Virus record (IMG/VR): IMGVR_UViG_3300021600_000003 | Span: 19,249-83,248 of that record | DNA from: a virus | Lineage: Duplodnaviria > Heunggongvirae > Uroviricota > Caudoviricetes | DNA length: 64,000 nt | Direction: 5' to 3' (one strand) | In this document: one piece after another, positions 1 through 64,000 of the stretch | How the letters are laid out: each line of letters starts with the position of its first letter | Numbering within the stretch: the first letter of the stretch is position 1 | Translations under genes and position numbers: made by a program | The notes under the pieces: model-generated | Database searches by the model: none | What the model saw: only the letters and a program-made list of their open reading frames with translations | What the model was told of the DNA's origin: nothing

Positions 1-2238
1 TATAAGAGGTAAAACACTATCTGCAAATTCTTTTGCTTGCATTTGACCTTTATATTGATATATTGCATATTGATCATAAAAATATGCTACTGCATTTGAT
101 AAAAAAGGATCAGATAACATAGTAGGAGATGATGTTAAGAATACTAATTTATCTATACTTGTAGCATCTTTTAATTTTTCTATATCTACTTTTTGAATAT
201 TACCTGCTTTATCAACTACATTATCAAAATTAGTTTGACTAAAGTTTCCAGTTAATGCTCTCATAATTTGAGCCCCTTCTCCTATAAAGGTTCCGTGCAT
301 GTCTTCTCTAAGTTTAGCTTTCATTACCTCACCCTTTACTGTATCATACTTCCTTTGTAGTTCTGCCTTATATCTATGTATATAACCATCCATCCATTTG
401 TCTGTTATTTTTGCCAAATGAGTAGTTAATTTATTTTCTATATTTTTATTAGAAACAGCAAAATTAGTAGTAACATTACCCATGTTATTTAACATCTTAT
501 CATATATTGCCAATCCTTCTGTCTCAGAAGGCCATTTATCTTTGATATATGATAACATATTTTGAAACTCATCAGTAATTGTTTTAAAAGAAGTAGCAAA
601 TGTAGAATATGCTTGTAATTCACTAACATTATCTAACAGTTTATCTATTGTATTACTGGTCTGCATCTTCTTAATAGCAGCATTCATAGCATCTGGAATA
701 GTCTCCATTGAACGATATGTGTCACCTAGATTTTGAGCAACATTTAACATCTTTAATAACCTATGATTATTATCTGTAGGATTTTCCATAATATCCTTTA
801 GAAGATCTCCTGCTATAGCAAAACGAGATATTATATCAAATATTCTATTATAGTCTTTATTTGCTGGATCTTGTAACTCCTCAATAAGAGCTTTCATATT
901 CTTGCTCTCAACATTAACTCTGAATACTTTAGCAATCTGTTTTTTGATAGCTTTAGTAAACTCATACATAGCTTTTATGATATCTCCTGCCTCATATGTC
1001 TCAGGAGTTTCTTCTTCCATATTATCAAAAAATACACTATCATATACAGACATAACCTTCTTAACATTAAGATTACTTATATCTCCTTGTATAATTTGGT
1101 TAGCTGCCTTAATAAAAGGAGAATTAGCATCAAATAAAGGTTCTGTATAAATAGCTGGAGAGTTTATATGAAATAACTTTCTTAAAAACTTAAAGAAGTC
1201 ATGAGCCATTTGTCTTAACCAACCTCTCTTTTTTCCATATTTTGCATCTGCCTCATTTCTATATGCTGCCTTTACATATTCACCTATTTGTTGAGCAATA
1301 GCTTCTCTTTTTATCTTATCTATATCTGGACGTCCATTCTTCTGATAAGCTGGGTCTGTACTATATTTCTTGTATATCTCACTGTAGAGTGGCATATCTA
1401 TAATCTTTGCCATCATTTCCATCTTTAAAGGATGTTCATCTGGTAATAATTCAGTAAAGAAGTGAGATACCTCATGAGGTAATTCCTCAATCATAGCTCC
1501 TCTTTTTATTAAGATAGTATAATCTCTAATAAGAGCAACACCATTTCTATCTAAGTTATCAAACTCAGCTACTCTAGCATTAGGATTTAACTTCTTCATA
1601 AAGTTAAGCATATCCTGTACAGAAGGGTCTTGTAGAAATGGATGGTTTAACCATAGATTATCTCCTATAAGATTTAGAGAAGATGAGGTAAATTGCTTTA
1701 GATATGTAGCTCTTAGATAATCAGTTATGTGTGCAAATCCTCCACTTTGACCCAGAAGATATTTTACTACTAACTCTTCTGGAATATCAATCTTCCATTG
1801 ATTTAATCCTATACGAGTAATTACCTCTCGAGTAAATTGCTTATTAATATCAGCAATAATATTCTCTTCAAAACTTTTTAGTCCTACCTTTGGGAATATT
1901 TTTAAAGCTAGATTAACAATATTTTCACCAACAGCTCCTATTGCTCCTTCTTTTTCACTAGTAGAAGAATTAGCTTGTTCAGCTATTTCATGTAAAAATA
2001 ACTCTGGATCACTTTCAAATGATGTTTTATAAAGACCTTTAATTTCGTCTTTATATTTAAAAACATCATCTACCATTTTCAACTGTTCATCAGTTAAATT
2101 AGGTATATCAGTTTTTACCTCATTCTTTGCAGATAGTATATTATTATCTATATTAAAAAGAGATGACTGTACAGCTAATTCTTTAACTGCATCAATGATA
2201 CCAAGTTCTATTTTATTTTTATCTAGTCTACATTTCAT
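1..2238 (-). CDS. giant virion protein, C-terminally truncated by the window edge (at least 746 aa in window)
   Basis: ATG at 2238-2236 on the minus strand, with the frame open down to position 1 (own translation MKCRLDKNKIELGIIDAVKEL...). It is absent from the ORF track because it has no stop in the window. An in-frame stop lies upstream at 2265-2263. It contains an HEVSH (HExxH-like) motif. Confidence 0.6.
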   Translation of the reverse strand, partial: MKCRLDKNKIELGIIDAVKELAVQSSLFNIDNNILSAKNEVKTDIPNLTDEQLKMVDDVFKYKDEIKGLYKTSFESDPELFLHEIAEQANSSTSEKEGAIGAVGENIVNLALKIFPKVGLKSFEENIIADINKQFTREVITRIGLNQWKIDIPEELVVKYLLGQSGGFAHITDYLRATYLKQFTSSSLNLIGDNLWLNHPFLQDPSVQDMLNFMKKLNPNARVAEFDNLDRNGVALIRDYTILIKRGAMIEELPHEVSHFFTELLPDEHPLKMEMMAKIIDMPLYSEIYKKYSTDPAYQKNGRPDIDKIKREAIAQQIGEYVKAAYRNEADAKYGKKRGWLRQMAHDFFKFLRKLFHINSPAIYTEPLFDANSPFIKAANQIIQGDISNLNVKKVMSVYDSVFFDNMEEETPETYEAGDIIKAMYEFTKAIKKQIAKVFRVNVESKNMKALIEELQDPANKDYNRIFDIISRFAIAGDLLKDIMENPTDNNHRLLKMLNVAQNLGDTYRSMETIPDAMNAAIKKMQTSNTIDKLLDNVSELQAYSTFATSFKTITDEFQNMLSYIKDKWPSETEGLAIYDKMLNNMGNVTTNFAVSNKNIENKLTTHLAKITDKWMDGYIHRYKAELQRKYDTVKGEVMKAKLREDMHGTFIGEGAQIMRALTGNFSQTNFDNVVDKAGNIQKVDIEKLKDATSIDKLVFLTSSPTMLSDPFLSNAVAYFYDQYAIYQYKGQMQAKEFADSVLPLI

Positions 2239-2273
2239 TCTACAAATATATATGATTATTAATTAATTACAAA

Positions 2274-2714
2274 TTAACATTTAATATTAATTTGAGGAAG
2301 ATTATCAGGAATAACTATATCTCCTTCTTCAGAGACTATATAGTTTCCTTCTTTTTGTATATTTTCTACTTCTTGTTTACGAATTTGCTGAGCTGACTGT
2401 TCTTTTAAATCATTTTCTATTTGTGCTTTACTTCTGTCTATTGCCTCAAATGCAGTATCATTTGGTTCTATTTTTATCTTTGTAACTATAGATGATTGTC
2501 CCATTGTAGAATAATTACCTATACTTATGTCTCTTGAACGTATACGAAATAAATCTCCCATATCTACACCATATTTAGTTTTAGCTTTAGCAGTTAAAGT
2601 AGCAATAGTATCTATTAAACGACTAGAAGGTAATGTAGTATATAATTCCATATTAGGTTTTACTAACATATGTTCTATCATATACTTTAAAGTGGAATCT
2701 TTAGAACAACTCAT
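2274..2714 (-). CDS. hypothetical protein, 146 aa
   Basis: ORF track entry. Tightly packed between two giant genes on the same strand. Confidence 0.45.
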   Translation of the reverse strand: MSCSKDSTLKYMIEHMLVKPNMELYTTLPSSRLIDTIATLTAKAKTKYGVDMGDLFRIRSRDISIGNYSTMGQSSIVTKIKIEPNDTAFEAIDRSKAQIENDLKEQSAQQIRKQEVENIQKEGNYIVSEEGDIVIPDNLPQINIKC

Positions 2715-2718
2715 ATTA

Positions 2719-5700
2719 TTATATTTTACAATTTAATGGATCAATTTCATTATCTTTTACATCATCAAGCATAAAGTCATTTTTACCATCTAATTTAACA
2801 CTTTGCTCCTTTGCTAATCTATTCATAAAATGAGTAATATTTGTATTACCTAATTTACTATATAGTTTTCCTGTATGAGATTTTTGATAAGGTAGTCCCG
2901 GACGATCTTTCTTCTTTTTCTGATATAAATCACTTTCATGAACTCCATATTGTTCACTTGTTTCATCTGGTGCAGCAGCTATTTCATTATTAATAATAAC
3001 AGGATTATTCCATTTTAAGTCAGGATTCATATCCTTAAACATCTTTTCAAATTGTTTAAGATAATTTGTAATAACTTCATTAGTTGCTGCTTCTGTAGTC
3101 TCTCCATCTTTAAAAGAAGCTCCTTCTTTAAGGAAACGATTAAAGTTATTAATAGATGTTTCTACTACATTTTTGATAATCATAGGAGGCACCAAGTAAG
3201 AGAATGAACCTTTATTTCTCTCTAGATGAGAAGATTGTGTAAGCAGGTAATATCCTAGTACGTTAAATATCTGACGTATTTCTTTTACATTTGCTGAATC
3301 TTTATAGAAGTCTAGTCTATCTTGGTTCTGTCTAAGTTTAGCCTCAATAGTAGGAAAGCTAGATATATCAAACATTACTAACTTCTCAAAGTTATCTCTA
3401 AGAACTGTTTCTTCAGCTTCTCTATCTTTGGGATTTGGAGATAGATTAAAGGTTATATAGTTTTGAGGTAAAGCATTTAATACATCTTTAAAATCTGGAA
3501 CACCATCTTTCATAGGATCAATACCATGTTCTGATTTAGTATCAATACTTTGTATAAGAGGTATTTCTCTTAACTCTGAGTACTTTGAAGTAAGAATATC
3601 CAACTGAGATGATAATAAACTTTTACTATATAAAGCTCCAATCTTTTCATCTTCAGATAAATTATCTACCTTAGAAAGAAACTCTTTAGCAAAGGCTTTA
3701 TAACTATCAGTACTCTCAACCAAAGGTCTAAGTAAAGGAGATATATCATATTCAAAAAACTCATAAAGTTTATTAGCATTCTCTCCATCCTTATAGATAA
3801 AGAAGTTAAGATATGTAGAATATATAAAATCAGATATTACTCTCATCTCTACCTTTCTTCTATCCTCTGGAGTACCAAATGTCTGCCATACTATATTCTG
3901 TAATACATTTTGGAATTCTTTAACAAAGAATTTGTTATCATTTATTAATATATTTGGAAATGCATTTGATAACATATTTTTAACAGTCTCATCATTATAG
4001 AAAGGAGTTACCATACTTTCATCTTGAATCTTATTTTCAAATTCAGGGTTTGACATACCTGATACTTGACGTGCTTGTTTTAAAGCTTCTGCATATGAAA
4101 TAGCAGATAAACTATTAACTTTTGTTGAGTTTCTTGATAATCCCTTAATAAATAATAAGTAGAACATATCACCATCAGCCAATACTGTTCCATAATAAGA
4201 AGCTATATCCTTAGCCATATCAGTATAAGATGGATTCTCTCTAAGAAACTGTTCCATATTTCTTTTATACTTTGGTGCATTACGCTGGAATTCTCCATAC
4301 TTTTCAGTAAAATCTGCTAAATCTTTTTCAGAAAAAGATAAGTGTTTATCACCTAAATAGTTCTGAGATGCTGGACCTGCAGCAAACATATATTGATTAA
4401 TACTAGTTTTTCCATTAGTTTCTTCATTCTTAACTCGATACTTTCCCCATCCCGGAAAACCAGTTTTAGCATCCGATATTGGAAATATTTCACTACCTGA
4501 CCATTTCTGAACAGAAGATACTAATGCATGTTTTGGACGAGCATCTGTACCTAATTTATCTAATTCATTTTGTACGTCTTGTACAACAGGATTATTTAAG
4601 AATAAAATTGTTCTTTCTAAAGGAACTCCTTGTGCCATTAACCATATCATTGGTTTAACATTTAACCAAGTTATTCCAAGAGAAGGAAATATATCAGCAT
4701 TTTTAAATAAGTCTAATAGAGAAGATACTTCTGCTGATAAGTCTTTTGTAGTTCTGTCCCCATTCTCATTAAATACTGATATTTTAATACCCTTACTTGT
4801 ATCTTTATTATACAATAAAGGAGTATGTACAAAACGTTTATATGTTTTTTCTTTATTGTTCTTTACTTCTTCAAGTAGATTTATACCTGTATCTATTCTC
4901 TTAAGTAATGCATTAAGTGGACCAGCACGATATTCTCTCTGAATAGTTAATCCTGATATCTCTAATAAAGGAAGCATAGAACGGAAACGTACTAGAGAAC
5001 CTAAAATAGAACGGATAGCAAAATTATTATGGTGATTTGCAATATTAGTTACATAACTCATTGCCTCTAGAGAGGTAAGTTGTCTACCTAATTCTACTGG
5101 ACTTCCTGTTTTTCTCTCAAGATTTTCTTCTGCTAACTTCTTAATCTTAGCTATAGAGTCTGTTTCTGTAAGAAAATCATAGTTCTCAGGAGCTTCCATG
5201 AACTCTAATATTGATGATACTATATCATTAGTTACACCTTTAATATAATTATCTCTTTTACTTTCCATCTCATTTAATTCCTTCATTAAAGGAGATGAGA
5301 TTCTTTTACCTTTATTCAAATCAACAATTAAAGAAGATACTGCATCTACGATATCATTAAATTCTCCTTTTTTTCGTAACTTAAATAAAGTAGATTTAGG
5401 ATCTATAAATCCTGCAACTGTACGATATCCATCCTCTTCAACAATAGTTAAATCTCTATCTAAATCACTAACTGTCTTACCTTTTAGTGCATATACCTCA
5501 TTCTCTAAAAATTCTTTCTTTATAGAATTTAATTGTTCATCATCTGTTGATGTATTTTTAGCTAATAAGAATGATTTTTCTGTACCAATTTTAGTAGATA
5601 ATTCTTCTATCTTATTTGTAATATCACTATATTGTTCAGTAGGACGCTTAATTATACGACCTAAACTATTTAGATACCTGAATGATGCAGTTACTGTATC

Positions 5701-8700
5701 AATATCATTATCACTACCTGTCTGAGCATAGAACTCAGGAGGAAGTAATATCATATCTCCAAATGCTTCTGGCAAGAATTCTCTTACTATAATATGTGAG
5801 GAGAAGTTTAAGTCTTGTAAAGGGATACGTACACCAATAAATGTAATAGAATCTCCATATGTATTTAACCACTTCTCATTACGTATTGCCTCATTTAGTC
5901 TTTTAAGAGTAGTAATACGTTCTCCATCTGGATGATTTAAGTTAAGAAGGGGATAGAACTGCTTACGAAAAGATATACGACTTTCTACAGGAAGTGTAGA
6001 TATAGCTTTACCATCTACAATTTTTAATCCATGCCATTTTAATTCTATTGTTCCTCTATATTCTTCTGGTAAAGAATCTTCTAGTGAAGAATAAGTACCA
6101 TCTTTATTCTTTTTTCTAAATTTAATTGGTTCATTTGAACCCATCTCAAATGACTGATAGAATTTGGTACCATTTAACTTTACTTTACGGAAATTATCAT
6201 CTACAATACCAGCAATTAAATCAATAATATTCTTTTGGAAAGGAAGAGCCTCTAAAAAAGTAGAAAAATTACCATCATCATTACTATTAAGTAAGTCTAA
6301 TACTTTTTCATCAATATCTCCTATCTCTAACATTCTCTCTCTCAAATATTTAACAAAGGTTGCTTTATCTCTCATTTTACCATCAATATCTAATCCCATA
6401 TCTGTAAGAGCACGAGATGAATTAATACGAATATAATCACTTAAACTTCTTACTACTTTCTTATAAGAATTAAGAAGAGTAGTAGATACTGTTCCATATT
6501 TCTGTTGAGATAGTAATCCCTCATAGAAGATAGATCGTAACTGAACAGCAAATGTAGAACGATCATTTAGATGAGTAGTATTTTGTTGAAACTTGAAAAA
6601 TCCTCCTGCGTGGAATGTTGAATGTAAAGTTTTACCAACAGTACTTGATAAACCATCTTTACTAAATACATTTTCTACTGGAGGAGTAAATGCTTTACTA
6701 CCACTATCCATTACCATATAATCAATATCCTCTCCATACATCTTATCAAAAAGAGGACGTGTAATTCTATTCATATCAAATTCAGGAAGTAATACCCTTA
6801 ACCCCATCTTATCAAACGAAGGAGTCATTGGAGAATTAGTCTCATAATAAATAGGTCCTGTTAATGCATATTTAGATACATTAAAAGAAGAGTAACTACC
6901 ATCCTTATTAGGACCATTTTTAATATGATCACTTTCTTCATCTGAAAGTTCATGACCTAAACCTTGTTTTAATAGTAATATCTGTCTAATATATTCTTTT
7001 TCATCTTTATCCCAATCCCATACCATCTCTCTCATTCTCATAAAACGATTAGTATCTAAGTTAAGATAAGCACCAGCATCAGCAACTTCCATATCTTTAA
7101 AAGCAGTTAATATATTTACTTTCTCAACTCTCATTTGCTCAAGAGTAATATTAGCTCTTTCTCCTGTAGATTTCTGCTTACGAAGTAATAATAAGGCTTT
7201 AAGCATATTATCATCTTTTAAAGCAATACTCTCCATTTTAATATCCTTCATAACTACTTTCTTAACTAACTGATAGTTTTTTTGAGAAGTAATACCTTTT
7301 GATGATTGATATGTATCTTTTAGTGATCGAGCTGCTGTCTGAGCTGCCATAGCTTCTGCCATAATCTCATCTACCATATTGATAGAACCATTATTAGCAA
7401 TAATCTTTCTTCTCTTGATTGGATCTTTATAGTAAGTGTAATCTCCAAAGAATAGTAAACTATCCTCCATTGTCATAATGAAGTCATTAGCTATAATATC
7501 TCTAAATATACCATCAGATAACTGACCTAGTGTATTTATTTTCATATAGAATGGATTACGAACAGAGTTAATAGCTGATAGAGTATATAGTATATTATTA
7601 CTTTTCTCAGATAAGCTATTATTAAATACATTCTTATATGAGTTATCATTTGTTATTGCAACCTTCTCAAAATAATTACTTATCTCTAAATTGATTTGAT
7701 TGAAAAGAGTAGGATCTTTTACCTCAAGACGACTCATAAGAGTATTCATATCCCCACCTTCTTCTCTTATAAATGCTTTTATTTTTCCTCTAGAAATAGG
7801 AAGCATTTCATCAAATACACCTAATTTATCTAATCCTTTATTAGCATGATTAATATCTCTTTTAGCATTAGCATCATCTAGATAGTATTGGAACTTCCAA
7901 GCTGCATACTGTATATAATTTCTAACCTGATTAAGGAAAGTAGGATTAACAAAACCATCTCTTTCAATATTAACAGCTTTAATGAACTTTCTTTCTATAC
8001 CATCAGTTTCTTGTAAAGATAATCTCCAAGCTGTATTAGATGTCTCTACTCTTCTCATTTCAGAAGAACCATCAGACTCATATAGTACAGCATCCATTAA
8101 CATTTTCTCTTCTGCAGATGAATCTTGTACTCTCTTACTTTCTAAAGAGTCCTCACCTATGTCTGATATCTGAGATATAATAGATATACCCATTCTCATA
8201 TTTGGTACTTTAGTACCAGTCTGATTAAATATTCTATTAAATAACCAAGAGTTTATAATTTGAGGATTCTTTATTGGATCTAAGTGAGATAATGCTGGGA
8301 ACTTTGCAAAGTCACTAAAACTATTAATGTGCTCATTTATAAGCATTTCTGTTACCAACATGTTATTTGGTAAGAAGTGAGAGAATTGCATCTTGTCTAT
8401 AACAATCATAGAACCTGATGAGAAACGTTTATGATAGTTTTTCTCAATACGAGCTAACTGTTGGAATAGAGGAAGATATGCTGCAAATACTTTATATTTA
8501 GGATCTCTAGTTAATTTTCTATCCTTACCATCAAATAACATTTTACTAACAGGACTTGGAGAGAAAATACGACGAGCAAATCCTTGTAACTCCTCCTCCT
8601 TTTCTCTTAAGGTGTTCATAGCAATTATCTTTTGTACACCATCTAAATCTGGATTAATATTATACAGTTGTAGCTGTTTCCACTCTTTAACTAAGTTTAC

Positions 8701-11700
8701 TATATTTGTATTAAATAAATGAGCAATTTGCTCACCTGTTTTCTTATGGTAAGTGAATAGGATATCTCGTATTCTATTATAAATACTTCTTATCTCATTA
8801 AAATGATTAGGGTTTTCATATGCTTTATCATTTAATTCTATACCTAAATTAGAGAAGAATTCTTGTAATTCTCCTTTGTTAGGATCATTTGTATGGAAAT
8901 TCTTATATACATAGAATGCATTAAAATAGAAACGATTTCCAATATGATCATATATAAAAGGATTCTCACTCTCAAAGTCATTCATAAATTGAGTTAAACC
9001 TTGTTCACCATTTGCAAATATCTTATACATTGCATAATAAATACTTATATATTTTTTATTACTTTCATCAAAACGTTTCTTTGTATTTATCTGAAAACCT
9101 TTAGTAAAATCATTAAGTATACTATTAATAATACTCTCTAAGTTTTCTCTTGTTTGTATAGGAGATTGTATATAAGGATTCTCATTATCAGGAGCAAAGT
9201 TCATTCTTCTGACAACTGTATCAAATGGAACTTTTCTTAATGACATTACGAGCTCAAAATGCGTAAGGAATGACATAAGACGACCATGACTTTCTATATC
9301 TTCTGCAGATGCTTGTTGTGATGATAAGAGTTGTGATAAGTTTCGTAATTTTGGAATTAAACCTTCTATACCTTTTTCAGTATCTCCAAGTAATCTATCT
9401 CTAACTGATCTTAACTCAGGAAACAACATCATACTATGTTGTGAGTTAAGTTGTAATATCATTGTAGATAATGTAGGAGAACCCTGTAAGATATTTAAGG
9501 TCTTATAGAATGCTTCCTCTCTTGAGAGAGTAAGTGGTAATCCTGCTGTATTTGTTTCGAATTGTTCTTCGTTTAAATCAGATGATAATAAACGAGGTAT
9601 ACCATTAAAGAAGTCTTTTAATTCTTCTCTAGCAAATTCAATAGCTTGTTTTAGATTACCCGGATTATTATAATCTAAATCTGGAGACTCAGCTATATCT
9701 GGTTTTGTATCTTCATCACTTGTATCATTTGCTCCTTCCTCTTCTTTCTGCATAAATTCACTTAAACTCTCTTCATCTACAATACTAGATATTCTATTCT
9801 GATTTTTATCAAATAGATTACGTAGACTTCTATATTGAGAGAATTTAAAATAGGCACGCATAAAGTCAGCAAACCTAATTAAATCTCCATTTGGATTTTT
9901 CTCTAATATAAAATCTAAAAGATTACTATAATATGCTAAGTTTTCATCATTTGTTTTTAAATGACCTTCAACTACTTCATCCTCAGATTTATCAATAGCA
10001 TCATTTATCTGCTCACGCATTGAGTTAATAGCCTGCTTTTGGTTTTCTAAAGATTGTCTTATTATATCATGTAGAGTTTTAACTCCATCCATTGTCATTA
10101 AATCAGATATAACAACATTCTTTTCGGTTAGATATTGAGTAAGATTGAAATCAGCAAAGTCCCTGAACTCTCTAAATGTCATATTATCAATAACTCCACT
10201 GTCTCCAGTAGTTGAATCTATGAATAGTGAGTTAAGATGAGTAAATATAGCATTATCAGTAGAGAAATTACTTCTATTAAATGTATTAGTATTTAACTTC
10301 TCAAACATATCTAGATAAGAAATAGTACCCTTATTTGTAAACCATTCCCATAAGCTACGTAAAGCATCTAGAATTTTTCCAAATAAAGACTTTGCTTTCT
10401 TATTTCCCTCTAGAGGAGAATATGTTTTTGGAGATGTTGCATATCTCCTAAATTCTTCAGCTAGTAATTCTTCTATATCTATATTATTTGCTGTAGAAGT
10501 ATTTAGATTTCTAGAATCTCTTGTAGTAAAATCAATATTCTGTTTTTGTAGAGATTTATATAAATCTAATTTCTCACCTTTAGTAAGATATAACTGACTG
10601 AAACGATGCCAACCTTCATGATAATCTGCTCCCTTATTAACCTTTTCATAGAAGTTAATAGCATCTATAAAGAACTCAGCACCTGTTTGTGAGTTCATAG
10701 TACGAATAATATTAATTCTACCTTTTAGTTCTGGGAATCTTTCCTCTAACCAAGCTTGTCCTTTTAGTAAATCTTCTCTTGTAGCTAATGCGTCATTTGA
10801 ACGCAATATCATTTTTAAAGGATTATCTTTCTTAATATTCTTATTAAACCATGAAGTTAAACTTGGATTAAGAGGATTAACTGCTACATTGTTTTTTGCA
10901 GTAGGTATAATCCTATCATACATAGATTCTATTTTATCTCTATATAACTGAATTTCTTTAGATAAAATAGTACTATCTTGATTTTTATTAGTAACTTTAT
11001 TATAAGCAGTTATAGATAATCTTAAACTTCCTTTATCTTTAGTATTTAGTATTGTAGCAACATTTGAGATACTTGTAGTTAGATATATAATATCATTCTC
11101 TCCTTTAGATTGTAAACCTGTTGCTTGAGCAATCATCATATCATAGATGGATGCTTGTTTTCCATACTTAGTTTTTTCTCTTTCACTAAGAAATCCATCG
11201 GTGGTTTTAATATCAATAACCTTAAATGTACCATCTGGATATATAGCTAATAAATCTAATTCACCTCTCATACCTAATTCCCTAGAGTATAAGAAGAAAT
11301 TATTCTTTTGTTGAGGAGTTAATGATGAATTATCAACTACTGAACGTAAGTCTGTTAGATGAGCATCTTGATAGTTTGTTTGAATAAAGTTAATGGCATA
11401 CATCATGTCATTAATAAATTCTTCCATATATCTACTTACAACTGGAGATGGTAGTGACTTTAGAGGAGCATTATTTTCTGAGAAACGTCTGAATAAGTCT
11501 GTAAATTCTTTATCTTGTAGTATTTTCTCCTTAAAAGTATTATAGTCAATAGGATTAGTAAAGAACTTTCTTATTGTTATATCTGCTAAATCACCTCTTC
11601 TAGTAGAGATTGTTCCAGTAGTATCTTTACTTTTAACAAATGACCCATTTAAGAACTCAGTAACTCTAATTAACTTCATATTACTTCCATCCTCGTTCTT

Positions 11701-12189
11701 AAGTGTAGAAAAGTCCCATGTCATAGGATTACCTACACTAGTACCAAACTTAACCATTTCTGTAACTTGTGAAAAAGATGAGGATATCTTATCTAAGAAT
11801 GGTTTAACTTCTTCTCTAGTAATACTAGATGGAGCATTTTTAATTTCTCCTACATTTATACCTAATAATTTTTCTAATTGTTCTTTATTCTCATATTGTT
11901 CAATATTCTCTTTAGAGAACTGACCTTCTGTATGTGTTAATTCTGAGAACATTTTTCTTACAGAATCTGCCTTAACAAGTAAATGCAGCTTTCCTGCTAC
12001 ATACTGAGTCATAGCAAATGCATACTCAGTAGCATTTTTCTGTTTATCTTGTTTAAGGAATTCCTCAAACACAACATTATATACACTCTTGAGAATAGCT
12101 TCTGGAGATATAGTATAATCAGCAGAGATTACTCTACTTACTATTTCTAGGGCTAGTCTTTCTTTTTCTGGGCTTAGTGAACAAATCAT
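2719..12189 (-). CDS. giant virion/ejection protein, 3156 aa (crAss-like cargo-type protein). The N-terminal region carries a RecB/Cas4-like PD-(D/E)XK nuclease motif.
   Basis: Uninterrupted 9.47 kb ORF. Its start ATG overlaps the upstream gene's stop (TAATG). Residues ~309-350 read GELDLLAIYPDGTFKVIDIKTT...KYGKQASIY, i.e. PD...D-I-K...QxxxY. It also contains HEGWH. Confidence 0.85.
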   Translation of the reverse strand: MICSLSPEKERLALEIVSRVISADYTISPEAILKSVYNVVFEEFLKQDKQKNATEYAFAMTQYVAGKLHLLVKADSVRKMFSELTHTEGQFSKENIEQYENKEQLEKLLGINVGEIKNAPSSITREEVKPFLDKISSSFSQVTEMVKFGTSVGNPMTWDFSTLKNEDGSNMKLIRVTEFLNGSFVKSKDTTGTISTRRGDLADITIRKFFTNPIDYNTFKEKILQDKEFTDLFRRFSENNAPLKSLPSPVVSRYMEEFINDMMYAINFIQTNYQDAHLTDLRSVVDNSSLTPQQKNNFFLYSRELGMRGELDLLAIYPDGTFKVIDIKTTDGFLSEREKTKYGKQASIYDMMIAQATGLQSKGENDIIYLTTSISNVATILNTKDKGSLRLSITAYNKVTNKNQDSTILSKEIQLYRDKIESMYDRIIPTAKNNVAVNPLNPSLTSWFNKNIKKDNPLKMILRSNDALATREDLLKGQAWLEERFPELKGRINIIRTMNSQTGAEFFIDAINFYEKVNKGADYHEGWHRFSQLYLTKGEKLDLYKSLQKQNIDFTTRDSRNLNTSTANNIDIEELLAEEFRRYATSPKTYSPLEGNKKAKSLFGKILDALRSLWEWFTNKGTISYLDMFEKLNTNTFNRSNFSTDNAIFTHLNSLFIDSTTGDSGVIDNMTFREFRDFADFNLTQYLTEKNVVISDLMTMDGVKTLHDIIRQSLENQKQAINSMREQINDAIDKSEDEVVEGHLKTNDENLAYYSNLLDFILEKNPNGDLIRFADFMRAYFKFSQYRSLRNLFDKNQNRISSIVDEESLSEFMQKEEEGANDTSDEDTKPDIAESPDLDYNNPGNLKQAIEFAREELKDFFNGIPRLLSSDLNEEQFETNTAGLPLTLSREEAFYKTLNILQGSPTLSTMILQLNSQHSMMLFPELRSVRDRLLGDTEKGIEGLIPKLRNLSQLLSSQQASAEDIESHGRLMSFLTHFELVMSLRKVPFDTVVRRMNFAPDNENPYIQSPIQTRENLESIINSILNDFTKGFQINTKKRFDESNKKYISIYYAMYKIFANGEQGLTQFMNDFESENPFIYDHIGNRFYFNAFYVYKNFHTNDPNKGELQEFFSNLGIELNDKAYENPNHFNEIRSIYNRIRDILFTYHKKTGEQIAHLFNTNIVNLVKEWKQLQLYNINPDLDGVQKIIAMNTLREKEEELQGFARRIFSPSPVSKMLFDGKDRKLTRDPKYKVFAAYLPLFQQLARIEKNYHKRFSSGSMIVIDKMQFSHFLPNNMLVTEMLINEHINSFSDFAKFPALSHLDPIKNPQIINSWLFNRIFNQTGTKVPNMRMGISIISQISDIGEDSLESKRVQDSSAEEKMLMDAVLYESDGSSEMRRVETSNTAWRLSLQETDGIERKFIKAVNIERDGFVNPTFLNQVRNYIQYAAWKFQYYLDDANAKRDINHANKGLDKLGVFDEMLPISRGKIKAFIREEGGDMNTLMSRLEVKDPTLFNQINLEISNYFEKVAITNDNSYKNVFNNSLSEKSNNILYTLSAINSVRNPFYMKINTLGQLSDGIFRDIIANDFIMTMEDSLLFFGDYTYYKDPIKRRKIIANNGSINMVDEIMAEAMAAQTAARSLKDTYQSSKGITSQKNYQLVKKVVMKDIKMESIALKDDNMLKALLLLRKQKSTGERANITLEQMRVEKVNILTAFKDMEVADAGAYLNLDTNRFMRMREMVWDWDKDEKEYIRQILLLKQGLGHELSDEESDHIKNGPNKDGSYSSFNVSKYALTGPIYYETNSPMTPSFDKMGLRVLLPEFDMNRITRPLFDKMYGEDIDYMVMDSGSKAFTPPVENVFSKDGLSSTVGKTLHSTFHAGGFFKFQQNTTHLNDRSTFAVQLRSIFYEGLLSQQKYGTVSTTLLNSYKKVVRSLSDYIRINSSRALTDMGLDIDGKMRDKATFVKYLRERMLEIGDIDEKVLDLLNSNDDGNFSTFLEALPFQKNIIDLIAGIVDDNFRKVKLNGTKFYQSFEMGSNEPIKFRKKNKDGTYSSLEDSLPEEYRGTIELKWHGLKIVDGKAISTLPVESRISFRKQFYPLLNLNHPDGERITTLKRLNEAIRNEKWLNTYGDSITFIGVRIPLQDLNFSSHIIVREFLPEAFGDMILLPPEFYAQTGSDNDIDTVTASFRYLNSLGRIIKRPTEQYSDITNKIEELSTKIGTEKSFLLAKNTSTDDEQLNSIKKEFLENEVYALKGKTVSDLDRDLTIVEEDGYRTVAGFIDPKSTLFKLRKKGEFNDIVDAVSSLIVDLNKGKRISSPLMKELNEMESKRDNYIKGVTNDIVSSILEFMEAPENYDFLTETDSIAKIKKLAEENLERKTGSPVELGRQLTSLEAMSYVTNIANHHNNFAIRSILGSLVRFRSMLPLLEISGLTIQREYRAGPLNALLKRIDTGINLLEEVKNNKEKTYKRFVHTPLLYNKDTSKGIKISVFNENGDRTTKDLSAEVSSLLDLFKNADIFPSLGITWLNVKPMIWLMAQGVPLERTILFLNNPVVQDVQNELDKLGTDARPKHALVSSVQKWSGSEIFPISDAKTGFPGWGKYRVKNEETNGKTSINQYMFAAGPASQNYLGDKHLSFSEKDLADFTEKYGEFQRNAPKYKRNMEQFLRENPSYTDMAKDIASYYGTVLADGDMFYLLFIKGLSRNSTKVNSLSAISYAEALKQARQVSGMSNPEFENKIQDESMVTPFYNDETVKNMLSNAFPNILINDNKFFVKEFQNVLQNIVWQTFGTPEDRRKVEMRVISDFIYSTYLNFFIYKDGENANKLYEFFEYDISPLLRPLVESTDSYKAFAKEFLSKVDNLSEDEKIGALYSKSLLSSQLDILTSKYSELREIPLIQSIDTKSEHGIDPMKDGVPDFKDVLNALPQNYITFNLSPNPKDREAEETVLRDNFEKLVMFDISSFPTIEAKLRQNQDRLDFYKDSANVKEIRQIFNVLGYYLLTQSSHLERNKGSFSYLVPPMIIKNVVETSINNFNRFLKEGASFKDGETTEAATNEVITNYLKQFEKMFKDMNPDLKWNNPVIINNEIAAAPDETSEQYGVHESDLYQKKKKDRPGLPYQKSHTGKLYSKLGNTNITHFMNRLAKEQSVKLDGKNDFMLDDVKDNEIDPLNCKI

Positions 12190-15100
12190 TAGCAGTCGTC
12201 TTTTGTAACATCCCCTAAATTAAGAGTAGGGTCTGGATTATTAAATGCCTTTAAAATCTCATCATCTGATAAAGTTTCTCCTACTTTAACTATAGTAGTA
12301 GATGGGGACTTTTCTGTTTGAGCTTCTTGGTTTTGTATCTTTGTTAGTTCATTCATATCATTATCTAATGTTATAGCCATTCTCTTATTTACTCTAGCAT
12401 ATCCTTCTATATTTGGAGATGTTTTTATAGGTATAGATGAGGTGGCTACGTTTGCGTTAATAAAATTAGAGTAGTTCTCGTTTCCTTCTCTTAGTATTTC
12501 TTCCTGCAAAGGTAACTCATTTCTACTATCATAGTACGCTTTACTAATATTTAATGGACTTTTATATATATCTTCTAATTTAGTAATAGATTTCAATTCA
12601 TCGATAGTTATCTTTCCAGATGTTAAGAACTTCTTAAAGTTTTTTAAATCAACTAATAATATAACTGTTCCTAAATTTATAGGCTTAAACATATCTGGAC
12701 GAAGTAAAGTTTCTAGACTTCTCATATTATCAACAGTAGCTTCTAAATTACCTTTTATAGCAGCCTCAAATATATTTTCTCCATTCTCTGCTTTTAAGAT
12801 ATCTATTAGTTTCTCTCCTTTATTATTTTTAGCTTCTGCTATGCTAACTGGATGAAATTCAACTGATTCTGTTCCTGCAGAAGGTTTATTCAAATCCTTA
12901 TACATATCAAAATTTATACGCATAGAACGTTGATATATACCATGTATAGTGATATTCTCAGAAGATATATTACCTTTCTCACTTGACATATGACCTCTAG
13001 AAAAAAGCTCATTAGCCATATGCATAGTTTTACCTTTTGGTATAGTATAACTATTATTTGTACCTTCTCTATATAGCATTCCTTGAGTTACAAAATTTAT
13101 AGAAGCTGTAACTTTTCCGTTAGCTATTACATTCTTAAGGGTAGATAATACATTAACCCCATTAAATGAAGGATGTAAAGATATAGGAGTAGCTGTTAAA
13201 GGAGCTAAAGCAAAAGGAGGAGCAACTACATCACTTCTTCTTTTTCCTATATTCTGTTCACTATATAAATCAAATCCATCTAAATAGAATAAAAGATTAC
13301 TACCTTGAGCAAATGGAGAACCTACTTCATCAAACTTTACAAAGTTACCATCCTTATCAGCTACTACTCCATATATCTCGCCTTTTTTAGATATAGATAA
13401 TACTAATTTATAGTCCTCTTTTCTTAGTTTTCCAGAAGCTAATTTATCTAAAAAGTTAAAACGAGCTATATTATTATCTGATGTACGAATAGTACCTTTC
13501 TCAATATCCTTTGGATTAGATGTTACTACATTAATAGTTCCTTCATTTTTACCATTATCTGCATTATTATCTATCCTATTATTATGGATTATAAGTCCTT
13601 CTTTATCAGCCTCTTCCTTAAAGGTTGTCTCATTTTCAATAGCTTGCTGATGTAGACGATATGCTTGTCTTACCTCATCCAATAAAGAAGGTGGAACCAT
13701 TCCTGCTTCTTCTACAGAAGTATCATTTACTGTTGTTATAATAGATTCTCCTATTTTACTTATTGTTAAAGTTTTATTATTCTTATCTAAATCTTCTGGT
13801 TTATATTCTCTTCTATCTCTACCAGTTTTATTAATATCTTCCTGTTCAACAAATATATCTCCTACTTTAACTAAAGTTGTACTACTTGTTTGAGTATTTC
13901 CTTTTGTACCACTATGATGTCCTTTAGAACTTGGATTAGTAGTAGTAAGTCTTAATATATCACCATCTTTAGTATTTAAAGCAGCTTCTACAGCATTTTT
14001 AAATTTAATTTCTGTTATAGAAGTTTCCTTAGCATCTTCTACTGTAGGAGTAGGCTCATTTACAGCTTCTTCTGTGAACTGTCCAGTAACTTCTGTTTTT
14101 AAAGTATCAACTTTAGCTGTATTATATGCAGTAATTAAATCTATAACTTCTTGAGGTATCTCTACTTCTAAGTTACCCATCTCTTTTAAAAATCTTTCTA
14201 TAGCTCTATCAAGATTATCTGCATTTACATTAGGATCTGCAGCTTGGAATATTTGTATAAGTTGTTCACGTAATCCCTCTAGAGTAGAAGTTTTAGCCTC
14301 TTCCTCTTTTTTAGCCTGTTCTTCTGCTTTTATTCTATCTTTTTCTTCTTGTATAGCTTTTTCTTCTTCTGCTTTTACTGCTTCTTCTGCTTTAATCTCA
14401 GGATTCTGTTCTTTCTTAATATCACCTATTAATATTCTATCCTGTTCTTCTGGAGTCATTTTTTCAGCCTCTTCTTGTGTATATCCTTTATCTTTGAGTT
14501 TTTCTATTTTGATTTTTGCCATTAAGTTGTTATACAACTTTATTTTATCATTCCATCTAGATAATCCAGTTGCTGGATCAGAGTATTCTTTTACTAAAGA
14601 ATGAGCTTGTGCAGCAGTTGCTAGATATATCTCTTTTTGAAGAACAGCATTTTGATAGTGTCCAAGAGTAGTATCTATTTCTGCTTGTGCTAATTTTATA
14701 TCTGTACCCTTATCAAATTTAAAAATAGAATCAGAAGACGTTACATGTTCTGGTAAATTTTGACCTAATAAATTAAGTTCTTCTAATTGTTTATCTAGTT
14801 GTTGTTGAATAATCTTCTTAGTATCATTATCTAGATTTTCATTATTAATAACATCTGTATACATTGCTACTTTGGCAGCTAACATATTATAAGCACTAAA
14901 TACAGATGGAGTCTTAGTAAATGGATTCATTTCATTTTCTAAGTCAGCATATCTATTTGCTGCATTTGTAGCTGCATACTTTTGCATAGTATAATCAAAG
15001 ATATGAACTCTTAATCCAGCTAATTGTGAGAAGTAGTCTTCCTTACTTAATTTTAATGGATTATTGAATTTCAGTGCTTCTATCTTATGATAATCATCAT

Positions 15101-17258
15101 ACATATGTTGTGCAATATCAGCCCACTTTTTAGGATCTTCTGCCATCTCCCCAGTAACTCCATAGATTGCTAATTCTCCCGGAGTTTTATTTGTCCAATT
15201 CTTTATTCTTGATATTAGTTCTTCACCAGTACCATGCATAATATGACCTCTTAAGAAGTCACCAAATAATACATGTTGTAAGTATTCTCTTTTTTCTGGG
15301 TCAGTTATATCATCAATCTCTACTTTTCTAGCAAACATACTTTGTATCTTCTCTAGTTTAGCATTTATCTCAAGAGTTCTTTCTTTAACCTTATCTTCAT
15401 TAAAACTACCATCTGCATTATATAAATCACCTGTCATTACGTCTACATTCATCCATGCTGCTTTAGCATTTTTGATATTAGCAACTAAAGTAGCATGCTC
15501 ATGTTCTTCTGTCTTTCTTTCTCCTAAGGGAAGAATATGACCTTTTTGTCTTTCTCCTGCTAATTTAGCAAAACCTGCACCACCTAATATACCCATTACA
15601 GCACCTGCCATAATAGAGTCTGCTACTTCTTTATCATTTCCATGATAAGCATCTACTGTCTGTTGCCATAATTGTTCAAAGAAAGGTTTAGCATTAGTAA
15701 GAATACCTTGACTATCAGTATCATCACCTCTTCTCATATATGAACCTGCTGCTACACGAGTTGCAGCTTGTTGAGCATTTTCTTCCCAATAACCTTCCAT
15801 TATAGTAGCCTTAACACCTTCCTTACCATAAAAAGATATTCTTCTTCCCATAGTAGGAAGAAATCCTTTACTTGCTTTCTCAGCTATTTTTGCTGCATCT
15901 TCTCCTGCTAATTTTATTTCTGCTGCTGTCTTACCTGCATTTTTAGCTACTGTTTCTGCTTCTAATATAGCACTAGCTATCTTTCTTTCAGCTCTACTCT
16001 GTATTACATTTCCACTTTCATCTAATAATTCTCTAGTAAATATACTACCTACTCTTCTATTTCCTGCAGCTTGTTGGAACCATTTGTTCTCTAGTGCTCC
16101 AGATAATGATAAGATAAACATATTTAATCCAAACTGAGTAGGTGCATGTTCTGCAGATATTCTTCTAGCATCCTTCTCAGAATATCCTTTACCCATTAAA
16201 TCTTTTACATTAGATTGTAAACCATCTGTAGTTTCAGATACACTCTCCATTACTGTATTAAACATATGAGCAGTCATACCTCCTACATTACGAGAACCTG
16301 TTAGTCCCTCTAATGCTGTTCCTGTAGCTTTTGCAAAACGCCCTGCTGTTGCTGTTTCACCAACTCCTGCTGCTAATATCTTCTGAAATACATTAGCATC
16401 TTCAGCTGCTACAGCAAGTTTTGATAATTGTGTTAATTTTCCTAAACCCATAGCTGGTAAAGCAAATTGCAGAAGAAATCCTGCCCCATCTGCCATATCA
16501 CTTTGCCATAAATAAGGATCCATTAACTTAGAGAATGCTCCTTTATTATCGTAATTTATAGCTTTATATGTAGGAACAATTTCTTGTTTTACATAATCAT
16601 CTACATTCCTCATTGCACGAGCTAATACATTATCACTAACATCTAACCAAAAGTTATTTTTAGGACCACCATATGCCTCTGTAATCTCTCTTGATCCACT
16701 CGTAATCATACTATATAATGTTCCCACACCACCTATTACTCCAGTTGCGAATTTTGATAATACTCTTAATGCTGTTGTACCAGTAAATCTCCATGCTTTA
16801 CCAAACATAGAGTAATTATCCCATATATGTGTTTTATAGAAATCCTCATTTTCAGCTAAAGATACATCAGGGTTAAATCCAAACTTAGTTTTTCCACTTT
16901 CACTCCACCAATGCTGGTTAGTAAACTTTTCTTGACCTGCTTGATATTTTACCATTCTATCTAATCCTATACCACTCTTGAGAGATTGATTATTAGCCAT
17001 ACCTTGCAGCATATAATCTTTACCTATATCCCTCATTTTTGGATCAGTAGAAGTTATATAATCATTTAATGGAGGTACTTTATCAGAAGCTAATATACCA
17101 TCAGTAGATAAATCTTTTGGAATATATGTTATATCTGGAATATGAACATCCCCATAGAGAGAACTCAATCTCTCTTGAGTATCTAAACGTGTAGCTAATA
17201 GTCTATCATTAAATAGACCAGTAGCTAACTCAGATGGTATTCTTTCTATATCAGGCAT
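12189..17258 (-). CDS. giant virion protein, 1689 aa, with a Gly-rich N-terminal region and a central Lys/Glu-rich coiled coil
   Basis: ORF track entry. Central segment EEAEKMTPEEQDRILIGDIKKEQNPEIKAEEAVKAEEEKAIQEEKDRIKAEEQAKKEEEAK. Translationally coupled to its neighbours. Confidence 0.85.
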   Translation of the reverse strand: MPDIERIPSELATGLFNDRLLATRLDTQERLSSLYGDVHIPDITYIPKDLSTDGILASDKVPPLNDYITSTDPKMRDIGKDYMLQGMANNQSLKSGIGLDRMVKYQAGQEKFTNQHWWSESGKTKFGFNPDVSLAENEDFYKTHIWDNYSMFGKAWRFTGTTALRVLSKFATGVIGGVGTLYSMITSGSREITEAYGGPKNNFWLDVSDNVLARAMRNVDDYVKQEIVPTYKAINYDNKGAFSKLMDPYLWQSDMADGAGFLLQFALPAMGLGKLTQLSKLAVAAEDANVFQKILAAGVGETATAGRFAKATGTALEGLTGSRNVGGMTAHMFNTVMESVSETTDGLQSNVKDLMGKGYSEKDARRISAEHAPTQFGLNMFILSLSGALENKWFQQAAGNRRVGSIFTRELLDESGNVIQSRAERKIASAILEAETVAKNAGKTAAEIKLAGEDAAKIAEKASKGFLPTMGRRISFYGKEGVKATIMEGYWEENAQQAATRVAAGSYMRRGDDTDSQGILTNAKPFFEQLWQQTVDAYHGNDKEVADSIMAGAVMGILGGAGFAKLAGERQKGHILPLGERKTEEHEHATLVANIKNAKAAWMNVDVMTGDLYNADGSFNEDKVKERTLEINAKLEKIQSMFARKVEIDDITDPEKREYLQHVLFGDFLRGHIMHGTGEELISRIKNWTNKTPGELAIYGVTGEMAEDPKKWADIAQHMYDDYHKIEALKFNNPLKLSKEDYFSQLAGLRVHIFDYTMQKYAATNAANRYADLENEMNPFTKTPSVFSAYNMLAAKVAMYTDVINNENLDNDTKKIIQQQLDKQLEELNLLGQNLPEHVTSSDSIFKFDKGTDIKLAQAEIDTTLGHYQNAVLQKEIYLATAAQAHSLVKEYSDPATGLSRWNDKIKLYNNLMAKIKIEKLKDKGYTQEEAEKMTPEEQDRILIGDIKKEQNPEIKAEEAVKAEEEKAIQEEKDRIKAEEQAKKEEEAKTSTLEGLREQLIQIFQAADPNVNADNLDRAIERFLKEMGNLEVEIPQEVIDLITAYNTAKVDTLKTEVTGQFTEEAVNEPTPTVEDAKETSITEIKFKNAVEAALNTKDGDILRLTTTNPSSKGHHSGTKGNTQTSSTTLVKVGDIFVEQEDINKTGRDRREYKPEDLDKNNKTLTISKIGESIITTVNDTSVEEAGMVPPSLLDEVRQAYRLHQQAIENETTFKEEADKEGLIIHNNRIDNNADNGKNEGTINVVTSNPKDIEKGTIRTSDNNIARFNFLDKLASGKLRKEDYKLVLSISKKGEIYGVVADKDGNFVKFDEVGSPFAQGSNLLFYLDGFDLYSEQNIGKRRSDVVAPPFALAPLTATPISLHPSFNGVNVLSTLKNVIANGKVTASINFVTQGMLYREGTNNSYTIPKGKTMHMANELFSRGHMSSEKGNISSENITIHGIYQRSMRINFDMYKDLNKPSAGTESVEFHPVSIAEAKNNKGEKLIDILKAENGENIFEAAIKGNLEATVDNMRSLETLLRPDMFKPINLGTVILLVDLKNFKKFLTSGKITIDELKSITKLEDIYKSPLNISKAYYDSRNELPLQEEILREGNENYSNFINANVATSSIPIKTSPNIEGYARVNKRMAITLDNDMNELTKIQNQEAQTEKSPSTTIVKVGETLSDDEILKAFNNPDPTLNLGDVTKDDC

Positions 17259-17260
17259 TA

Positions 17261-19825
17261 TTATTGAGGTTTGGCTGGGTCAGTAAATGATAATACTAAT
17301 TGTTCTGGGTCAGTAAATGTATTATAATTAGTATCCCAGCTTCCATCTTTTAGTTGAACAGAAGGCATTAAACTTACTTGTCCATTAGATTTAACAGCAA
17401 TTACTTTTACATTTGCTCCAAATGGAGTAGTAAAACTATAAGAGGAGTAAGGAAACATTGTTCCATCAGGATTACTAACATCCTCAGATGTCATATAAGA
17501 TTTTTTTGAAAACTGTAATTGTCTTTCCATTAATGTTTTAAAATCTCTTATTTTATTTATCTGTGATTTTTGTTGTGGAGTAGGTAAGTTAGGAATATCA
17601 CGAAATGTATATGGTAACATAATAGCTTTTTTACCTCCCCAATCTACTTCAGTAGCACCTGAATTATATGTTTTAGCATTAGCTAGTACTGTTTGATCAC
17701 CCCATACATCATCACCAGTAGCACTAGTAGGGATAACTATTAGATTTTGACCATTAATATCATGACCTAATAACTTATAACCCTTTTTACCAGCTTCTCC
17801 ACCCTGTACACCTAATGCATTCTTTATAGCCATATCTACAGCCATATTCTTTTTAGGATCTACACGAGGTGCTACATATCTTTCAGCCTGATAATATGTC
17901 TTCCTATATAAATCATCTTTTGCATTCTGCATTCCTGTTACTAGTTCACCATTCCTTCTAAAGAATTCATTTAATTGTTTAATATCAGAAGATGGAGCTG
18001 TTTGTTGTTCACTAAAGAATTTACTTCCAAATAATCCAGATCCTCCATCATCATAAACTTTACCATTAATAGTATAACTATATCTTTCATGTTTAGATAT
18101 ACTTGTATTAGAATTATCTCTAACTCTTTGAATATCATTTTGTCTAATATTTGCTAATGCATCTCCAGTAATAACTGTACCATCTGATAAAGTAATTACT
18201 GTCTTTTTTAATTCTGCAGCTTGACTAGAAAATTGATTATTAACAACAGCATCAATAGCTTTTTGTTTTAAATCATGTCCTGCAACTTCTTCTTTTGCAT
18301 TATTATAACTTGTTATTAACTCAGTAAATTGTCTATCTCTGTTTTCTTTTGGAAGTTTACTTTGATTATTAACATAGTTTAGTAAGAAATTACTCCATCC
18401 AAGTTTATCAATTTGTTTTTGTTGATTAGGATCTTTTGCTAAGATATAATCATGTAAACTATTAAATGAGTTTGTAAATACATCATGTGCAACTTTTTGT
18501 TCCAATCCAGCTTGAACAGATCCATAATTCTGTCCTGTATCTATACCTTCTGTAACTGTAGGATTAATAGTTTGTAATTTATTACCAGCTATTTCTCCAG
18601 ATTGTTGTTTTAAATCTAAATCATATAGATATTTTTGTTTTAATTCATCCTTTCTATAATCATGCTCTCTCTGTTGAGCATAAGCTTTTTCAATTGCATT
18701 AAATTGTGCAATTCCTGCTGCATTAGCTGTTAATTTATTAGTATATTTATCACTCTTAAATGCTTCACCTAGATCCATATATTGTTTAGACATATAAATA
18801 CCAGCAGCTATTTGATTAAAGTTTTCTTTAATATATTGGTCAGGGTTATTACCAACCATATTTATATATTCTTTTTGCCTGTCGTCTAAATTTTTCTGTA
18901 GGGTAGGAAGCATATCCTGTAACTTCTTTATAGTAGCTTTATTATCTTCTGTTGGGTTTTGGATATCTTTAAGAGCAGCCAATTTACCACTTAAAGAATC
19001 TAATGCAGTTTGTTGTGGACCTATTGCATATGCATGATGATCAGTAACTAATAAATGAGGATTCATTTTATAGTATGCCCAGCCATCTATTCCCATTTGT
19101 TCTTTAGCTTTATCTGATAAACCTTCCATAAAACAGTTACCTGTTTCACCTGCTGAAGCTCCTGATTTAGAACTTTCATTAAAATACATATAATTAGAAG
19201 CTACATCTTGCCCTTCTGTAGCTGTTCCTTTACAATGTTTTAAAATGCTATCGTATTCCTGTTGAGGATTATAATATGGACTATATTGTTTTCTACCTAA
19301 TTTACCATATAAACCTTTTAATAATTCTGGATCTCTTGCTGTTTTTGGATTAAACTCTTCAAATCCATCTAATGCATATGCTAAATTTCTTTGTGTATAT
19401 CCTTCACCTTCTGGACCTGTAGATGATAATTTAGTTTTTCTATATCCATTAGCATCACTATAAATACCCTGCATTGTTTTGGTTAATTCACTATCATATA
19501 ATAATGCTTGATCACTCAAGAGTGGTTTGAACAAGTTAAATCCTTGTCTTTGTACAGAAGGATCTCCTAAATCCATAGTAGATAGTTTGGATAATTGCTT
19601 TTGTGCATCCTCCATATACTGTTTCCTAACTTCTTTATTAGAATCTAGTGTTAATGGCATATCTAGTATGTTATCATAGATATGTTTTACACGAGCAGCT
19701 CCTGCATCCCAGAAAGCATTCTGGGCAGAGATACCTTTAAAGATATCATTAATAGGCAACTCATAAGGTCTGAAGTTACTTACGGCTGCATAATCATTAT
19801 TACTATATGGTGATGTTGATGGCAT
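17261..19825 (-). CDS. virion structural protein, 854 aa
   Basis: ORF track entry. A promoter-like TAAATTTG element lies 5 nt upstream of its ATG. Confidence 0.8.
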   Translation of the reverse strand: MPSTSPYSNNDYAAVSNFRPYELPINDIFKGISAQNAFWDAGAARVKHIYDNILDMPLTLDSNKEVRKQYMEDAQKQLSKLSTMDLGDPSVQRQGFNLFKPLLSDQALLYDSELTKTMQGIYSDANGYRKTKLSSTGPEGEGYTQRNLAYALDGFEEFNPKTARDPELLKGLYGKLGRKQYSPYYNPQQEYDSILKHCKGTATEGQDVASNYMYFNESSKSGASAGETGNCFMEGLSDKAKEQMGIDGWAYYKMNPHLLVTDHHAYAIGPQQTALDSLSGKLAALKDIQNPTEDNKATIKKLQDMLPTLQKNLDDRQKEYINMVGNNPDQYIKENFNQIAAGIYMSKQYMDLGEAFKSDKYTNKLTANAAGIAQFNAIEKAYAQQREHDYRKDELKQKYLYDLDLKQQSGEIAGNKLQTINPTVTEGIDTGQNYGSVQAGLEQKVAHDVFTNSFNSLHDYILAKDPNQQKQIDKLGWSNFLLNYVNNQSKLPKENRDRQFTELITSYNNAKEEVAGHDLKQKAIDAVVNNQFSSQAAELKKTVITLSDGTVITGDALANIRQNDIQRVRDNSNTSISKHERYSYTINGKVYDDGGSGLFGSKFFSEQQTAPSSDIKQLNEFFRRNGELVTGMQNAKDDLYRKTYYQAERYVAPRVDPKKNMAVDMAIKNALGVQGGEAGKKGYKLLGHDINGQNLIVIPTSATGDDVWGDQTVLANAKTYNSGATEVDWGGKKAIMLPYTFRDIPNLPTPQQKSQINKIRDFKTLMERQLQFSKKSYMTSEDVSNPDGTMFPYSSYSFTTPFGANVKVIAVKSNGQVSLMPSVQLKDGSWDTNYNTFTDPEQLVLSFTDPAKPQ

Positions 19826-19830
19826 TTGTG

Positions 19831-19865
19831 CAAATTTACATTATAATTCCTTGGTTTCCAATTAA
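19831..19865 (-). promoter_or_regulatory. promoter-like element directly upstream of the 854-aa gene (TAAATTTG -7 box, 5 nt from the ATG)
   Basis: Minus-strand read ttaattggaaaccaaggaattataatgTAAATTTGcacaaATG. The -33 region is TTGG rather than TTTG. Confidence 0.35.
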
Positions 19866-19874
19866 TTTTATAAG

Positions 19875-21926
19875 TTATTTATATTTAAAGGGATTCTTTC
19901 CTTTATTAATCTTTCCTCCCATTTTCTTAAAGAGATTATCATATCCACTTGCTGTATTCTGTTGAGGAAAAGTAAATCCTTTTGCAACCATAATCTTAAG
20001 CAATTCATTTCTTTCTTTAGAACCCATTTTATCCCAATCTGCTAATTGTTTACCAAGATACTCTTGTAGGTATTCTGATTTAGGATCTGACTGAACATCC
20101 AGAAGATTTTTTGGATTACGATAAAAATTACCACTTTTCCAGTCAAATCCATATGCTGGATTATTTTGTGTAAGTAAGTTATAAGCCAATTTCTGGTTTG
20201 TTTGAACGTCTCCAAGCATATTATTCATAGCATTATTAGCTGTGTACTGCTTCATATTATCATAGTTCTTTCTACCTTCTATAGCTTGTTGGTAGTAACT
20301 TTGATCATTTTGCATATTGACCATACTCTCATTATTTTTAACTTGAGTATTAAACTCTCTAAACTGGTTGTTTATCTGAGCATTCTGATTATCATATTGT
20401 GTACGAATTCCCGGAATTTGGTTTATAGCTTGTCCATAAGCTGATGCTGCTTGAGCATTTCTCATGATAGGGTTAAGGGAGTTGGCTGACTGAGCTTGTT
20501 GATAAGCCATAGCTTTAGCATCTCCTACAGCTTGCTCTGGATTAACTAGAGAAGGAGAAGCATAGGTAGCTGTATATTTTGAACGATATGGCATATATCT
20601 CTGAACATTAGCATATTGTCCCCAATTATATAACTGAGATAGTTTTTGCCATGGAGTAAACTGCCAACTAGCTGTCTTCATACCTTGTTGTTGTTCATTA
20701 ATATTAGGAGGTTTTGGTGCAGGTGCTGGATCAGAGGGCCATTCTGCTGTTCCCGGACTTTTAATATTTATTTTAAGTCTATCTTGTGGCATCTTTCCAA
20801 CAGTTGCCATGTACTCAGCTGTTCTTGGACCCCATAAAGCATCTGTATTTGAAAGAATGTTATCTTTTCCATAATTATTAGCCTTACCATAGTTAGTAGT
20901 AGGGTACCTTGATAATATCTCTTTTGCTTTATCTGGATAGAATTTATGAAAAACATATTGGAAGTCTTGATAACTCTGAGATTGTTTTTTTCCTGCCTGT
21001 GCATCGGCTACTGCCTTATCATAATAAGGTTTGATTCGTGGGTCAATTTCCTCTCCTGCAGTAGGTGTAAATAATGATACAGGAACATTTGCAGTAGAGT
21101 TTAGACCATCCATACCTGATGTACCATCTGGTGCATTTAATGATACAGTAGGTATTTGTACTTGTTTATTACTACTTGGCATACTCCAATCACTTTGTAT
21201 ATCTCTCCATGATTTAGCTGCTGAAGCAGGTTGTTTCATACCTCCCCACTGTGCTTTTGGTAGATAAGGATTATTTACTTTACCACCAGCCTTAGCATAT
21301 TGTTTGTTTTCCTCAATACTTTGTTTTAACTGATTATCATATACTGGAGCTGTATTAGCAGAGAATGATGGTACACCATTAGGTAAACCTTTCTTGTTCT
21401 CTTGGATAAATGCTATATTACCAATTGTATTAATATATTTTTCTAACATAAGAGCTGCACTTTTTTTAGCTAAATCATCCTTATTAGAATCATTCATAAT
21501 ATTTACTAGACTGTTATAGTGTTTGATATCTACATTTCTCTTGAGAACATCAGCAGGTGTATTCCCTGCATATTTCCCTCCTTCCTTTAACTCATATAAC
21601 TTATGATCTTTTGGAGATAAATCTAATCCGTTAAAAGCTGAGAATATAAAAGAATCTGGTTTAAGTAATACATCCATACCACCTTTTGAGTGTCTTTTAC
21701 CTACTGCATTAAATAATGCAGATAAGTCAGGTTGTAATACAACTTCTTTACCCTCAATCTCAACATTTGCTTTATATGGATTTTCCTTTATTGTTGAATT
21801 GATTTTTGGATCAATATTAATAGAAGGATTGTCCTCTGCTGTTGAGAGAGGATCGACAAACACACTATTGTGTTTCTCATTAAATAAGTATTCATTCTTA
21901 TATGTTCTGTTATCTGCTACTCCCAT
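19875..21926 (-). CDS. Q/N-rich virion structural protein, 683 aa
   Basis: ORF track entry. The C-terminal half is strongly Asn/Gln-rich (NQNAQINNQFREFNTQVKNNESMVNMQNDQSYYQQ...). Confidence 0.75.
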   Translation of the reverse strand: MGVADNRTYKNEYLFNEKHNSVFVDPLSTAEDNPSINIDPKINSTIKENPYKANVEIEGKEVVLQPDLSALFNAVGKRHSKGGMDVLLKPDSFIFSAFNGLDLSPKDHKLYELKEGGKYAGNTPADVLKRNVDIKHYNSLVNIMNDSNKDDLAKKSAALMLEKYINTIGNIAFIQENKKGLPNGVPSFSANTAPVYDNQLKQSIEENKQYAKAGGKVNNPYLPKAQWGGMKQPASAAKSWRDIQSDWSMPSSNKQVQIPTVSLNAPDGTSGMDGLNSTANVPVSLFTPTAGEEIDPRIKPYYDKAVADAQAGKKQSQSYQDFQYVFHKFYPDKAKEILSRYPTTNYGKANNYGKDNILSNTDALWGPRTAEYMATVGKMPQDRLKINIKSPGTAEWPSDPAPAPKPPNINEQQQGMKTASWQFTPWQKLSQLYNWGQYANVQRYMPYRSKYTATYASPSLVNPEQAVGDAKAMAYQQAQSANSLNPIMRNAQAASAYGQAINQIPGIRTQYDNQNAQINNQFREFNTQVKNNESMVNMQNDQSYYQQAIEGRKNYDNMKQYTANNAMNNMLGDVQTNQKLAYNLLTQNNPAYGFDWKSGNFYRNPKNLLDVQSDPKSEYLQEYLGKQLADWDKMGSKERNELLKIMVAKGFTFPQQNTASGYDNLFKKMGGKINKGKNPFKYK

Positions 21927-24727
21927 GATTGTAAGATTTTATGTCCACCTTTTTTATATAGACCTTTTGGTTTTAAGTATTCATTAATGAAACGATTAAT
22001 TCTTTTAGGCTCATCAACATTTCCCGGAGAATTTATATCCAAAGCTTCACCTTTATAATGAAAGCTAGTTTTCGTATGTACTGGATTTACCTTCTTATCT
22101 AAACCTTCTCCATAGGTCAATCCATATTGAGGTAAAGCTTGAGCTACCTGTTCTAAAATATTTGGAGTAGCTGCAAAATGCAAGTGATCTCTATGTCCAG
22201 ATATTGGATGACCTAAATCTTTTCCATATTTTCTAGAGGTAAAACCTCCTGTTTCTGGATTATTATAGAAGACCTCAAATACCTTATTAGTACTTGTTCC
22301 TGTATAAGGATTACCAAATCCAGCATCTGAACTATTATCTTGTGCATAAGGGTTTCCACTATAGTAATTTTCTTGATTATTAGCTTGTTCCATAGCTAAA
22401 TTATTTTGTTCACTATTATCTGGACGTACATCTTCTGTTGTAGGAGCAGTATTATCATCTTTAGCTTTGCTTGTTACCTCATCTTCAGTATTACTATCAT
22501 CAAATAAGAAATTAAACATATCTTGTTGAGACATGCCACCATTCTGATAGATATTACCACCCATTTTTTGAGAAGACATTCCTTTAAATAAATCCATACT
22601 ATATGGATGAACAGTAAATGCTTCTTTATTTTTCTCAGAGAGTTTTATATTTCTAAACTTATTTACATCACTCTCAATAATAGGATCTAATCCTAATTGT
22701 TCCATAACTCCTCTATATTCATTACCTAAATCTTGCCAACTTGCTTTATTTAGAAAATCATTATTATTTATAATTTGTTCTTTTGGGTGATATATTGCAT
22801 TATTAGCAAGTCTTTTTTGGTTCATTCTTTCATCAAACTTAACAGGACCAATTAAAGAACGTTCTTGCATTGCTTTTGGATACATATATGTTGCAGCCAT
22901 TCTATCTTCATGCATCATATTCTGCAATTCCTTTAATCCAGCATAATCATGTGTATTAAATTTAGTAGGATTATAATTATCTAATAAGTTATATACTTCT
23001 TTATCTGTTAAAGATGTCTGAGGAATATATGATATTACTTTGTTAACTAAAGGATTATTAGATTGTGGTTTTTTAGGAATACCTATATTAAATGCCTCTC
23101 TAACATTAATCTCTTTATCTATATCTTCCCAATTTTTATAAAGTAAATCATTACTTTGACTTAAGTTATTGGGAAGAATACCATTATCAACAAATCTATT
23201 AGCATCTTCTTGTAATTTTAAAGAAGCAGTCCAACCTTCATCTGCATTCTGTCTCATTATATTTAAAAGTCCTCTATTCTTATATTTCAAGTTACCATAC
23301 CAAGGTGTACCATTTTCATAACTACTCATAGATTTTCCTACAAATGAATTTTCAATTGGAGAACTATATCCAGAAGTATGTTGATTACCATCCCATAATC
23401 CATACTCCTTAAGGTTATCTATTTTACTATATTCTGCTGTATTTTTTACAGGAGATAAATCACCAAATCCATTACCTAACTCATATAATTTCTTATCTCC
23501 TTGTTGAGTAAATATGCCCAATTCATCTACTCCTACATTACTTAATCTTGTAGGCATTAAGTTCTTTGCTCCTCTATACATACTTCCAGCTATAGGTAAT
23601 ACATCTAAAGCAGTAAATAATGTATTGGTTGATGCATTTCCTACATCTCTTAAATTCTTTACATTTGACCACTGATTATATAAATTTGGAGTATTCATTA
23701 ATGCTCTACTACCAATATATGCTGATCCTGCATTCATTAAATTTGCTCCAGCAATACCTCCTATATTGGTAGTTAACCCTTGACCTATAGTATTTACTAT
23801 TGAACTTTCTGCAACTGTTGAACCAATAGCATCTAGTGCAGAAAGTCCAAGTGGTGCAAGTTCAGCAGCAACATAAGGAACTAATGTACCTACTGCTAGA
23901 TTTCTAGCAAACTCTTTACGTTTTCTACTTGTTATATTAACTTGACTCTGAGGGTCTTGTGAGGTAATTCTTAAATAAGGATCTACTTTTTGACCATAGT
24001 TACTATCTCTAGAGATAGGAATATTGGATGCTTTTAGCTGTGGTTGTTCCTTTGCTTGTAAATTTGATAATTCAGAATTCCATCCTATTTGTGCTTTAGG
24101 TAGTACACCACCTTTCTTTACACTATTAGTAAGCATATTATAATTTAGTCCACCTTTCTGAAAATTAATCTTAGCTCCTATATTAATTCCAGTACTACTT
24201 TTTTCCTCTAAAGGATTCATTCTATTAAATTTAGCAGTAAGATTAAAACGTTTAGTAATAGGAAATTCTGCTGAAGCACCAAATTCGGTTCCCTCCTGAT
24301 TTCTTTGAAAATAAGGATTGAATACCGGTCCACTATTAATCTTCTGTTTTGGAAGATATAAATTAATAGGTGCTTGTCCACCTTTTTGATACATAGAATG
24401 ATCTGGAGATAAATTAGGAATAGATATATCCATTGCTCCCATACGGGTACCACCATCATCATATTTATCTAACCAACCTACAGAATCTCTTGATATTATT
24501 CTACCACCTACTTGCATAGGTATCTCTCTGACTACATCTCCCTCAAACTTATAAGGATTCTTTCTACCTGCCTTCATCTTTTTCTTATTACCCTTATTGT
24601 CTATTCCGAATAAGTCAAAAGGAGTATTAGACATATCTATTAATCCCTCTGGAGTATGAATATCCAGATAGGGATTATTAGCGTATGGAGAACCTTTACT
24701 GTATCCTAGTAGTGACTGTAAATCCAT
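21917..24727 (-). CDS. virion/tail protein, 936 aa, with a C-terminal LAS-type (peptidase M15-like) zinc-peptidase motif; candidate virion-associated peptidoglycan hydrolase
   Basis: C-terminal GHPISGHRDHLHF...TSFHYKGEALDINSPG matches the S-x-H-x2-G-x-A-x-D / H-x6-D signature of D-Ala-D-Ala-carboxypeptidase-like peptidases. Confidence 0.8.
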   Translation of the reverse strand: MDLQSLLGYSKGSPYANNPYLDIHTPEGLIDMSNTPFDLFGIDNKGNKKKMKAGRKNPYKFEGDVVREIPMQVGGRIISRDSVGWLDKYDDGGTRMGAMDISIPNLSPDHSMYQKGGQAPINLYLPKQKINSGPVFNPYFQRNQEGTEFGASAEFPITKRFNLTAKFNRMNPLEEKSSTGINIGAKINFQKGGLNYNMLTNSVKKGGVLPKAQIGWNSELSNLQAKEQPQLKASNIPISRDSNYGQKVDPYLRITSQDPQSQVNITSRKRKEFARNLAVGTLVPYVAAELAPLGLSALDAIGSTVAESSIVNTIGQGLTTNIGGIAGANLMNAGSAYIGSRALMNTPNLYNQWSNVKNLRDVGNASTNTLFTALDVLPIAGSMYRGAKNLMPTRLSNVGVDELGIFTQQGDKKLYELGNGFGDLSPVKNTAEYSKIDNLKEYGLWDGNQHTSGYSSPIENSFVGKSMSSYENGTPWYGNLKYKNRGLLNIMRQNADEGWTASLKLQEDANRFVDNGILPNNLSQSNDLLYKNWEDIDKEINVREAFNIGIPKKPQSNNPLVNKVISYIPQTSLTDKEVYNLLDNYNPTKFNTHDYAGLKELQNMMHEDRMAATYMYPKAMQERSLIGPVKFDERMNQKRLANNAIYHPKEQIINNNDFLNKASWQDLGNEYRGVMEQLGLDPIIESDVNKFRNIKLSEKNKEAFTVHPYSMDLFKGMSSQKMGGNIYQNGGMSQQDMFNFLFDDSNTEDEVTSKAKDDNTAPTTEDVRPDNSEQNNLAMEQANNQENYYSGNPYAQDNSSDAGFGNPYTGTSTNKVFEVFYNNPETGGFTSRKYGKDLGHPISGHRDHLHFAATPNILEQVAQALPQYGLTYGEGLDKKVNPVHTKTSFHYKGEALDINSPGNVDEPKRINRFINEYLKPKGLYKKGGHKILQSWE

Positions 24728-24730
24728 TTA

Positions 24731-27025
24731 TTAGTTTTTATGAAATCCATGATTCTTTTTCATCATTAATGCAAATGCTCTTCTATGTCCTGTACATTTA
24801 GGATTACTCATTGGAGTACACCATCCTTCATGATCAGGATTAACAGCTCCTCTTAACCAGTTTCCACCCTCTTTCATCATACCTTGTTGTTGCATCATAG
24901 CTTGCTGATTAGGATCCATTTGTTGCTGTTGAGGCTGTTGTTGTTGAGGTTGCTGTTGCTGTTGACCTTGCTGTACAGCTTGTGCCATTTGTTGAATAGC
25001 TTGTTGCTGTTGCTGTGGTTGCATTTGCTGTAACTGTTGCATGATCTTTCTAGGATCCTGTCCTGCTATCTGAGCATAAGCTTGTATCAACTGCATAACT
25101 TGCTGTTGCTGCCCTTGTTGTGCATGTTGAGCTTGTCTATGGGAAGCCTGACGTTTTGCAGGGTTACCACCTTTTCTTAGTATCATATCGTCTTGATTTA
25201 TATCTCCACCACTTTCGTAGTTTTTTAAATTAATATCTCTATATGGTAATACAGCATCTAATGTTCTACCAAAGAATCCTATATTATCTAACTCACTCTT
25301 TATTTTACTAATATCTTTTGGTTTAATAGTATAAGGTTGATTATTAAATGGTAGAGTTTTTAAGTTATTAATACTTCTATAGTTTTCACCATTTGACCAC
25401 AATTGATGAGCTAATGGGTTAATCATACTTTGACTAAGAGTATCTCCGGGTAATTGAGCAGGAGGACGTACATCACCAATTCCTAATATTCCTAATCTTC
25501 CTCCTGTCTGATATTCATCTAATCCCATATCTAAATCATCAGGAGTAGGTTCGATTAAATTATTTCCTATATTTCTCATTGTTTGATTAAATCCACCCCA
25601 TTGTTTATATGGATGAGGACCCTTTCCAAATCTCATTAACTTACTTATTAAATCTTTTACAACCATATCATCTATAGAATAACCTCCCATAGCTTTCTCT
25701 GGATATGATGGATGTTTACCACCAGTCATATTCATAGGACCAGCATCATTACTCCATTTACCATGCTCTCTTAATATATTCTTTAGATTACCTCCAAATT
25801 TGGCATAGTAACTATATGGATTCATCATCCCTCCTTGTTGTGCATACATATTATTTGGTGTATATTGAAAGTTAGATACTGGCATAGCACTCATTTGTCC
25901 TAATGCTGTTTGTTGATTATAGTCATATTGATTCTGTTGATTACGAGCATGTATTCCTGATAGGAAATTTGCTCCAATTGCAGCACCTCGTATTCCTAAG
26001 AATACATCAAATGGGTCAGTCTTCTCTTTTTTAGCAAGTTGTTTAGGATGATTTGTACCCGGACCAGCACCAGCTGCAGTTTGATTAGCTTCTGCACGAT
26101 TTTGGTCTTGGTTTATATTATTACCATCATAAGGGTTAGCTGTCTTTTGTCCATTTACTGGATCTGTAGTAAAACCAGTATTAAAATATTGAGTATCATT
26201 TCCCGGAGCATTATTAACATCTGCTAAAGCTGCTGCTTCTTCTTCTGGAGTTAATGGTAAATCAGTTGAAAGTGGAGGGGTATTAGGTTGATTGGCTTGA
26301 TTAGGAAGCCATGGATTTTTTCCAAATGGAGAATAAGTGACAGCTTTACCGGGCATATTAATAGTAGGTACATAATTCTGAGCAGGAGCTGTAGATGCAG
26401 TAGTACCTTGAGTACCTTTACTATCATCTCCTGTTTGTACCCAACTATCTGTCTTTTTGTCATAGTATCCCGGACTCCAACTACCATCTAGATTCTGAAT
26501 ACCTTTATTGGTACCACCTGTTTGTTTTTTCTTACGCATAGCATCCTTCATAGCTTCTTGTCTCAATCTTTCCGTACTAGCTTTATAGTTTGCCCAAGAT
26601 TTTCCAGTAAAGCCATAAGGAATAACATCTCTTTGAGGTTCCCATAATGGAGTATCTCTATTTACATAATTTAAAGCTAATTCACGAGATATATTCTTTA
26701 ATTGTTCAGTTGAAATTTCAGGGTGAGCCATATTGAAACGATCAAACCCATCATCAGGAAAAGAAGAACCTTTTCTTTTATCTAATAATGGAGGTAATTG
26801 TAAATCATCATAAAACTTATTATAAATAGGCTGTAATTGTTCCATTGTTAAACTAGATTGAAGTGGTCCAAGACCACCTACTTGAAGTTTTTTCTTTGGA
26901 CGTAGATGTTTTTTAGGTACTTCATCTGGTAGATGTTTATAATCTGTCTGTTTGCCCCATTTATCTGCCCATTCTTGATGAGTAGCAAATGCCCACTTAC
27001 TTTGTTGTTTAGATTTGAATGGCAT
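24731..27025 (-). CDS. poly-Q-containing virion protein, 764 aa
   Basis: ORF track entry. C-terminal QQGQQQQVMQ...QQGQQQQQPQQQQPQQQQMDPNQQAMMQQQ low-complexity tract, followed by a Cys/His-rich tail CTPMSNPKCTGHRRAF. Confidence 0.75.
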   Translation of the reverse strand: MPFKSKQQSKWAFATHQEWADKWGKQTDYKHLPDEVPKKHLRPKKKLQVGGLGPLQSSLTMEQLQPIYNKFYDDLQLPPLLDKRKGSSFPDDGFDRFNMAHPEISTEQLKNISRELALNYVNRDTPLWEPQRDVIPYGFTGKSWANYKASTERLRQEAMKDAMRKKKQTGGTNKGIQNLDGSWSPGYYDKKTDSWVQTGDDSKGTQGTTASTAPAQNYVPTINMPGKAVTYSPFGKNPWLPNQANQPNTPPLSTDLPLTPEEEAAALADVNNAPGNDTQYFNTGFTTDPVNGQKTANPYDGNNINQDQNRAEANQTAAGAGPGTNHPKQLAKKEKTDPFDVFLGIRGAAIGANFLSGIHARNQQNQYDYNQQTALGQMSAMPVSNFQYTPNNMYAQQGGMMNPYSYYAKFGGNLKNILREHGKWSNDAGPMNMTGGKHPSYPEKAMGGYSIDDMVVKDLISKLMRFGKGPHPYKQWGGFNQTMRNIGNNLIEPTPDDLDMGLDEYQTGGRLGILGIGDVRPPAQLPGDTLSQSMINPLAHQLWSNGENYRSINNLKTLPFNNQPYTIKPKDISKIKSELDNIGFFGRTLDAVLPYRDINLKNYESGGDINQDDMILRKGGNPAKRQASHRQAQHAQQGQQQQVMQLIQAYAQIAGQDPRKIMQQLQQMQPQQQQQAIQQMAQAVQQGQQQQQPQQQQPQQQQMDPNQQAMMQQQGMMKEGGNWLRGAVNPDHEGWCTPMSNPKCTGHRRAFALMMKKNHGFHKN

Positions 27026-30000
27026 TATCGTATACTTAAGAGTTTCTTAATATTATATAATTTTGTTATAAACTTATTCTTTCCAGATACACTTCTGATA
27101 AGACGGAATTTATTATAGTAATGTCTAAATTTCTTTCTTTGTTCTTCTGCTTTATCCATATCAATAGCTAGTGGATTAATAACTTGTTTATAACCACTTT
27201 CATCTGTTGGAAATAGATGATTTTCAGCTAATGTAAATTCACCTCTATCTTTAACCATATCCCAGAATTGATTTATACGATACTTGTTTTCCTCTTTTGA
27301 GAAAAGAATATCATATGTTACCAAATCAGTAGTACTTCTTATTGGATATTTGATATCTAACTCAGGTTCGTTAGAACGATAGTTTAACCTTAAAAGAGGA
27401 GATATCTGTTCACTGTTACTTACAACTAAATGTGAGAAGTTCTCGTGATGCATATGAAAACGATCTCTTCCAAAATTCTTATAGTGATATACCTCTAATA
27501 AATATTCTAATGAACGAGGTATCTCTATCTGTTGTCCAGAATTAGATAAGAACTCTATCTCAAAAGGATAATCTACTCCATAAAAGTTACAGAAACTATC
27601 ATAACTTTCATTATGTTTATAAGCACTATTTCCCTTAATAGTCATAAAGTGATCATCTCTCTGTATAGTCCAATCAGGATGCCAATCATGCCAACTTATA
27701 AATCCTTTATCTAGAGGACTATATGATAATGTCCATGATATATCATTAAAATATCTTTCATCTCTGAGAGATATAGCATTTCCTTTATATATAAATGCAC
27801 TACCATTCCATGTAATATCCTTAATCAAATCTCTCTTTGGTGAGAAATCTCTCTTACACAAATAAAATGTTTCATTAAATGAATCAAAAGCTGTTAAATA
27901 ACCAACTCCAGATATAGGATTCTCTATCTGAGGATATATAGGAAAATACTTATATAGAAAGATAGGCATATAGTTTTTACACCAATACGATATACCCTCT
28001 CTAGAGATATCATCTAAATTCTCTGTATAGTTTATAATTCTACCTTGTCTTTCAGATGGATAATATCTACCAGTATGACTATTAGTAAAAGCATATCTGC
28101 TATTACATGCTGCATAGTTATTATCTGTAGGCATAATCTCACGTGGATCTTGAGCAAATAATCCACCATCTCCTATAGTAATCTTTCTACCAGACTGATC
28201 AAGAGATAAGAAATCTCTACCCATTGTAATAAAAGGAGATGCCTTAGAGAATAAGAATATTACCCTATCCTGATCTAACTTATGTATACCTGTTAACTCA
28301 CCAAAATCACTCTCACGGAAAGCAAAGTAGTTAGCTGGTAAGAAGTGTTGCCAGTTATCTCCTTGTTGCATATTAAATGCTGGTAAAGAGTATATTACAC
28401 TATTTGTTTGTTGAGTTGGTATTGGGTCAGCAGGATCAAAATTAAATCTCTGCATAGGTGAAAATATCTCTGTTGTATATAAATCAGAAAAAGCACGAGA
28501 TATATTAAATTCCTCTGGAGAAGATAAACGATCTGAACGGAATATTTCAGTTAGATTTCTATCTTTCTTTGAATAGTAAGGAAACTCATTCAACTGCTTC
28601 TCTCTAAAGTCTACATTATAATCAGCCTCAACAAAGAAGTCTAATCCAGCATTATTGGATAAGTACATATAAGCATTATCTACTCTACTGATATTTTTCT
28701 TATCATTACCTATACAATCTAAATTATACTTACTTGTTGTACTACTTGAGAATTTAGTATAGTTTATTGTTTTAGGAGATATCAATTCAGCAAAATCAAA
28801 CTTAGTAGTATCCATCCAGAAACGAGGGTATCCTATATTACGATATTTTCTATAATCATATTCTACCCCTGAAGGATAATTTGTATTAGCTAGATTCTGA
28901 GAGAAAAACTGCATTCTCTTTTGGAATTGGAAACGAGTAATAATACAATCTCCCCCATATAAGATAGGAGTAGTACTAAAATCACTATCAAATGGTAATA
29001 AACAACCATGTATAGATACAGAAGATGATGACCCTAATTGTCCATATTGGTTAGGATTTATCTCCTTATTAGTAACATAGAATGCTGAACCTACTGACTT
29101 TGTTTTTTTATTTAAGTCACTACATACCTTAAATCCACTAGCTGTATTTCTTGTTGTATCTTTTGTTGAAGGATCCTTTATAGCTTTATTTAATTGAAGA
29201 TAAATAGAAGGTTCTCTCAATAGGTTATTAAATACTTCACCTTCTATTGATACTACAGTTGAAGGTATTTGTAAAGCAGGTTTAACTAAACGTCTTCTCT
29301 TATTACCTTCAGAAACACATATAGATTGATTAAAGATAGCAGAAGCATTATACTGATATACATAATCAGTAGATGCCATAAAGTTATAGATAGTATTTAA
29401 TATTTCATCAGAATACCTAATAATAGAGATTGCTGTTAAAACAACAGTTGCTGATGCTGAAGCTATAATTTTCAATACATCTTTTAAAAGCTTAATATAT
29501 GTCTTTATCTGCTTCCAGTTAGTAGGATTTCCGGGATTACTTGCTATCAAAGCTAATAAGTCAGATATTGCATCTAGTGTAGCTGTACCAGTAATAGATA
29601 AAGCAGAACCACCACCTTGTGAGGTAGATTGTGTGGAATGTGTTACACCTGCTGGTGATGACGAATTAGGTCCAAAATTTATATTTGTTACTCCGGGTGT
29701 TGTAACAAAGTCTGATGTACCTGTTGCTGTAATGTTTAAACTTGCTTTTCCCTTATCTGCTCCAGTACCTGTTGTATTTATACGAGTTTTTAATCCTTGT
29801 GCCTCAAAGTAGGTCTCAATAGTACCAACAGTTAATGCTGCCCAGAAGGCAAATTGTGTAAGTAATTTACCTTGTGGATGATTATGTACCAAGTCGAATT
29901 TACCACTAACATCAGCTATTTCCTCACACTCAATCTTTATCTCTGGACCAAGTGAATACTTTGGCTCAAAAGAGGTATGAGGAGAGTAAAAAGTAAACTT

Positions 30001-31737
30001 ATCTTTATGATAATCTGTTAATGGAGTAAAGTTTGTTTCCTTATGTTTCTTAAATGCTGTCTGTGTAGATGATAAAAACTGATCAGGTGATAAGTCATTT
30101 ACTGGATAGTTAGAATAGAGAACAGTTTCATCAAATGATTTGTCATAATAAGAACGAACATTTGTCATTAAACCTCTTGCTATTACCGTTCCATTTCCAC
30201 CCTTTCTATCAGAACGAGTAATCTTATATCCTACAATATCTGGGTTATCAAAACGAGGAATATTCTTAAAACGAATACCTAATATATTAATATAAGTCTT
30301 GTTTCCTATTTTATTATAACGAGGAACTATACACTCATCAGGCATCTTATGATAACGGATTGGTGTATTTGCACTCTTTCCAAAAGTAGCTACATTATCA
30401 GGATATAAATCAGTACTCTCAAAGTATCCTAATTTTCCTGTACCTAAAACTCTTCTTCCACATGCAAAATCATTATTCTCAACTTTCATTTTTTCTGCAG
30501 TATTCTCTACTCTCCAGCGTGGAATAGCATCTTTCTTCTCACAATCACTAAATTGTTTATCTAATTCATATACGTCAGCAGAAGATACTGGAGTCAAATC
30601 ATCACTAGTAGATAGTCTTCCAGCAATAGCAAATTTTTCTGTTAATTCTCCTGTATTATAAATACCTTGAATATAGAAGTCATAATTCTCATCTCTATAG
30701 TATGATATATCCTTTCCATCATCTTCATAATAATTACTTTCTACTTGCTCTACAACATATTCAGCCTCAATAGTTAATGCTTTTAATTGATAATCTTCTT
30801 CTGGACGACTTACTAAATCTCCAAATAATAGATAGTTTGCATTAGAAGAAATAATACCAGCTTTAATCCAAGTTGGTTTCTGTATTACTAAATCAGATAG
30901 TAGAATATTAAGATATGTTGTATTAACAAAATCTGTAATAGATACACTCTTTACTTTTGTAGAATAGATACCTACTTGTTTTGCTAACTTTGTTACTCCT
31001 TTTGTAGCAGGATCTACATAATTACCTACTACAACTAAAGCAAAATAATCAAATTCTGTATCTATATTATCTAAAGTTAACTCTAGAGAGTTACTGTTTG
31101 TGACAGAATATAGTTGTTGTCTGTTTGAGATACCATACCAATCAGTAAATACTTGTCCATTAACTACATAAGCCAAAGCTACAGAATACATACCATTTGG
31201 CATATTACCATATTGACCTTTCTTAGTATTAATACAAGGATATTTTATCTTTCTAAATATTCTAATATCATCACATGTTGCTTTTGATATATTCTTTAAT
31301 TCTATTCTTCTAGGTAGATTTCTCTTATCTGTAAAATATATAATTGTACCCTTCTGAAAGTCGTTTTTACTCTCTCCAGTAATAGGATAAGCATCATTAA
31401 AATTAAGGCAATCATTATTATATAGTTTCTTATAACTACATGATTTACTGTTTCCTATACCAATTTCTGAGTGAATATTGTTAGTAGAAAATATAACAAT
31501 ATCATCATTAGATATAGATATTGTACCAATAATTTTATAAGGAGCACTAAAACATAAAGTATTACTAGGTTCATTACCAATTGAACCTAAATCACCTTCC
31601 TTACTATTTCTTACAGCATTTCTGGCATGAGTATACTGCTCTTTACCAATAAGAGAATTTGTAAGGTCTGTTACCAAACCAGCCTTAGTAGTTATATTAG
31701 TCGTCTCGTTAGATGTATTCTGTAACTTATCTGGCAT
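27025..31737 (-). CDS. large tail/virion protein, 1570 aa
   Basis: ORF track entry. TAATG stop/start coupling with both neighbouring genes. Confidence 0.8.
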   Translation of the reverse strand: MPDKLQNTSNETTNITTKAGLVTDLTNSLIGKEQYTHARNAVRNSKEGDLGSIGNEPSNTLCFSAPYKIIGTISISNDDIVIFSTNNIHSEIGIGNSKSCSYKKLYNNDCLNFNDAYPITGESKNDFQKGTIIYFTDKRNLPRRIELKNISKATCDDIRIFRKIKYPCINTKKGQYGNMPNGMYSVALAYVVNGQVFTDWYGISNRQQLYSVTNSNSLELTLDNIDTEFDYFALVVVGNYVDPATKGVTKLAKQVGIYSTKVKSVSITDFVNTTYLNILLSDLVIQKPTWIKAGIISSNANYLLFGDLVSRPEEDYQLKALTIEAEYVVEQVESNYYEDDGKDISYYRDENYDFYIQGIYNTGELTEKFAIAGRLSTSDDLTPVSSADVYELDKQFSDCEKKDAIPRWRVENTAEKMKVENNDFACGRRVLGTGKLGYFESTDLYPDNVATFGKSANTPIRYHKMPDECIVPRYNKIGNKTYINILGIRFKNIPRFDNPDIVGYKITRSDRKGGNGTVIARGLMTNVRSYYDKSFDETVLYSNYPVNDLSPDQFLSSTQTAFKKHKETNFTPLTDYHKDKFTFYSPHTSFEPKYSLGPEIKIECEEIADVSGKFDLVHNHPQGKLLTQFAFWAALTVGTIETYFEAQGLKTRINTTGTGADKGKASLNITATGTSDFVTTPGVTNINFGPNSSSPAGVTHSTQSTSQGGGSALSITGTATLDAISDLLALIASNPGNPTNWKQIKTYIKLLKDVLKIIASASATVVLTAISIIRYSDEILNTIYNFMASTDYVYQYNASAIFNQSICVSEGNKRRRLVKPALQIPSTVVSIEGEVFNNLLREPSIYLQLNKAIKDPSTKDTTRNTASGFKVCSDLNKKTKSVGSAFYVTNKEINPNQYGQLGSSSSVSIHGCLLPFDSDFSTTPILYGGDCIITRFQFQKRMQFFSQNLANTNYPSGVEYDYRKYRNIGYPRFWMDTTKFDFAELISPKTINYTKFSSSTTSKYNLDCIGNDKKNISRVDNAYMYLSNNAGLDFFVEADYNVDFREKQLNEFPYYSKKDRNLTEIFRSDRLSSPEEFNISRAFSDLYTTEIFSPMQRFNFDPADPIPTQQTNSVIYSLPAFNMQQGDNWQHFLPANYFAFRESDFGELTGIHKLDQDRVIFLFSKASPFITMGRDFLSLDQSGRKITIGDGGLFAQDPREIMPTDNNYAACNSRYAFTNSHTGRYYPSERQGRIINYTENLDDISREGISYWCKNYMPIFLYKYFPIYPQIENPISGVGYLTAFDSFNETFYLCKRDFSPKRDLIKDITWNGSAFIYKGNAISLRDERYFNDISWTLSYSPLDKGFISWHDWHPDWTIQRDDHFMTIKGNSAYKHNESYDSFCNFYGVDYPFEIEFLSNSGQQIEIPRSLEYLLEVYHYKNFGRDRFHMHHENFSHLVVSNSEQISPLLRLNYRSNEPELDIKYPIRSTTDLVTYDILFSKEENKYRINQFWDMVKDRGEFTLAENHLFPTDESGYKQVINPLAIDMDKAEEQRKKFRHYYNKFRLIRSVSGKNKFITKLYNIKKLLSIR

Positions 31738-32255
31738 TAAAAAGGTTTTGAAATAGATAAAGCTCTTGTTATAGCTTTCTCTGTAAAGTTAAAGTTGCTT
31801 ACTACAACTCCCATCTCGAGAGCTCTCTTCTCGATTCTTTTAAATATTTGGTTTTTAACTGTTTTCTTTTTGATATCTTCCCAATAACAATCCTCTAGAT
31901 GATCTGATAGTACACCCATACAAATGTCATGTAGATTACTTCTCCAATCATTTGTTTCTACTACAGCTTGAATAATATCACCTATATAGAAATCAAATTC
32001 ACAACCGATCATAATAGTCTTATTATCAAGAGTAGTTACTGTTACAGGAATAATATTCATTGTATCAGCCTTAACATTCTCTAAATGATATGTATCTATA
32101 AAAGGTATTTTTAAATGTGCACCGGGAGATAAGCTTTTAATTAATTTACCTCTTCTATATAGTACTCCTTCTTCGTATTGTAGTACGAATAAAATGAATT
32201 TGGCATCATCCCACATAGTTTGAAACCAAGATATTAAGGAACCAAAAATATCCAT
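31737..32255 (-). CDS. hypothetical protein, 172 aa
   Basis: ORF track entry. Coupled to the downstream 1570-aa gene. Confidence 0.55.
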   Translation of the reverse strand: MDIFGSLISWFQTMWDDAKFILFVLQYEEGVLYRRGKLIKSLSPGAHLKIPFIDTYHLENVKADTMNIIPVTVTTLDNKTIMIGCEFDFYIGDIIQAVVETNDWRSNLHDICMGVLSDHLEDCYWEDIKKKTVKNQIFKRIEKRALEMGVVVSNFNFTEKAITRALSISKPF

Positions 32256-32256
32256 A

Positions 32257-32529
32257 TTATTTTATTTTTTTAAAAAACCATACAATATTTGTTTCAGGAA
32301 TTCGTTTCTTATCTGCATCTAGATAGTTATCTCCAACTTTGAAACCTCTTCTCCAGTAACAGAATTCATCAAATCCAATTTCTGTGTAATCATTTCCATC
32401 TTCATCTGTTCCAACCAAGTCTGTTAAAGCAGTATCGCTATATAACATTATTACCTTAACAGTATCCTGAGAGTAACAATTAATGGTGATGATGATTGCC
32501 AGTATGAATAGTACGATACGTATTAGCAT
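32257..32529 (-). CDS. small protein with an N-terminal signal/TM segment, 90 aa
   Basis: MLIRIVLFILAIIITINCYSQ hydrophobic N-terminus. The 5' end overlaps the 311-aa ORF. Confidence 0.35.
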   Translation of the reverse strand: MLIRIVLFILAIIITINCYSQDTVKVIMLYSDTALTDLVGTDEDGNDYTEIGFDEFCYWRRGFKVGDNYLDADKKRIPETNIVWFFKKIK

Positions 32530-33415
32530 TACTATTAAAATATTTAAAGTATTCGTTATACCACTTCATTTCTTTCTTTCTCTGCATATCTACATATTCT
32601 CCATATTCCTTTGTAGCTGTTACATTAAAGGCATCTAACCAAGCTTTTACTCTCTCTGTCTGTGCCAATTTATACATATCTCCATAATGACCATCACTAT
32701 TAAAGATAGTATCCATCAATACTTTCTCCTTAACTGACCACTCATAATATGGAGTAATTAAAGGATGAAATGGAAATAATAAATGACCATCCTCATCTTG
32801 CATATTAGCTAAATACATGATATATAATTCTCCTGAACGGAATGGAGTATTAATATAATCATTTTCAATAGTTACCTGATATCTTCCTTTATGTCCTACG
32901 TTAGGACAAGATATATGACAAAATGACTGAGATGTTGGAGCAATACTTAACTCTATGAAAGACATACTGTTATGAACTGTTACATTTTCTGTTCTCTTGA
33001 TAACAACTCCATAACTATCTGCATTTCCTAATGATCCTCTATCTACTTCTGCCTCATAAATAATATCTCTATCAAAGTTATTACTAAAAGGATTACGCAT
33101 ACTCATTGTAATACTATTACTTGTAGATAAAGCTGTTACAAAGAATAACTTATCAAAGTTTAATGGCAACTTAGCTTTATAGTCATGAACTGGTATACAT
33201 AGTTGTTTTAAATCTCTAATAGATATTCCTAATCTCTCATTACAAGCCATTACAGTTTTAACACAGGTACCTTCATCTATCAAACCCTCAGCATCCATCT
33301 TCCTAAAGTCACTCTTGACGATAGCCATCAAATCCTCTATAGGACGTAATTCCAACATCTTCTTGGGAACTGGTATATGTATCTTTTCGTGATCGTGGTG
33401 GTGTGTATGTTCCAT
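32480..33415 (-). CDS. hypothetical protein with His-rich N- and C-termini, 311 aa
   Basis: Starts MEHTHHHDHEKIH and ends TGNHHHH-stop. Candidate metal-binding termini. Confidence 0.6.
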   Translation of the reverse strand: MEHTHHHDHEKIHIPVPKKMLELRPIEDLMAIVKSDFRKMDAEGLIDEGTCVKTVMACNERLGISIRDLKQLCIPVHDYKAKLPLNFDKLFFVTALSTSNSITMSMRNPFSNNFDRDIIYEAEVDRGSLGNADSYGVVIKRTENVTVHNSMSFIELSIAPTSQSFCHISCPNVGHKGRYQVTIENDYINTPFRSGELYIMYLANMQDEDGHLLFPFHPLITPYYEWSVKEKVLMDTIFNSDGHYGDMYKLAQTERVKAWLDAFNVTATKEYGEYVDMQRKKEMKWYNEYFKYFNSNANTYRTIHTGNHHHH

Positions 33416-34104
33416 TATGTTTTACGAGTTGTATTTTTATTAATCTCCTCATCTTCTGGCATTCTTTTAGATGTTCCTGCTAGTAATTCTAATGATTTGG
33501 CTATTATCTCTGCTTCTACCCATTGAGGACAAGTAAAAGGAGTATCTAAAAAACGTACGCATTCTGTATTAGCTGCCTCACAATCTAAACACTGTTGAGT
33601 ATGTAAGGAAACATCATCTGTATAATAACTTAATACTGAAGCATAGTGAGGATTATCTTCAGGAATCCATAAGTAACCATCCTCAAAGAAACAGTATTTT
33701 TGATTACTTTTACTTTTATATGGATCTTTTCTCTTATGCATCCATACGCCACTTGTGGTATAAAAATAGTCAATACTTCCATCAACAGAAGATACTGACT
33801 TTAACATAGGACCACTACCATCTTGCCATATATCAGGCAACTTTTCAGCACTTCGATAGATAGTACATTTTGCTTTAATAGGTAAACAACTATCTATTAA
33901 TGGTACTTCTATCATTCTTACAATATAGTTCTGAAATAAGAAGTTACTTCCCCAAATTCTACCTGCAGATGACTCTCTCAAAATAAGCCACTGAGTTTGT
34001 TCTAAGATAGTCTGATAAAGAAATTGAGTACTATAAGTACTATCTGAGTTCTTCTCTCTCAGCTTATTACGTAAGGAATCTATAATTTCTCTTTTTGTTG
34101 ACAT
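33415..34104 (-). CDS. hypothetical Cys-containing protein, 229 aa
   Basis: ORF track entry. CLDCEAANTECVRFLDTPFTCPQW segment. Confidence 0.55.
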   Translation of the reverse strand: MSTKREIIDSLRNKLREKNSDSTYSTQFLYQTILEQTQWLILRESSAGRIWGSNFLFQNYIVRMIEVPLIDSCLPIKAKCTIYRSAEKLPDIWQDGSGPMLKSVSSVDGSIDYFYTTSGVWMHKRKDPYKSKSNQKYCFFEDGYLWIPEDNPHYASVLSYYTDDVSLHTQQCLDCEAANTECVRFLDTPFTCPQWVEAEIIAKSLELLAGTSKRMPEDEEINKNTTRKT

Positions 34105-34703
34105 TACTTTTTAGTTTTATTTCTCCAAACACTTCTTCCTCCAATCGTTATTCTTGCTACACGTATGTTAGATGGATTATTTACAATATATTCATTAGCT
34201 GCTTTTGTTAATTCTCTTGTCTCATCAAAAGCATAGAATTGTAGTATTTTATTAAACTTAACTGCTTGTCGTCTTTCCCATTTAACACGAGCTGGTTTAC
34301 CTTTAGAGTCGAAATTATGTGGTCGGATTTCTTCTCCTTGTTTATCTGTTGCTCCATGACTTATCACATCCATCTTGTAAGGAATATATTGGATTTTTAA
34401 TTCTCCAGTATAACTACCTAATTTTACTCCTAAGGGATTATTTACTGCACTATATCTTATCTTCTCAGCTATATCTAACCACTTATTATAGAAATCTTCC
34501 CAAGTTACATTCTTATATTCAGGGAATTCCATTAGGAATTTCCTATATAATTCTTTTGTTATTACCATCTTTGAAAACTCACCCTTTCTCATACGAGGAG
34601 CTTTTCTATCATTACTATAAACTGGTTTCATCCAATAAGTTATTTTTCTGGATAATATAATACTATTCCTGAATACAATATACACATTTTTAATGTGATA
34701 CAC
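34104..34703 (-). CDS. hypothetical protein, 199 aa (the true start may be an internal Met)
   Basis: ORF track entry. Confidence 0.5.
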   Translation of the reverse strand: MYHIKNVYIVFRNSIILSRKITYWMKPVYSNDRKAPRMRKGEFSKMVITKELYRKFLMEFPEYKNVTWEDFYNKWLDIAEKIRYSAVNNPLGVKLGSYTGELKIQYIPYKMDVISHGATDKQGEEIRPHNFDSKGKPARVKWERRQAVKFNKILQFYAFDETRELTKAANEYIVNNPSNIRVARITIGGRSVWRNKTKK

Positions 34704-34775
34704 AAATTAACCTTATAAATTAAAAAACCCCTGTAAATACAGGGGTAATTATATAAGGATTCAATTTGGATGACA

Positions 34776-35618
34776 TCAGGGTTTATACCTGAATTTCTTT
34801 ATTGGACAGTATTCTTGTAGCCTATTATAGACTTTTTCAAGTAAAATTACGTCTTCTTTGCAATAATCTACCATTAAAGTCATGGATTTATTGTCATTAT
34901 ATAGAAGAATTTGTTTCCACATATCATAATCTGTCTTAACCTTTCCACCATATCCTAGGAATTTACCCATATAATCTAACCTATTAGTATTAAAACGGAA
35001 ACTTTGACGTGCCATCTTAAGGGTATCAATACTATTAAATTTAGGACTGATAGGAATATTATGATATATACATCTGGTTCTCAACCACTTAATATCAAAG
35101 TTGTCACCATTTTGTGCTATAATCTCGTCAGCAGAATCTGCTATCTTAGCAAATTGCTGAATCATTTTCTTGTCACAACCTTTATCCCACTTGAGAGAAT
35201 AAACTGTACTTTCTCCTGCCCATTTCCAGCAGATACATATGATTGCTCTTTCTTGTACAATACTATCATGACTAATACTTATCTTATTACCTACTCCCCA
35301 TGACATTACTAAATCAGGACTAACTTCTATATCAAAGAATAGTTTTGTCTTAGGACGACTCTTTTGCTCCATGATACGGTTATACATATCAAGTACATCC
35401 GATTCTTCTTTGGAGGCTATGTAAGTAGATGCTGCACGTAAAGTACTCTGTACTTCCCTTATTAGGTCAAGTTCTTTTGTTACCTCTGCATGCGTTTTTT
35501 TAATATTTGAGTGGGGATGTGTACTCCATAAAGCTCTTGCTACTAGTGTAGGTGATTTCTTAATGTAGCCTTTTTTAGAGAGAAGGAAATTCTTAATTTG
35601 TGCTCTTGTAATATTCAT
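34776..35618 (-). CDS. DEDDy-type 3'-5' exonuclease (DnaQ-like fold), 280 aa
   Basis: Exo I FFDIEV, Exo II IAQNGDNFDIKWL and Exo III YCKEDVILLEKVY motifs are present in the canonical order. Confidence 0.75.
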   Translation of the reverse strand: MNITRAQIKNFLLSKKGYIKKSPTLVARALWSTHPHSNIKKTHAEVTKELDLIREVQSTLRAASTYIASKEESDVLDMYNRIMEQKSRPKTKLFFDIEVSPDLVMSWGVGNKISISHDSIVQERAIICICWKWAGESTVYSLKWDKGCDKKMIQQFAKIADSADEIIAQNGDNFDIKWLRTRCIYHNIPISPKFNSIDTLKMARQSFRFNTNRLDYMGKFLGYGGKVKTDYDMWKQILLYNDNKSMTLMVDYCKEDVILLEKVYNRLQEYCPIKKFRYKP

Positions 35619-35679
35619 AAAGTGGAGTTTAGTAAAAGAAGGGATAGTGGGGCATCTATCCCTTCTTAAGATAAGAAAA

Positions 35680-35868
35680 TTAAAGACTTCGCAGATAACT
35701 CTGCCTAAATGGCTCTAATTTCAGTACAATACTCCTAATTGTCTTTTCAGAACAATTAAATTTTGCAGCTAAACGTTCAGCTGACCATTTGAAGTAAGAT
35801 GGATTTGTAACTAGGTGATTTTCAATACGTTGTTTCATGATGGTTTGTTTTAAATTATCAATACACAA
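35680..35868 (-). CDS. small putative HTH DNA-binding protein, 62 aa
   Basis: SAERLAAKFNCSEKTIRSIVLKL resembles a helix-turn-helix. Confidence 0.4.
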   Translation of the reverse strand: MCIDNLKQTIMKQRIENHLVTNPSYFKWSAERLAAKFNCSEKTIRSIVLKLEPFRQSYLRSL

Positions 35869-36002
35869 ATGTACAGCGAAAATCAGCGATTTCCTAATAT
35901 TTAATGTTAAGAAATTGTTAAGAGTGGGATGGAGGGTTCTCGAAACCCATGCACCTACTTTTTACAGACGTTGTGACTTGCCCTGAGTATCATCCCGAGT
36001 TG

Positions 36003-36085
36003 CGGAGAGAATGGGACTCGAACCCACAAAGCTTTTACACCCGACAGTTTAGCAAACTGCTCCTATACCATTAAGGGACCTCTCC
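36003..36085 (-). tRNA. tRNA-Ser(GCT)
   Basis: Hand-folded cloverleaf: acceptor GGAGAGG/TCTCTCC, anticodon loop TTGCTAA, long variable arm, T-loop TTCGAGT. Confidence 0.8.
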
Positions 36086-36090
36086 AAGTG

Positions 36091-36178
36091 CGGTAAGGGT
36101 GGGATTCGAACCCACGGGACTTTTACATCACACAAGTTTTCAAGACTAGGCTCTTTTGACCACTTGAGTACCCTTCCT
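36091..36178 (-). tRNA. tRNA-Ser(TGA)
   Basis: Hand-folded: anticodon loop CTTGAAA, long variable arm, T-arm GTGGG-TTCGAAT-CCCAC. One A-A mismatch in the acceptor stem. Confidence 0.65.
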
Positions 36179-36304
36179 TATTTAAAATACTGACGTTCTC
36201 CTAGAAGATAAATCTTTGCTAGAAAGAAATACTTCACTCTTCTTTTTGACTGCCTTTTTCGAATAAATTTTCGAATAGCTTGTCTTTTTGTTAATTTAAT
36301 CATG

Positions 36305-36378
36305 TGTCCAAGACGGGACTCGAACCCGTAAAATCCAGATTTTAAGTCTGACATGTATTCCAGTTCCATCACAAGGAC
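36305..36378 (-). tRNA. tRNA with anticodon TAA (Leu by anticodon) but a class I, short-variable-arm structure; possibly atypical or a pseudogene
   Basis: Anticodon arm TCAGA-CTTAAAA-TCTGG and T-arm ACGGG-TTCGAGT-CCCGT. The acceptor stem has two U-U mismatches. 74 nt. Confidence 0.5.
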
Positions 36379-36383
36379 GTTAG

Positions 36384-36470
36384 TGAGGAGTGAGAGATTC
36401 GAACTCTCATGCTACTATTATTTCGCCTCGGTTTCTAAAACCGAGTTGTCTACCGTTCCAGCAACTCCCC
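36384..36470 (-). tRNA. tRNA-Leu(TAG)
   Basis: Acceptor GGGGAGT/ACTCCTC, anticodon arm TCGGT-TTTAGAA-ACCGA, long variable arm, T-loop TTCGAAT. 87 nt. Confidence 0.75.
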
Positions 36471-36948
36471 GTCTGTTTCTTGTTTGTTGGGCATGACAAT
36501 TAGGACATAAAATCTGTAGATTCCAAAGTCCATTATTGTAATGATTACTATCTTTATGGTCCAGTTCTAATACTACTGGGTCTCCCATCCATTCTGTTAT
36601 ACCACAGATTTCACATTGCTCTTTCTTCAATCCTTCCTTTATCAACTTCTTTTTAAGAGTGTGACTGTTTATAGTACTTCCATTGTAACAATAAGAAAGT
36701 ACAGGTTTTTTATTATGAGCTATTCTTCCTTTCGTTACTGACTTACCAAGGAAATGTGAAGTATCAATTTCAAAGTATCCAACTCTTTTCTTGATGTAAC
36801 ACTGAGCTCCTGTCATAGGTTTCACTCCTATATTTCTACATACATCAGCCCAAGTTTTAGAATTCTTTACAGCTTTTTCCAAGCTTTCTTTTGTGTGTTT
36901 ATTTCTCATTGGTATACATTTGATACCAATATACAACATATATGCCAA
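36418..36948 (-). CDS. HNH homing-type endonuclease, 176 aa
   Basis: CEICGITEW...LELDHKDSNHYNNGLWNLQILCPNCH HNH/zinc-finger motif. The 3' end of the ORF reads through the 5' half of tRNA-Leu(TAG). Confidence 0.8.
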   Translation of the reverse strand: MAYMLYIGIKCIPMRNKHTKESLEKAVKNSKTWADVCRNIGVKPMTGAQCYIKKRVGYFEIDTSHFLGKSVTKGRIAHNKKPVLSYCYNGSTINSHTLKKKLIKEGLKKEQCEICGITEWMGDPVVLELDHKDSNHYNNGLWNLQILCPNCHAQQTRNRRGVAGTVDNSVLETEAK

Positions 36949-37000
36949 TTTACCAAATCTTTTTTAAGACCTGCGTGTCTACCAATTTCACCATATCGCC

Positions 37001-37034
37001 AAAATAAGAAACCCCAGCTTCTTCAGGGCTGGGG
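37001..37034 (-). terminator. intrinsic terminator between promoter P2/micro-ORF and the HNH gene
   Basis: Minus-strand RNA forms ccccagc-(9-nt loop)-gcugggg, followed by UUUCUUAUUUU. Confidence 0.55.
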
Positions 37035-37067
37035 TTTCGAGGAATAATCCTCTTTCAAGTGGTATTT

Positions 37068-37133
37068 TTACATACCATACCCAGCTCGATTACTCAAGAG
37101 TGATAAACTGGAATATGATAAATATTGCTTCAT
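37068..37133 (-). CDS. leaderless micro-ORF, 21 aa (MKQYLSYSSLSLLSNRAGYGM), between promoter P2 and an intrinsic terminator; may be a small-RNA gene instead
   Basis: ATG 8 nt after the -7 element TATATTTG. TAA stop at 37068-37070. A terminator hairpin follows at 37001-37034. Confidence 0.25.
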   Translation of the reverse strand: MKQYLSYSSLSLLSNRAGYGM

Positions 37134-37140
37134 TAGAAAA

Positions 37141-37176
37141 CAAATATACGAATAATATTTTAATCTACCAAATTTA
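37141..37176 (-). promoter_or_regulatory. Bacteroides-type promoter P2, near-identical copy of P1
   Basis: Minus-strand read TAAATTTGgtagattaaaatattattcgTATATTTG. Confidence 0.6.
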
Positions 37177-37374
37177 TTTTTCATCTGGTAAGTTTATGAT
37201 TTCAAGACCTTTCTTTCTCATAGCCTCACAAAATAGGTCAAATCCACCCTGCCAAGTTATTACCTTAATAGTTCTTTCTGGAGGATTAGTATAGAAAGCA
37301 TCTTTGACTGCCTTCTCAATCTCATCAAGAGTTATTGGTTTATTCTCCATTTGTAAGTTTTTGTTTGACATCAT
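37174..37374 (-). CDS. hypothetical small protein, 66 aa
   Basis: ORF track entry. One of three partly overlapping small minus ORFs between the tRNA blocks. Confidence 0.3.
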   Translation of the reverse strand: MMSNKNLQMENKPITLDEIEKAVKDAFYTNPPERTIKVITWQGGFDLFCEAMRKKGLEIINLPDEK

Positions 37375-37591
37375 GAATCATTGGTCCTAACTTTTCTCCA
37401 TTCTCATTTACACGTACTCCATGTACGAAATGGGTTTTACCTTGTTTATAGGCTCTTAAGTGTTTGTTATGGAAATTTCTACCATCTCTTCCTTCTTTCT
37501 CGAGAATCTCTCTATAGTTATCAGATGTTACTAACAATCCAAGAAATTCTCTGTTTGTCTTTGATTTCCCAAGTGCATTTTTCTGGGTCAT
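37340..37591 (-). CDS. hypothetical small basic protein, 83 aa
   Basis: ORF track entry. Same orientation as the surrounding genes. Confidence 0.3.
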   Translation of the reverse strand: MTQKNALGKSKTNREFLGLLVTSDNYREILEKEGRDGRNFHNKHLRAYKQGKTHFVHGVRVNENGEKLGPMIHDVKQKLTNGE

Positions 37592-37724
37592 TATACTTTA
37601 TTTTACTACGTCTATTAAAATTTCTCAAGTAACGTAAATATCTACGCTCTTGAGGTGATAAATTTGCTATCATATCACAAATATAATAACAATTTATATA
37701 GAATCCAAATTTATTTTTGTACAC
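37521..37724 (-). CDS. hypothetical small protein, 67 aa
   Basis: ORF track entry. Confidence 0.3.
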   Translation of the reverse strand: MYKNKFGFYINCYYICDMIANLSPQERRYLRYLRNFNRRSKIKYNDPEKCTWEIKDKQRISWIVSNI

Positions 37725-37744
37725 CTAGAAGGATTTGAACTTTG

Positions 37745-37820
37745 TACCCTATGAAGGACTCGAACCCTCAAAATCTCCTAATTCGTATTCAGGTGCTTTA
37801 TCCAATTTAGCTAATAGGGC
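37745..37820 (-). tRNA. tRNA-Arg(ACG)
   Basis: Acceptor GCCCTAT/ATAGGGT, D-stem GCT/AGC, anticodon arm CCTGA-ATACGAA-TTAGG. Confidence 0.75.
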
Positions 37821-37825
37821 ATGTG

Positions 37826-37898
37826 GGTGACTAAGGGGAATCGAACCCCCATTTGTAAGCTTCACAGACTTTTGCTTTACCGTTAAGCTATAGCCACC
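37826..37898 (-). tRNA. tRNA-His(GTG) with an encoded G-1
   Basis: Anticodon loop CTGTGAA, discriminator C. An extra 5' G (plus-strand c at 37898) pairs with C73. Confidence 0.75.
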
Positions 37899-37900
37899 AG

Positions 37901-37971
37901 TTTCCTTGTCAGGGGTCGAACCTAAGATAACAGAGTCAAAGTCTGTTGTGTTACCATTACACTACAAGGAA
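37901..37971 (-). tRNA. tRNA-Gln(TTG)
   Basis: Perfect acceptor TTCCTTG/CAAGGAA, D-stem GTGT/ACAC, anticodon arm ACAGA-CTTTGAC-TCTGT. Confidence 0.75.
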
Positions 37972-37976
37972 ATATG

Positions 37977-38049
37977 CACGTATGAGAGGACTCGAACCCC
38001 TGACGCTTGGTTTTGGAAACCAACGCTCTACCAACTGAGCTACACACGC
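37977..38049 (-). tRNA. tRNA-Trp(CCA)
   Basis: D-arm GCTC-AGTTGGTA-GAGC, anticodon arm TTGGT-TTCCAAA-ACCAA, T-loop TTCGAGT. Confidence 0.8.
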
Positions 38050-38055
38050 ATGATG

Positions 38056-38128
38056 TGGTACAAAGTGGTATCGAACCACTATCTCAGGATTTTCAGTCCT
38101 TCGCATAGACCATCTTTGCTATTGTACC
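38056..38128 (-). tRNA. tRNA-Phe(GAA)
   Basis: Perfect acceptor GGTACAA/TTGTACC, anticodon loop CTGAAAA, T-arm AGTGG-TTCGATA-CCACT. Confidence 0.75.
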
Positions 38129-38133
38129 TTTAG

Positions 38134-38208
38134 AGATCAGTAAGAGATTCGAACTCTTGATTTTACAGTTTTGCAGACTGTTGCCTTTGACCACTCAGCC
38201 AACTGATC
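38134..38208 (-). tRNA. tRNA-Cys(GCA)
   Basis: Perfect acceptor GATCAGT/ACTGATC, anticodon arm ACAGT-CTGCAAA-ACTGT, T-arm AAGAG-TTCGAAT-CTCTT. Confidence 0.75.
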
Positions 38209-38213
38209 ATTTG

Positions 38214-38285
38214 AGCCACATGAAGGATTCGAACCATCACCCTCTGATTACAAAACAGAATAGCTACCGTTACTATTAATGTGGC
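38214..38285 (-). tRNA. tRNA-Thr(TGT) (alternative fold gives GTA/Tyr)
   Basis: Perfect acceptor GCCACAT/ATGTGGC and D-stem ATAG/CTAT. The anticodon stem is imperfect; the best fold has loop TTTGTAA. Confidence 0.55.
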
Positions 38286-38291
38286 ATTATG

Positions 38292-38365
38292 TCTAGATGG
38301 CAAGATTCGAACTTGCGACCCCTTGCTCCCAAAGCAAGTGTTCTACCTGACTGAACTACATCTAG
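38292..38365 (-). tRNA. tRNA-Pro(TGG)
   Basis: Perfect acceptor CTAGATG/CATCTAG, D-stem GTTC/GAAC, anticodon arm CTTGC-TTTGGGA-GCAAG, T-arm GCAAG-TTCGAAT-CTTGC. Confidence 0.8.
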
Positions 38366-38396
38366 ATAAAAGAAAACCCCCTAGTTTCCTAGAGGG
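38366..38396 (-). terminator. intrinsic terminator between promoter P1/micro-ORF and tRNA-Pro
   Basis: Minus-strand RNA forms cccucuag-GAAA-cuaggggg (8 bp including one G-U, GNRA loop), followed by UUUUCUUUUAU. The mismatch would be C-A on the plus strand, so the structure is minus-specific. Confidence 0.6.
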
Positions 38397-38505
38397 TCTT
38401 CATATAGAACTGCACGAAAATCGTTTAGTTACGTATACAGAACTCCCTTAACAGTTGTACACTGTGTAAAGGTCGGCCATGTATGACGTTGCACTTTTTT
38501 CATAA

Positions 38506-38577
38506 TTATTTTTTAACTGGTGGAACAGGTTTTTTACCTCCACATCCACAACCATATGATGTATGAATAACTTTCAT
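38506..38577 (-). CDS. leaderless micro-ORF, 23 aa (MKVIHTSYGCGCGGKKPVPPVKK), between promoter P1 and an intrinsic terminator; may be a small-RNA gene instead
   Basis: ATG (38577-38575) lies 4 nt after the TATATTTG -7 element. TAA stop at 38506-38508. Confidence 0.3.
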   Translation of the reverse strand: MKVIHTSYGCGCGGKKPVPPVKK

Positions 38578-38581
38578 AAAA

Positions 38582-38617
38582 CAAATATACAACATTATTT
38601 TTAATTTTCCAAATTTA
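38582..38617 (-). promoter_or_regulatory. Bacteroides-type promoter P1 (TTTG-N20-TATATTTG)
   Basis: Minus-strand read TAAATTTGgaaaattaaaaataatgttgTATATTTG. Matches the Bacteroidota -33 TTTG / -7 TAnnTTTG consensus with a 20-nt spacer. Confidence 0.6.
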
Positions 38618-38641
38618 TTTTAAAAAAAGGGACCGTAGAAA

Positions 38642-39082
38642 CTAGTTGAAGTAAGGTAATATTTTAAGTACAAATTTCTCCAAGTCCATTTTAGTATCTT
38701 CAGCGTATAATTCTGTAAGCTTCTGAAGAGAAATAACTGCACCATTTCTTGAGATATTCCTTGAGTGATAAATATTCTCTTTTTGAGTACACCACTCTAG
38801 GTTTTCTACTGTGTTATTCGCTCTATTTCCATCCTTATGATTTATGTTAGGTTTACCATCTGGATTATCTAAGAAGGCAAATGCAACTATCCTGTGCACT
38901 AGAATAGTTGTTGCTTTACTGTTCTTCCATAACAAAGTCTTATAATAACCATTCTTGAGAGATAGTTTTAATATCTTCTCTTTCCGTTTTGATGGGGAAT
39001 TTCCCTGTAGACTTTTTAGTCTTCCTAAACTGCTTACCTGATAACGACCTTCAAAACCTACTATGTCTTTCCATATTTCCAT
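38642..39082 (-). CDS. HNH homing-type endonuclease, 146 aa
   Basis: INHKDGNRANNTVENLEWCTQKEN HNH motif. Confidence 0.8.
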   Translation of the reverse strand: MEIWKDIVGFEGRYQVSSLGRLKSLQGNSPSKRKEKILKLSLKNGYYKTLLWKNSKATTILVHRIVAFAFLDNPDGKPNINHKDGNRANNTVENLEWCTQKENIYHSRNISRNGAVISLQKLTELYAEDTKMDLEKFVLKILPYFN

Positions 39083-39114
39083 AATACAATATACGAAGAA
39101 TATTTGAGATTACC

Positions 39115-39144
39115 AAATAAAAAAGGTCCTCGAGAGCGAGGACC
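39115..39144 (-). terminator. intrinsic terminator after the fibre gene cluster
   Basis: Minus-strand RNA forms ggtcctcg-cucu-cgaggacc (8-bp perfect stem), followed by UUUUUUAUUU. Confidence 0.7.
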
Positions 39145-39153
39145 ATAAATAAC

Positions 39154-39167
39154 TCGGAGAACCAACA
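39154..39167. repeat. exact 14-mer, inverted copy d (CTCGGAGAACCAAC on the plus strand), intergenic next to terminator T1
   Basis: Reverse complement of the 14-mer. Followed by AACCGAG, which forms a local inverted repeat ctcgg...ccgag. Confidence 0.8.
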
Positions 39168-39176
39168 ACCGAGGTT

Positions 39177-40241
39177 TTAAATAGTTGGATAACTTACTGC
39201 ACCATCAAAATTAACTACAATAGTCTTTGATGTGGCTGTTGTGAAAGAAGATTGGAACTCTAATAAGATATTTTGAGTTGATTTCCTGATAATGTAGTTA
39301 TACATTTGACCTACACTTTCTATGTAAGTAATTGATTTTAAATCACTTGTACCTGCTTGTTCAGCTAAAGTCAAACAAGTTGTTGGGATATTTCCCATTG
39401 TAATAGTATATTTTCTATTTGCAGAAGTATTAGCTGCAAATGCTATAGTGTAAGATATAGAACCACGGAACTCTAGAGTACCATCAAAACGATAACGATA
39501 CTGAGGAGCACCTGATAAAAAGACAACATTAGCATTTCCTGTAGGAACTATAGTGATATCTCTCCATGTATTATCAAAACAAGCTCTTACTACCTGAATA
39601 GAAGGATTTGTTGATACAATATATGGATTAATTAATGTGCCTGTTCCTGTTACTGTAACTCCTGTACCAGCTATCACCTTGGTCTCTGAGCCATCTGGAG
39701 CAATACATGTAGACATTAATTTACCATCTGTTCCTATATATAAAGGATTACCTATATCTGTTGATAACAAAGTAACTGGAACTACATCAAATAGTATATC
39801 CTCATTTCCTGCTGGATTTTCTTTTGTTTTAGATAGGAAAATACCTGTCTTAAGCTTATCCCATAAGTATCCTGTTGTAGTATCTGCTGCAGATACCTTT
39901 GCATTTACATCTATAGGAACACCTCCTTGAACAGCATCAATTCTTATCTTCTCATCACAGCCAGTTCCTGTAACTGTAAGTGTAATATCTGTTCCTGCCT
40001 CTAACTTATCTATTAAGTATTTAGGGCATATATCACTACCATCAACAAGAACTTTACCTATTGAGCATATTTTATCATTAATCTTTGATAAAATAGTATC
40101 TCCGTCCTCAGCGTTAGAAACACCAAGACAAGATAAGTAAGTACCTGAGTACGTAGTACAACCAAAAGTATTTGGATTTATACATCCACAATCATCATGT
40201 TGACTACAAGGGTTGCATGGGTTATTATCTGTACAAGACAT
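39177..40241 (-). CDS. tail fibre/spike-like protein, 354 aa
   Basis: Gly/Thr-rich beta-type repeats (VTVTGTGT...). Adjacent to the paralogous fibre genes. Followed by a strong intrinsic terminator. Confidence 0.65.
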   Translation of the reverse strand: MSCTDNNPCNPCSQHDDCGCINPNTFGCTTYSGTYLSCLGVSNAEDGDTILSKINDKICSIGKVLVDGSDICPKYLIDKLEAGTDITLTVTGTGCDEKIRIDAVQGGVPIDVNAKVSAADTTTGYLWDKLKTGIFLSKTKENPAGNEDILFDVVPVTLLSTDIGNPLYIGTDGKLMSTCIAPDGSETKVIAGTGVTVTGTGTLINPYIVSTNPSIQVVRACFDNTWRDITIVPTGNANVVFLSGAPQYRYRFDGTLEFRGSISYTIAFAANTSANRKYTITMGNIPTTCLTLAEQAGTSDLKSITYIESVGQMYNYIIRKSTQNILLEFQSSFTTATSKTIVVNFDGAVSYPTI

Positions 40242-40258
40242 ATTATAATTTTTATTTA

Positions 40259-41629
40259 TTAAAGTATAGTTGTTGTTGTGGTTGTTGAGGTGGTAAACTC
40301 TACAAAGTCTTCAACACATGTAGATGATAAAAGAGTACTATCTGAAACTGTAGTAACTGATGCATAAGGAGGTAATACAAATACATCTCCTGTTGCCATA
40401 CTTACTGTTTTATCTACACAATTTGAATTAGTATTATCACATAATTTATAGTTAACTATCACATCTCCAGCAGCTGTTAATGTACAGAACTGACATGGAT
40501 CTCTATCTACTATTTTCTCTAGACACTTATTGCACTGAATTCCTTTAAGAGTATTACACATTTTACCTTCAATATTTACTACCAAATTACCAGTTGAAGA
40601 TAAACCATCTATTGCTACCTCTAAAGTAGAATTAGCTGAGATAACTATATCGAAGTACTGAATGTTTCCCAATGTGTCTGTAATGCTACCAGATGACCCA
40701 CAATCCTCGAAATTTGCTGGGATGGACGTTCCTGCTCCCTTTGTAAATTTTATCACTATACCACTCATATCAGTATTGAACAGGGCTGTAAATCCTAAGT
40801 ACACATCATCACATGTTACTTTACAACATCCATTCTCGATTGATAATATACGAGTACGTAAAGATTGTACCTCTAAAAGAGTATTTCCATAGTTATCTGC
40901 CCAATTTGAGGGAGAAGCATTCCATCCTGTTATACTACCAAATTCTGGATTTAAGTCAGTAGGAGTATTTGCTAAAGCATCTGTTATATCTGTTACTGTC
41001 CCAATAGATTGTTTATAGTCACAAACCTCTTTTGAGAGATTCTGTACTTGTACAGATAATGGTAAAGACTCTGATTTTACACAAGTAGATACTTGAACTT
41101 CTCTAATTACTCTTGATCTACTTGCTTCATTTATAGCTTCTTGTAATTTTAAGATGCTAGTATCAGCACTATCTAGTGTACCCTCATGTTTACATAAAAC
41201 ATTGATAATCAATTGGTCTAGCTCATCTCTTGTTATAGATAAGTTTAAGCCATTAAAAGAAGCATAACATTTCAAGTCAACTTTAATACTTGTATCTTGA
41301 AATAATATTGCTAATTGTTTTTCTAACTCATTTATATAACTTTTTAGACAAATATGATTATCTCTAAGAAGTGTTAAAATTGATATTATTGTAATTTCTT
41401 CTGGTGCAGTTTTTTGACATATTGTCAGAAGACCACTTATATCAAAACTTGATAAATTCTTAGGTACTAGATTTTGAATTTGAGATACTATTTCACTCAA
41501 GAGTGGATTAAGAGAATCTCCGTTACATATTCCCAAAGTAGGTATATCTATATCATCCCATATTTTACAAGAGGATGGTGTAGGAATACAGTCTTCATTT
41601 GTACATTTTTCTACTCTTTTCATTAGCAA
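40259..41629 (-). CDS. tail fibre/receptor-binding protein, 456 aa, paralogue of the upstream 567-aa protein
   Basis: The N-terminal ~300 aa are alignable with the 567-aa protein (CIPTPSSC, LGICNGDSLN, DLKCYA, LNPEFG, GWN, NWA.NYGN). Divergent C-terminus ending in a poly-Thr tract. Confidence 0.75.
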   Translation of the reverse strand: MLMKRVEKCTNEDCIPTPSSCKIWDDIDIPTLGICNGDSLNPLLSEIVSQIQNLVPKNLSSFDISGLLTICQKTAPEEITIISILTLLRDNHICLKSYINELEKQLAILFQDTSIKVDLKCYASFNGLNLSITRDELDQLIINVLCKHEGTLDSADTSILKLQEAINEASRSRVIREVQVSTCVKSESLPLSVQVQNLSKEVCDYKQSIGTVTDITDALANTPTDLNPEFGSITGWNASPSNWADNYGNTLLEVQSLRTRILSIENGCCKVTCDDVYLGFTALFNTDMSGIVIKFTKGAGTSIPANFEDCGSSGSITDTLGNIQYFDIVISANSTLEVAIDGLSSTGNLVVNIEGKMCNTLKGIQCNKCLEKIVDRDPCQFCTLTAAGDVIVNYKLCDNTNSNCVDKTVSMATGDVFVLPPYASVTTVSDSTLLSSTCVEDFVEFTTSTTTTTTIL

Positions 41630-43326
41630 GTACAGATATCTTCATAAGGAATAAGATAGTTCCACTCAAATGAAGGATTTGTCCATTTAACTAATGGCAT
41701 ACCTAAATAAGTTGGAATTTCTACTGCTACCATTTTAGGACTAACTGCAGCCCCTCCTGCATTACATAATATGTTACATAAACCTAAAGGAACAGATACA
41801 GGAATAGAATTCATTAAAAAGTCTCCATCAGTATCCCATACATTTCCACCAACATCTACCAAAGGATATTCTACAGTTCCTATCTTAATATGAGTCATAT
41901 AAGCATCATTCAAATCACCTAAGCTATTACCTTCCCATTTAAACTGCCAACATTTATATCCACTTGGTAAAGGAAGAATACCCGAACAAGTTGATGATAG
42001 TGTTATATTACCTGTAGGTATAACTGCATGAATAACAACATCTTTAGGGAATAATACGCACTGATTATTTATCATAGTAATAGTCTTCTCTGGAGTACCA
42101 TAAACAACTACTACATGAGCACCTACATCTCCATTTGCACAAACCTTGCAATCTCCACAACTACTAGAATTTACAATTTTTCCAATACAATCAGTACATG
42201 TTAAACTACCATTTGACATATTAGCTTCCACCTTTATAATCAAATCTTGAGTTATATTAAGAGAAGGAATTGGAACAGTTATAATAGCACTATTTGATAT
42301 AGGATAACTAACTGTTGAGTAAGTCTCAACATTATTATCAATATCTGTAATAGTGATTGTTGAACCAATATCTATAAAACCTACTGGGATATTTGTTCCA
42401 GCACTAGCTGTAAAGCTAATAATTATTGCAGTTTTAGCTGTATTAAATGCAGCTGTATAACCTATTTTTACCTTATCACAATTAGCACCACAACAATCTG
42501 TTTCAATTGTTATAACACGTTGACGCATATTCTCTAACTCTAATAATAGATTACCATAGTTATTAGCCCAGTTTTTAGGTACTAAATTCCAACCAGCAAT
42601 TAATCCAAATTCTGCATTTAGATCTCCGGGAGTATTACCTAATGCTGTTGATATATCTGATGGAAATCCAGCAGCATTCTCTAAATTGCATATCTCTGTA
42701 GATGTATTCTGTAATTGAACTGATGTTGGTAGGGTAGCTCCATTAATACAAGTTGGAATTTCTAACTCGTCTACATTACTAACTACATTCAAAGCATCAA
42801 TCTCAGCTTGTAATAAAATTAATTGACCTTCTATAGTTGTCAAACGACTCTCATGAGAACATAATGTATTAATACATAATTGGTTAAATTGCTCTCTAGT
42901 AAGTCCTAATGCATTACCTAAATTATCAAATTCAGCATAACACTTTAAATCTACATTTACAGATGTTGTTTTAAACAACTCATCCATACCAGCTTTAACC
43001 GTATTAATAAAATCTTTAAGACAAATCTGATTATTTTTAAGTAATGTAAGTATAGATACAATAGTAATTTCTACTGGCTCTTTTTGATTGCATATGTCTA
43101 ATAAGGCATCAATATCAAATGTAGATAAATCTTCACCAGTTAATGTCTTTAACTTTGTAATGATTTCAACAATAAGATTATTAAGAGAATCTCCGTTGCA
43201 TATTCCTAAATACGGAATTTCTCCACCATTCCAATCAATACATGATGAAACAGAGGGAATACAATTCTCAACTAAACATTTTTCCTTTGCCATATTTATT
43301 TTTTTCCAATTCGTATTTCCATCCAA
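41623..43326 (-). CDS. tail fibre/receptor-binding protein, 567 aa, paralogue of the 456-aa protein
   Basis: Shared Cys-rich N-terminal domain and a divergent C-terminal domain. Confidence 0.75.
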   Translation of the reverse strand: MDGNTNWKKINMAKEKCLVENCIPSVSSCIDWNGGEIPYLGICNGDSLNNLIVEIITKLKTLTGEDLSTFDIDALLDICNQKEPVEITIVSILTLLKNNQICLKDFINTVKAGMDELFKTTSVNVDLKCYAEFDNLGNALGLTREQFNQLCINTLCSHESRLTTIEGQLILLQAEIDALNVVSNVDELEIPTCINGATLPTSVQLQNTSTEICNLENAAGFPSDISTALGNTPGDLNAEFGLIAGWNLVPKNWANNYGNLLLELENMRQRVITIETDCCGANCDKVKIGYTAAFNTAKTAIIISFTASAGTNIPVGFIDIGSTITITDIDNNVETYSTVSYPISNSAIITVPIPSLNITQDLIIKVEANMSNGSLTCTDCIGKIVNSSSCGDCKVCANGDVGAHVVVVYGTPEKTITMINNQCVLFPKDVVIHAVIPTGNITLSSTCSGILPLPSGYKCWQFKWEGNSLGDLNDAYMTHIKIGTVEYPLVDVGGNVWDTDGDFLMNSIPVSVPLGLCNILCNAGGAAVSPKMVAVEIPTYLGMPLVKWTNPSFEWNYLIPYEDICTC

Positions 43327-43440
43327 AGATCTCTTAATTTATCTCTAGAACTATACGAATCATATTTCTTAGAAAAACAAGTTTCTATAAAATACTTATC
43401 ACTAAGTAGTTGCTCATATTTTAGAGATGCAAACTTACAT

Positions 43441-43989
43441 TTAACATTGACACTCATTGCTATATCTTTCTAGTAATTTAACAGCCCATTCATATAATTG
43501 TTTACCTTCTTTCTTCTCGTTACATTCTTCTACCTTATATTTGGCAGCCATAATATATTCATCTATCTCTCTTAACTTTTCTCTCTGATTATGATATTCT
43601 TCTCTAGTAATCTTACAAGCATCAGATTTTAGATTATCCCATTGATGTGATAATTTATGACGTAAATCAGTTACTCTTAAGTGCATATATTCTACTATTG
43701 TAGCAGAATTAGGTTTATATGATTGTTTTATTTCATATATACCATCAGGTAAATCACGAAGAGCTGTTAGATCTGCTACTTTACGATATCCTAAACTTGA
43801 TGAGTTTAAAGCTAAAGAAAAGTTCTTCTGAACATGAAAGGTTACCCATGTTTCCTTATTTACTGGTAGTACCTCTATTAAGTAATTTGTAATCTCATTA
43901 TCATTACAATAATGGGACGTATCATATATCCTAAGTACTTTAAGATTAGGATAGTCTGAAACCTCAAGGTATAATTCGTTGGTAGGCAC
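43441..43989 (-). CDS. hypothetical protein, 182 aa
   Basis: ORF track entry. Confidence 0.5.
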   Translation of the reverse strand: MPTNELYLEVSDYPNLKVLRIYDTSHYCNDNEITNYLIEVLPVNKETWVTFHVQKNFSLALNSSSLGYRKVADLTALRDLPDGIYEIKQSYKPNSATIVEYMHLRVTDLRHKLSHQWDNLKSDACKITREEYHNQREKLREIDEYIMAAKYKVEECNEKKEGKQLYEWAVKLLERYSNECQC

Positions 43990-44100
43990 AGTATAAGATA
44001 GTTAAAAAATGTGAGAAATTAAAATAATTCTTTATGTTAAAAAGAAAAAGCTTGGCAGACTTACTGCCTACCAAGCTTCAACTTTTAGAACTTAGATATA

Positions 44101-46362
44101 TTAGATACCTTGCATTCCACTACTTCCTCCAACGTTAGCTTCATTTATATGAAGTGTTACACCTGATTTAGCAGTAATTACACTTAAAACATTATTTTCA
44201 AATGTTGTAGCAGCTACATCTCCCTCTTTGAAGGCAAATACTGCTGTGAATGTTTCTTGAACTGATTTCTTTCTGAAACCATTAACTCCATAAGATGCTT
44301 TGAAACGTACATAATACAAGTTGTAGAATGCACTTCTATCAACAGTCTGTAGAAGATTTTGGTCAAAAGCCTCTCTCATTCTTGGCTCAAGAGAGAATTG
44401 ATTAATATGTTTCAGATAAGCTTCTGTCTTCATAATCACTTCTCTTACTACATACTCTCCACTCTGACGAGCAATTCTACCAATTCTGCTTTGAGAAACA
44501 GTTGGCCAGTTTGCTACATCACATACATCATCATCTTCTCCAAGTAATGAAATTTCCATTTTAATTGGTTCAGTTTCGTAGTAATCCATAGGATTAAAAG
44601 AACAGTTACCAAATTTAGGATCAATATATCCTGCAGTCACACGGATACCGCACTTACGTGATGCATTAGCTATAACTGTTTCAGGAACAACAACCCATGA
44701 ACTATTTTCAAATGCTGGAATAGTATCATATGTAAAGGTTACATTACTTGTTAAACATCCCTCATCAAGACAGTCTTGAGAAGATTGAGTTACAGTATAG
44801 TCATCTTTACAATTAGTTCCTGCAATTTTTGTTACACTTGCAATATTAATACCAACTACACCAGCTAAAGCAGCTTTGATGTCATCAACTCTACTTTCAC
44901 CATTACAATCCAATTGATTGATATTAGATAAACGTAAAGTTCTTACTGAATTAATACCAGTACCACAGTTTGTCCAAGCTACTGCAGATGGATTAGCCCA
45001 AGTACATACTGGACCTTCACTAGAAGCTAAAGTCACACTATCACCTAGTAATGCTACCAAATCAATACCTGAAGTTGTTACCAACTTAACTGTAGCTACA
45101 CCTTGATCATTTGATATAAATGTTGCAGTAATTACAGGAGTTAATAAATGGTCTGTACCAACACCAACTACTGTAAGATCTCTCTTAGTTCCAGCATAAG
45201 CTAAAGCAGCTGTTGTAGCAAAAGCTATTGTGTCAGCATCTACTTTAATTATATAGTAATCAGTAGCATCAGTAATACCTGTGATTGCAGTACCACCATT
45301 TTTACTATAGGTTACTTTATCACCAGTATTTAAACCATGAGCAACTTTTGTAACTGTATTAGTAGTAACATTTGTATTAGCAACTTCTGAGTTTATTGTA
45401 ACTTTTGTAGCTACTTCATAAGCTGTACCAATAACATCAGCATAAGTTTGACGAGGAGTTGAACCTGACAAATCTTCTGTTCCTGCTAATGGACGGTTTA
45501 CAAAATAGGTATTAGTACCTGATGACAATGTTGAGCCAGCTGGACATACTCCACAAACTGCTAATAATACATCACCATAGTATGCAAATGATGTAGGTTG
45601 AGATTCTGCATCGTCAATACATATTTGGTATGTAGATGTAGAACCATCTCTTGCAGTTCTTACTACAGTACTTCCAGAAGGAGCCTGAGCTTGAACAGCT
45701 TGTAATGAAAGAGCATCACCGTTATCACATAAGTCCAAACACCATTTAATCATAGTAGTTGCTGCAGCACTATAATCGGCTGTAACCAATTTAGCACTAA
45801 CACCAAACTTACGTAATTCTGTATGTTTGTTAATACTATTAATAAGAGCTTGAGTATGAGTCAAACAATCAGTAATAGGATCTGGACAATCATTACCTGC
45901 ACAAGGTGTTGTACAGTCTTCCTTCGGAGTGTAGGAAACTACATACTCTTTTGGACCGTTAAAGAAACGGTAAACTGGTTGACCATGGAAGTAAAATTTA
46001 ATACGAATAGCTTTACCTGTTTCGTAAGACAGGGATTTTGAGGATGGACCACCATTGAAACCGATAACCCACTCTTCATTTGCAATGGTTTGAGGACGAG
46101 AAAGATACATATCTTCTACATCATGACCAAAGAAAAATGGTGATTTGTGACTATTTGTTACAGGTTGACCGTACCAATCAAGTCCACCAAATGCTCCTTG
46201 AGCAAAGAAGAATTCTTTTCCGTTTCCAATTGATGTAGCTACTGAGAATGTTGCACGATCAAAGATACCAACCTTACCAGAAGTAAGATCAGCTGAATGA
46301 CCAGATGCAGCAACTCCACCTGTAACTACGTAAAAAGGTACGTGATAACTGTTGTTTTCCAT
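44101..46362 (-). CDS. abundant virion structural protein, 753 aa (candidate capsid-associated or decoration protein)
   Basis: ORF track entry. Visibly GC-richer, biased codon usage (ggt/act/gtt/aac), typical of highly expressed structural genes. Confidence 0.7.
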   Translation of the reverse strand: MENNSYHVPFYVVTGGVAASGHSADLTSGKVGIFDRATFSVATSIGNGKEFFFAQGAFGGLDWYGQPVTNSHKSPFFFGHDVEDMYLSRPQTIANEEWVIGFNGGPSSKSLSYETGKAIRIKFYFHGQPVYRFFNGPKEYVVSYTPKEDCTTPCAGNDCPDPITDCLTHTQALINSINKHTELRKFGVSAKLVTADYSAAATTMIKWCLDLCDNGDALSLQAVQAQAPSGSTVVRTARDGSTSTYQICIDDAESQPTSFAYYGDVLLAVCGVCPAGSTLSSGTNTYFVNRPLAGTEDLSGSTPRQTYADVIGTAYEVATKVTINSEVANTNVTTNTVTKVAHGLNTGDKVTYSKNGGTAITGITDATDYYIIKVDADTIAFATTAALAYAGTKRDLTVVGVGTDHLLTPVITATFISNDQGVATVKLVTTSGIDLVALLGDSVTLASSEGPVCTWANPSAVAWTNCGTGINSVRTLRLSNINQLDCNGESRVDDIKAALAGVVGINIASVTKIAGTNCKDDYTVTQSSQDCLDEGCLTSNVTFTYDTIPAFENSSWVVVPETVIANASRKCGIRVTAGYIDPKFGNCSFNPMDYYETEPIKMEISLLGEDDDVCDVANWPTVSQSRIGRIARQSGEYVVREVIMKTEAYLKHINQFSLEPRMREAFDQNLLQTVDRSAFYNLYYVRFKASYGVNGFRKKSVQETFTAVFAFKEGDVAATTFENNVLSVITAKSGVTLHINEANVGGSSGMQGI

Positions 46363-46391
46363 AAAACTGTGTTGTTAATTGTTATTAATTA

Positions 46392-47063
46392 TTAATTGTT
46401 AGATTCGACTCTACTCTCTGCCAGAGCCTTTGCATTTAATGATTCAATATCTGAGGCTATAATCTTACAAGCTTCATCTACAAGCATATCACATATATCA
46501 TCTTTGAATTCCACTACAGTATCTAACTTTTTAAAGTTATAAAATACTGGTTTTCTGTAATACGTTAATTCTACTTTGTCTATAGTAAAATCTTTATTGT
46601 GATATATATGAAGTTTATTTCCTATAAGAGTATGAAATGTTTCCTCAAATATAAAAGAAGGGAGCGTATTTAACAAATCATCTACATTAGCTTCCTCTCT
46701 GAGGTGAGATTTTATTGAAATATTTGTACAATTCCCCTTACTCACATAGGGTGTTAACCTCTTAAAATAAAGATAATCTGAAGGTAACTTATTAGTTTCT
46801 ACATACACTCCCTTATTTCTTATTGTTAATCCATCTCTCTTGAGAATAATCTGTAAATCATCTACTCTAGTCGTTGTCTCTTCATCTCCTTCATGAGTAG
46901 CATTATTACCTCTATACTGCCTTCTTACCCACTCATTAATTCCTTTATTAAAGGCTTCCTGTTTGATATATGGCCAAAGATTGTCATAATCAGAAGAGGC
47001 ACCTTTATTTAAACGTATATCAATTTTTGTGGATATTTGAGTCAGTGTCATTATTCTTTCCAT
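46392..47063 (-). CDS. hypothetical protein, 223 aa
   Basis: ORF track entry. Confidence 0.5.
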   Translation of the reverse strand: MERIMTLTQISTKIDIRLNKGASSDYDNLWPYIKQEAFNKGINEWVRRQYRGNNATHEGDEETTTRVDDLQIILKRDGLTIRNKGVYVETNKLPSDYLYFKRLTPYVSKGNCTNISIKSHLREEANVDDLLNTLPSFIFEETFHTLIGNKLHIYHNKDFTIDKVELTYYRKPVFYNFKKLDTVVEFKDDICDMLVDEACKIIASDIESLNAKALAESRVESNN

Positions 47064-48046
47064 TTAGTCTCTACAGCTGCTTTCAGATTGTCAAAGTCTA
47101 CTCTGAATTTAGGTTTTTGTAGATTATCTACAGCTTCCTTTATTGTATTTCCAAGTATTGTACCTTCTGAGGTAACAAACTTTTTCTCTCTTTGGGAAAT
47201 TAAGTTAAAATAATCTCCAGCTTTAACATATGCCTCAGTATAAAGTAACTGTCTAGTTTGAGGAGTTTTCCACTTATCTACATAATCAATAAACGTCTTA
47301 GGACAATTTTTCTTCTTCTTAAGTTGAAGCTTACCATCAATATATTTAATATGATAGTTAATTAAATCCTTTTCTGTAGTAGAGTAGTTATATGCTCCAA
47401 AAGCATTTGTGTCATATTGCATACACCAAGCAAGTATATATAAGGCATCTTTTCCGAATTCTTTTCTTAATAATGTTAATTCACCATGAGCATCTGAACG
47501 AGTGATATCTTCTTCTTCTCCAAAATCATTAGTCTCAACCTCTAGAGCTAAGTAATGAGGAATCTGATATTTTTCAGCCCAATCTCTTGTAGGAGCTACA
47601 ATATCTGAAAAAGCTCCACCTATAATTGATAAATACAACAAGGCATGCTCTGGACGGTCTGTATCATAAAACACATCAATTGTCTCATGAGTAACTTTAA
47701 GACGACTTATATCTCCTCTTTTTTTCCAAAATGAATAGTTATCAGAACTAATAACCTGAGAACCTCCATAATATCTCTCAATAAGAGGACGTAGTGTTTT
47801 AATTGTATCTGCTACAATAGGTTTTTCTTCATCTGAAAACCATTTATAAAACTCTACTTGTTCTTCATCTAATCCTGTAGCAAATTTCCATTTTATTGGA
47901 TTTCCTTGATGATCAGTTTCTATTGTTCGAGCTGTTCTTTCACAGTCTCTGTTAAAAGGTTCACCTGTTCCGGAGTATCTTACTACTAAATCTCCTTCTT
48001 TTACAGCCTTAGCTGCAGTGTTTCTAATTGCAAATTTTATTGACAT
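47051..48046 (-). CDS. hypothetical structural-module protein, 331 aa
   Basis: ORF track entry. Follows the putative capsid gene. Confidence 0.6.
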   Translation of the reverse strand: MSIKFAIRNTAAKAVKEGDLVVRYSGTGEPFNRDCERTARTIETDHQGNPIKWKFATGLDEEQVEFYKWFSDEEKPIVADTIKTLRPLIERYYGGSQVISSDNYSFWKKRGDISRLKVTHETIDVFYDTDRPEHALLYLSIIGGAFSDIVAPTRDWAEKYQIPHYLALEVETNDFGEEEDITRSDAHGELTLLRKEFGKDALYILAWCMQYDTNAFGAYNYSTTEKDLINYHIKYIDGKLQLKKKKNCPKTFIDYVDKWKTPQTRQLLYTEAYVKAGDYFNLISQREKKFVTSEGTILGNTIKEAVDNLQKPKFRVDFDNLKAAVETKWKE

Positions 48047-48116
48047 ATTGATGGTTTTTAATAAAGACTTAGTTGTTTATCCAGCACTGCCACGGGGAGG
48101 CGTCTTCTTAGTGCCA

Positions 48117-48141
48117 ACTTGGTGCCTTGAAAGCACCAAGT
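48117..48141. other. perfect 9-bp palindromic hairpin downstream of the putative capsid gene
   Basis: acttggtgc-cttgaaa-gcaccaagt. The T-run is only on the plus-strand side (attattttaggggtattactttttttt). Orientation and function are unclear. Confidence 0.4.
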
Positions 48142-48216
48142 ATTATTTTAGGGGTATTACTTTTTTTTACCACCACATTTTTTCTTTTCTGACATAATTG
48201 TATGTTTTAATTGTTA

Positions 48217-49926
48217 TTAAAGAGCTGCAATACCAGTACGTGGATTCTTTGGAACCATTTTCAGTAACTTAGTAGGATCTTTCACAATTGCTGTGTCAGC
48301 TTTACTAACAAACTTAACTTGATATCCACTTAATTCATCTGAAGCCTGAGATACTGTAATATTCTGACCATTGATGTTTGTTGAAGAACGTAACAGTGGG
48401 TGAGTATTATCACCAGCCTCAACAATCATTCTCATCTTAGTACCATTCTTACGAATAATAGCTATGTTGTCTTTTGATGTGTTGTAGTCTTCAATTAACA
48501 TTGTGTAAGAAGATAAACGGTAACCACCCGGTAAAATTGGGTTAACAAACTCGTCAGCTTTTACTGGATCAAATCCGGGTTCCCATTCAACTTGAAGGTA
48601 ACCAATGTTTGGAATTTGATACTTAGTGAAACGTGGAGCATTGTATGTAAGGTTAGCTGCGTTTTGACCAGTAATGAATCCGAATTCAGCATTTTGTAAC
48701 TGAGCTGGAATCATAAATCCTTTTTTCAAGAAGGCTTGGTAAATCAATTCTGAACCACCACGACCTGTCTTAACAATATAAACGTTATCAGAGATTGATT
48801 CACGTAAAGGAACTTTACCAAATTCAAAATCTTTAATAGCATCTGTAAGTGTATCCAATCCAAAAGTATCAATAGAGAAAGAATGTTTATAACCTGCCAT
48901 ATCTAATTGGAACCAAACACCGGGAACAAGTCTCTGTGTATCATAACCATCTCTAAGTAAATCAATTTGGTCAGACCAAATCATTAAATCATTATTTTGT
49001 TTCTGCATCAAGTTGATAGCAATACTATCTAACAAGTTAACCATAGCAGCTTCACCATTACCTTTACCTTTTTCTTCCTGTAATCTTTCGAAATACATTT
49101 TGTAAGATTCTGGATTTCTTAAGTCTACTACTTTATTATCAGCAATACCACGAACTTGATAGAATTGTAGAACTGTCTGCTCCATCATTGCTATTTGCTT
49201 AGCATCAATACGAGTGTTTGTATTAAGGTACTCACAAGCACCAGAAGTAACACGGTAAGATTGTTGCAACATCATGTTGGATAAATAGTTCTTGTATTTA
49301 GCAAGAGAAGGTACACCACTGATTGACCAAACGCTCTTATTGCTGGAGAAATCAAGACTTCTCATATCAGCCAATTTAACGATTTGACGTTGTGGTTGGA
49401 ATTCTGCTTTACTAACAAACTTCACATGAGCATTAGTATTAAGTACAGCCCAAACTTTAAAGTGCTCACCTAATTGCTCAATAGGACGATCAACTACTGT
49501 AAAAGATATACGTGAAGTCAAGTCAAATTTGAAGATAGAACCGGGACCTAAGTCTCTACGGGTAACTACAAATGGGAGTTCCTCACCATCCATACCTTGC
49601 TTATCTTTATCTAGACCACCAGCAACTAAACGAGTTGTAGAGTCAGCAGCAGAAGGTAATTCGAATGTGTAGTAATCTGCATCCGTATAGATAACTTGTG
49701 CATTATCTATAGCCAATGTTAACAATGGGGAGTCTGTACGTTGTCTTAAAGCCCACAAATCCAATACGCCAAAATCTAATGGCTGAGTTGGAGCAAGAGC
49801 TGTTACATAGGGGATATCAATATGATTTTTGATACCTAAAGAGCGTGCTTGCCCGATAAAAATACCGGGATGACCTAATGTTCCTAAGCCCGTTCTGTTG
49901 TCTGTTCCGGGAATAAATTCTGGCAT
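48217..49926 (-). CDS. putative major capsid protein, 569 aa
   Basis: Position immediately after the portal and scaffold-like genes. Biased high-expression codon usage. Followed by a 170-nt intergenic region with a strong palindromic hairpin. Confidence 0.6.
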   Translation of the reverse strand: MPEFIPGTDNRTGLGTLGHPGIFIGQARSLGIKNHIDIPYVTALAPTQPLDFGVLDLWALRQRTDSPLLTLAIDNAQVIYTDADYYTFELPSAADSTTRLVAGGLDKDKQGMDGEELPFVVTRRDLGPGSIFKFDLTSRISFTVVDRPIEQLGEHFKVWAVLNTNAHVKFVSKAEFQPQRQIVKLADMRSLDFSSNKSVWSISGVPSLAKYKNYLSNMMLQQSYRVTSGACEYLNTNTRIDAKQIAMMEQTVLQFYQVRGIADNKVVDLRNPESYKMYFERLQEEKGKGNGEAAMVNLLDSIAINLMQKQNNDLMIWSDQIDLLRDGYDTQRLVPGVWFQLDMAGYKHSFSIDTFGLDTLTDAIKDFEFGKVPLRESISDNVYIVKTGRGGSELIYQAFLKKGFMIPAQLQNAEFGFITGQNAANLTYNAPRFTKYQIPNIGYLQVEWEPGFDPVKADEFVNPILPGGYRLSSYTMLIEDYNTSKDNIAIIRKNGTKMRMIVEAGDNTHPLLRSSTNINGQNITVSQASDELSGYQVKFVSKADTAIVKDPTKLLKMVPKNPRTGIAAL

Positions 49927-49951
49927 ATATATTTGTTTTTATTTTGGTATC

Positions 49952-51160
49952 TTAACCTCTACCAAAAGAGGGCTTTTTATTAAACTGATTACGTTGAACA
50001 GATGGTCTCCTTTCTTCTTCATCAAAATCGTTACCAGAGGCTTTATGTGTATCCCCTGCTAATCTCAATTTCTTCTCAAGAGAGGCAGCTGTTTGGTTAG
50101 CTACTGAAGTACCTAAGTAATTATAGAAGGCATCCTTTTTAGCTAGTAACAGAGCAATTTCTTTTAGAGTCTCAAAGTCTTTTTTCTCAAATAGATTATC
50201 TATTGCTGTATAAACTCCGTACCCTTGTGTCTCTTCAGAGGGTTCTGCTATCAAATCATAGATTGCAGCCTTCTCGTCTTGTCTTAGTTTAGTCTTTCCA
50301 AAAATAGGTTTTTCAATTGCTTGTAAAGCATTTTCCCTAATGTCAGTAACTAACTGTATATATTGCTTCTGTTGTTCTTGTTCAGCTTGAATCATCTGTC
50401 CTAGATACTGTTGTTCTTGTTGGATGATCAGTGGCTTGTATTGTTTTGCTGTTGCAACTAATTTATCTGTAGTTTTTAGAGCATCTATCTGAGAAGTAAC
50501 TATTTCCTCTGGCTCTCCTTTCTGTTCCATCCTAGTACGTACTATTGCTTCTGCACCTTCTGGAGTATTCTCATCTAAATTAGCTACAGATTGTATTGTT
50601 TTTACACCTTGTAGGAATGGTATTACCTGTGATGGATCATCTACCATTTCTGCATATTGACTAACTGCCTTCCATGCTGGAGATTTGCTATTATACCATG
50701 CACTCTCCATTTGCTTTTTGGCTTCATCTAGACGATAATTGATTTGTAACTCAAGTACCTCATCATATTCTTCTGCCGTTTTTGGTATAAATGATACCTT
50801 ATTTCCGTCCTTATCTATTTCATCTACTGCAATAAACTTTCCGTTTTTGATTCTCTCTTGATAATAAGAGGATAAATCCGTAAGTGGCTGCTGTTGTAGT
50901 TTTTTAGATTCTCCTAGAATATCAGCATTTCCATCTGGAGCTAAGGTAGTTTCCTCTGTTGTAGAGGGAGCTAAAGTAGTCTCCTCTGTTGTAGATGGAG
51001 GTAATGTTGTTTCTTCTGTTGTACTTCTTTGTTTAGCAAACATATCAAGGTTGTGTTCTTGCATTCCAAAGTTAACTGGAGCAATTTGATTTGTTTGTCC
51101 TATTCCGGGAAATAAGTCAATCAGTGCATCCTGATTGATGTCTTTTACATTTGTTTCCAT
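49952..51160 (-). CDS. scaffold-like acidic helical protein with an N-terminal STTEETTLAP x3 tandem repeat, 402 aa
   Basis: Acidic, Gln/Glu-rich, predicted helical. Lies between the portal and the putative capsid gene. Confidence 0.6.
   Translation of the reverse strand: METNVKDINQDALIDLFPGIGQTNQIAPVNFGMQEHNLDMFAKQRSTTEETTLPPSTTEETTLAPSTTEETTLAPDGNADILGESKKLQQQPLTDLSSYYQERIKNGKFIAVDEIDKDGNKVSFIPKTAEEYDEVLELQINYRLDEAKKQMESAWYNSKSPAWKAVSQYAEMVDDPSQVIPFLQGVKTIQSVANLDENTPEGAEAIVRTRMEQKGEPEEIVTSQIDALKTTDKLVATAKQYKPLIIQQEQQYLGQMIQAEQEQQKQYIQLVTDIRENALQAIEKPIFGKTKLRQDEKAAIYDLIAEPSEETQGYGVYTAIDNLFEKKDFETLKEIALLLAKKDAFYNYLGTSVANQTAASLEKKLRLAGDTHKASGNDFDEEERRPSVQRNQFNKKPSFGRG
50936..51025 (-). repeat. 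in-frame tandem repeat encoding (STTEETTLAP)x3 in the scaffold-like gene
   Basis: Three consecutive ~30-nt units are visible in the nucleotide sequence (ggagctaaggtagtttcctctgttgtagag...). Confidence 0.7.
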
Positions 51161-51262
51161 CTTGTTGGTTTTAAGTGTTCTATAAATTGATAATAAACAT
51201 TTTAAGTTAATTTTCCAAATAAATGTGAATATAGCTAATTAGAAAACGATAATATATACTAA

Positions 51263-54052
51263 TTATTTTTTAGTCTTCTTTTTACTATCGTATTGATTCT
51301 TGTTTTTATCTGCTACATATTTAACAGCATCTGTCTGCATTTTGGCCTTCTGTAAATCAGTCATATTCTTCTCTCTTTCGACATTTAATTTTTCTCTATC
51401 TACCTGATCTTTTTGTTGTAAAGTATCCTGTACATTTTTCCTATCCATATTCATTTGCTGCATTTTCAGATAATGATCAACATTCTCCTGAGAGTCAGGT
51501 ACCTGATTTGTATTAATATCTGATGACATTCCACCCATTGCTCTGATAGAAGCAACATCAACTTGTGTTTGTCTGTTCTTATCATTTTGATCAGATGTGA
51601 ATTGATGTTGAGCATCTAGTGCTTGTTGAGCAGATTGTTGTTTTTGTTGCTCTAACTGCATCTCATGTTCTTGTTTAGATTGTTCTCTTTGTTGAGCTTC
51701 TATTTCACCTTCTTTAATTAATTCCATTAACTTTGGAACTGATTGTTCTACTAAAGCTTGTATTTGAGCAGAAGGTTTAATCTCTAAAGTATTATTACTC
51801 TTTAAGAATTCAGTTATTGTTTGTAGAGCTGCTCTTACATTTGCTCTACTTACTAAATTAATATTATAGTGCGGTAATAGATTATCCATACCTTCTATCT
51901 CTAACATTATAGTTTCATCCTTCTCATTCATATATGTTGCTCTAGAGGACTCTTGGAAAGTAGTATAGAATTGGGCAGCATCTAACATACGTTGTCTAAC
52001 TCTTTGCATTAAGTTAGAGTGTTGCTCAAAGTACTTCTCAGTCTGAGCTTCAGAGTAAGCAATACCCTGATTAATACCAGTAGCTGTCTCTGATGCTTTA
52101 TTCTGACCTAAGCGATTTCTAGTAATACCTATCAATTCACCTGCTTCCCATTTAATCTGTTGACCTAATTGAAAATACATTTGAGCTTCTTGTATTGTAG
52201 ATAACTGTAATACTGTTGGTAGTGCTGGTTGACCTGCACCTTCTAATGCATCACGAGATACACTATATGGAAGAATATCAGATTCTCTTAACATATCTTC
52301 ATAACCTTCTTGAGCATCTAAACCAGATACTGATGCAGATAGATTATTATTAGTCATAGTACGTCTGTCTATAGCTATCTTATTACCAAAATCTTTTAGG
52401 AACTTCTTAGGAACTCTATTCATACAGATATTATAGATAATCTGTAAAGGTTTTATACGATCAATAAATGAATGACTATCTGTATTTAGGTATGAATATT
52501 CACATCCTTCTATAGGAGGTAAACTATCAAATGGATTTGAACGTCCTTTAAATTGAAATTTAGTTGGACCACCATCGATATATATTGACTCCATAGTATT
52601 TGGAGTATTTAACCAAAACGTATGTTTCTGATTAGGAGATATCTTCATTAAATGTCTCCACTCTGGAACCCACGTCCAGTCTATATGTTCACCATATAGT
52701 AAGTTATCTTTACTTTCTTCTTTTACAACTGACTTATCATATACTGGTTCAACTGTAACTTTATAGTTCTCATCTACCCAATCTGGTTTTGGACGTGTAC
52801 CATCTCTATTTACTTTACTCAACCATCCAATCCTCTTGAGAGAACGCCAGTATAGACGTAATACACGGAACATTTGTGGATGACCAGTTACTCTTCTTCC
52901 CCAAATAGGATTTAAGATATCTACTTCTTGATTATGATCGAAGTTAGGATTTCTCATAAAGTTATATGCTAACTCTTTACCTAATAAAGCATCATTCATT
53001 TTTGGATCTAAACTAGTAGAATCAAGCCATGGTTTAGATAAGTCATAATATGAACCTTGATGTGCTTTAAGATAATCTGGAACCATGATATTAGAAGTCT
53101 TAACATAGATATCCTTTAACTTAAGAATATCTGCTTCCTTCATCTTTCTTCCAAACTTATTAACAATATCTCCAGATGACATAAAATCAAACCATAAAAA
53201 ATAATCTCCATCACTAACATACTTAATGTTTGGTCCTTTATGATAATCACACCATTTTGGATTGAGTAACTCTAAACGAAAATCATCATCAAGTAAATCC
53301 AAATGCCAAAACTCTCTATCACATATCAATCCACTCTCAAAACCATCTGGTTCTAATTCAGCTAAATCATATCTTTTCTCTTGTATTTGTAATACTTTTT
53401 CTGCCCACTTTACACCAGTACTACGGAAATTACGAGATGTATCCTCTATCTGTTTCAGATTCTGCATAAACTGCTGCATCTGTTGTTGATATTGTTGAGG
53501 GTCAGATTGTTCTGATAATCCCATTTCAGCAAGTTGTTGCTGTTTCTGCATTGCTGCATATTCAGTTACTACTTGTTCAAATTGTTGTTTTTTATTATTG
53601 AATGCTTCTGCAGTAGATGTAGGATCAATAGCTTCAACTCTCCATTGATTATCTCTCTTAATAAATTCACCTCTTAATACATCTATAAAGTTAGGTGCAA
53701 TAGGATAGAATTGTTCTAAAGGAGATTGTGATTCATGAGGTACTAACATTCCTACAGCTTGATAGTAATCATTCTGTGTAGGATTAATAATATAATCAGA
53801 AGGATTCAACTTACCATATCTCATCCAATAGTTTCTTTGGATTTTTCCAGCCTTTTTTTCTACATTATGCCAACCAGCTACTTCATAATAGTCTGCTACA
53901 GCTTGTATCCAGTCTGCTGTTTTCTCCTCTAGAGTAAGCATCTGGAATGGAAGAATATCATTGATGGCTCCACCTAATAGTTTATTTCTATCAAGTTTGA
54001 AACCTTTGTAGAGGTCTGAACCCCATATTACCGTTTTTTGTGAATTTGCCAT
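51263..54052 (-). CDS. putative portal protein, 929 aa
   Basis: Large ORF immediately downstream of, and 3 nt from, the large terminase gene. C-terminal Gln-rich, charged tail. Confidence 0.6.
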   Translation of the reverse strand: MANSQKTVIWGSDLYKGFKLDRNKLLGGAINDILPFQMLTLEEKTADWIQAVADYYEVAGWHNVEKKAGKIQRNYWMRYGKLNPSDYIINPTQNDYYQAVGMLVPHESQSPLEQFYPIAPNFIDVLRGEFIKRDNQWRVEAIDPTSTAEAFNNKKQQFEQVVTEYAAMQKQQQLAEMGLSEQSDPQQYQQQMQQFMQNLKQIEDTSRNFRSTGVKWAEKVLQIQEKRYDLAELEPDGFESGLICDREFWHLDLLDDDFRLELLNPKWCDYHKGPNIKYVSDGDYFLWFDFMSSGDIVNKFGRKMKEADILKLKDIYVKTSNIMVPDYLKAHQGSYYDLSKPWLDSTSLDPKMNDALLGKELAYNFMRNPNFDHNQEVDILNPIWGRRVTGHPQMFRVLRLYWRSLKRIGWLSKVNRDGTRPKPDWVDENYKVTVEPVYDKSVVKEESKDNLLYGEHIDWTWVPEWRHLMKISPNQKHTFWLNTPNTMESIYIDGGPTKFQFKGRSNPFDSLPPIEGCEYSYLNTDSHSFIDRIKPLQIIYNICMNRVPKKFLKDFGNKIAIDRRTMTNNNLSASVSGLDAQEGYEDMLRESDILPYSVSRDALEGAGQPALPTVLQLSTIQEAQMYFQLGQQIKWEAGELIGITRNRLGQNKASETATGINQGIAYSEAQTEKYFEQHSNLMQRVRQRMLDAAQFYTTFQESSRATYMNEKDETIMLEIEGMDNLLPHYNINLVSRANVRAALQTITEFLKSNNTLEIKPSAQIQALVEQSVPKLMELIKEGEIEAQQREQSKQEHEMQLEQQKQQSAQQALDAQHQFTSDQNDKNRQTQVDVASIRAMGGMSSDINTNQVPDSQENVDHYLKMQQMNMDRKNVQDTLQQKDQVDREKLNVEREKNMTDLQKAKMQTDAVKYVADKNKNQYDSKKKTKK

Positions 54053-54054
54053 AA

Positions 54055-56337
54055 TTAAAGCATTGAATAAGGTTTACCGGGCTTTCCGGGCTTAGATGAA
54101 TATGTTTTTTCCATACCTCCTAGCATGTTGGTTCTCCGAGGTTGCCTATACTCAGGCTTCTTCTCTTCTACTATTTCACTTTTTCTTTTAATAAAACGAT
54201 TCTGTTGATATATCTTACAAATAAATAAAGCTCCCATAAATGATACTAACCTATCATAGTTACCTCTTATTTTTCCTTTAACCTCTGAGTATCTAATAAA
54301 TTCCTCAAGTAACCAGTAATCATCTATTCTATCTATTCCAGTAAATAACTTTAGAGTTTCTTCTTGTCCATTCTTTGTAAATGTAGAACGGTTATATTCT
54401 GTATGAAAGTATTCTTTTGTATAAGCCTTAAAGTATTTCCATATCTCACTATTGTCTCCTTTATGAAATCCGAACTTGGAGTTATTTGCAGTATTACCAC
54501 TCTTGATATTCAAATCCTTAAATAATGGAACATCACTTTCTTTTGCTAGATACTTCTCTGCTTTTCCAATTTCTCTCATATAGTTAATAAAGTTGGGTTT
54601 ATTTCTTTCTGCATATGTAAATGCATTATATAACTTAATACCTAACCATATTTGTTCATTTGTTTTACGAGCTGTATCAAAACGTCCACGATATGTAGCC
54701 ACTAACTTATCACCTTCTATACGCTTTGATAGTTTACCATTAGCATCTCTATAGGTAACTTCTACAGCTGTCTTAAAGATATCTACAGAAGCTACTGATG
54801 AGGATGTGTCTGTTTGATCTACCTCAATAGCATCAACACAAGCAAAGTAAGTAAAGAATTCAGCAGTCTCATCAGGTAACTCATATAATGTCCATACTCC
54901 TCTCTTATCTTCCCACTCTGGATTAATTGGATAACGATGTTCTTCTGGTAATCTTAGATTAGACAATATTGTCTTACCATCTACATTTTCACTTAATAAT
55001 CCTTTCTGAGGTTTGAACTCCCAAACATTATTCTGTTCCTTTATTTTAATACGTTCTTGTTGTTTCTTTAATAACTCTATTGGAAACTCTGATATGTTTC
55101 TCTGAGCAAATGCTTGTTCAGGAGAAGTACACTTTTGAGATAATTGCAGTTGTTTTAGTTCTGCTCTTTTTGTTGAGTTCTTAATTTGTTCTTCCTTTCG
55201 AGCTATCCATTCCATAGCTAATGGTACATTTGAACGTCCATTTTTATCCATGAATGGTTGCTTAGTTACATCATCTTTACCAAGCATGTTATATGCTTCA
55301 CTAATGAATATACAACATTTATCCTTTTCTGGGTTTTTATCCCATATATTTTTAACACCTAAGAAATTATTATCTTCAGGATTATAAAATATTGATTTTA
55401 ATCCTTCAGCATCCTCCAACTCACCTACAGAACCACAAGCTATGATAGTACCTGTTGTTTCAGTACCTTTTTCTAGAGCTGGTCTTACGAACTCTAATGT
55501 TGATGATAATGTAGGAGATACACCGGGCTCCTCATAATTAAAGAATGTCTGACTACCACCTACATCATTTGAGGGAGATTGTTTAAAGGTAACACCTACT
55601 AACTTAGATTGTAACCCATAAGGATTATTATCTTGACCCATAGTAACCTCATTCCACTCTAGAGCTTTAGGTAATACGGGTCCTCTTTTCCAAGCTGTTG
55701 TAGTATTAATATGCTTTCTATATCCCTCAAGAAATCTCCAACTCTTCTTAACAAGCTTCTCATCAAAAGCACCAACAGTATTAATACTACCTTCAAACCA
55801 ACAATATGACCAATATAAAATAGCCATGTGTTTAAAAGAGTAACCTTTCTGTCTACCTTTTACGCCACCTATATGCTTTCCAGTTAACAAAGCAAGCATA
55901 CAGTAATGCATATACCAAATATCTCCGTCCCATACGTCAGGTAATCTTTTTCTTTTTAGTAAATCATCGTATATAGGACAAAAGTTAAGGTACCAATAGT
56001 AAAATGGTGGTAGATACATATCATCTACAATCAATCCATTTAGTACTTTATCTTTTTCATTACTCCAGTACTTCTTCCACTGATGAGTTCCTTTTATTGC
56101 TTTTATATATTTACCACCCTCAAAGTTAGGTTTCTTAGATTGCTTCTGAATAGCAGTATACTTTAAACCTTCTATTTGATAATCTTCTGCATTATCATAT
56201 ATATATTTATCTGGAGACTCTTTAAATTGGTCTTCCACATATGCAATAAACTCATCTTTATCTTCAAAGATTCTATGCCCCCATTGTTGGTTCTCCGAGG
56301 TATAAGTCTGTATTTTTAAAGAAAATTCCCAAAACAT
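54055..56337 (-). CDS. terL: terminase large subunit, 760 aa
   Basis: N-terminal ATPase P-loop-like GGVKGRQKGYS (RQxGK-type). C-terminal nuclease-like FACVDAIEVDQTD. Confidence 0.8.
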   Translation of the reverse strand: MFWEFSLKIQTYTSENQQWGHRIFEDKDEFIAYVEDQFKESPDKYIYDNAEDYQIEGLKYTAIQKQSKKPNFEGGKYIKAIKGTHQWKKYWSNEKDKVLNGLIVDDMYLPPFYYWYLNFCPIYDDLLKRKRLPDVWDGDIWYMHYCMLALLTGKHIGGVKGRQKGYSFKHMAILYWSYCWFEGSINTVGAFDEKLVKKSWRFLEGYRKHINTTTAWKRGPVLPKALEWNEVTMGQDNNPYGLQSKLVGVTFKQSPSNDVGGSQTFFNYEEPGVSPTLSSTLEFVRPALEKGTETTGTIIACGSVGELEDAEGLKSIFYNPEDNNFLGVKNIWDKNPEKDKCCIFISEAYNMLGKDDVTKQPFMDKNGRSNVPLAMEWIARKEEQIKNSTKRAELKQLQLSQKCTSPEQAFAQRNISEFPIELLKKQQERIKIKEQNNVWEFKPQKGLLSENVDGKTILSNLRLPEEHRYPINPEWEDKRGVWTLYELPDETAEFFTYFACVDAIEVDQTDTSSSVASVDIFKTAVEVTYRDANGKLSKRIEGDKLVATYRGRFDTARKTNEQIWLGIKLYNAFTYAERNKPNFINYMREIGKAEKYLAKESDVPLFKDLNIKSGNTANNSKFGFHKGDNSEIWKYFKAYTKEYFHTEYNRSTFTKNGQEETLKLFTGIDRIDDYWLLEEFIRYSEVKGKIRGNYDRLVSFMGALFICKIYQQNRFIKRKSEIVEEKKPEYRQPRRTNMLGGMEKTYSSKPGKPGKPYSML
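54127..54140. repeat. exact 14-mer GTTGGTTCTCCGAG, copy a (inside terL, C-terminal codons)
   Basis: Exact match. On the mRNA-sense strand it reads CTCGGAGAACCAAC and encodes RRTNM. Confidence 0.8.
56286..56299. repeat. exact 14-mer GTTGGTTCTCCGAG, copy b (inside terL, N-terminal codons)
   Basis: Exact match. Encodes SENQQ in a different frame from copy a. Confidence 0.8.
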
Positions 56338-56339
56338 AA

Positions 56340-56843
56340 TTAATATTCTCCCATTTCATTGCTACCTTTCATTTTAGTTCCTAATTCATCATCAGCTATC
56401 TTTCTTAGATTTGTGGCAGATGCTACTAACTTTTCGAACTTATCTACAATAGTAATACGATCTTTCATATCTCCTCCCATTGGAGTATCTCTCAAATATG
56501 TTCTCCATCTATGACTTTCAGCTTCCATTTCATCTGCTGCTTGTGAAGCTTCTGACTTAAACAATCCCTGTAATCTTTCAATTGCAGGGTCAATTAATTC
56601 ATCATCTTCATTAAAGTCTCCTAATGTTTCTTTAACATCATATAATGCTGCCTCAGAACGTTCTTCTTGTGGCAAATTTCTATATGGAGAATCTGGATAT
56701 GATAAGTGAGCAATATATGTTAGATATGGAATAGCATCACTATCTCCATACTTAGTAATAATCTTATTCAACTCAGGAATACTAAAACCCTCAGCAGTTA
56801 TCTCAATTGATCCATTAACATATTCTAATATTCTTGGTGTCAT
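56340..56843 (-). CDS. hypothetical protein, 167 aa; candidate terminase small subunit by position
   Basis: Immediately upstream of, and coupled to, terL. Confidence 0.45.
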   Translation of the reverse strand: MTPRILEYVNGSIEITAEGFSIPELNKIITKYGDSDAIPYLTYIAHLSYPDSPYRNLPQEERSEAALYDVKETLGDFNEDDELIDPAIERLQGLFKSEASQAADEMEAESHRWRTYLRDTPMGGDMKDRITIVDKFEKLVASATNLRKIADDELGTKMKGSNEMGEY

Positions 56844-57640
56844 TTACTATAAATTGTTTCTAGCATTTCTATTACCTCTTTCTTTCTATATGGTAATTTT
56901 ATCTTATCTATCTTTAATACGATAGGTAATCCTTTTTTATCTAATACTGGTAAATTATCATTATTAGGATCTCTTTCTAATTGAATATGTTCTAATATAA
57001 TATCTCCCGGCTTAAGTAATCCTCTATTGGACTTCCATAGAAGATACATATATAGAGACATCTTAATTGAATAAATATTAGCATTACATTCCTCTAGATG
57101 AGAAAGTGGTGGTAATAACCTTGCTGGGTCTGTCCATTTTGATGAGAATGCCTTATAATCAATCTTGGCATCAGTCTTATAATCCCAGATATTTATCTTC
57201 TTATTAACTACAATTACTTTATCAGCTTGTCCACATATCATGTGATCTATATCATATATCATTAACTCTCTATACTCTGTATTATCTTGTAACTGATTAA
57301 TAGGAATTGAATGTTTATAATTATCTATTATAGGACAGAACTCAATATTACATTTAACATTATAGAAGTTTGGAGTGTCATGAGAATCCATTTCTCTTAA
57401 ACTATGATATTTGGTTCCGATAGATGATGCTATATCTCTCTTTCTTTCCCATTTAGCTAATACCTCTTGAGTGGTTGTTGGTTCTCCGAGTCTTGTTTTC
57501 TTTTTTGCTACCTTGGCAGCAATCTCATTCCAGTTAACTTTATTCTTAAAGCGTTCTGTAAATGCTGATACAGAGATTAATTCTCTGTTATCATCTAAAA
57601 TATACTGATGGCTCTCCTCTATAAACTTTACTTTATGCAT
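56840..57640 (-). CDS. PD-(D/E)XK family nuclease (RecB/Cas4-like), 266 aa
   Basis: MIYDIDHMICGQADKVIVVNKKINIWDYKTDAK fits the D...D-x-K core. Confidence 0.65.
   Translation of the reverse strand: MHKVKFIEESHQYILDDNRELISVSAFTERFKNKVNWNEIAAKVAKKKTRLGEPTTTQEVLAKWERKRDIASSIGTKYHSLREMDSHDTPNFYNVKCNIEFCPIIDNYKHSIPINQLQDNTEYRELMIYDIDHMICGQADKVIVVNKKINIWDYKTDAKIDYKAFSSKWTDPARLLPPLSHLEECNANIYSIKMSLYMYLLWKSNRGLLKPGDIILEHIQLERDPNNDNLPVLDKKGLPIVLKIDKIKLPYRKKEVIEMLETIYSK
57477..57490. repeat. exact 14-mer GTTGGTTCTCCGAG, copy c (inside the PD-(D/E)XK nuclease gene)
   Basis: Exact match. Encodes GEPTT, a third frame. Shares the extended GGTTGTTGGTTCTCCGAGT context with copy d. Confidence 0.8.
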
Positions 57641-57935
57641 ATGATTCTGCTGTAAACTCCAATTTAATTACTTGATTTCCATTCCATTGGACTTGTACAT
57701 TCTTTCTTTGTTGTCCTATTGTTCCCGGTGTGAATACTACATCTATTGTAGTACACTCTCCATCTGCCAACATTGCCTTTTTACATTCTGCTTTGGTGCA
57801 AGATGAACAACCTACCCAAAGTTTTGTTATCTGAACTGGTGTATTACCATCATTCTTTACAGTAAAGTTAAATGATGTTGGCTTTCCAAACTTGATTTTA
57901 CCTAAATCAATTGTTGCTGGTGATGCTACTAACAT
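57633..57935 (-). CDS. DUF1573-like beta-sandwich domain protein, 100 aa
   Basis: IDLGKIKFGKPTSFNFTVKNDGNTPVQITKLWVGCSSCT matches the Bacteroidota DUF1573 pattern. Confidence 0.5.
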   Translation of the reverse strand: MLVASPATIDLGKIKFGKPTSFNFTVKNDGNTPVQITKLWVGCSSCTKAECKKAMLADGECTTIDVVFTPGTIGQQRKNVQVQWNGNQVIKLEFTAESYA

Positions 57936-58269
57936 TTATATTATTGGTTTTTTTGTAAGTAATCCATGTGCTTTTATTCATCATCTCTGGATAACAGAAT
58001 GGTTCATTCTCACAACCCATGTCTGCCTTAGTCTTTCCCATTATCTCACAACCACATTGTATACAGTGTCCCTCAACCCAACATAGTGGAGATTTATCTT
58101 TAACTTGTTCTCTTCTCCACAATATTTGTTCTTTAATATATTTAGGTGTAGGAAGGATAGAACGCATCCAACTCTGGAATACAGCCCATATATGTTTCAA
58201 ATCTAACTTAGCTGGATTTAAAGCGGTCGTCTTCCCTGTCAATAGGTTGTAATAATACTTGAGTTTCAT
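57907..58269 (-). CDS. hypothetical Cys-rich protein, 120 aa
   Basis: ORF track entry. CWVEGHCIQCGCEIMGKTKADMGCENEPFC. Confidence 0.4.
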   Translation of the reverse strand: MKLKYYYNLLTGKTTALNPAKLDLKHIWAVFQSWMRSILPTPKYIKEQILWRREQVKDKSPLCWVEGHCIQCGCEIMGKTKADMGCENEPFCYPEMMNKSTWITYKKTNNINVSSITSNN

Positions 58270-58630
58270 AACGTTTTTCTCTTACTTGTTTTTTAATATT
58301 CAAATACTTATCGTATTCTAATAATCTCTCTTGAAAGTTAAGATATTGCAGGTGCTTATCTAGATAGGCAGCATAAGCCATATTTGAGGGAAACTCATCT
58401 CTGTGTCTTATTAAAGCTCTATCTGTCCACTCATTTACCACAATCTCTAACCTCTTCTTTCTTAAATGCCAAGAACCTACTCCTTTGAGCTTTAAGATTA
58501 GGGAGGTAGGTTCTTTTAACATTCTTGCAGTTTCACGAAATATAAATGAGCCAATGTCTTTATATAACTGCTCACTTTGTTCGTTTTTTTCTGCTAATTC
58601 TTTGTATATATCTAGATGACTAGTTTGCAT
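58208..58630 (-). CDS. hypothetical protein, ~140 aa; start moved to the internal Met so it does not overlap the upstream gene
   Basis: ORF track entry 58208..58729. Met34 (ATG at 58630-58628) lies 5 nt after the upstream gene's TAG stop. Confidence 0.4.
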   Translation of the reverse strand: MQTSHLDIYKELAEKNEQSEQLYKDIGSFIFRETARMLKEPTSLILKLKGVGSWHLRKKRLEIVVNEWTDRALIRHRDEFPSNMAYAAYLDKHLQYLNFQERLLEYDKYLNIKKQVREKRYETQVLLQPIDREDDRFKSS

Positions 58631-58988
58631 GAGTAATAGTATGTTGTAATAGCAATCTATCAAACTGTACAACGGGTATATATTTAGTTGATACTGAAAG
58701 AGATGTATTACGTGGTTTCTCAAAAACACCTAAGTTAGTATACTTAGAGAGAGTATTACGTATTGATTGTCTACTCTTCTTGTATTTCTTATCTAAACAT
58801 ATATCAAAGAACTCATCCTGTTTCTGAGTATTGGAGTATCCTCCAAATGTATATAGTTCTATGACTATATTTATATCGTTCTCATATGGTTGTATACCGT
58901 ACTGCAGGAATTTCAAGTACAAATGTACTCGAAGCACGTCCTTTTTATCAGGCAAGAGAACTTTATCTAGAAATGATTTGATTACCAT
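58620..58988 (-). CDS. hypothetical protein, 122 aa
   Basis: ORF track entry. Promoter-like TTTGGAAAGTTAA element upstream. Confidence 0.45.
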   Translation of the reverse strand: MVIKSFLDKVLLPDKKDVLRVHLYLKFLQYGIQPYENDINIVIELYTFGGYSNTQKQDEFFDICLDKKYKKSRQSIRNTLSKYTNLGVFEKPRNTSLSVSTKYIPVVQFDRLLLQHTITHAN

Positions 58989-59071
58989 AGTTGGTTTTAT
59001 AGTATATAATACGAAAAATAAATTAACTTTCCAAATTTATTTTATAAATTAACTTGGAAAGTTAAAATAAC

Positions 59072-59443
59072 TTATACAGGTATTCTTAATAGTTCAGCTT
59101 TGTTTTCTAGTAATACATTTAAGTCTCTAAGCTTATGTATATCTAACCCACTATCAGTAAGCATCTTCTCATTCCAAGTAATAACTGTTTGAGATTGTCC
59201 TCTTGTTGTGAAGTCTTCAAACTCAAATGGACAAATAGATGCAGGAATATGTAAAATTCTGTTAATTAAATCTTTACGATATTGCTTAAAGAACTCACCA
59301 TAATCTATTTTCTCTGACTGTCCTAATTGAACAGTCAGTTTTTTATCATGATCAATGACGGTAAACTGTTTACGCATACCGTCATTGTCTGTATAAGCAC
59401 CACCATGATTACCAACATGTTGTGATTTTTTATCTACTGCCAT
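59072..59443 (-). CDS. hypothetical protein, 123 aa
   Basis: ORF track entry. Confidence 0.45.
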   Translation of the reverse strand: MAVDKKSQHVGNHGGAYTDNDGMRKQFTVIDHDKKLTVQLGQSEKIDYGEFFKQYRKDLINRILHIPASICPFEFEDFTTRGQSQTVITWNEKMLTDSGLDIHKLRDLNVLLENKAELLRIPV

Positions 59444-59811
59444 TAGTTTGATGTTTGTGTTTTCATATTGTCCATACTGATAATAGGAGTAGTTACAAAA
59501 TCTGTCTTAGGTGTAATATCTACTTCTTCTATATTAAGAGTACCATCACCTTTGTCATTAATCTCTCCTAACTCTTGCTGCATTTTCTTCATAAACTCTT
59601 CATACTCAGCCTTTTCTTTTGCAATATGTTCATTTAAACGTGTCTTGTACTCTTTATAAAGAGGTTCCAACTTTTCTGCTTCCATAGAGTAATACATCTT
59701 TTCATAGTAAGCTTTCCATGAACGAGCAGACAATTCTTGTTCTACTACTTGTGTTCTCATTTCTTCCATTTGTTTTGTGTCTACATTCATTACACCATTT
59801 GTCTTTGCCAT
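59443..59811 (-). CDS. hypothetical coiled-coil protein, 122 aa
   Basis: ORF track entry. Lys/Glu-rich helical sequence. Confidence 0.45.
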   Translation of the reverse strand: MAKTNGVMNVDTKQMEEMRTQVVEQELSARSWKAYYEKMYYSMEAEKLEPLYKEYKTRLNEHIAKEKAEYEEFMKKMQQELGEINDKGDGTLNIEEVDITPKTDFVTTPIISMDNMKTQTSN

Positions 59812-59828
59812 TGTTATTGTTTTTATTA

Positions 59829-60371
59829 TTAATAATCCCAGTTAGGGTTGTTTAAGTTTTCCCATGCAAATACTAATCCTTTATCACTATCAAACTTCTC
59901 TGTATAAAAATCAGGAGTAAATATACTATCACTCTTGAGATAAAGAGATGCAAATCTGTATTGGGATGAATCTAGGATATTTCGTATTGCAGTTTTTACT
60001 TTATGAAAATTCTTTCCTCTTAAGGTACCACTATCTATAAAGAGATACTTATCTTTTTTCTCTATATACTTAGTTATCCATCCAGCAAGATACTTATCAA
60101 AGTGTCTATATTCTCTATCCAATGTATCCCAAACCTGAGACATTGTTGGATAGGGCATTGGTAAATCTATTACCTCAAATAACTCATTATTGTTTAAGAA
60201 GGATATACGATGATTTACTATCTGAGTTAAATAAGAAGAATAATCTGGTGAACAGTTTATAATAGTAATATCAGAATTTACCCATCCACTATCTATAATC
60301 TTATTAGCTAAGATAGAAATATCCTCTATCTCTTTCTTGTAACTTATATAAAAGTAGTTATTTTTCTCCAT
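59829..60371 (-). CDS. hypothetical protein, 180 aa
   Basis: ORF track entry. Confidence 0.5.
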   Translation of the reverse strand: MEKNNYFYISYKKEIEDISILANKIIDSGWVNSDITIINCSPDYSSYLTQIVNHRISFLNNNELFEVIDLPMPYPTMSQVWDTLDREYRHFDKYLAGWITKYIEKKDKYLFIDSGTLRGKNFHKVKTAIRNILDSSQYRFASLYLKSDSIFTPDFYTEKFDSDKGLVFAWENLNNPNWDY

Positions 60372-60774
60372 TTGTTAATTTCTCATAATCATCTATAGAT
60401 AATGTTTTGATTTTGAGTACCTTCTCTTCTTTTGGTGGAAATAAAGTCTCATACTTTTTTGCAAACTCCTGCAATTCATCCTTAAACTTCTTCCTTGACC
60501 AAGGAACTAGAAGCTGTCCAACATTAGCAAAGCGTACTATACAAGCATCAAACTTTTTGTTTAATGCTTTATCTAGTGAGTCTCTAGTTGGTAACCATCT
60601 ATCTTCCATTCCAATTACATCCCAATAGGGATACTCAGCCACTCCGAATATAACATCATAATCTTCCTCAGATTCTGATGGTAAAGTTCCTAGGCGTTCT
60701 TTTTCCTGATTTTTTCTTTCCTCATTATCACCATCTACCATGACAATTGGGAACTTAAATAGTTGTTCTAGCAT
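60358..60774 (-). CDS. hypothetical protein, 138 aa
   Basis: ORF track entry. Confidence 0.45.
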   Translation of the reverse strand: MLEQLFKFPIVMVDGDNEERKNQEKERLGTLPSESEEDYDVIFGVAEYPYWDVIGMEDRWLPTRDSLDKALNKKFDACIVRFANVGQLLVPWSRKKFKDELQEFAKKYETLFPPKEEKVLKIKTLSIDDYEKLTNGEK

Positions 60775-60777
60775 ATA

Positions 60778-61428
60778 TTATTTACCAATGTGTATTTTTT
60801 GAAAGTAACCCACCTTGGCTTGTGGTTTACCTGTTATAAAATTATATCCAACTCCTAACTGGAGAATATTTTCCTTCTTATTCTTTAGCAGTAATCCTAA
60901 ATCAAAAGTCATATCTGGACCAGTAACCGTTCCACCAACAAACCATTGGTTCTTAATAGGTGCATATATGGTATTAGTAATAGTAGTTGTAGTATGAGGG
61001 AAGTATAGTTGATAGGAAGACTTAGTCTCTTTAAGAGTATTCTCTGATACTGTCTGGTCTAAATTAACTACTCCTACTCTATTTCCAGCTGTATCCTTTA
61101 GAGTAATAGAATCTGAATACCTCTTAAGTGATAGAAACTTAGTCACTAACTCTTGATACTGAGTAGTTAGTTTAGCTATATCAGCTGAGGCATTATATTG
61201 CTGAGGTATAGTAATAGGTAAAATTGTCTGACCTTGTTGCTGTGGTTGGTAAGGAGGATTAATCACAATAGGTTGAAGGGTCTGAACAGTATGTGTAGTT
61301 GTATCATGAGTATTCTGAGGAGCATTTGTATTATGTCCACATCCACCAAACCAAAATATAAGGAAGGCTACTCCTATAAGGATAACTCCAATATTATGCT
61401 TTAAGATATCTATTAAGTGTTGTTTCAT
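60778..61428 (-). CDS. putative membrane-anchored or lipoprotein, 216 aa
   Basis: N-terminal hydrophobic segment ILIGVAFLIFWFGGCGH, followed by a Thr/Gln-rich region. Confidence 0.5.
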   Translation of the reverse strand: MKQHLIDILKHNIGVILIGVAFLIFWFGGCGHNTNAPQNTHDTTTHTVQTLQPIVINPPYQPQQQGQTILPITIPQQYNASADIAKLTTQYQELVTKFLSLKRYSDSITLKDTAGNRVGVVNLDQTVSENTLKETKSSYQLYFPHTTTTITNTIYAPIKNQWFVGGTVTGPDMTFDLGLLLKNKKENILQLGVGYNFITGKPQAKVGYFQKIHIGK

Positions 61429-61682
61429 TAAAGTATTGTTTCGTCTGAAAATCTGTGTGTCTTAATAACTCTTCCTGATCCATCTAGTAGTCCTAACCAA
61501 TCTCCAACTTCAAGACGTTTAAGATATACATCATTATTCGTAATAATCTTAAGATGTGAATTATCGATATCAAGAGTAATAACAATCTCTTCAAGATAGG
61601 GAAATCCTTTCTCTATAGTAGTACCATCATGAGAGATATACTTTTTAATCTTCATCTTCTTTAATTTGAATACTTTTAACAA
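61428..61682 (-). CDS. hypothetical protein, 84 aa
   Basis: ORF track entry. Confidence 0.35.
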   Translation of the reverse strand: MLKVFKLKKMKIKKYISHDGTTIEKGFPYLEEIVITLDIDNSHLKIITNNDVYLKRLEVGDWLGLLDGSGRVIKTHRFSDETIL

Positions 61683-61845
61683 AAACTATATTCTTCCCCT
61701 CATATATCTGAATCTCAATAAGATTCCTTATAGCAAGTGTATTAAGCTTATGTCCAACTGTAAGGGAAGATACATTTGGGATATAATAGGCTCTCCATCC
61801 TTGGTGCTGAAGATCCCTTGTTAACTCTTTGAATGTCATATGCAA
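61645..61845 (-). CDS. hypothetical protein, 66 aa; first gene of the minus-strand block
   Basis: ORF track entry. Confidence 0.3.
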   Translation of the reverse strand: MHMTFKELTRDLQHQGWRAYYIPNVSSLTVGHKLNTLAIRNLIEIQIYEGKNIVFVKSIQIKEDED

Positions 61846-62100
61846 ATATATAGTATTTATACATGTTCTTCCAAATATTTACCATTCTTTTAACATTTCT
61901 TTAACATATATATATAATTTATAATTTTTATATTTTTTATATTTTTTAAAATTTTTCTAAAACAGAATGTTGGAGAGGATATATGAAAATGATACCCCAT
62001 GAAGAAAACCATCTGCCTCCTACCCCCTATGTTTATTTTAAGCAAGTGAATTTCTGAGGAAGGTATTAACAAAGTATTTTTTAACCAAATATATAAAACA
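61846..62100. promoter_or_regulatory. AT-rich divergent intergenic region where transcription switches from minus to plus
   Basis: No long ORF. Runs of tttttatattttttaaaatttttc. Minus-strand genes lie to the left and plus-strand genes to the right. Confidence 0.5.
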
Positions 62101-62328
62101 ATGAAAGCTTTACGCATTCTGTTCATTCTCGTTGGGATAATGGGAATAACAACAACATCTCTCATGCTCGTTGACATCTGGCATGGCAGGGTACAACATT
62201 TAAGGATGTCTCCTGAATACCATGCTAATACCGATTGGGGAGCAATTACAATCCTCATCATGATGTTCTGCATGTCAACATTCATGGTAGTGTTCACCTA
62301 TTTCTTAACCAAAAACAATAAGTCATGA
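62101..62328 (+). CDS. small membrane protein, 75 aa (two predicted TM helices)
   Basis: ILFILVGIMGITTTSLMLV and ITILIMMFCMSTFMVVFTYFL hydrophobic segments. First gene of the plus-strand block. Confidence 0.4.
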   Translation: MKALRILFILVGIMGITTTSLMLVDIWHGRVQHLRMSPEYHANTDWGAITILIMMFCMSTFMVVFTYFLTKNNKS

Positions 62329-62621
62329 AGACAATTCAAACAGGCTGTATTCAAACAGTCTTATCTCAATCAGGCAAGCTGGAGTGTTACAAATGTACAT
62401 TTCCTGTTCCTGAAGATGTAGCATGTGCATTGCAATTCGTTGATATGCAGCACATTAGAAACAAATGGTATTATGTTCGAACATCTATGGACTTCGAACA
62501 ATTGTGGTATTGGGTTAATCTAATGCAAGTAACAGTCAATGATTACAAAGTTACTATCTATGAGCAGAAGAAGAACATTGCTTTATTTAAATGTGTCACT
62601 TATAAAACAAACATATTATGA
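62325..62621 (+). CDS. hypothetical protein, 98 aa
   Basis: ORF track entry. ATGA overlap with the preceding gene. Confidence 0.4.
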   Translation: MKTIQTGCIQTVLSQSGKLECYKCTFPVPEDVACALQFVDMQHIRNKWYYVRTSMDFEQLWYWVNLMQVTVNDYKVTIYEQKKNIALFKCVTYKTNIL

Positions 62622-62760
62622 ACACAATCTCAGACAAAGTGTTTAACTGGTTATACGAACAAATCAAACCAGTAAGGCAAGGTATTCTTGTTGTCATTCC
62701 AACAGGCAAGTTGTTGGACAAATTGTTATTACAATGGTACGAAGGTACAGGTAATGACTA

Positions 62761-62804
62761 AGCCAAGGAGGAGTTTATGCAGGGTTCGATTCCCTGCTTG
62801 GCTC
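62761..62804 (+). other. tRNA-like minihelix 1 (acceptor stem plus T-arm, no D or anticodon arms)
   Basis: agccaag-(13 nt)-caggg-ttcgatt-ccctg-cttggct-c. Perfect 7-bp acceptor pairing and a canonical T-loop. Confidence 0.55.
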
Positions 62805-62838
62805 GAAAGGGACACAAAAAACCCTTATTTATTATATT

Positions 62839-63057
62839 ATGCAAATCGTAGGTTATCAACTAAATGTACTTGGACGTACAATGGTTGTAAAACAGAAACC
62901 CACTAATGAAGTGGTTAAATTCATCTCTAAAGAGCAATTTGATAAAGGAGTTAATTCTCTTGAGTCAAGATTCCTTGTAACTGAAGGATTACCATTGCTT
63001 GATGGAAATATTATACAGGTATTTTATATTAAATCATCTAAAAAGAAAACATCATGA
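62839..63057 (+). CDS. hypothetical protein, 72 aa
   Basis: ORF track entry. Confidence 0.4.
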   Translation: MQIVGYQLNVLGRTMVVKQKPTNEVVKFISKEQFDKGVNSLESRFLVTEGLPLLDGNIIQVFYIKSSKKKTS

Positions 63058-63344
63058 AAGAAGTATTTAAAGCAGCACTGAGAGAACTGCTAATAAAACT
63101 CAGATTGGAAAAGAATCCAATACCATCAACAGTTGATGAAGACGGAGAAATTGATGACGATAAATATCAATCAGCTCTAGAAGTACAATGGGACAATGAA
63201 GATAATAACATCTATGAGAGAATAGATAGGGTTAGAGAATTACTTAAGGATGATGATTGGGTTGATGATGATGAATGGCTTACAGATGCATTTAAGATTC
63301 TTACTGAAGAGGGTTATAAATTCACAATATCTAAAACATTCTAA
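63054..63344 (+). CDS. hypothetical acidic protein, 96 aa
   Basis: ORF track entry. Asp/Glu-rich. Confidence 0.45.
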   Translation: MKEVFKAALRELLIKLRLEKNPIPSTVDEDGEIDDDKYQSALEVQWDNEDNNIYERIDRVRELLKDDDWVDDDEWLTDAFKILTEEGYKFTISKTF

Positions 63345-63348
63345 ATTA

Positions 63349-63395
63349 AGCCAAGGTAGGAGTGTAGGTTGGGGTTCGATTCCTCAGCTTGGCTA
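63349..63395 (+). other. tRNA-like minihelix 2, paralogous to minihelix 1
   Basis: agccaag-(14 nt)-ttgggg-ttcgatt-cctcag-cttggct-a. Shares agccaagg, aggag, ggttcgattcc and gcttggct with element 1. Confidence 0.55.
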
Positions 63396-63435
63396 TAAAC
63401 TTCTGGGAGGAGTTATAAAACCCACAACTATTACA

Positions 63436-64000
63436 ATGAAATATCTATTAATTCAAAACAAAGGAGAAATTATCCCACAAGACATTATCTTGATGGGCTC
63501 ATCGACCAAGCGTGGTGCAACTGATAAGATTGGTCAGTTTGGTAGTGGTAGTAAATATGCTCTTGCATGGCTGCTACGTAATGATTGTCAACCAGCTATA
63601 TATGCTGGTGTCAATGAAATCCCTATTGAGAAGAGGATGACTGAGCATCGTGGTATTCCACGGGATGTCATCTATGTAAATGGTGAGAATACCAATATCA
63701 CTACTGAATTGGGATTGAAATGGACAGCATGGATGGCATTACGAGAACTCATTAGTAATGCTATTGATGAGAGTGATGAAGTGGTGGAAACAATACAGAC
63801 TCACAATATTAAGGATTATACTAAGGATGGTATAACCTCAATATTTATCCCAATCATTGATAGTATCAAAGAGGTAATGGATAACTATGAGTATTACTTT
63901 GCTTTCGAGAGAGTACCTGATTGGATTGGTGAGAAGGGTATGTTATACTTAAAGACTGAGCAAAGTGAGATAAACATCTATCGTAAAGGTATTCGTTGTC
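63436..64000 (+). CDS. hypothetical protein, truncated by the window edge (at least 188 aa)
   Basis: ATG at 63436 with the frame open to 64000 (own translation MKYLLIQNKGEIIPQDIILMGSSTKRGATDKIGQFGSGSKYALAWLL...RELISNAIDE...). Confidence 0.5.
   Translation, partial: MKYLLIQNKGEIIPQDIILMGSSTKRGATDKIGQFGSGSKYALAWLLRNDCQPAIYAGVNEIPIEKRMTEHRGIPRDVIYVNGENTNITTELGLKWTAWMALRELISNAIDESDEVVETIQTHNIKDYTKDGITSIFIPIIDSIKEVMDNYEYYFAFERVPDWIGEKGMLYLKTEQSEINIYRKGIRC

Follow-up and report, generated by a model that had tools for sequence, protein, structure and literature searches.

The window analysed here is a single stretch of 64 kb, and every open reading frame of at least 120 amino acids in it lies on the minus strand. 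The terminase gene terL spans positions 54055-56337 (-) and is adjoined by an exonuclease-like gene that belongs to PHROG 298 (56840-57640, -). Further along the transcribed strand, the last tail-fibre-like ORF (39177-40241, -) ends in a stop codon at 39177-39179, and between the transcription units around terL and this region lies a strong terminator at 44079-44047. Searches against cultured phages returned no DNA match, and the MCP protein was also without a match; the best matches of terL are gut crAss phages at only ~26% identity, and the lineage is uncultured. More than 200 contigs bear homologues.

The 14-mer GTTGGTTCTCCGAG occurs in this window in four exact copies: copy a at 54127-54140 (+), near the 3' end of terL; copy b at 56286-56299 (+), near its 5' end; copy c at 57477-57490 (+), in the exonuclease-like gene; and copy d at 39153-39166 (-), downstream of the tail-fibre-like ORF. 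An earlier note on this DNA had described the four copies and their gene context, and we reproduced both, except that the minus-strand copy, which it began at 39154, starts one base away at 39153. Approximately zero copies are expected by chance, with none of 100 dinucleotide-preserving shuffles reaching four, and near-matches with up to three mismatches added a single further match in the window, which is at chance level. A scan of IMG/VR gave >118 exact matches to the 14-mer, which became informative only after cross-referencing with the relatives found through terL; apart from relatives of this phage, these are single chance copies. A 19-mer version found 2 chance matches among 185,579 bacterial genomes, and the same scan of these genomes offered no clue to the host. 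The motif is not, then, the generic repeat against which the earlier note had wished it to be checked.

Since all of the genes are on the minus strand, one and the same transcribed strand carries both copy d, as GUUGGUUCUCCGAG, and, at copies a, b and c, the complement of that sequence. The four 14-mers are therefore one conserved RNA hairpin together with three complementary mRNA sites in the nuclease gene and terL, and copy d is the master element of the four.

Copy d is part of a conserved 26-nt box (AAAACCUCGGUUGUUGGUUCUCCGAG; 39153..39178, -) that starts at the stop codon of ORF 39177-40241. From its 5' end on the minus strand, the box consists of a 5' flank (39174-39178), a 5' arm CUCGG (39169-39173), an 11-nt loop UUGUUGGUUCU (39158-39168) and a 3' arm CCGAG (39153-39157) that pairs with the first. 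A linker, UUAUUUAU (39145-39152, -), separates this hairpin from an intrinsic terminator (39125-39144, -) identified by terminator scan and folding, which has an 8-bp G+C-rich stem, a CUCU tetraloop and a U-tract (39119-39124, -) that ends the tail-fibre transcription unit. The small inverted repeat and neighbouring terminator that had been noticed at copy d are thus the CUCGG-11 nt-CCGAG hairpin and the terminator at 39144-39125. Hairpin and terminator fold together with an MFE of -22.9 kcal/mol (z = -4.0). Only 12 tRNAs in the window match Rfam at gathering score, so that the d element falls in no family, and a permissive scan of 39000-39300 gave a best E of 0.9, nowhere near gathering score. 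No second element of the d type was found elsewhere in the window. A candidate for an independent promoter of d inside the upstream gene, the string TAATTTTG, is present in the window and is not conserved in relatives.

The element is found at the equivalent position, between a stop codon and the intrinsic terminator of its own mRNA, in ~30 related uncultured crAss-like contigs whose flanks diverge, and in ~10 of these relatives the 26-mer box is identical despite the differing flanks. In L162, where two extra genes come before it, the element still directly precedes the terminator. Every relative has a terminator at this same place, which differs in sequence; in most of them its loop is of the YUCU type and the linker reads GUUU(A)U. 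The hairpin loop is conserved across relatives as a U/G-rich stretch of 10-11 nt, and distant relatives vary the rest of the motif.

Alignment of the full d elements with MAFFT put the stems out of register, and an arms-only alignment was used for the analysis of covariation. Among 17 distinct stems all five pairs vary on both sides, and 96.5% of cells are paired versus 61.5% in shuffles, a count that is biased toward pairing because we picked the arms around the conserved loop and trimmed the loops. The covariation score was 1.04 versus 0.28 and was matched by 0 of 500 shuffles; sliding the registers by 1-3 columns left 38-60% of cells paired. Independent MFE folds gave hairpin 1 in most cases, and 4 of 20 (L136, L139, L144 and L162) folded otherwise around the loop. 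Nine cells in the stem set are G.U pairs, which are valid on the sense strand only, as these intermediates would become A.C mismatches on the opposite strand. They link two series of stems, CUCGG/CCGAG to CUUGG/CCGAG to CUUGG/CCAAG, and CUCGG/CCGGG to CCCGG/CCGGG. The structure of d is conserved through compensatory changes, in an arm register of our own choosing.

The three sites complementary to d all extend beyond the 14-mer, which is the part of the complementarity common to all four copies. Site c (ACUCGGAGAACCAACAACC; 57473..57491, -) covers codons R-L-G-E-P-T-T of the exonuclease-like gene and has 19 nt of contiguous complementarity to d, with a GAGGU 6 nt downstream that matches the 5' flank of d. 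Site b (CUCGGAGAACCAACAAUGG; 56281..56299, -) covers terL codons 13-19 (S-E-N-Q-Q-W), has 16 contiguous complementary nucleotides and offers a further GGGG:CCUC segment for pairing with d. Site a (CUCGGAGAACCAACA; 54126..54140, -), at codons P-R-R-T-N-M of the 3' end of terL, is complementary to d over 15 nt and has a GGAGGU 7 nt downstream. On the sense strand the predicted duplexes with d are -38.7 (b), -37.1 (c) and -34.2 kcal/mol (a), compared with -24.0 kcal/mol for the next best and a background of -8.2 (sd 3.1) kcal/mol; over both of our calculations they range from -37.1 to -43.8 for c, -38.7 to -39.6 for b and -34.2 to -36.3 kcal/mol for a.

The coding copies lie in three different frames and encode RRTNM, SENQQ and GEPTT, from which it had been argued that conservation acts on the nucleic acid and not on the protein. 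Our comparison of relatives bears this out at sites b and c. Across six genomes, site b is the longest invariant run of terL, at 19 nt with the next at 11, and site c is the longest invariant nucleotide run (11 nt) of the nuclease gene; among conserved degenerate codons just 12.3% are invariant in terL, and 12-16% across the six genomes. Since b and c are the longest invariant runs in their genes, their synonymous sites are constrained. Site b is exact in relatives L119, L120, L121, L127, L151 and L152, and the homologous GEPTT site of relatives retains 11-15 nt of site c. Site a was found in this phage only; relatives encode the same peptide, QPRRTNM, by other codons, and the match therefore arose through synonymous changes. 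The proteins align through the sites without insertion.

Conservation of the targets is narrower than that of d. Relatives whose terL identity is 75% or more retain site b; in L176 (70%) it has decayed, although d is identical there, and more distant relatives lack it; d persists in all terL relatives compared, and is invariant wherever site b occurs. Three d variants have the 3' arm CCAAG (L204, L205 and L207); the 5' ends of their terL genes fall beyond the loci retrieved and are unlocated among the terL homologues. From clade to clade, site c and the stem arms covary. The L185 sequence CCAACAACUACAG pairs with that contig's 5' arm CUGUAG, and in the window the match reaches the other way, into the 3' arm. 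L126 and L182 have a 14-nt match, AGUAGCAAACCAAC, at codons 2-6 of a DUF1573 gene that uses their own 3' arm GCUACU. We also considered whether a and b might serve internal translation starts, each being followed by GGAG-N7/8-AUG; the out-of-frame ORF after b is not conserved, and the AUG after a is the conserved Met of the TerL tail.

The loop of d is also complementary to a leader, AAAACCAACAA-AUG, that stands before several genes of the capsid module, and in each genome the loop complement forms the leader of 2-4 genes. In the window, the scaffold-like 402-aa gene (49952-51160) has the leader AAAACCAACAAG (51161..51172, -) directly before its AUG, with nine nucleotides (51162-51170) complementary to the d loop and a promoter-like TTGGAA-17-TATTAT upstream at 51218-51190 (-). 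The 122-aa gene (58620-58988) opens the unit that holds sites c, b and a; directly before the AUG of this gene stands AAAACCAACU (58989..58998, -), 7 nt after another TTGGAA-17-TATTAT at 59034-59006 (-). The leader before the AUG of the 331-aa gene (47051-48046), AAAAACCAUCAAU (48047..48059, -), has one mismatch to the loop complement in this phage, and relatives carry AAAACCAACAA there.

It can be seen from the relatives that the leader of the scaffold-like gene is kept at the same gene throughout and covaries with the loop. Loop and leader occur in three states (G/C, C/G, and U against A or G), drawn from three lineages and including one U/U mismatch: loop UUGUUGGUUU with leader AAACCAACAA; loop UUUUCUUGGUUU with leaders AAAACCAAGAAAG and AAAAACCAAGAAAAA; and loop UUUUUUUGGUUUUU with leaders AAAACCAAAUAU, AAAAACCAAAUAU, AAAAAACCAAGAAU and AAAACCAAUAUU. 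The leader duplexes are weak, at -9 to -15 kcal/mol, and one of the three leaders in the window is mismatched to the loop. Across 13 genomes, all 20 matches of at least 11 nt to the hairpin fell on the sense strand and none on the antisense strand. Composition leads one to expect leaders and coding strands rich in A and C, and this inflates the asymmetry for short matches. The string AACCAAC occurs six times on the sense strand of the window, at a, b and c, in two leaders and once elsewhere. Owing to the shared loop, a matrix of matches to each genome's own and to foreign hairpins had no clean diagonal, and we relied on comparisons of homologous sites instead. The earlier note had covered neither the role of d as master copy, nor the conservation of b, c and d in relatives, nor the match of the loop to a shared translation leader.

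Structure, conservation, complementarity, covariation and synonymous-site constraint are thus established by comparative analysis, and together they point to an undescribed phage antisense regulator, and not to a DNA packaging signal. Our best reading, to which we give a probability of roughly 70%, is that d is a putative 3'-UTR antisense RNA that pairs with leaders and intragenic sites of the capsid module in a crAss-like phage. An RNA-level element had come last in the earlier list of candidate roles, and it is the one backed by the complementary copies and the covarying hairpin. Under this reading, the 3'-UTR element of the last (tail-fibre) unit, comprising the 5-bp hairpin, its U/G-rich loop of 10-11 nt, an A/U linker and the terminator, would expose its loop to the A/C-rich leader AAAACCAACAA of the scaffold-like, 331-aa and 122-aa genes. 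In the subclade of this phage, pairing would extend from the loop into the stem arms at c, b and a, giving 15-19 contiguous base pairs and a second short segment. Pairing would be nucleated by the loop, and strand invasion would then open the hairpin. The resulting duplex may block unstructured initiation regions that have no Shine-Dalgarno sequence and so repress translation, and the long intragenic duplexes may mark the packaging-gene mRNA for double-strand-specific cleavage; sites b (codons 13-19) and a (the 3' end of terL) lie outside the ribosome-binding window, and direct translational repression therefore cannot explain them. Late tail-fibre transcription would in this way be coupled to reduced expression of the nuclease, terminase and scaffold genes. 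As the terminator at 44079-44047 separates the units, d would act on terL mostly in trans. We infer that the RNAs meet in vivo and that the effect is repressive, with d presumably acting either within the full mRNA or as a processed fragment.

The same pairing might instead be positive and partly in cis, with the 3'-UTR hairpin and the 5' leader looping the mRNA, shielding its ends from ribonucleases and stabilising late messages, and the intragenic sites serving long-range folding or processing of polycistronic RNA. Such a loop would suit the position of the leaders, which lie at or within ~10-25 nt of predicted transcript 5' ends, past the TTGGAA-17-TATTAT motifs, as well as that of copy d at the extreme 3' end before the terminator, and the two ends of the module covary and have been conserved jointly. 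However, the terminator at 44079-44047 stands between the leader-bearing units and d, leaving most leader mRNAs without d in cis, and pairing over -12 to -2 of a start that has no Shine-Dalgarno sequence would be expected to hinder initiation and not to help it. We consider this explanation unlikely.

It is less probable still, at a little under one chance in ten, that d is a structural or protein-binding element of the 3' end, such as a stabiliser or the site of a phage or host RNA-binding protein, and that the complementary sites have no pairing function. Conservation of the loop does reach much further than that of any one long target, L176 has d without site b, and the linker and terminator loop also have conserved features. 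Yet this would leave unexplained why nucleotide conservation in their genes is highest at b and c, why site a was gained through synonymous changes, why loop and leader covary in three states, and why targets match clade-specific stem arms.

The remaining candidate roles had treated the 14-mers as sites in duplex DNA, and we regard these as very improbable. There are four exact copies; site b, 38 nt into terL and just past a 167-aa ORF, lies ~50 nt beyond the end of the small ORF ahead of terL, which is a frequent location for pac; and in this phage a NUMOD4/HNH_3 HNH gene lies downstream of d. In phage T4, the gene 16 pac sequence and its homologue in gene 19 take part in terminase synapsis at the DNA level, and these repeats are thought to be bound as duplex by the small terminase subunit. 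The present case is similar in that a short sequence is repeated in or near phage terminase genes. A pac or terminase recognition series nevertheless fits poorly, as the copies are complementary on one transcribed strand and not identical, and a terminator adjoins the master copy, itself a hairpin that covaries. Whether the site is assigned to terminase, a regulator or a nuclease, duplex DNA does not require strand-specific hairpin pairing, and the stem flanking the d loop covaries with G.U pairs that hold on the sense strand alone. The targets match differing, overlapping registers of the d hairpin instead of sharing a fixed core with flanks; exact copies in relatives are b and d only, or d alone, with d persisting where site b has decayed; and distant relatives retain the loop and alter the rest of the motif. 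These observations also count against a nuclease or homing-endonuclease target and against a promoter for a phage RNA polymerase. For the former, the identical 26-nt box is found both with the NUMOD4/HNH_3 gene (the window, L137 and L208) and without that gene (L133-L136, L201 and L203, which have other genes or a tiny Gly-Cys ORF downstream), and copy d is the same where the downstream genes are others or the HNH differs. For the latter, three copies lie within ORFs and d lies between the last gene of its unit and the terminator; the TTGGnA-17-TATWWT motifs lie elsewhere. Short A/C-rich strings do recur on A-rich coding strands, but a functionless product of chance or hitch-hiking, such as a relic of recombination or of a mobile element, is hardly credible given that zero copies are expected, that positions are conserved in relatives with synonymous-site constraint, and that the proteins align across the sites with no insertion.

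The putative 3'-UTR antisense RNA has partial counterparts elsewhere. In the icaR mRNA of Staphylococcus aureus, a 3'-UTR motif pairs with the translation-initiation region, blocks ribosome binding and forms an RNase III substrate (PMC3868564). As in icaR, the d motif is located in a 3' UTR upstream of the terminator and is complementary to translation-initiation regions. However, icaR is a single gene that pairs with itself through an anti-Shine-Dalgarno UCCCC motif (PMC3868564). The phage element, which is known from sequence alone, matches an A/C-rich leader without a Shine-Dalgarno sequence that is common to several other genes, and in addition coding sites of 15-19 nt. Small RNAs derived from 3' UTRs include CpxQ, DapZ and SroC. 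Trans-acting bacterial sRNAs of this origin have been reviewed (PMC7821165). Like them, d would have its seed in an exposed region, followed by an A/U linker and the intrinsic terminator of its parental mRNA, and it would have multiple targets, with seed and target sites both conserved. In contrast to them, d has upstream of it no conserved internal promoter that we could find, and its complementarity of 15-19 nt exceeds typical seeds of 7-12 nt. The presumed Bacteroidota-type hosts have, to our knowledge, no Hfq. Antisense control initiated by a loop is also seen in plasmids and phages with CopA/CopT, RNAI/RNAII, P22 sar and lambda OOP. We propose that in d, too, the loop nucleates pairing that spreads into the stem, and the full d duplexes would be long enough for double-strand-specific RNases. 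Those RNAs, however, are transcribed opposite their targets, which makes complementarity automatic. Since d and its targets lie 9-20 kb apart on the same strand, selection must be maintaining their complementarity, which is what the covariation shows.

What is known of gene regulation in crAss-like phages mainly concerns transcription: early genes are served by a virion RNA polymerase, and middle and late genes by promoters of the host polymerase (bioRxiv 10.1101/2020.03.07.982082). In the literature on crAss-like phages we came across no account of control through antisense RNA or UTRs. The hosts of these phages initiate translation with no pairing to a Shine-Dalgarno sequence and rely on leaders that are A-rich and unstructured, so that an RNA masking a shared leader would be a simple and general control point. 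Relative to icaR and the 3'-UTR-derived sRNAs, d is best read as a putative phage-encoded variant, in which one 3' UTR would act against many leaders and intragenic sites. More tentatively, and at somewhat less than even odds, d may represent a family of anti-leader RNAs in environmental crAss-like phages, in which the last late transcript carries at its 3' end a hairpin that pairs with the common leader, devoid of a Shine-Dalgarno sequence, of several late genes and, in some lineages, with long nuclease and terminase sites, a single trans-acting switch that would time or balance the translation and decay of morphogenesis mRNAs. Should this hold, no earlier post-transcriptional regulatory circuit would have been described for Crassvirales-like phages of Bacteroidota-type hosts. 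The combination of stem covariation, loop-leader covariation and synonymous-site constraint makes d an unusually clean comparative case, and it yields predictions that can be tested through compensatory mutations and cleavage sites. The element can also be used as a marker of this phage lineage.

The 14-mer GTTGGTTCTCCGAG is present in the window as four exact copies, with 0 expected in shuffles: copies a, b and c at 54127, 56286 and 57477 on the plus strand, and copy d at 39153–39166 on the minus strand. An earlier note had reported the same four copies, with the start of the fourth misplaced by one nucleotide (39154). Allowing up to three mismatches gave one extra match in the window, at chance level. 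All 36 window ORFs of at least 120 aa lie on the minus strand; the phage is a distant crAss-like one, and the region is its morphogenesis module. On this strand, in transcription order, are an exonuclease-like gene (56840–57640, PHROG 298), a 167-aa ORF, terL (54055–56337), the portal (51263–54052), scaffold-like (49952–51160) and major capsid protein (MCP; 48217–49926) genes, and tail-fibre-like genes ending with ORF 39177–40241. The window terL is only ~26% identical to those of gut crAss phages, its MCP had no match among cultured phages, and neighbouring genes in relatives match Pfam CrAss_Ring families. Copies a and b lie in terL and c in the exonuclease-like gene; ORF analysis agrees with the earlier note that they are read in three different frames, encoding RRTNM (a), SENQQ (b) and GEPTT (c).

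Because all genes are on the minus strand, the mRNAs read CUCGGAGAACCAAC at a, b and c. Copy d is on the same transcribed strand, 15–18 kb further downstream; its transcript reads GUUGGUUCUCCGAG, which makes it antisense to a, b and c. It is flanked by the stop codon of ORF 39177–40241 and an intrinsic terminator (39144–39125) with a U-tract. The 81-nt d region is predicted to fold into two hairpins (MFE −22.9 kcal/mol, z = −4.0), hairpin 1 being CUCGG-UUGUUGGUUCU-CCGAG and hairpin 2 the terminator. No Rfam family matched the d element.

Copy d is the master copy of the four. Among relatives gathered via terL, the protein upstream of d, a 331-aa protein, MCP and protein-cluster look-ups, a d-type element was found in ~30 contigs just before the terminator that ends the tail-fibre gene block. 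Its layout is an AAAAC-type flank, a 4–7 bp stem and a 10–14 nt loop with UUGGUU; next come a GUUU(A)U-bearing A/U linker and a G+C-rich terminator, the latter with a different sequence in each lineage. In one relative (L162) two additional genes intervene, yet the element is still immediately 5′ of the terminator. A 26-nt box, AAAACCUCGGUUGUUGGUUCUCCGAG, is identical in ~10 genomes, and both the preceding coding sequence and the following terminator diverge. Scans of IMG/VR and, for a 19-mer version, of bacterial genomes gave no sign that the motif is a generic repeat, and its positions are conserved in related phages; the earlier note had said that the opposite of either would refute its observation.

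The stem of hairpin 1 covaries across relatives and the loop does not. The 17 distinct stems (5′ arm/3′ arm) are CUCGG/CCGAG, CUCGG/CCGAA (outermost pair open), CUUGG/CCGAG, CUUGG/CCAAG, CUCGG/CCGGG, CCCGG/CCGGG, GUGG/CCAC, UGCAG/CUGUA, UGUAG/CUGCA, UGUAG/CUACA, GUAGC/GCUGC, AGUAG/CUACU, UCCCU/GGGGA, CAUGG/CCGUG, UAUGG/CCGUA, CUCUU/GAGAG and UUGG/CCAA. In an arms-only alignment of these stems (an earlier set comprised 13), 96.5% of cells were standard pairs, compared with 61.5% in shuffles, a figure biased towards pairing since we set the arms relative to the conserved loop and shortened the loops. All five pairs had changed on both sides (shuffle mean 3.5), the covariation score was 1.04 against 0.28 for the control, reached by none of 500 shuffles, and sliding the 3′ partner by 1–3 columns left 38–60% of cells paired. 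Independent MFE folds gave hairpin 1 in most of 20 sequences, four folding otherwise around the loop (L136, L139, L144 and L162), and the terminator hairpin in all 20. Compensated forms are linked by G.U intermediates, which would be A.C mismatches on the opposite strand; the structure is therefore one of the sense-strand RNA.

In every genome examined, several module genes have a leader directly 5′ of their AUG that equals the loop complement, AAACCAACAA: the scaffold-like gene, the 331-aa gene, a 122-aa gene that heads the nuclease–terL unit, and in some cases further genes. On the window sense strand AACCAAC is found six times: at a, b and c, at two leaders adjoining start codons, and once elsewhere. 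In most genomes loop UUGUUGGUUU faces leader AAACCAACAA; in L123/L180 loop UUUUCUUGGUUU faces AAAACCAAGAAAG and AAAAACCAAGAAAAA; and in the L143 lineage loop UUUUUUUGGUUUUU faces AAAACCAAUAUU and AAAACCAAAUAU (L209) or AAAAAACCAAGAAU and AAAAACCAAAUAU (L210). Across these three lineages, on which the loop–leader covariation is based, a G at the key loop position is opposite C and a C is opposite G; a loop U is opposite A in two leaders, G (wobble) in one and U (mismatch) in one. In L126/L182 the loop has one U more and the scaffold leader one A more, for a match of 12 nt.

The intragenic sites extend the complementarity well beyond the loop. Site c has 19 nt of contiguous complementarity to d (predicted duplex −37.1 kcal/mol), site b 16 nt (−38.7 kcal/mol) and site a 15 nt (−34.2 kcal/mol); the next-best predicted duplex in the 64 kb is −24.0 kcal/mol, against a background of −8.2 (sd 3.1). 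Within 3–8 nt after each site comes GAGGU or GGGG, a potential partner for the 5′ arm or flank of d once these are freed. Site b is exact in all relatives with terL identity of at least 75%. In the six genomes with exact site b only 12.3% of invariant degenerate terL codons keep the same codon, and the longest invariant run of the whole gene is the 19-nt CTCGGAGAACCAACAATGG at site b, the next being 11 nt. Likewise, the longest invariant run of the nuclease gene is GGAGAACCAAC, at site c, of which relatives retain 11–15 nt at the homologous GEPTT position. Together with the shuffle expectation, these runs exclude a chance origin of the four copies. Site a is found only in the window phage; relatives encode QPRRTNM by other codons, so that four synonymous differences create the match. 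In other clades long matches involve those clades' own stem arms, such as a 13-nt nuclease site in L185 (CCAACAACUACAG), complementary to its own 5′ arm CUGUAG, and a 14-nt match in L126/L182 (AGUAGCAAACCAAC) at codons 2–6 of a DUF1573 gene, complementary to the 3′ arm GCUACU. When 13 genomes were compared with their own hairpins, all 20 matches of 11 nt or longer were on the sense strand and none on the antisense strand.

Beyond the structure, conservation, complementarity, covariation and synonymous-site constraint documented above, we propose that pairing is nucleated by the d loop on single-stranded A/C-rich targets and next extends into the d stem. The leader duplex would span approximately −12 to −2 of Shine-Dalgarno-less start regions and should impede initiation. 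Site b (codons 13–19) and site a (near the terL 3′ end) lie outside the ribosome-binding window, and a double-strand-specific RNase would be the likely effector at the 15–19 bp intragenic sites. A strong intrinsic terminator with a 14-bp stem (44079–44047, minus strand), after a 753-aa gene, separates earlier units from the tail-fibre unit, dividing the module into at least two units, so d would act mostly in trans, either while still in the tail-fibre mRNA or after processing to a 3′ fragment. The main rival gives the pairing the opposite sign, with d protecting 5′ ends or closing the mRNA into a loop. If the hairpin served only structure or protein binding, both the constraint on sites b and c and the loop–leader covariation would be unexplained. 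The duplex-DNA readings favoured earlier (pac, regulator or endonuclease target) do not account for the sense-strand covariation of the stem, for the shifting registers of the matches, or for the retention of d in L176, whose site b has decayed, and in relatives without the HNH gene.

The closest analogues of such antisense control by d are icaR 3′-UTR/5′-UTR pairing (PMC3868564), 3′-UTR-derived sRNAs (PMC7821165) and loop-initiated antisense control in plasmids and phages. Unlike in these, one phage 3′ UTR here complements a leader common to several other genes as well as long intragenic sites on the same strand, kilobases apart, and the hosts appear not to rely on Shine-Dalgarno pairing. We found no report of antisense or UTR-based control in the Crassvirales literature.

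Promoter-like TTGGAA-17-TATTAT motifs lie 5′ of two AACCAAC-leader sites in the window, close enough that the short 5′ UTR would consist mostly of the leader. Motifs of the form TTGG(A/T)A-17 nt-TAT(A/T)(A/T)T precede transcription units at 39116–39088, 51218–51190 and 59034–59006 (minus strand) and are kept in relatives as TTTGG...CGTATATT. In the crAss-like phage phi14:2 the host polymerase transcribes middle and late genes from sigma-70-like promoters (bioRxiv 10.1101/2020.03.07.982082), which the window motif resembles. A leader-like AAAACAAACCAUC (35836–35848, minus strand) immediately precedes an AUG on the 3′ side of the tRNA block; it has mismatches to the d loop but may be an additional member of the leader family.

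The spot 3′ of the d terminator varies in content. In the window it holds a free-standing NUMOD4 + HNH_3 homing-endonuclease gene (38642–39082, minus strand), also present in L137 and L208, between the terminator and a 12-gene tRNA array that adjoins the downstream end of the capsid module (36002–38365, minus strand; Ser x2, Leu x2, Arg, His, Gln, Trp, Phe, Cys, Thr and Pro). Other relatives carry different HNH genes, an Rce1-like gene or small ORFs there, and the spot is therefore an insertion hot spot. In many relatives tiny ORFs (L133:3660–3710 and equivalent spots in L134, L135, L136, L139, L140 and L146) follow the promoter-like TTTGG..CGTATATT at this spot and encode Gly/Cys/Lys-rich peptides such as MKKLYGGGCGCGGKK and MTILKGGGCGCGGKK. 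The window has a similar tiny ORF, MSEKKKCGGKKK, elsewhere, between MCP and the 331-aa gene (48157–48195, minus strand), and after MCP and this ORF lies another palindrome (48117–48141). L209 (15907–16227) and L210 (17441–17734) carry, a few kilobases 3′ of their d element, genes matching the anti-defence-type Pfam families Acb2_Tad1_hairpin and Lockin.

The exonuclease-like homologue of a close relative (L119:7492–9267; also L172 and L150) has 591 aa rather than 266 aa, its conserved sequence being split by an intein-like or homing-endonuclease-like insert of ~320 aa, and a 1117-aa terL homologue matching Pfam PF05204/PF14528 (P0169) suggests that other relatives have terL inteins as well. 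Giant minus-strand ORFs of ~3157 aa (2719–12189) and ~1690 aa (12189–17258), with the one-strand layout of the 64 kb, are typical of the crAss-like virion RNA polymerase/ejection-protein block.

Follow-up and report, generated by a model that had tools for sequence, protein, structure and literature searches.

Two short elements on the plus strand of the phage DNA studied here belong to a small family that mimics the top half of a tRNA alone. In such an element, a 7-bp acceptor stem is stacked on a 5-bp T stem with a canonical T loop, and in the short linker a GG may stand in for the D loop. The fold is conserved with covarying pairs, the elements lie on the coding strand between genes, and the family has neither an anticodon arm nor an encoded CCA. 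We put the probability at about one half that these elements are processing signals for an early polycistronic mRNA, cut by the tRNA-maturation enzymes of the host. The DNA analysed, called the window below, is the whole stretch of 64,000 nucleotides.

The two copies in the window

A sequence-only reading had described a pair of tRNA-like minihelices in this DNA. The pair is real, since a 7-bp acceptor stem and a canonical T arm can be read in the sequence of both copies. The scanner named below looks for a 7-bp stem, a linker of 8-26 nt, a 5-bp stem and a TTCRANN loop. Their parts are as follows.

62761-62804, plus strand: minihelix copy 1 (7/7 and 5/5 pairs by the scanner; top covariance-model match in the window)
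62761-62767: AGCCAAG
62768-62779: linker, GAGGAGTTTATG
62780-62784: T stem, CAGGG
62785-62791: T loop, TTCGATT
62792-62796: CCCTG
62797-62803: CTTGGCT
62804: discriminator, C
63349-63395, plus strand: minihelix copy 2 (pairing by the scanner; covariance-model match)
63349-63355: AGCCAAG
63356-63369: linker, GTAGGAGTGTAGGT
63370-63374: T stem, TGGGG
63375-63381: T loop, TTCGATT
63382-63386: CCTCA
63387: extra G
63388-63394: CTTGGCT
63395: discriminator, A

The acceptor strands AGCCAAG and CTTGGCT pair perfectly, as had been claimed (7/7 Watson-Crick in each copy). The T stems are likewise fully paired (5/5 each) with a single G-U, in copy 2, and between the copies they differ by two compensatory changes (C-G to U-A and A-U to G-C). 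The discriminator had been placed directly after the acceptor stem, and an unpaired base does stand there in both copies (C 62804 and A 63395). To that description has to be added the extra G of copy 2, which separates the T stem from the 3' acceptor strand or, read in another way, gives a 6-bp T stem with a U-G pair. Three relatives also have an extra nucleotide or pair at this junction. The spacer between the 5' acceptor strand and the T arm had been given as 13-14 nt; the linkers actually measure 12 and 14 nt. Both copies are without an anticodon arm and without an encoded CCA.

A search of the window for GGTTCGATTCC with at most one mismatch gives 10 matches, against 0.28 expected. Eight of them fall in the T arms of genuine minus-strand tRNA genes; the minihelices account for the other two.

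Thermodynamic folding does not favour the minihelix fold of the window copies. In the minimum free energy (MFE) structure of both copies, the linker GGAG pairs with the 3' side of the T arm. The enforced minihelix fold lies 1.2 and 4.0 kcal/mol above the MFE in the two copies.

Copy 1 also contains a Shine-Dalgarno-like AAGGAGG followed by an ATG. This was rejected as a start signal and is treated as fortuitous, because it opens an ORF of only 24 codons and is not kept in copy 2.

Searches against known RNA families

ARAGORN finds 12 tRNAs in the window and makes no tRNA call at either copy. Rfam at the gathering threshold returns the same 12 tRNAs only, and the tRNA model RF00005 has no match at E<=10 between 62600 and 63500. 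With these results, and with just 12-14 nt between the acceptor strand and the T stem, a canonical tRNA identity was rejected. Nor are the copies the 3' halves of full tRNAs whose 5' halves had been missed, because both acceptor strands lie within 44-47 nt.

At E<=10, copy 1 has a sub-threshold match to mascRNA-menRNA (RF01684), at 24.0 bits against a gathering score of 42.5 (E 0.026). It is the sole Rfam family that matches copy 1 end to end. Copy 2 has no match to this family at E<=10. Membership was rejected on the score and on the context, which is a phage genome and not the 3' end of a eukaryotic lncRNA. A third copy, outside the window, reaches 21 bits against the RF00005 gathering score of 29.

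Other known elements were considered in the same way. A tmRNA tRNA-like domain was rejected: pair 3-70 is C-G in the window copies and is never G-U in 16 elements. ARAGORN reports no tmRNA in the window, and in its two copies just 12-14 nt separate the halves. An N4-type promoter for a virion RNA polymerase does not fit either. Such promoters are simple DNA hairpins, with stems of 5-7 bp and loops of 3 nt, upstream of early transcription starts. Here the loop has 7 nt and a T-loop sequence, and the hairpin is nested in a second stem. An intercistronic RNase III site of the T7 type, with about 20 bp or more, does not fit stems of just 7 and 5 bp.

Between 61400 and 64000, sigma-70-type promoters and terminators show no excess over shuffles. 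None of 50,697 phage records matched 60000-64000 at near identity. No description of these minihelices was found in Rfam or in the literature searched.

Conservation and covariation

Relatives of the two copies were compared in an N-padded, equal-length alignment of 16 distinct elements. An alignment of the raw elements by MAFFT was set aside because the linkers differ in length and the 5' acceptor strand was misaligned.

The 7-bp acceptor stem, the 5-bp T stem (together a 12-bp stack) and the unpaired discriminator recur in the family. In the 16 elements, 97.9% of cells are paired. Changes on both sides of the pair occur in 10 of the 12 pairs, with 28 extra pair types. The covariation score is 0.985; shuffles reach 0.21, and slid registers no more than 0.18. 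The stem sequences are almost wholly different among the elements while the pairing is kept. Selection thus acts on the fold and not on the sequence. The earlier proposal to look for the same architecture in related phages is borne out by this extensive compensatory change.

Seven positions are invariant in all 16 elements (G53, T54, T55, C56, A58, T60 and C61). The T loops found in the family, TTCGATT, TTCGAAT, TTCAAGT, TTCGAGT, TTCAACT and TTCAAAT, fit the consensus GTTCRANYC. The first pair is A1-U72, with A1 invariant, and the discriminator is a pyrimidine in 15/16 elements; as a set, A1-U72 and the pyrimidine discriminator are kept in 15-16/16. Elements are 44-52 nt long, with linkers of 12-21 nt that carry a conserved GG.

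The sequence-only reading had called the elements an acceptor stem plus T arm only. This holds for the window copies, which have no D-arm-like hairpin, and it is slightly too strict for the family: a mini-hairpin of 3-5 bp is present in the linker of 11/16 relatives and absent from the two window copies. This hairpin looks like a vestigial D arm.

Evidence of membership can also be provided by a covariance model from which the window copies are left out. Such a model (R2) was built from 13 elements of other genomes. In the window it ranks copy 1 first (27.3 bits, E 0.0014) and copy 2 second (24.6 bits, E 0.0068), above everything else, and genuine tRNA T arms score 17.5 bits or less. With model R1, the copies score 31.8 and 36.2 bits. 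The structural part of the sequence-only reading thus withstood the refuting conditions that it had set for itself.

Distribution and position in related phages

The family has at least 17 distinct members, spread over 9 phage contigs, related or unrelated. Every one is found on the coding strand where small genes leave a gap, and thus in sense orientation at cistron boundaries of the predicted mRNA. Of the 17 instances listed, 14 have the upstream stop codon at -8 to +4 nt from base 1, and the next ATG follows 19-63 nt 3' of the element. Several elements begin within the upstream stop, sharing its final one or two bases, or contain the end of the upstream ORF 8 nt inside.

A strict scan of 100 kb of DNA from the clade gives 14 matches on the coding strand and none on the opposite one; shuffles predict 0.14. 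In 1.2 Mb of other phage loci, the corresponding counts are 0 and 3. The third copy of the genome studied here (L117, 18900-18946) scores 22.9 bits with model R2.

The position of the element before one gene is maintained across the clade. In 6/7 clade genomes a minihelix lies immediately upstream of a gene of the phrog_8203 family, and its sequence is different in each. In the seventh genome (L068), the same gap contains a 25-bp hairpin (23 continuous pairs plus 2) at 2421-2477, with a dG of -30 and a z of -8.5. It is predicted to be an intercistronic processing site of the classical RNase III type.

The family is narrow. An alignment of phrog_8203-family homologues led to 64 IMG/VR loci, where a single-protein search had found no related loci, and the minihelix is missing from about 60 of them. 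These are loci of more distant relatives, so that early operons of crAss-like phages do not in general require the minihelix. Likewise, the early intergenic regions of phage phi14:2 contain no minihelices. In the relative L003, single real tRNAs stand between genes of the same plus-strand block.

Neighbouring genes and leader modules

Both copies lie in gaps between small plus-strand ORFs, as originally described. The features around them are these.

62618-62761, plus strand: small ORF upstream of copy 1 (47 aa)
62807-62826, plus strand: weak hairpin AAGGG-N10-CCCTT, of uncertain status (dG -4.7, z -1.8)
62839-63057, plus strand: small ORF after copy 1 (72 aa), no family match
63054-63344, plus strand: small ORF before copy 2 (96 aa), stop 4 nt upstream of the minihelix
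63398-63423, plus strand: leader module directly 3' of copy 2, hairpin AACTTC-TGGGA-GGAGTT plus ATAAAACCC
63436-64000, plus strand: start of a conserved gene of about 390 aa, of the phrog_8203 family

Base 1 of copy 1 (A) is the final base of the TAA stop of the upstream ORF. The weak hairpin sits in the 35-nt leader that runs from this minihelix to the ATG at 62839. The exact 96-aa protein encoded before copy 2 is present on 6 public contigs. The ORF at 63436 can be extended in frame to 63286, through copy 2; the N-termini of the family begin with MKYLLIQN. One public gene call reads an ORF straight across copy 2.

The leader behind copy 2 contains an exact 24-mer, CTTCTGGGAGGAGTTATAAAACCC (63400-63423), 12 nt 5' of the ATG at 63436. 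It is found unchanged in 39 metagenome contigs, 8-16 nt 5' of an ATG every time, and does not occur in any of 185,579 genomes of bacteria and archaea. The 39 contigs have no minihelix at that site and almost no protein in common with these phages. Therefore, the 24-mer is an independent module. This bears on a comparison with the relative L001, in which the 75 nt at 63349-63423 are 97.3% identical to 6802-6876 and the flanking proteins are only 31-47% identical: part of the nucleotide identity is due to the module.

A possible role in processing of early mRNA

Like the sequence-only reading, which had suggested punctuation or processing, stability, or decoy functions, we infer function from the sequence: the elements would be transcribed as RNA, RNase P and RNase Z would recognise them, and expression would be affected. 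The process would start with transcription of the elements within a rightward (plus-strand) polycistronic mRNA of this distant crAss-like phage and its relatives, where they would stand exactly between cistrons. The tRNA-maturation enzymes of the host would then take each minihelix for a pre-tRNA. RNase P would cut 5' of base 1, at or a few bases from the upstream stop codon, and RNase Z would cut after the discriminator, as is proposed because no CCA is encoded. The released RNA of about 45 nt may be tailed by the CCA-adding enzyme. The early operon would thereby be split into individual messages with defined ends, allowing separate stability and translation.

The anatomy of the elements, with its 12-bp stack and T loop, matches the features that RNase P, RNase Z and the CCA-adding enzyme are known to read. 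The tRNA-processing pathway is needed by the phage anyway, because its 12 tRNA genes have no encoded CCA. The plus-strand block encodes no tRNA-processing or tRNA-binding protein detectable in Pfam, PHROGs or PDB sequences.

Where base 1 falls within the upstream stop codon, an exact RNase P cut would leave an upstream message without a stop. This is a cost to the processing model, though stop-less messages are tolerated in the case of plant nad6 and ccmC. The A1-U72 pair and the pyrimidine discriminator are unusual for bacterial pre-tRNAs and could point to a different, specific partner.

Alternative explanations

Another model holds that the minihelices act in trans. Once released, and possibly CCA-tailed, they would serve as a decoy or sponge for a protein that reads the acceptor/T-arm half. 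Candidate targets are a host defence toxin acting on tRNA acceptor ends, by modification or cleavage, and a host enzyme to be diverted. Consistent with this, the mimicry is limited to the acceptor/T half, leaving no anticodon arm for anticodon nucleases to hit, several copies per genome stand at the very start of the early block, and the conserved A1-U72 and discriminator resemble a specific identity set more than generic tRNA likeness. A decoy would, however, need neither abutment on stop codons nor an intercistronic position. The acceptor sequences are highly diverse, so that recognition of shape fits better than mimicry of one tRNA, and no partner protein was found in the neighbourhood by Pfam and PHROGs searches. 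We consider a decoy function unlikely. It is compatible with processing, because processing would be needed to release the decoy, and the two may be joined in one scheme: a dsDNA bacteriophage would have evolved non-decoding tRNA top halves for punctuation, and the excised, CCA-tailed minihelices would then have become abundant decoy small RNAs. These would compete for defence toxins that modify or cleave acceptor ends, for RNase P or for the CCA-adding enzyme, and A1-U72 with the pyrimidine discriminator would be their identity set. This combined scheme is unlikely. A further possibility is that the elements act in cis and are not cleaved. The compact fold might block 3'-to-5' exonucleases at the end of the upstream cistron, or it might organise the next cistron's leader, for instance by leaving the conserved leader module accessible, in hosts of a group that initiates translation without relying on Shine-Dalgarno pairing. 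The next ATG is always 19-63 nt downstream, four elements lie directly 5' of a widely conserved leader module, and the alternative pairing of the linker GGAG with the 3' side of the T arm suggests a possible switch. Yet a generic stable hairpin would suffice for such a role, which leaves the invariant T54, T55, C56 and A58, the 7+5-bp geometry and the unpaired discriminator unexplained. Moreover, the same leader module is used in 39 other contigs without a minihelix. Stabilisation or translational control without cleavage is decidedly unlikely.

The elements could also function as DNA, either as a promoter or hairpin for a virion-packaged RNA polymerase or as a boundary for the shuffling of early-gene cassettes. 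The promoter-early stem-loops of T4-type phages offer a parallel for the second role. Cassettes of minihelix plus leader do look exchanged, given the 97% nucleotide identity beside proteins that are 31-47% identical. In addition, the same leader is found behind different minihelices, and a related minihelix occurs in a locus with no protein detectably shared with these phages. For the first role, it is relevant that no early promoters are known for crAss-like phages and that the phi14:2 enzyme works on DNA that is single-stranded or denatured (bioRxiv 10.1101/2020.03.07.982082). Against both, conservation falls on precisely the positions that make up the RNA T-loop fold, and every copy is on the sense strand. 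The structure is asymmetric, with a stem around a linker and an inner hairpin, which makes it a poor candidate for extrusion from duplex DNA; the copies within one genome are too different to provide homology for recombination. A DNA-level function is thus very unlikely. Finally, the elements might be functionless, as tRNA genes decayed by internal deletions or as tRNA-derived att remnants. Phages of this group are rich in tRNA genes, and the relative L058 has a tRNA-like sequence with a D arm and without an anticodon arm (5976-6032). Decay does not explain pairing kept through many double substitutions, a narrow length range, or recurrence in the same gap before the phrog_8203-family gene of divergent genomes. 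The att-like origin raised in the sequence-only reading fares no better: there are at least 3 copies per genome with many sequences, placement is strictly on the coding strand and next to stops, no integrase context was seen, and beyond the generic T loop the copies have no similarity to the phage's own tRNAs. We regard functionless remnants as extremely improbable.

Significance

The crAss-like phages are among the most abundant viruses known. To our knowledge, their early transcription and RNA processing are almost uncharacterised, no early promoter motif has been described, and the small early genes have no known function. If the processing model is true, a compact RNA signal that recruits host tRNA-processing enzymes would provide a testable handle on operon expression, and the concept of tRNA punctuation and of t-elements would be extended from organelles to phages. 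The elements also form a natural set, with covariation built in, of minimal RNAs that are candidate substrates of RNase P, RNase Z and the CCA-adding enzyme. If they are decoys instead, they would represent a new kind of RNA-based counter-defence. Annotation pipelines overlook such minihelices or translate across them.

Comparison with known systems

The closest parallels are tRNA-shaped elements that do not decode. Plant-mitochondrial t-elements were found through the motif GGTTCRANYCC (Forner et al. 2007, PMC1920247). They direct RNase P and RNase Z cuts that create mRNA ends, even inside reading frames, and their products carry a non-encoded C or CCA (PMC1920247). Like the phage minihelices, t-elements are non-canonical tRNA-like structures with a perfect GGTTCRANYCC T arm, an acceptor-like stem and no decoding function, embedded in mRNA precursors beside or inside reading frames. 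Unlike them, they are organellar, are processed by a protein-only RNase P, and are mostly single, sporadic tRNA relics. The phage minihelices form a multi-copy family with its own signature (A1-U72, pyrimidine discriminator, a GG linker of 12-21 nt), and their cleavage is only predicted.

Another parallel is mascRNA and MEN-beta (RF01684), which also place a tRNA-like fold inside a longer transcript for recognition by RNase P and RNase Z, a recognition that is putative here. These RNAs are eukaryotic and nuclear, with a full cloverleaf and a reduced anticodon arm. The likeness is one of shape and not of membership, because copy 1 reaches 24 bits where the gathering score is 42.5.

In mitochondrial tRNA punctuation, and with the tRNAs in phage operons, tRNA-shaped intercistronic units set cut sites, as the minihelices would. 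Reading frames abut those units too and sometimes share stop-codon bases with them. There, however, the marks are functional tRNAs, whereas phage minihelices cannot decode. The early RNase III hairpins of T7 likewise represent intercistronic processing by a host RNase, as proposed here, and L068 has such a hairpin; they use another nuclease and another RNA signal.

The tRNA-like domains of tmRNA and of bacterial and phage Y RNAs (YrlA) share with the minihelices an acceptor-like stem, a T arm, a D-loop-like GG and the lack of an anticodon arm. For a YrlA module whose acceptor stem has 7 bp, cleavage by M1 RNA (RNase P) in vitro and addition of CCA in vivo are reported (Chen et al. 2014, PMC4201824). 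Both RNAs are 100-400 nt long, compared with 44-52 nt for the minihelices. The minihelices are not tmRNA, because they lack the alanine identity pair G3-U70 as well as an mRNA-like domain and a tag ORF. They are probably not YrlA either: the flanks, read by eye, showed no complementarity that would form a Ro-binding helix, and there is no GNCGAA motif and no identifiable adjacent Ro60 gene. A DUF7788/DUF2828 protein, analysed from fragments, starts 850 nt 3' of the third copy. Its AlphaFold model (pLDDT 69) gives generic alpha-solenoid or helical-repeat matches (Z<=7.6) and no Ro60. As a separate observation, phi14:2 has a tmRNA-like gene.

Sequence and structure of the two window copies

The sequence-only reading had placed two tRNA-like minihelices in the window, each consisting of a 7-bp acceptor stem, a linker and a T arm, and had given their sequence correctly:

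62761-62804 (+), copy 1: AGCCAAG, GAGGAGTTTATG, CAGGG TTCGATT CCCTG, CTTGGCT, C
63349-63395 (+), copy 2: AGCCAAG, GTAGGAGTGTAGGT, TGGGG TTCGATT CCTCA, G, CTTGGCT, A

In both copies the acceptor stem is 7/7 Watson-Crick and the T stem is 5/5 paired. Between the copies, the T stems differ by two compensatory changes and one change from G-C to G-U. The linkers are 12 nt (copy 1) and 14 nt (copy 2) long, so an anticodon arm is impossible, as that reading had held. ARAGORN and Rfam at the gathering threshold agree, reporting 12 tRNAs in the window with neither minihelix among them. An identity as tRNAs is thus rejected: the anticodon arm is impossible, ARAGORN is silent, and RF00005 matches neither copy in Rfam at E<=10. 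At the same E-value limit, the mascRNA-menRNA family matches copy 1 from end to end with 24 bits (threshold 42.5). CCA is not encoded in either copy.

The window holds 10 occurrences of the motif GGTTCGATTCC with at most one mismatch (0.28 expected). Copies 1 and 2 account for two of them; the remaining eight are T arms of genuine minus-strand tRNA genes between 36.0 and 38.4 kb. In the unconstrained minimum-energy fold of the window copies, the T arm pairs through its 3' side with GGAG, and the minihelix fold lies 1.2 and 4.0 kcal/mol above this minimum.

The linker of copy 1 also contains AAGGAGGAGTTT-ATG, a Shine-Dalgarno-like site with a start codon at 62777 (62769-62851, +), which opens a 24-codon ORF reaching the next leader. 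Since this ORF is conserved neither in copy 2 nor in relatives, it is probably fortuitous.

A family of minihelices in related phages

In a pattern scan, two IMG/VR contigs proved to contain an element resembling copy 2. A stretch of 75 nt there is 97.3% identical to the window, whereas identity between the flanking proteins is only 31-47%. These contigs, and contigs with close homologues of the downstream gene, were scanned for a 7-bp stem, an 8-26-nt linker (8-24 nt for counts), a 5-bp stem closed by the loop TTCRANN, and the 3' acceptor strand right next to it. More elements were found, with stem sequences quite unlike one another.

5' acceptor strands of scanner elements, by phage locus compared with the window
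L001: AATAAAG, AGCCAAG, AACCAGC
L067: (A)AGTAGC, ATCAGTA, AACCAGT
L068: AACTGA(A)
L069: AGAAAAG, AACCAGC
L070: ACCACTC, AGAAAAG, AACAGTA, ACCAAGG
L073: AATAAAG, AACCAGC
L046: AAGAAA(T)
L116: TCCTCAG

In 100 kb of DNA from the clade of crAss-like relatives there are 14 strict matches on the coding strand and 0 on the opposite strand, against 0.14 expected from mononucleotide shuffles. Other phage loci, 1.2 Mb in total, give counts of 0 and 3.

When 16 distinct elements are aligned at equal length, pairing holds in 97.9% of cells, a circular figure because the elements were chosen for pairing. The diversity of pair types is non-circular evidence and is matched by two independent lines. Covarying copies, which the sequence-only reading had proposed to seek in related phages, do exist: the architecture is the same, 10 of the 12 pairs (66 cells) have changed on both sides in a compensatory way, and 28 additional pair types occur. 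The covariation score is 0.985, compared with 0.21 for shuffles and at most 0.18 for slid registers. As the first independent line, a covariance model, another kind of check proposed there, was trained on 13 elements from other genomes, leaving out the window copies and the near-identical element L001_B. It ranks copy 1 (27.3 bits, E ~0.001) and copy 2 (24.6 bits, E ~0.007) top in the window, while genuine tRNA T arms score at most 17.5 bits, and it also detects a third copy in L117, a further contig. As the second line, six of seven clade genomes have a minihelix in the gap before the conserved phrog_8203-family gene, the gene that directly follows copy 2; the stems there are AGCCAAG, ATCAGTA, AACAGTA and AACCAGC. 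The minihelix is real and is selected as an RNA fold.

Among the 16 elements, A1, G53, T54, T55, C56, A58, T60 and C61 are invariant, U72 is present in 15, the discriminator is C or U in 15, and base 1 is preceded by TA in 12. Every linker contains GG. When the two main stems are imposed on the fold, a mini-hairpin of 3-5 bp forms in 11 of the 16 linkers, and the GG lies within its loop or at the edge of it. The stem of this mini-hairpin covaries (CCAA/TTGG, CTAG/CTAG, CCAG/CTGG, AGG/CCT, CGG/CCG), and the mini-hairpin may be a vestigial D arm. The window copies have only GGAG in the linker, without the mini-hairpin.

The L116 element (IMGVR_UViG_3300011979_000363, 1471-1522, -) pairs TCCTCAG with CTGAGGA across a 21-nt linker, and its T arm, GCATG TTCGAGT CATGC, is identical to that of elements in L069, L070 and L073. 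Its locus shows no detectable resemblance to the clade at the protein level, a hint that the elements have spread horizontally. In L058, a more distant relative, the stretch 5976-6032 (+) is tRNA-like: it has an acceptor stem, a T arm and a full D arm (TAGCTCAGTGGTAGAG), but only 9 nt where the anticodon arm would be.

Genomic setting and a third copy

The window has a G+C content of about 30-35%, and its minus-strand ORFs include giants of 3156, 1689 and 1570 aa. The best relatives of its large terminase are crAss-like phages (~26-27% identity). The strand switches near 61.9-62.1 kb, and the minihelices lie within the first 1.3 kb of the rightward small-gene block. The 12 tRNA genes (36002-38365, -) form two tight clusters with 2-5-nt spacers on the structural-gene strand.

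ENA contig k141_130021 (L117; 106,845 bp) is the same genome, identical across its 10,947-nt overlap with the window. It contains a perfect minihelix 8.6 kb to the right of copy 2, beyond the window end:

L117 18900-18946 (+), third copy: TATGGAA, 16 nt, GAGAG TTCGAAT CTCTC, TTCCATA, C

This copy scores 21 bits against RF00005 (threshold 29). Its base 1 is U, not A. It sits in a 505-nt gene-free gap, and a DUF7788/DUF2828 protein of 564 aa starts 850 nt downstream.

The public gene call for the ~390-aa gene after copy 2 runs 150 nt further 5', in frame through copy 2 and its leader module (63286-63435; L117 10233-10382). This is an over-extension, since homologues begin at MKYLLIQN (63436). 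Minihelices can be concealed within called ORFs.

Placement and leader modules

In 14 of 17 listed instances, the stop codon of the preceding gene is -8 to +4 nt from base 1; base 1 of copy 1 is the last A of the upstream TAA. The next ATG follows 19-63 nt after the element, and the stretch between is modular. AACTTC-TGGGA-GGAGTT-ATAAAACCC directly follows copy 2 and the elements L001_B, L070_b and L073_a. Some minihelices are followed by a second type of leader, in which a conserved CAG-C[CG]TAGGAA-CTG hairpin precedes the ATG and is enclosed by an outer stem whose strands have changed in a compensatory way (AAGTTTCC/GGAAACTT versus AAGTTCTC/GAGAACTT). Minihelix and leader seem to behave as exchangeable cassettes.

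Leader modules
Second leader type: L001 7883-7934; L069 1186-1237; L070 1838-1892 and 3127-3189
Exact 24-mer CTTCTGGGAGGAGTTATAAAACCC: window 63400-63423; L001 6853-6876; L070 528-551; L073 1237-1260; L075-L113

The 24-mer contains a small hairpin and GGAGG. Exact copies occur in 39 metagenome contigs of ocean, lake and sludge origin, always 8-16 nt 5' of an ATG. These contigs have no minihelix and share almost no protein with the clade, and none of 185,579 bacterial and archaeal genomes contains the 24-mer. It is therefore an independent phage module, leader- or promoter-like, and may be a promiscuous one. In the one such contig examined (L089), the downstream gene looks ParB-like by motif, and many others open with a similar N-terminus.

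Possible function

The favoured reading, with a probability of about one half, is that host RNase P and RNase Z would treat the minihelix as an intercistronic processing site. Transcription, cleavage and CCA addition are inferred, and several features speak for this reading. Of a tRNA, the minihelix copies the acceptor/T stack of 12 bp, the fold of the T loop, the free discriminator and possibly an elbow contact. These features are read by RNase P, RNase Z and CCA-adding enzyme, for which minihelices are model substrates. A tRNA-like module with such a stem is reported to be cut by M1 RNA in vitro and CCA-tailed in vivo (Chen et al., PMC4201824). None of the 12 window tRNA genes encodes CCA, so the host must have a working RNase Z/CCA route. 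In one relative, single tRNAs lie between genes of the same block, so that block transcripts are cut at tRNA shapes anyway. Finally, in L068 the gap upstream of the conserved gene, occupied by a minihelix in the other clade genomes, contains at 2421-2477 (+) a hairpin of 25 bp (23 continuous pairs plus 2; dG -30 kcal/mol, z -8.5). This hairpin resembles an RNase III-type site, and such intercistronic sites are known from the T7 early transcript.

Against host processing, a cut at base 1 would remove stop-codon bases in several cases, A1-U72 with a pyrimidine discriminator is atypical of bacterial pre-tRNAs, and the family is restricted to a narrow clade. The minihelices might instead act in trans as decoys, which is unlikely; slightly less likely still, they stay uncleaved and serve as stabilisers or translation elements. 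That they are promoter or recombination signals at the DNA level is improbable, and descent from a decayed tRNA or att remnant is hardly credible.

Relation to known RNAs

The closest analogue of host processing at minihelices would be the plant-mitochondrial t-element. T-elements were identified via the GGTTCRANYCC motif, their ends are mRNA ends, and some lie inside reading frames; they give small RNAs with non-encoded C/CCA, and the cuts are ascribed to RNase P and RNase Z (PMC1920247). The phage minihelices have the same T-arm motif, and plausibly represent a phage version of this tRNA-punctuation principle. They share part of their shape with mascRNA, tmRNA and YrlA, but fall outside the definitions of mascRNA and tmRNA. 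The family is absent from Rfam, and such elements are not described in the literature searched (crAss-like phages, phage minihelices, tRNA punctuation, tRNA-like decoys). A large survey of structured viral RNAs mentions tRNA-like candidates only where they overlap ARAGORN calls (PMC10690425).

Early transcripts of Cellulophaga phage phi14:2 (L074, NC_021806) reportedly have no common upstream motif (bioRxiv 10.1101/2020.03.07.982082). Its genome has an isolated second T-arm-like match at 1826-1842, and a tmRNA-like RNA at 4031-4500 (+) that is not annotated in the record (ARAGORN tmRNA, tag GSSVQKLAMVA*; RF00023 46.0 bits, gathering 47, E 2.6e-16). This RNA lies between 2904 and 4602, in a long gap free of genes. 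The same gap probably includes the g005-g006 junction, which has been reported to be an early non-coding RNA of very high abundance.
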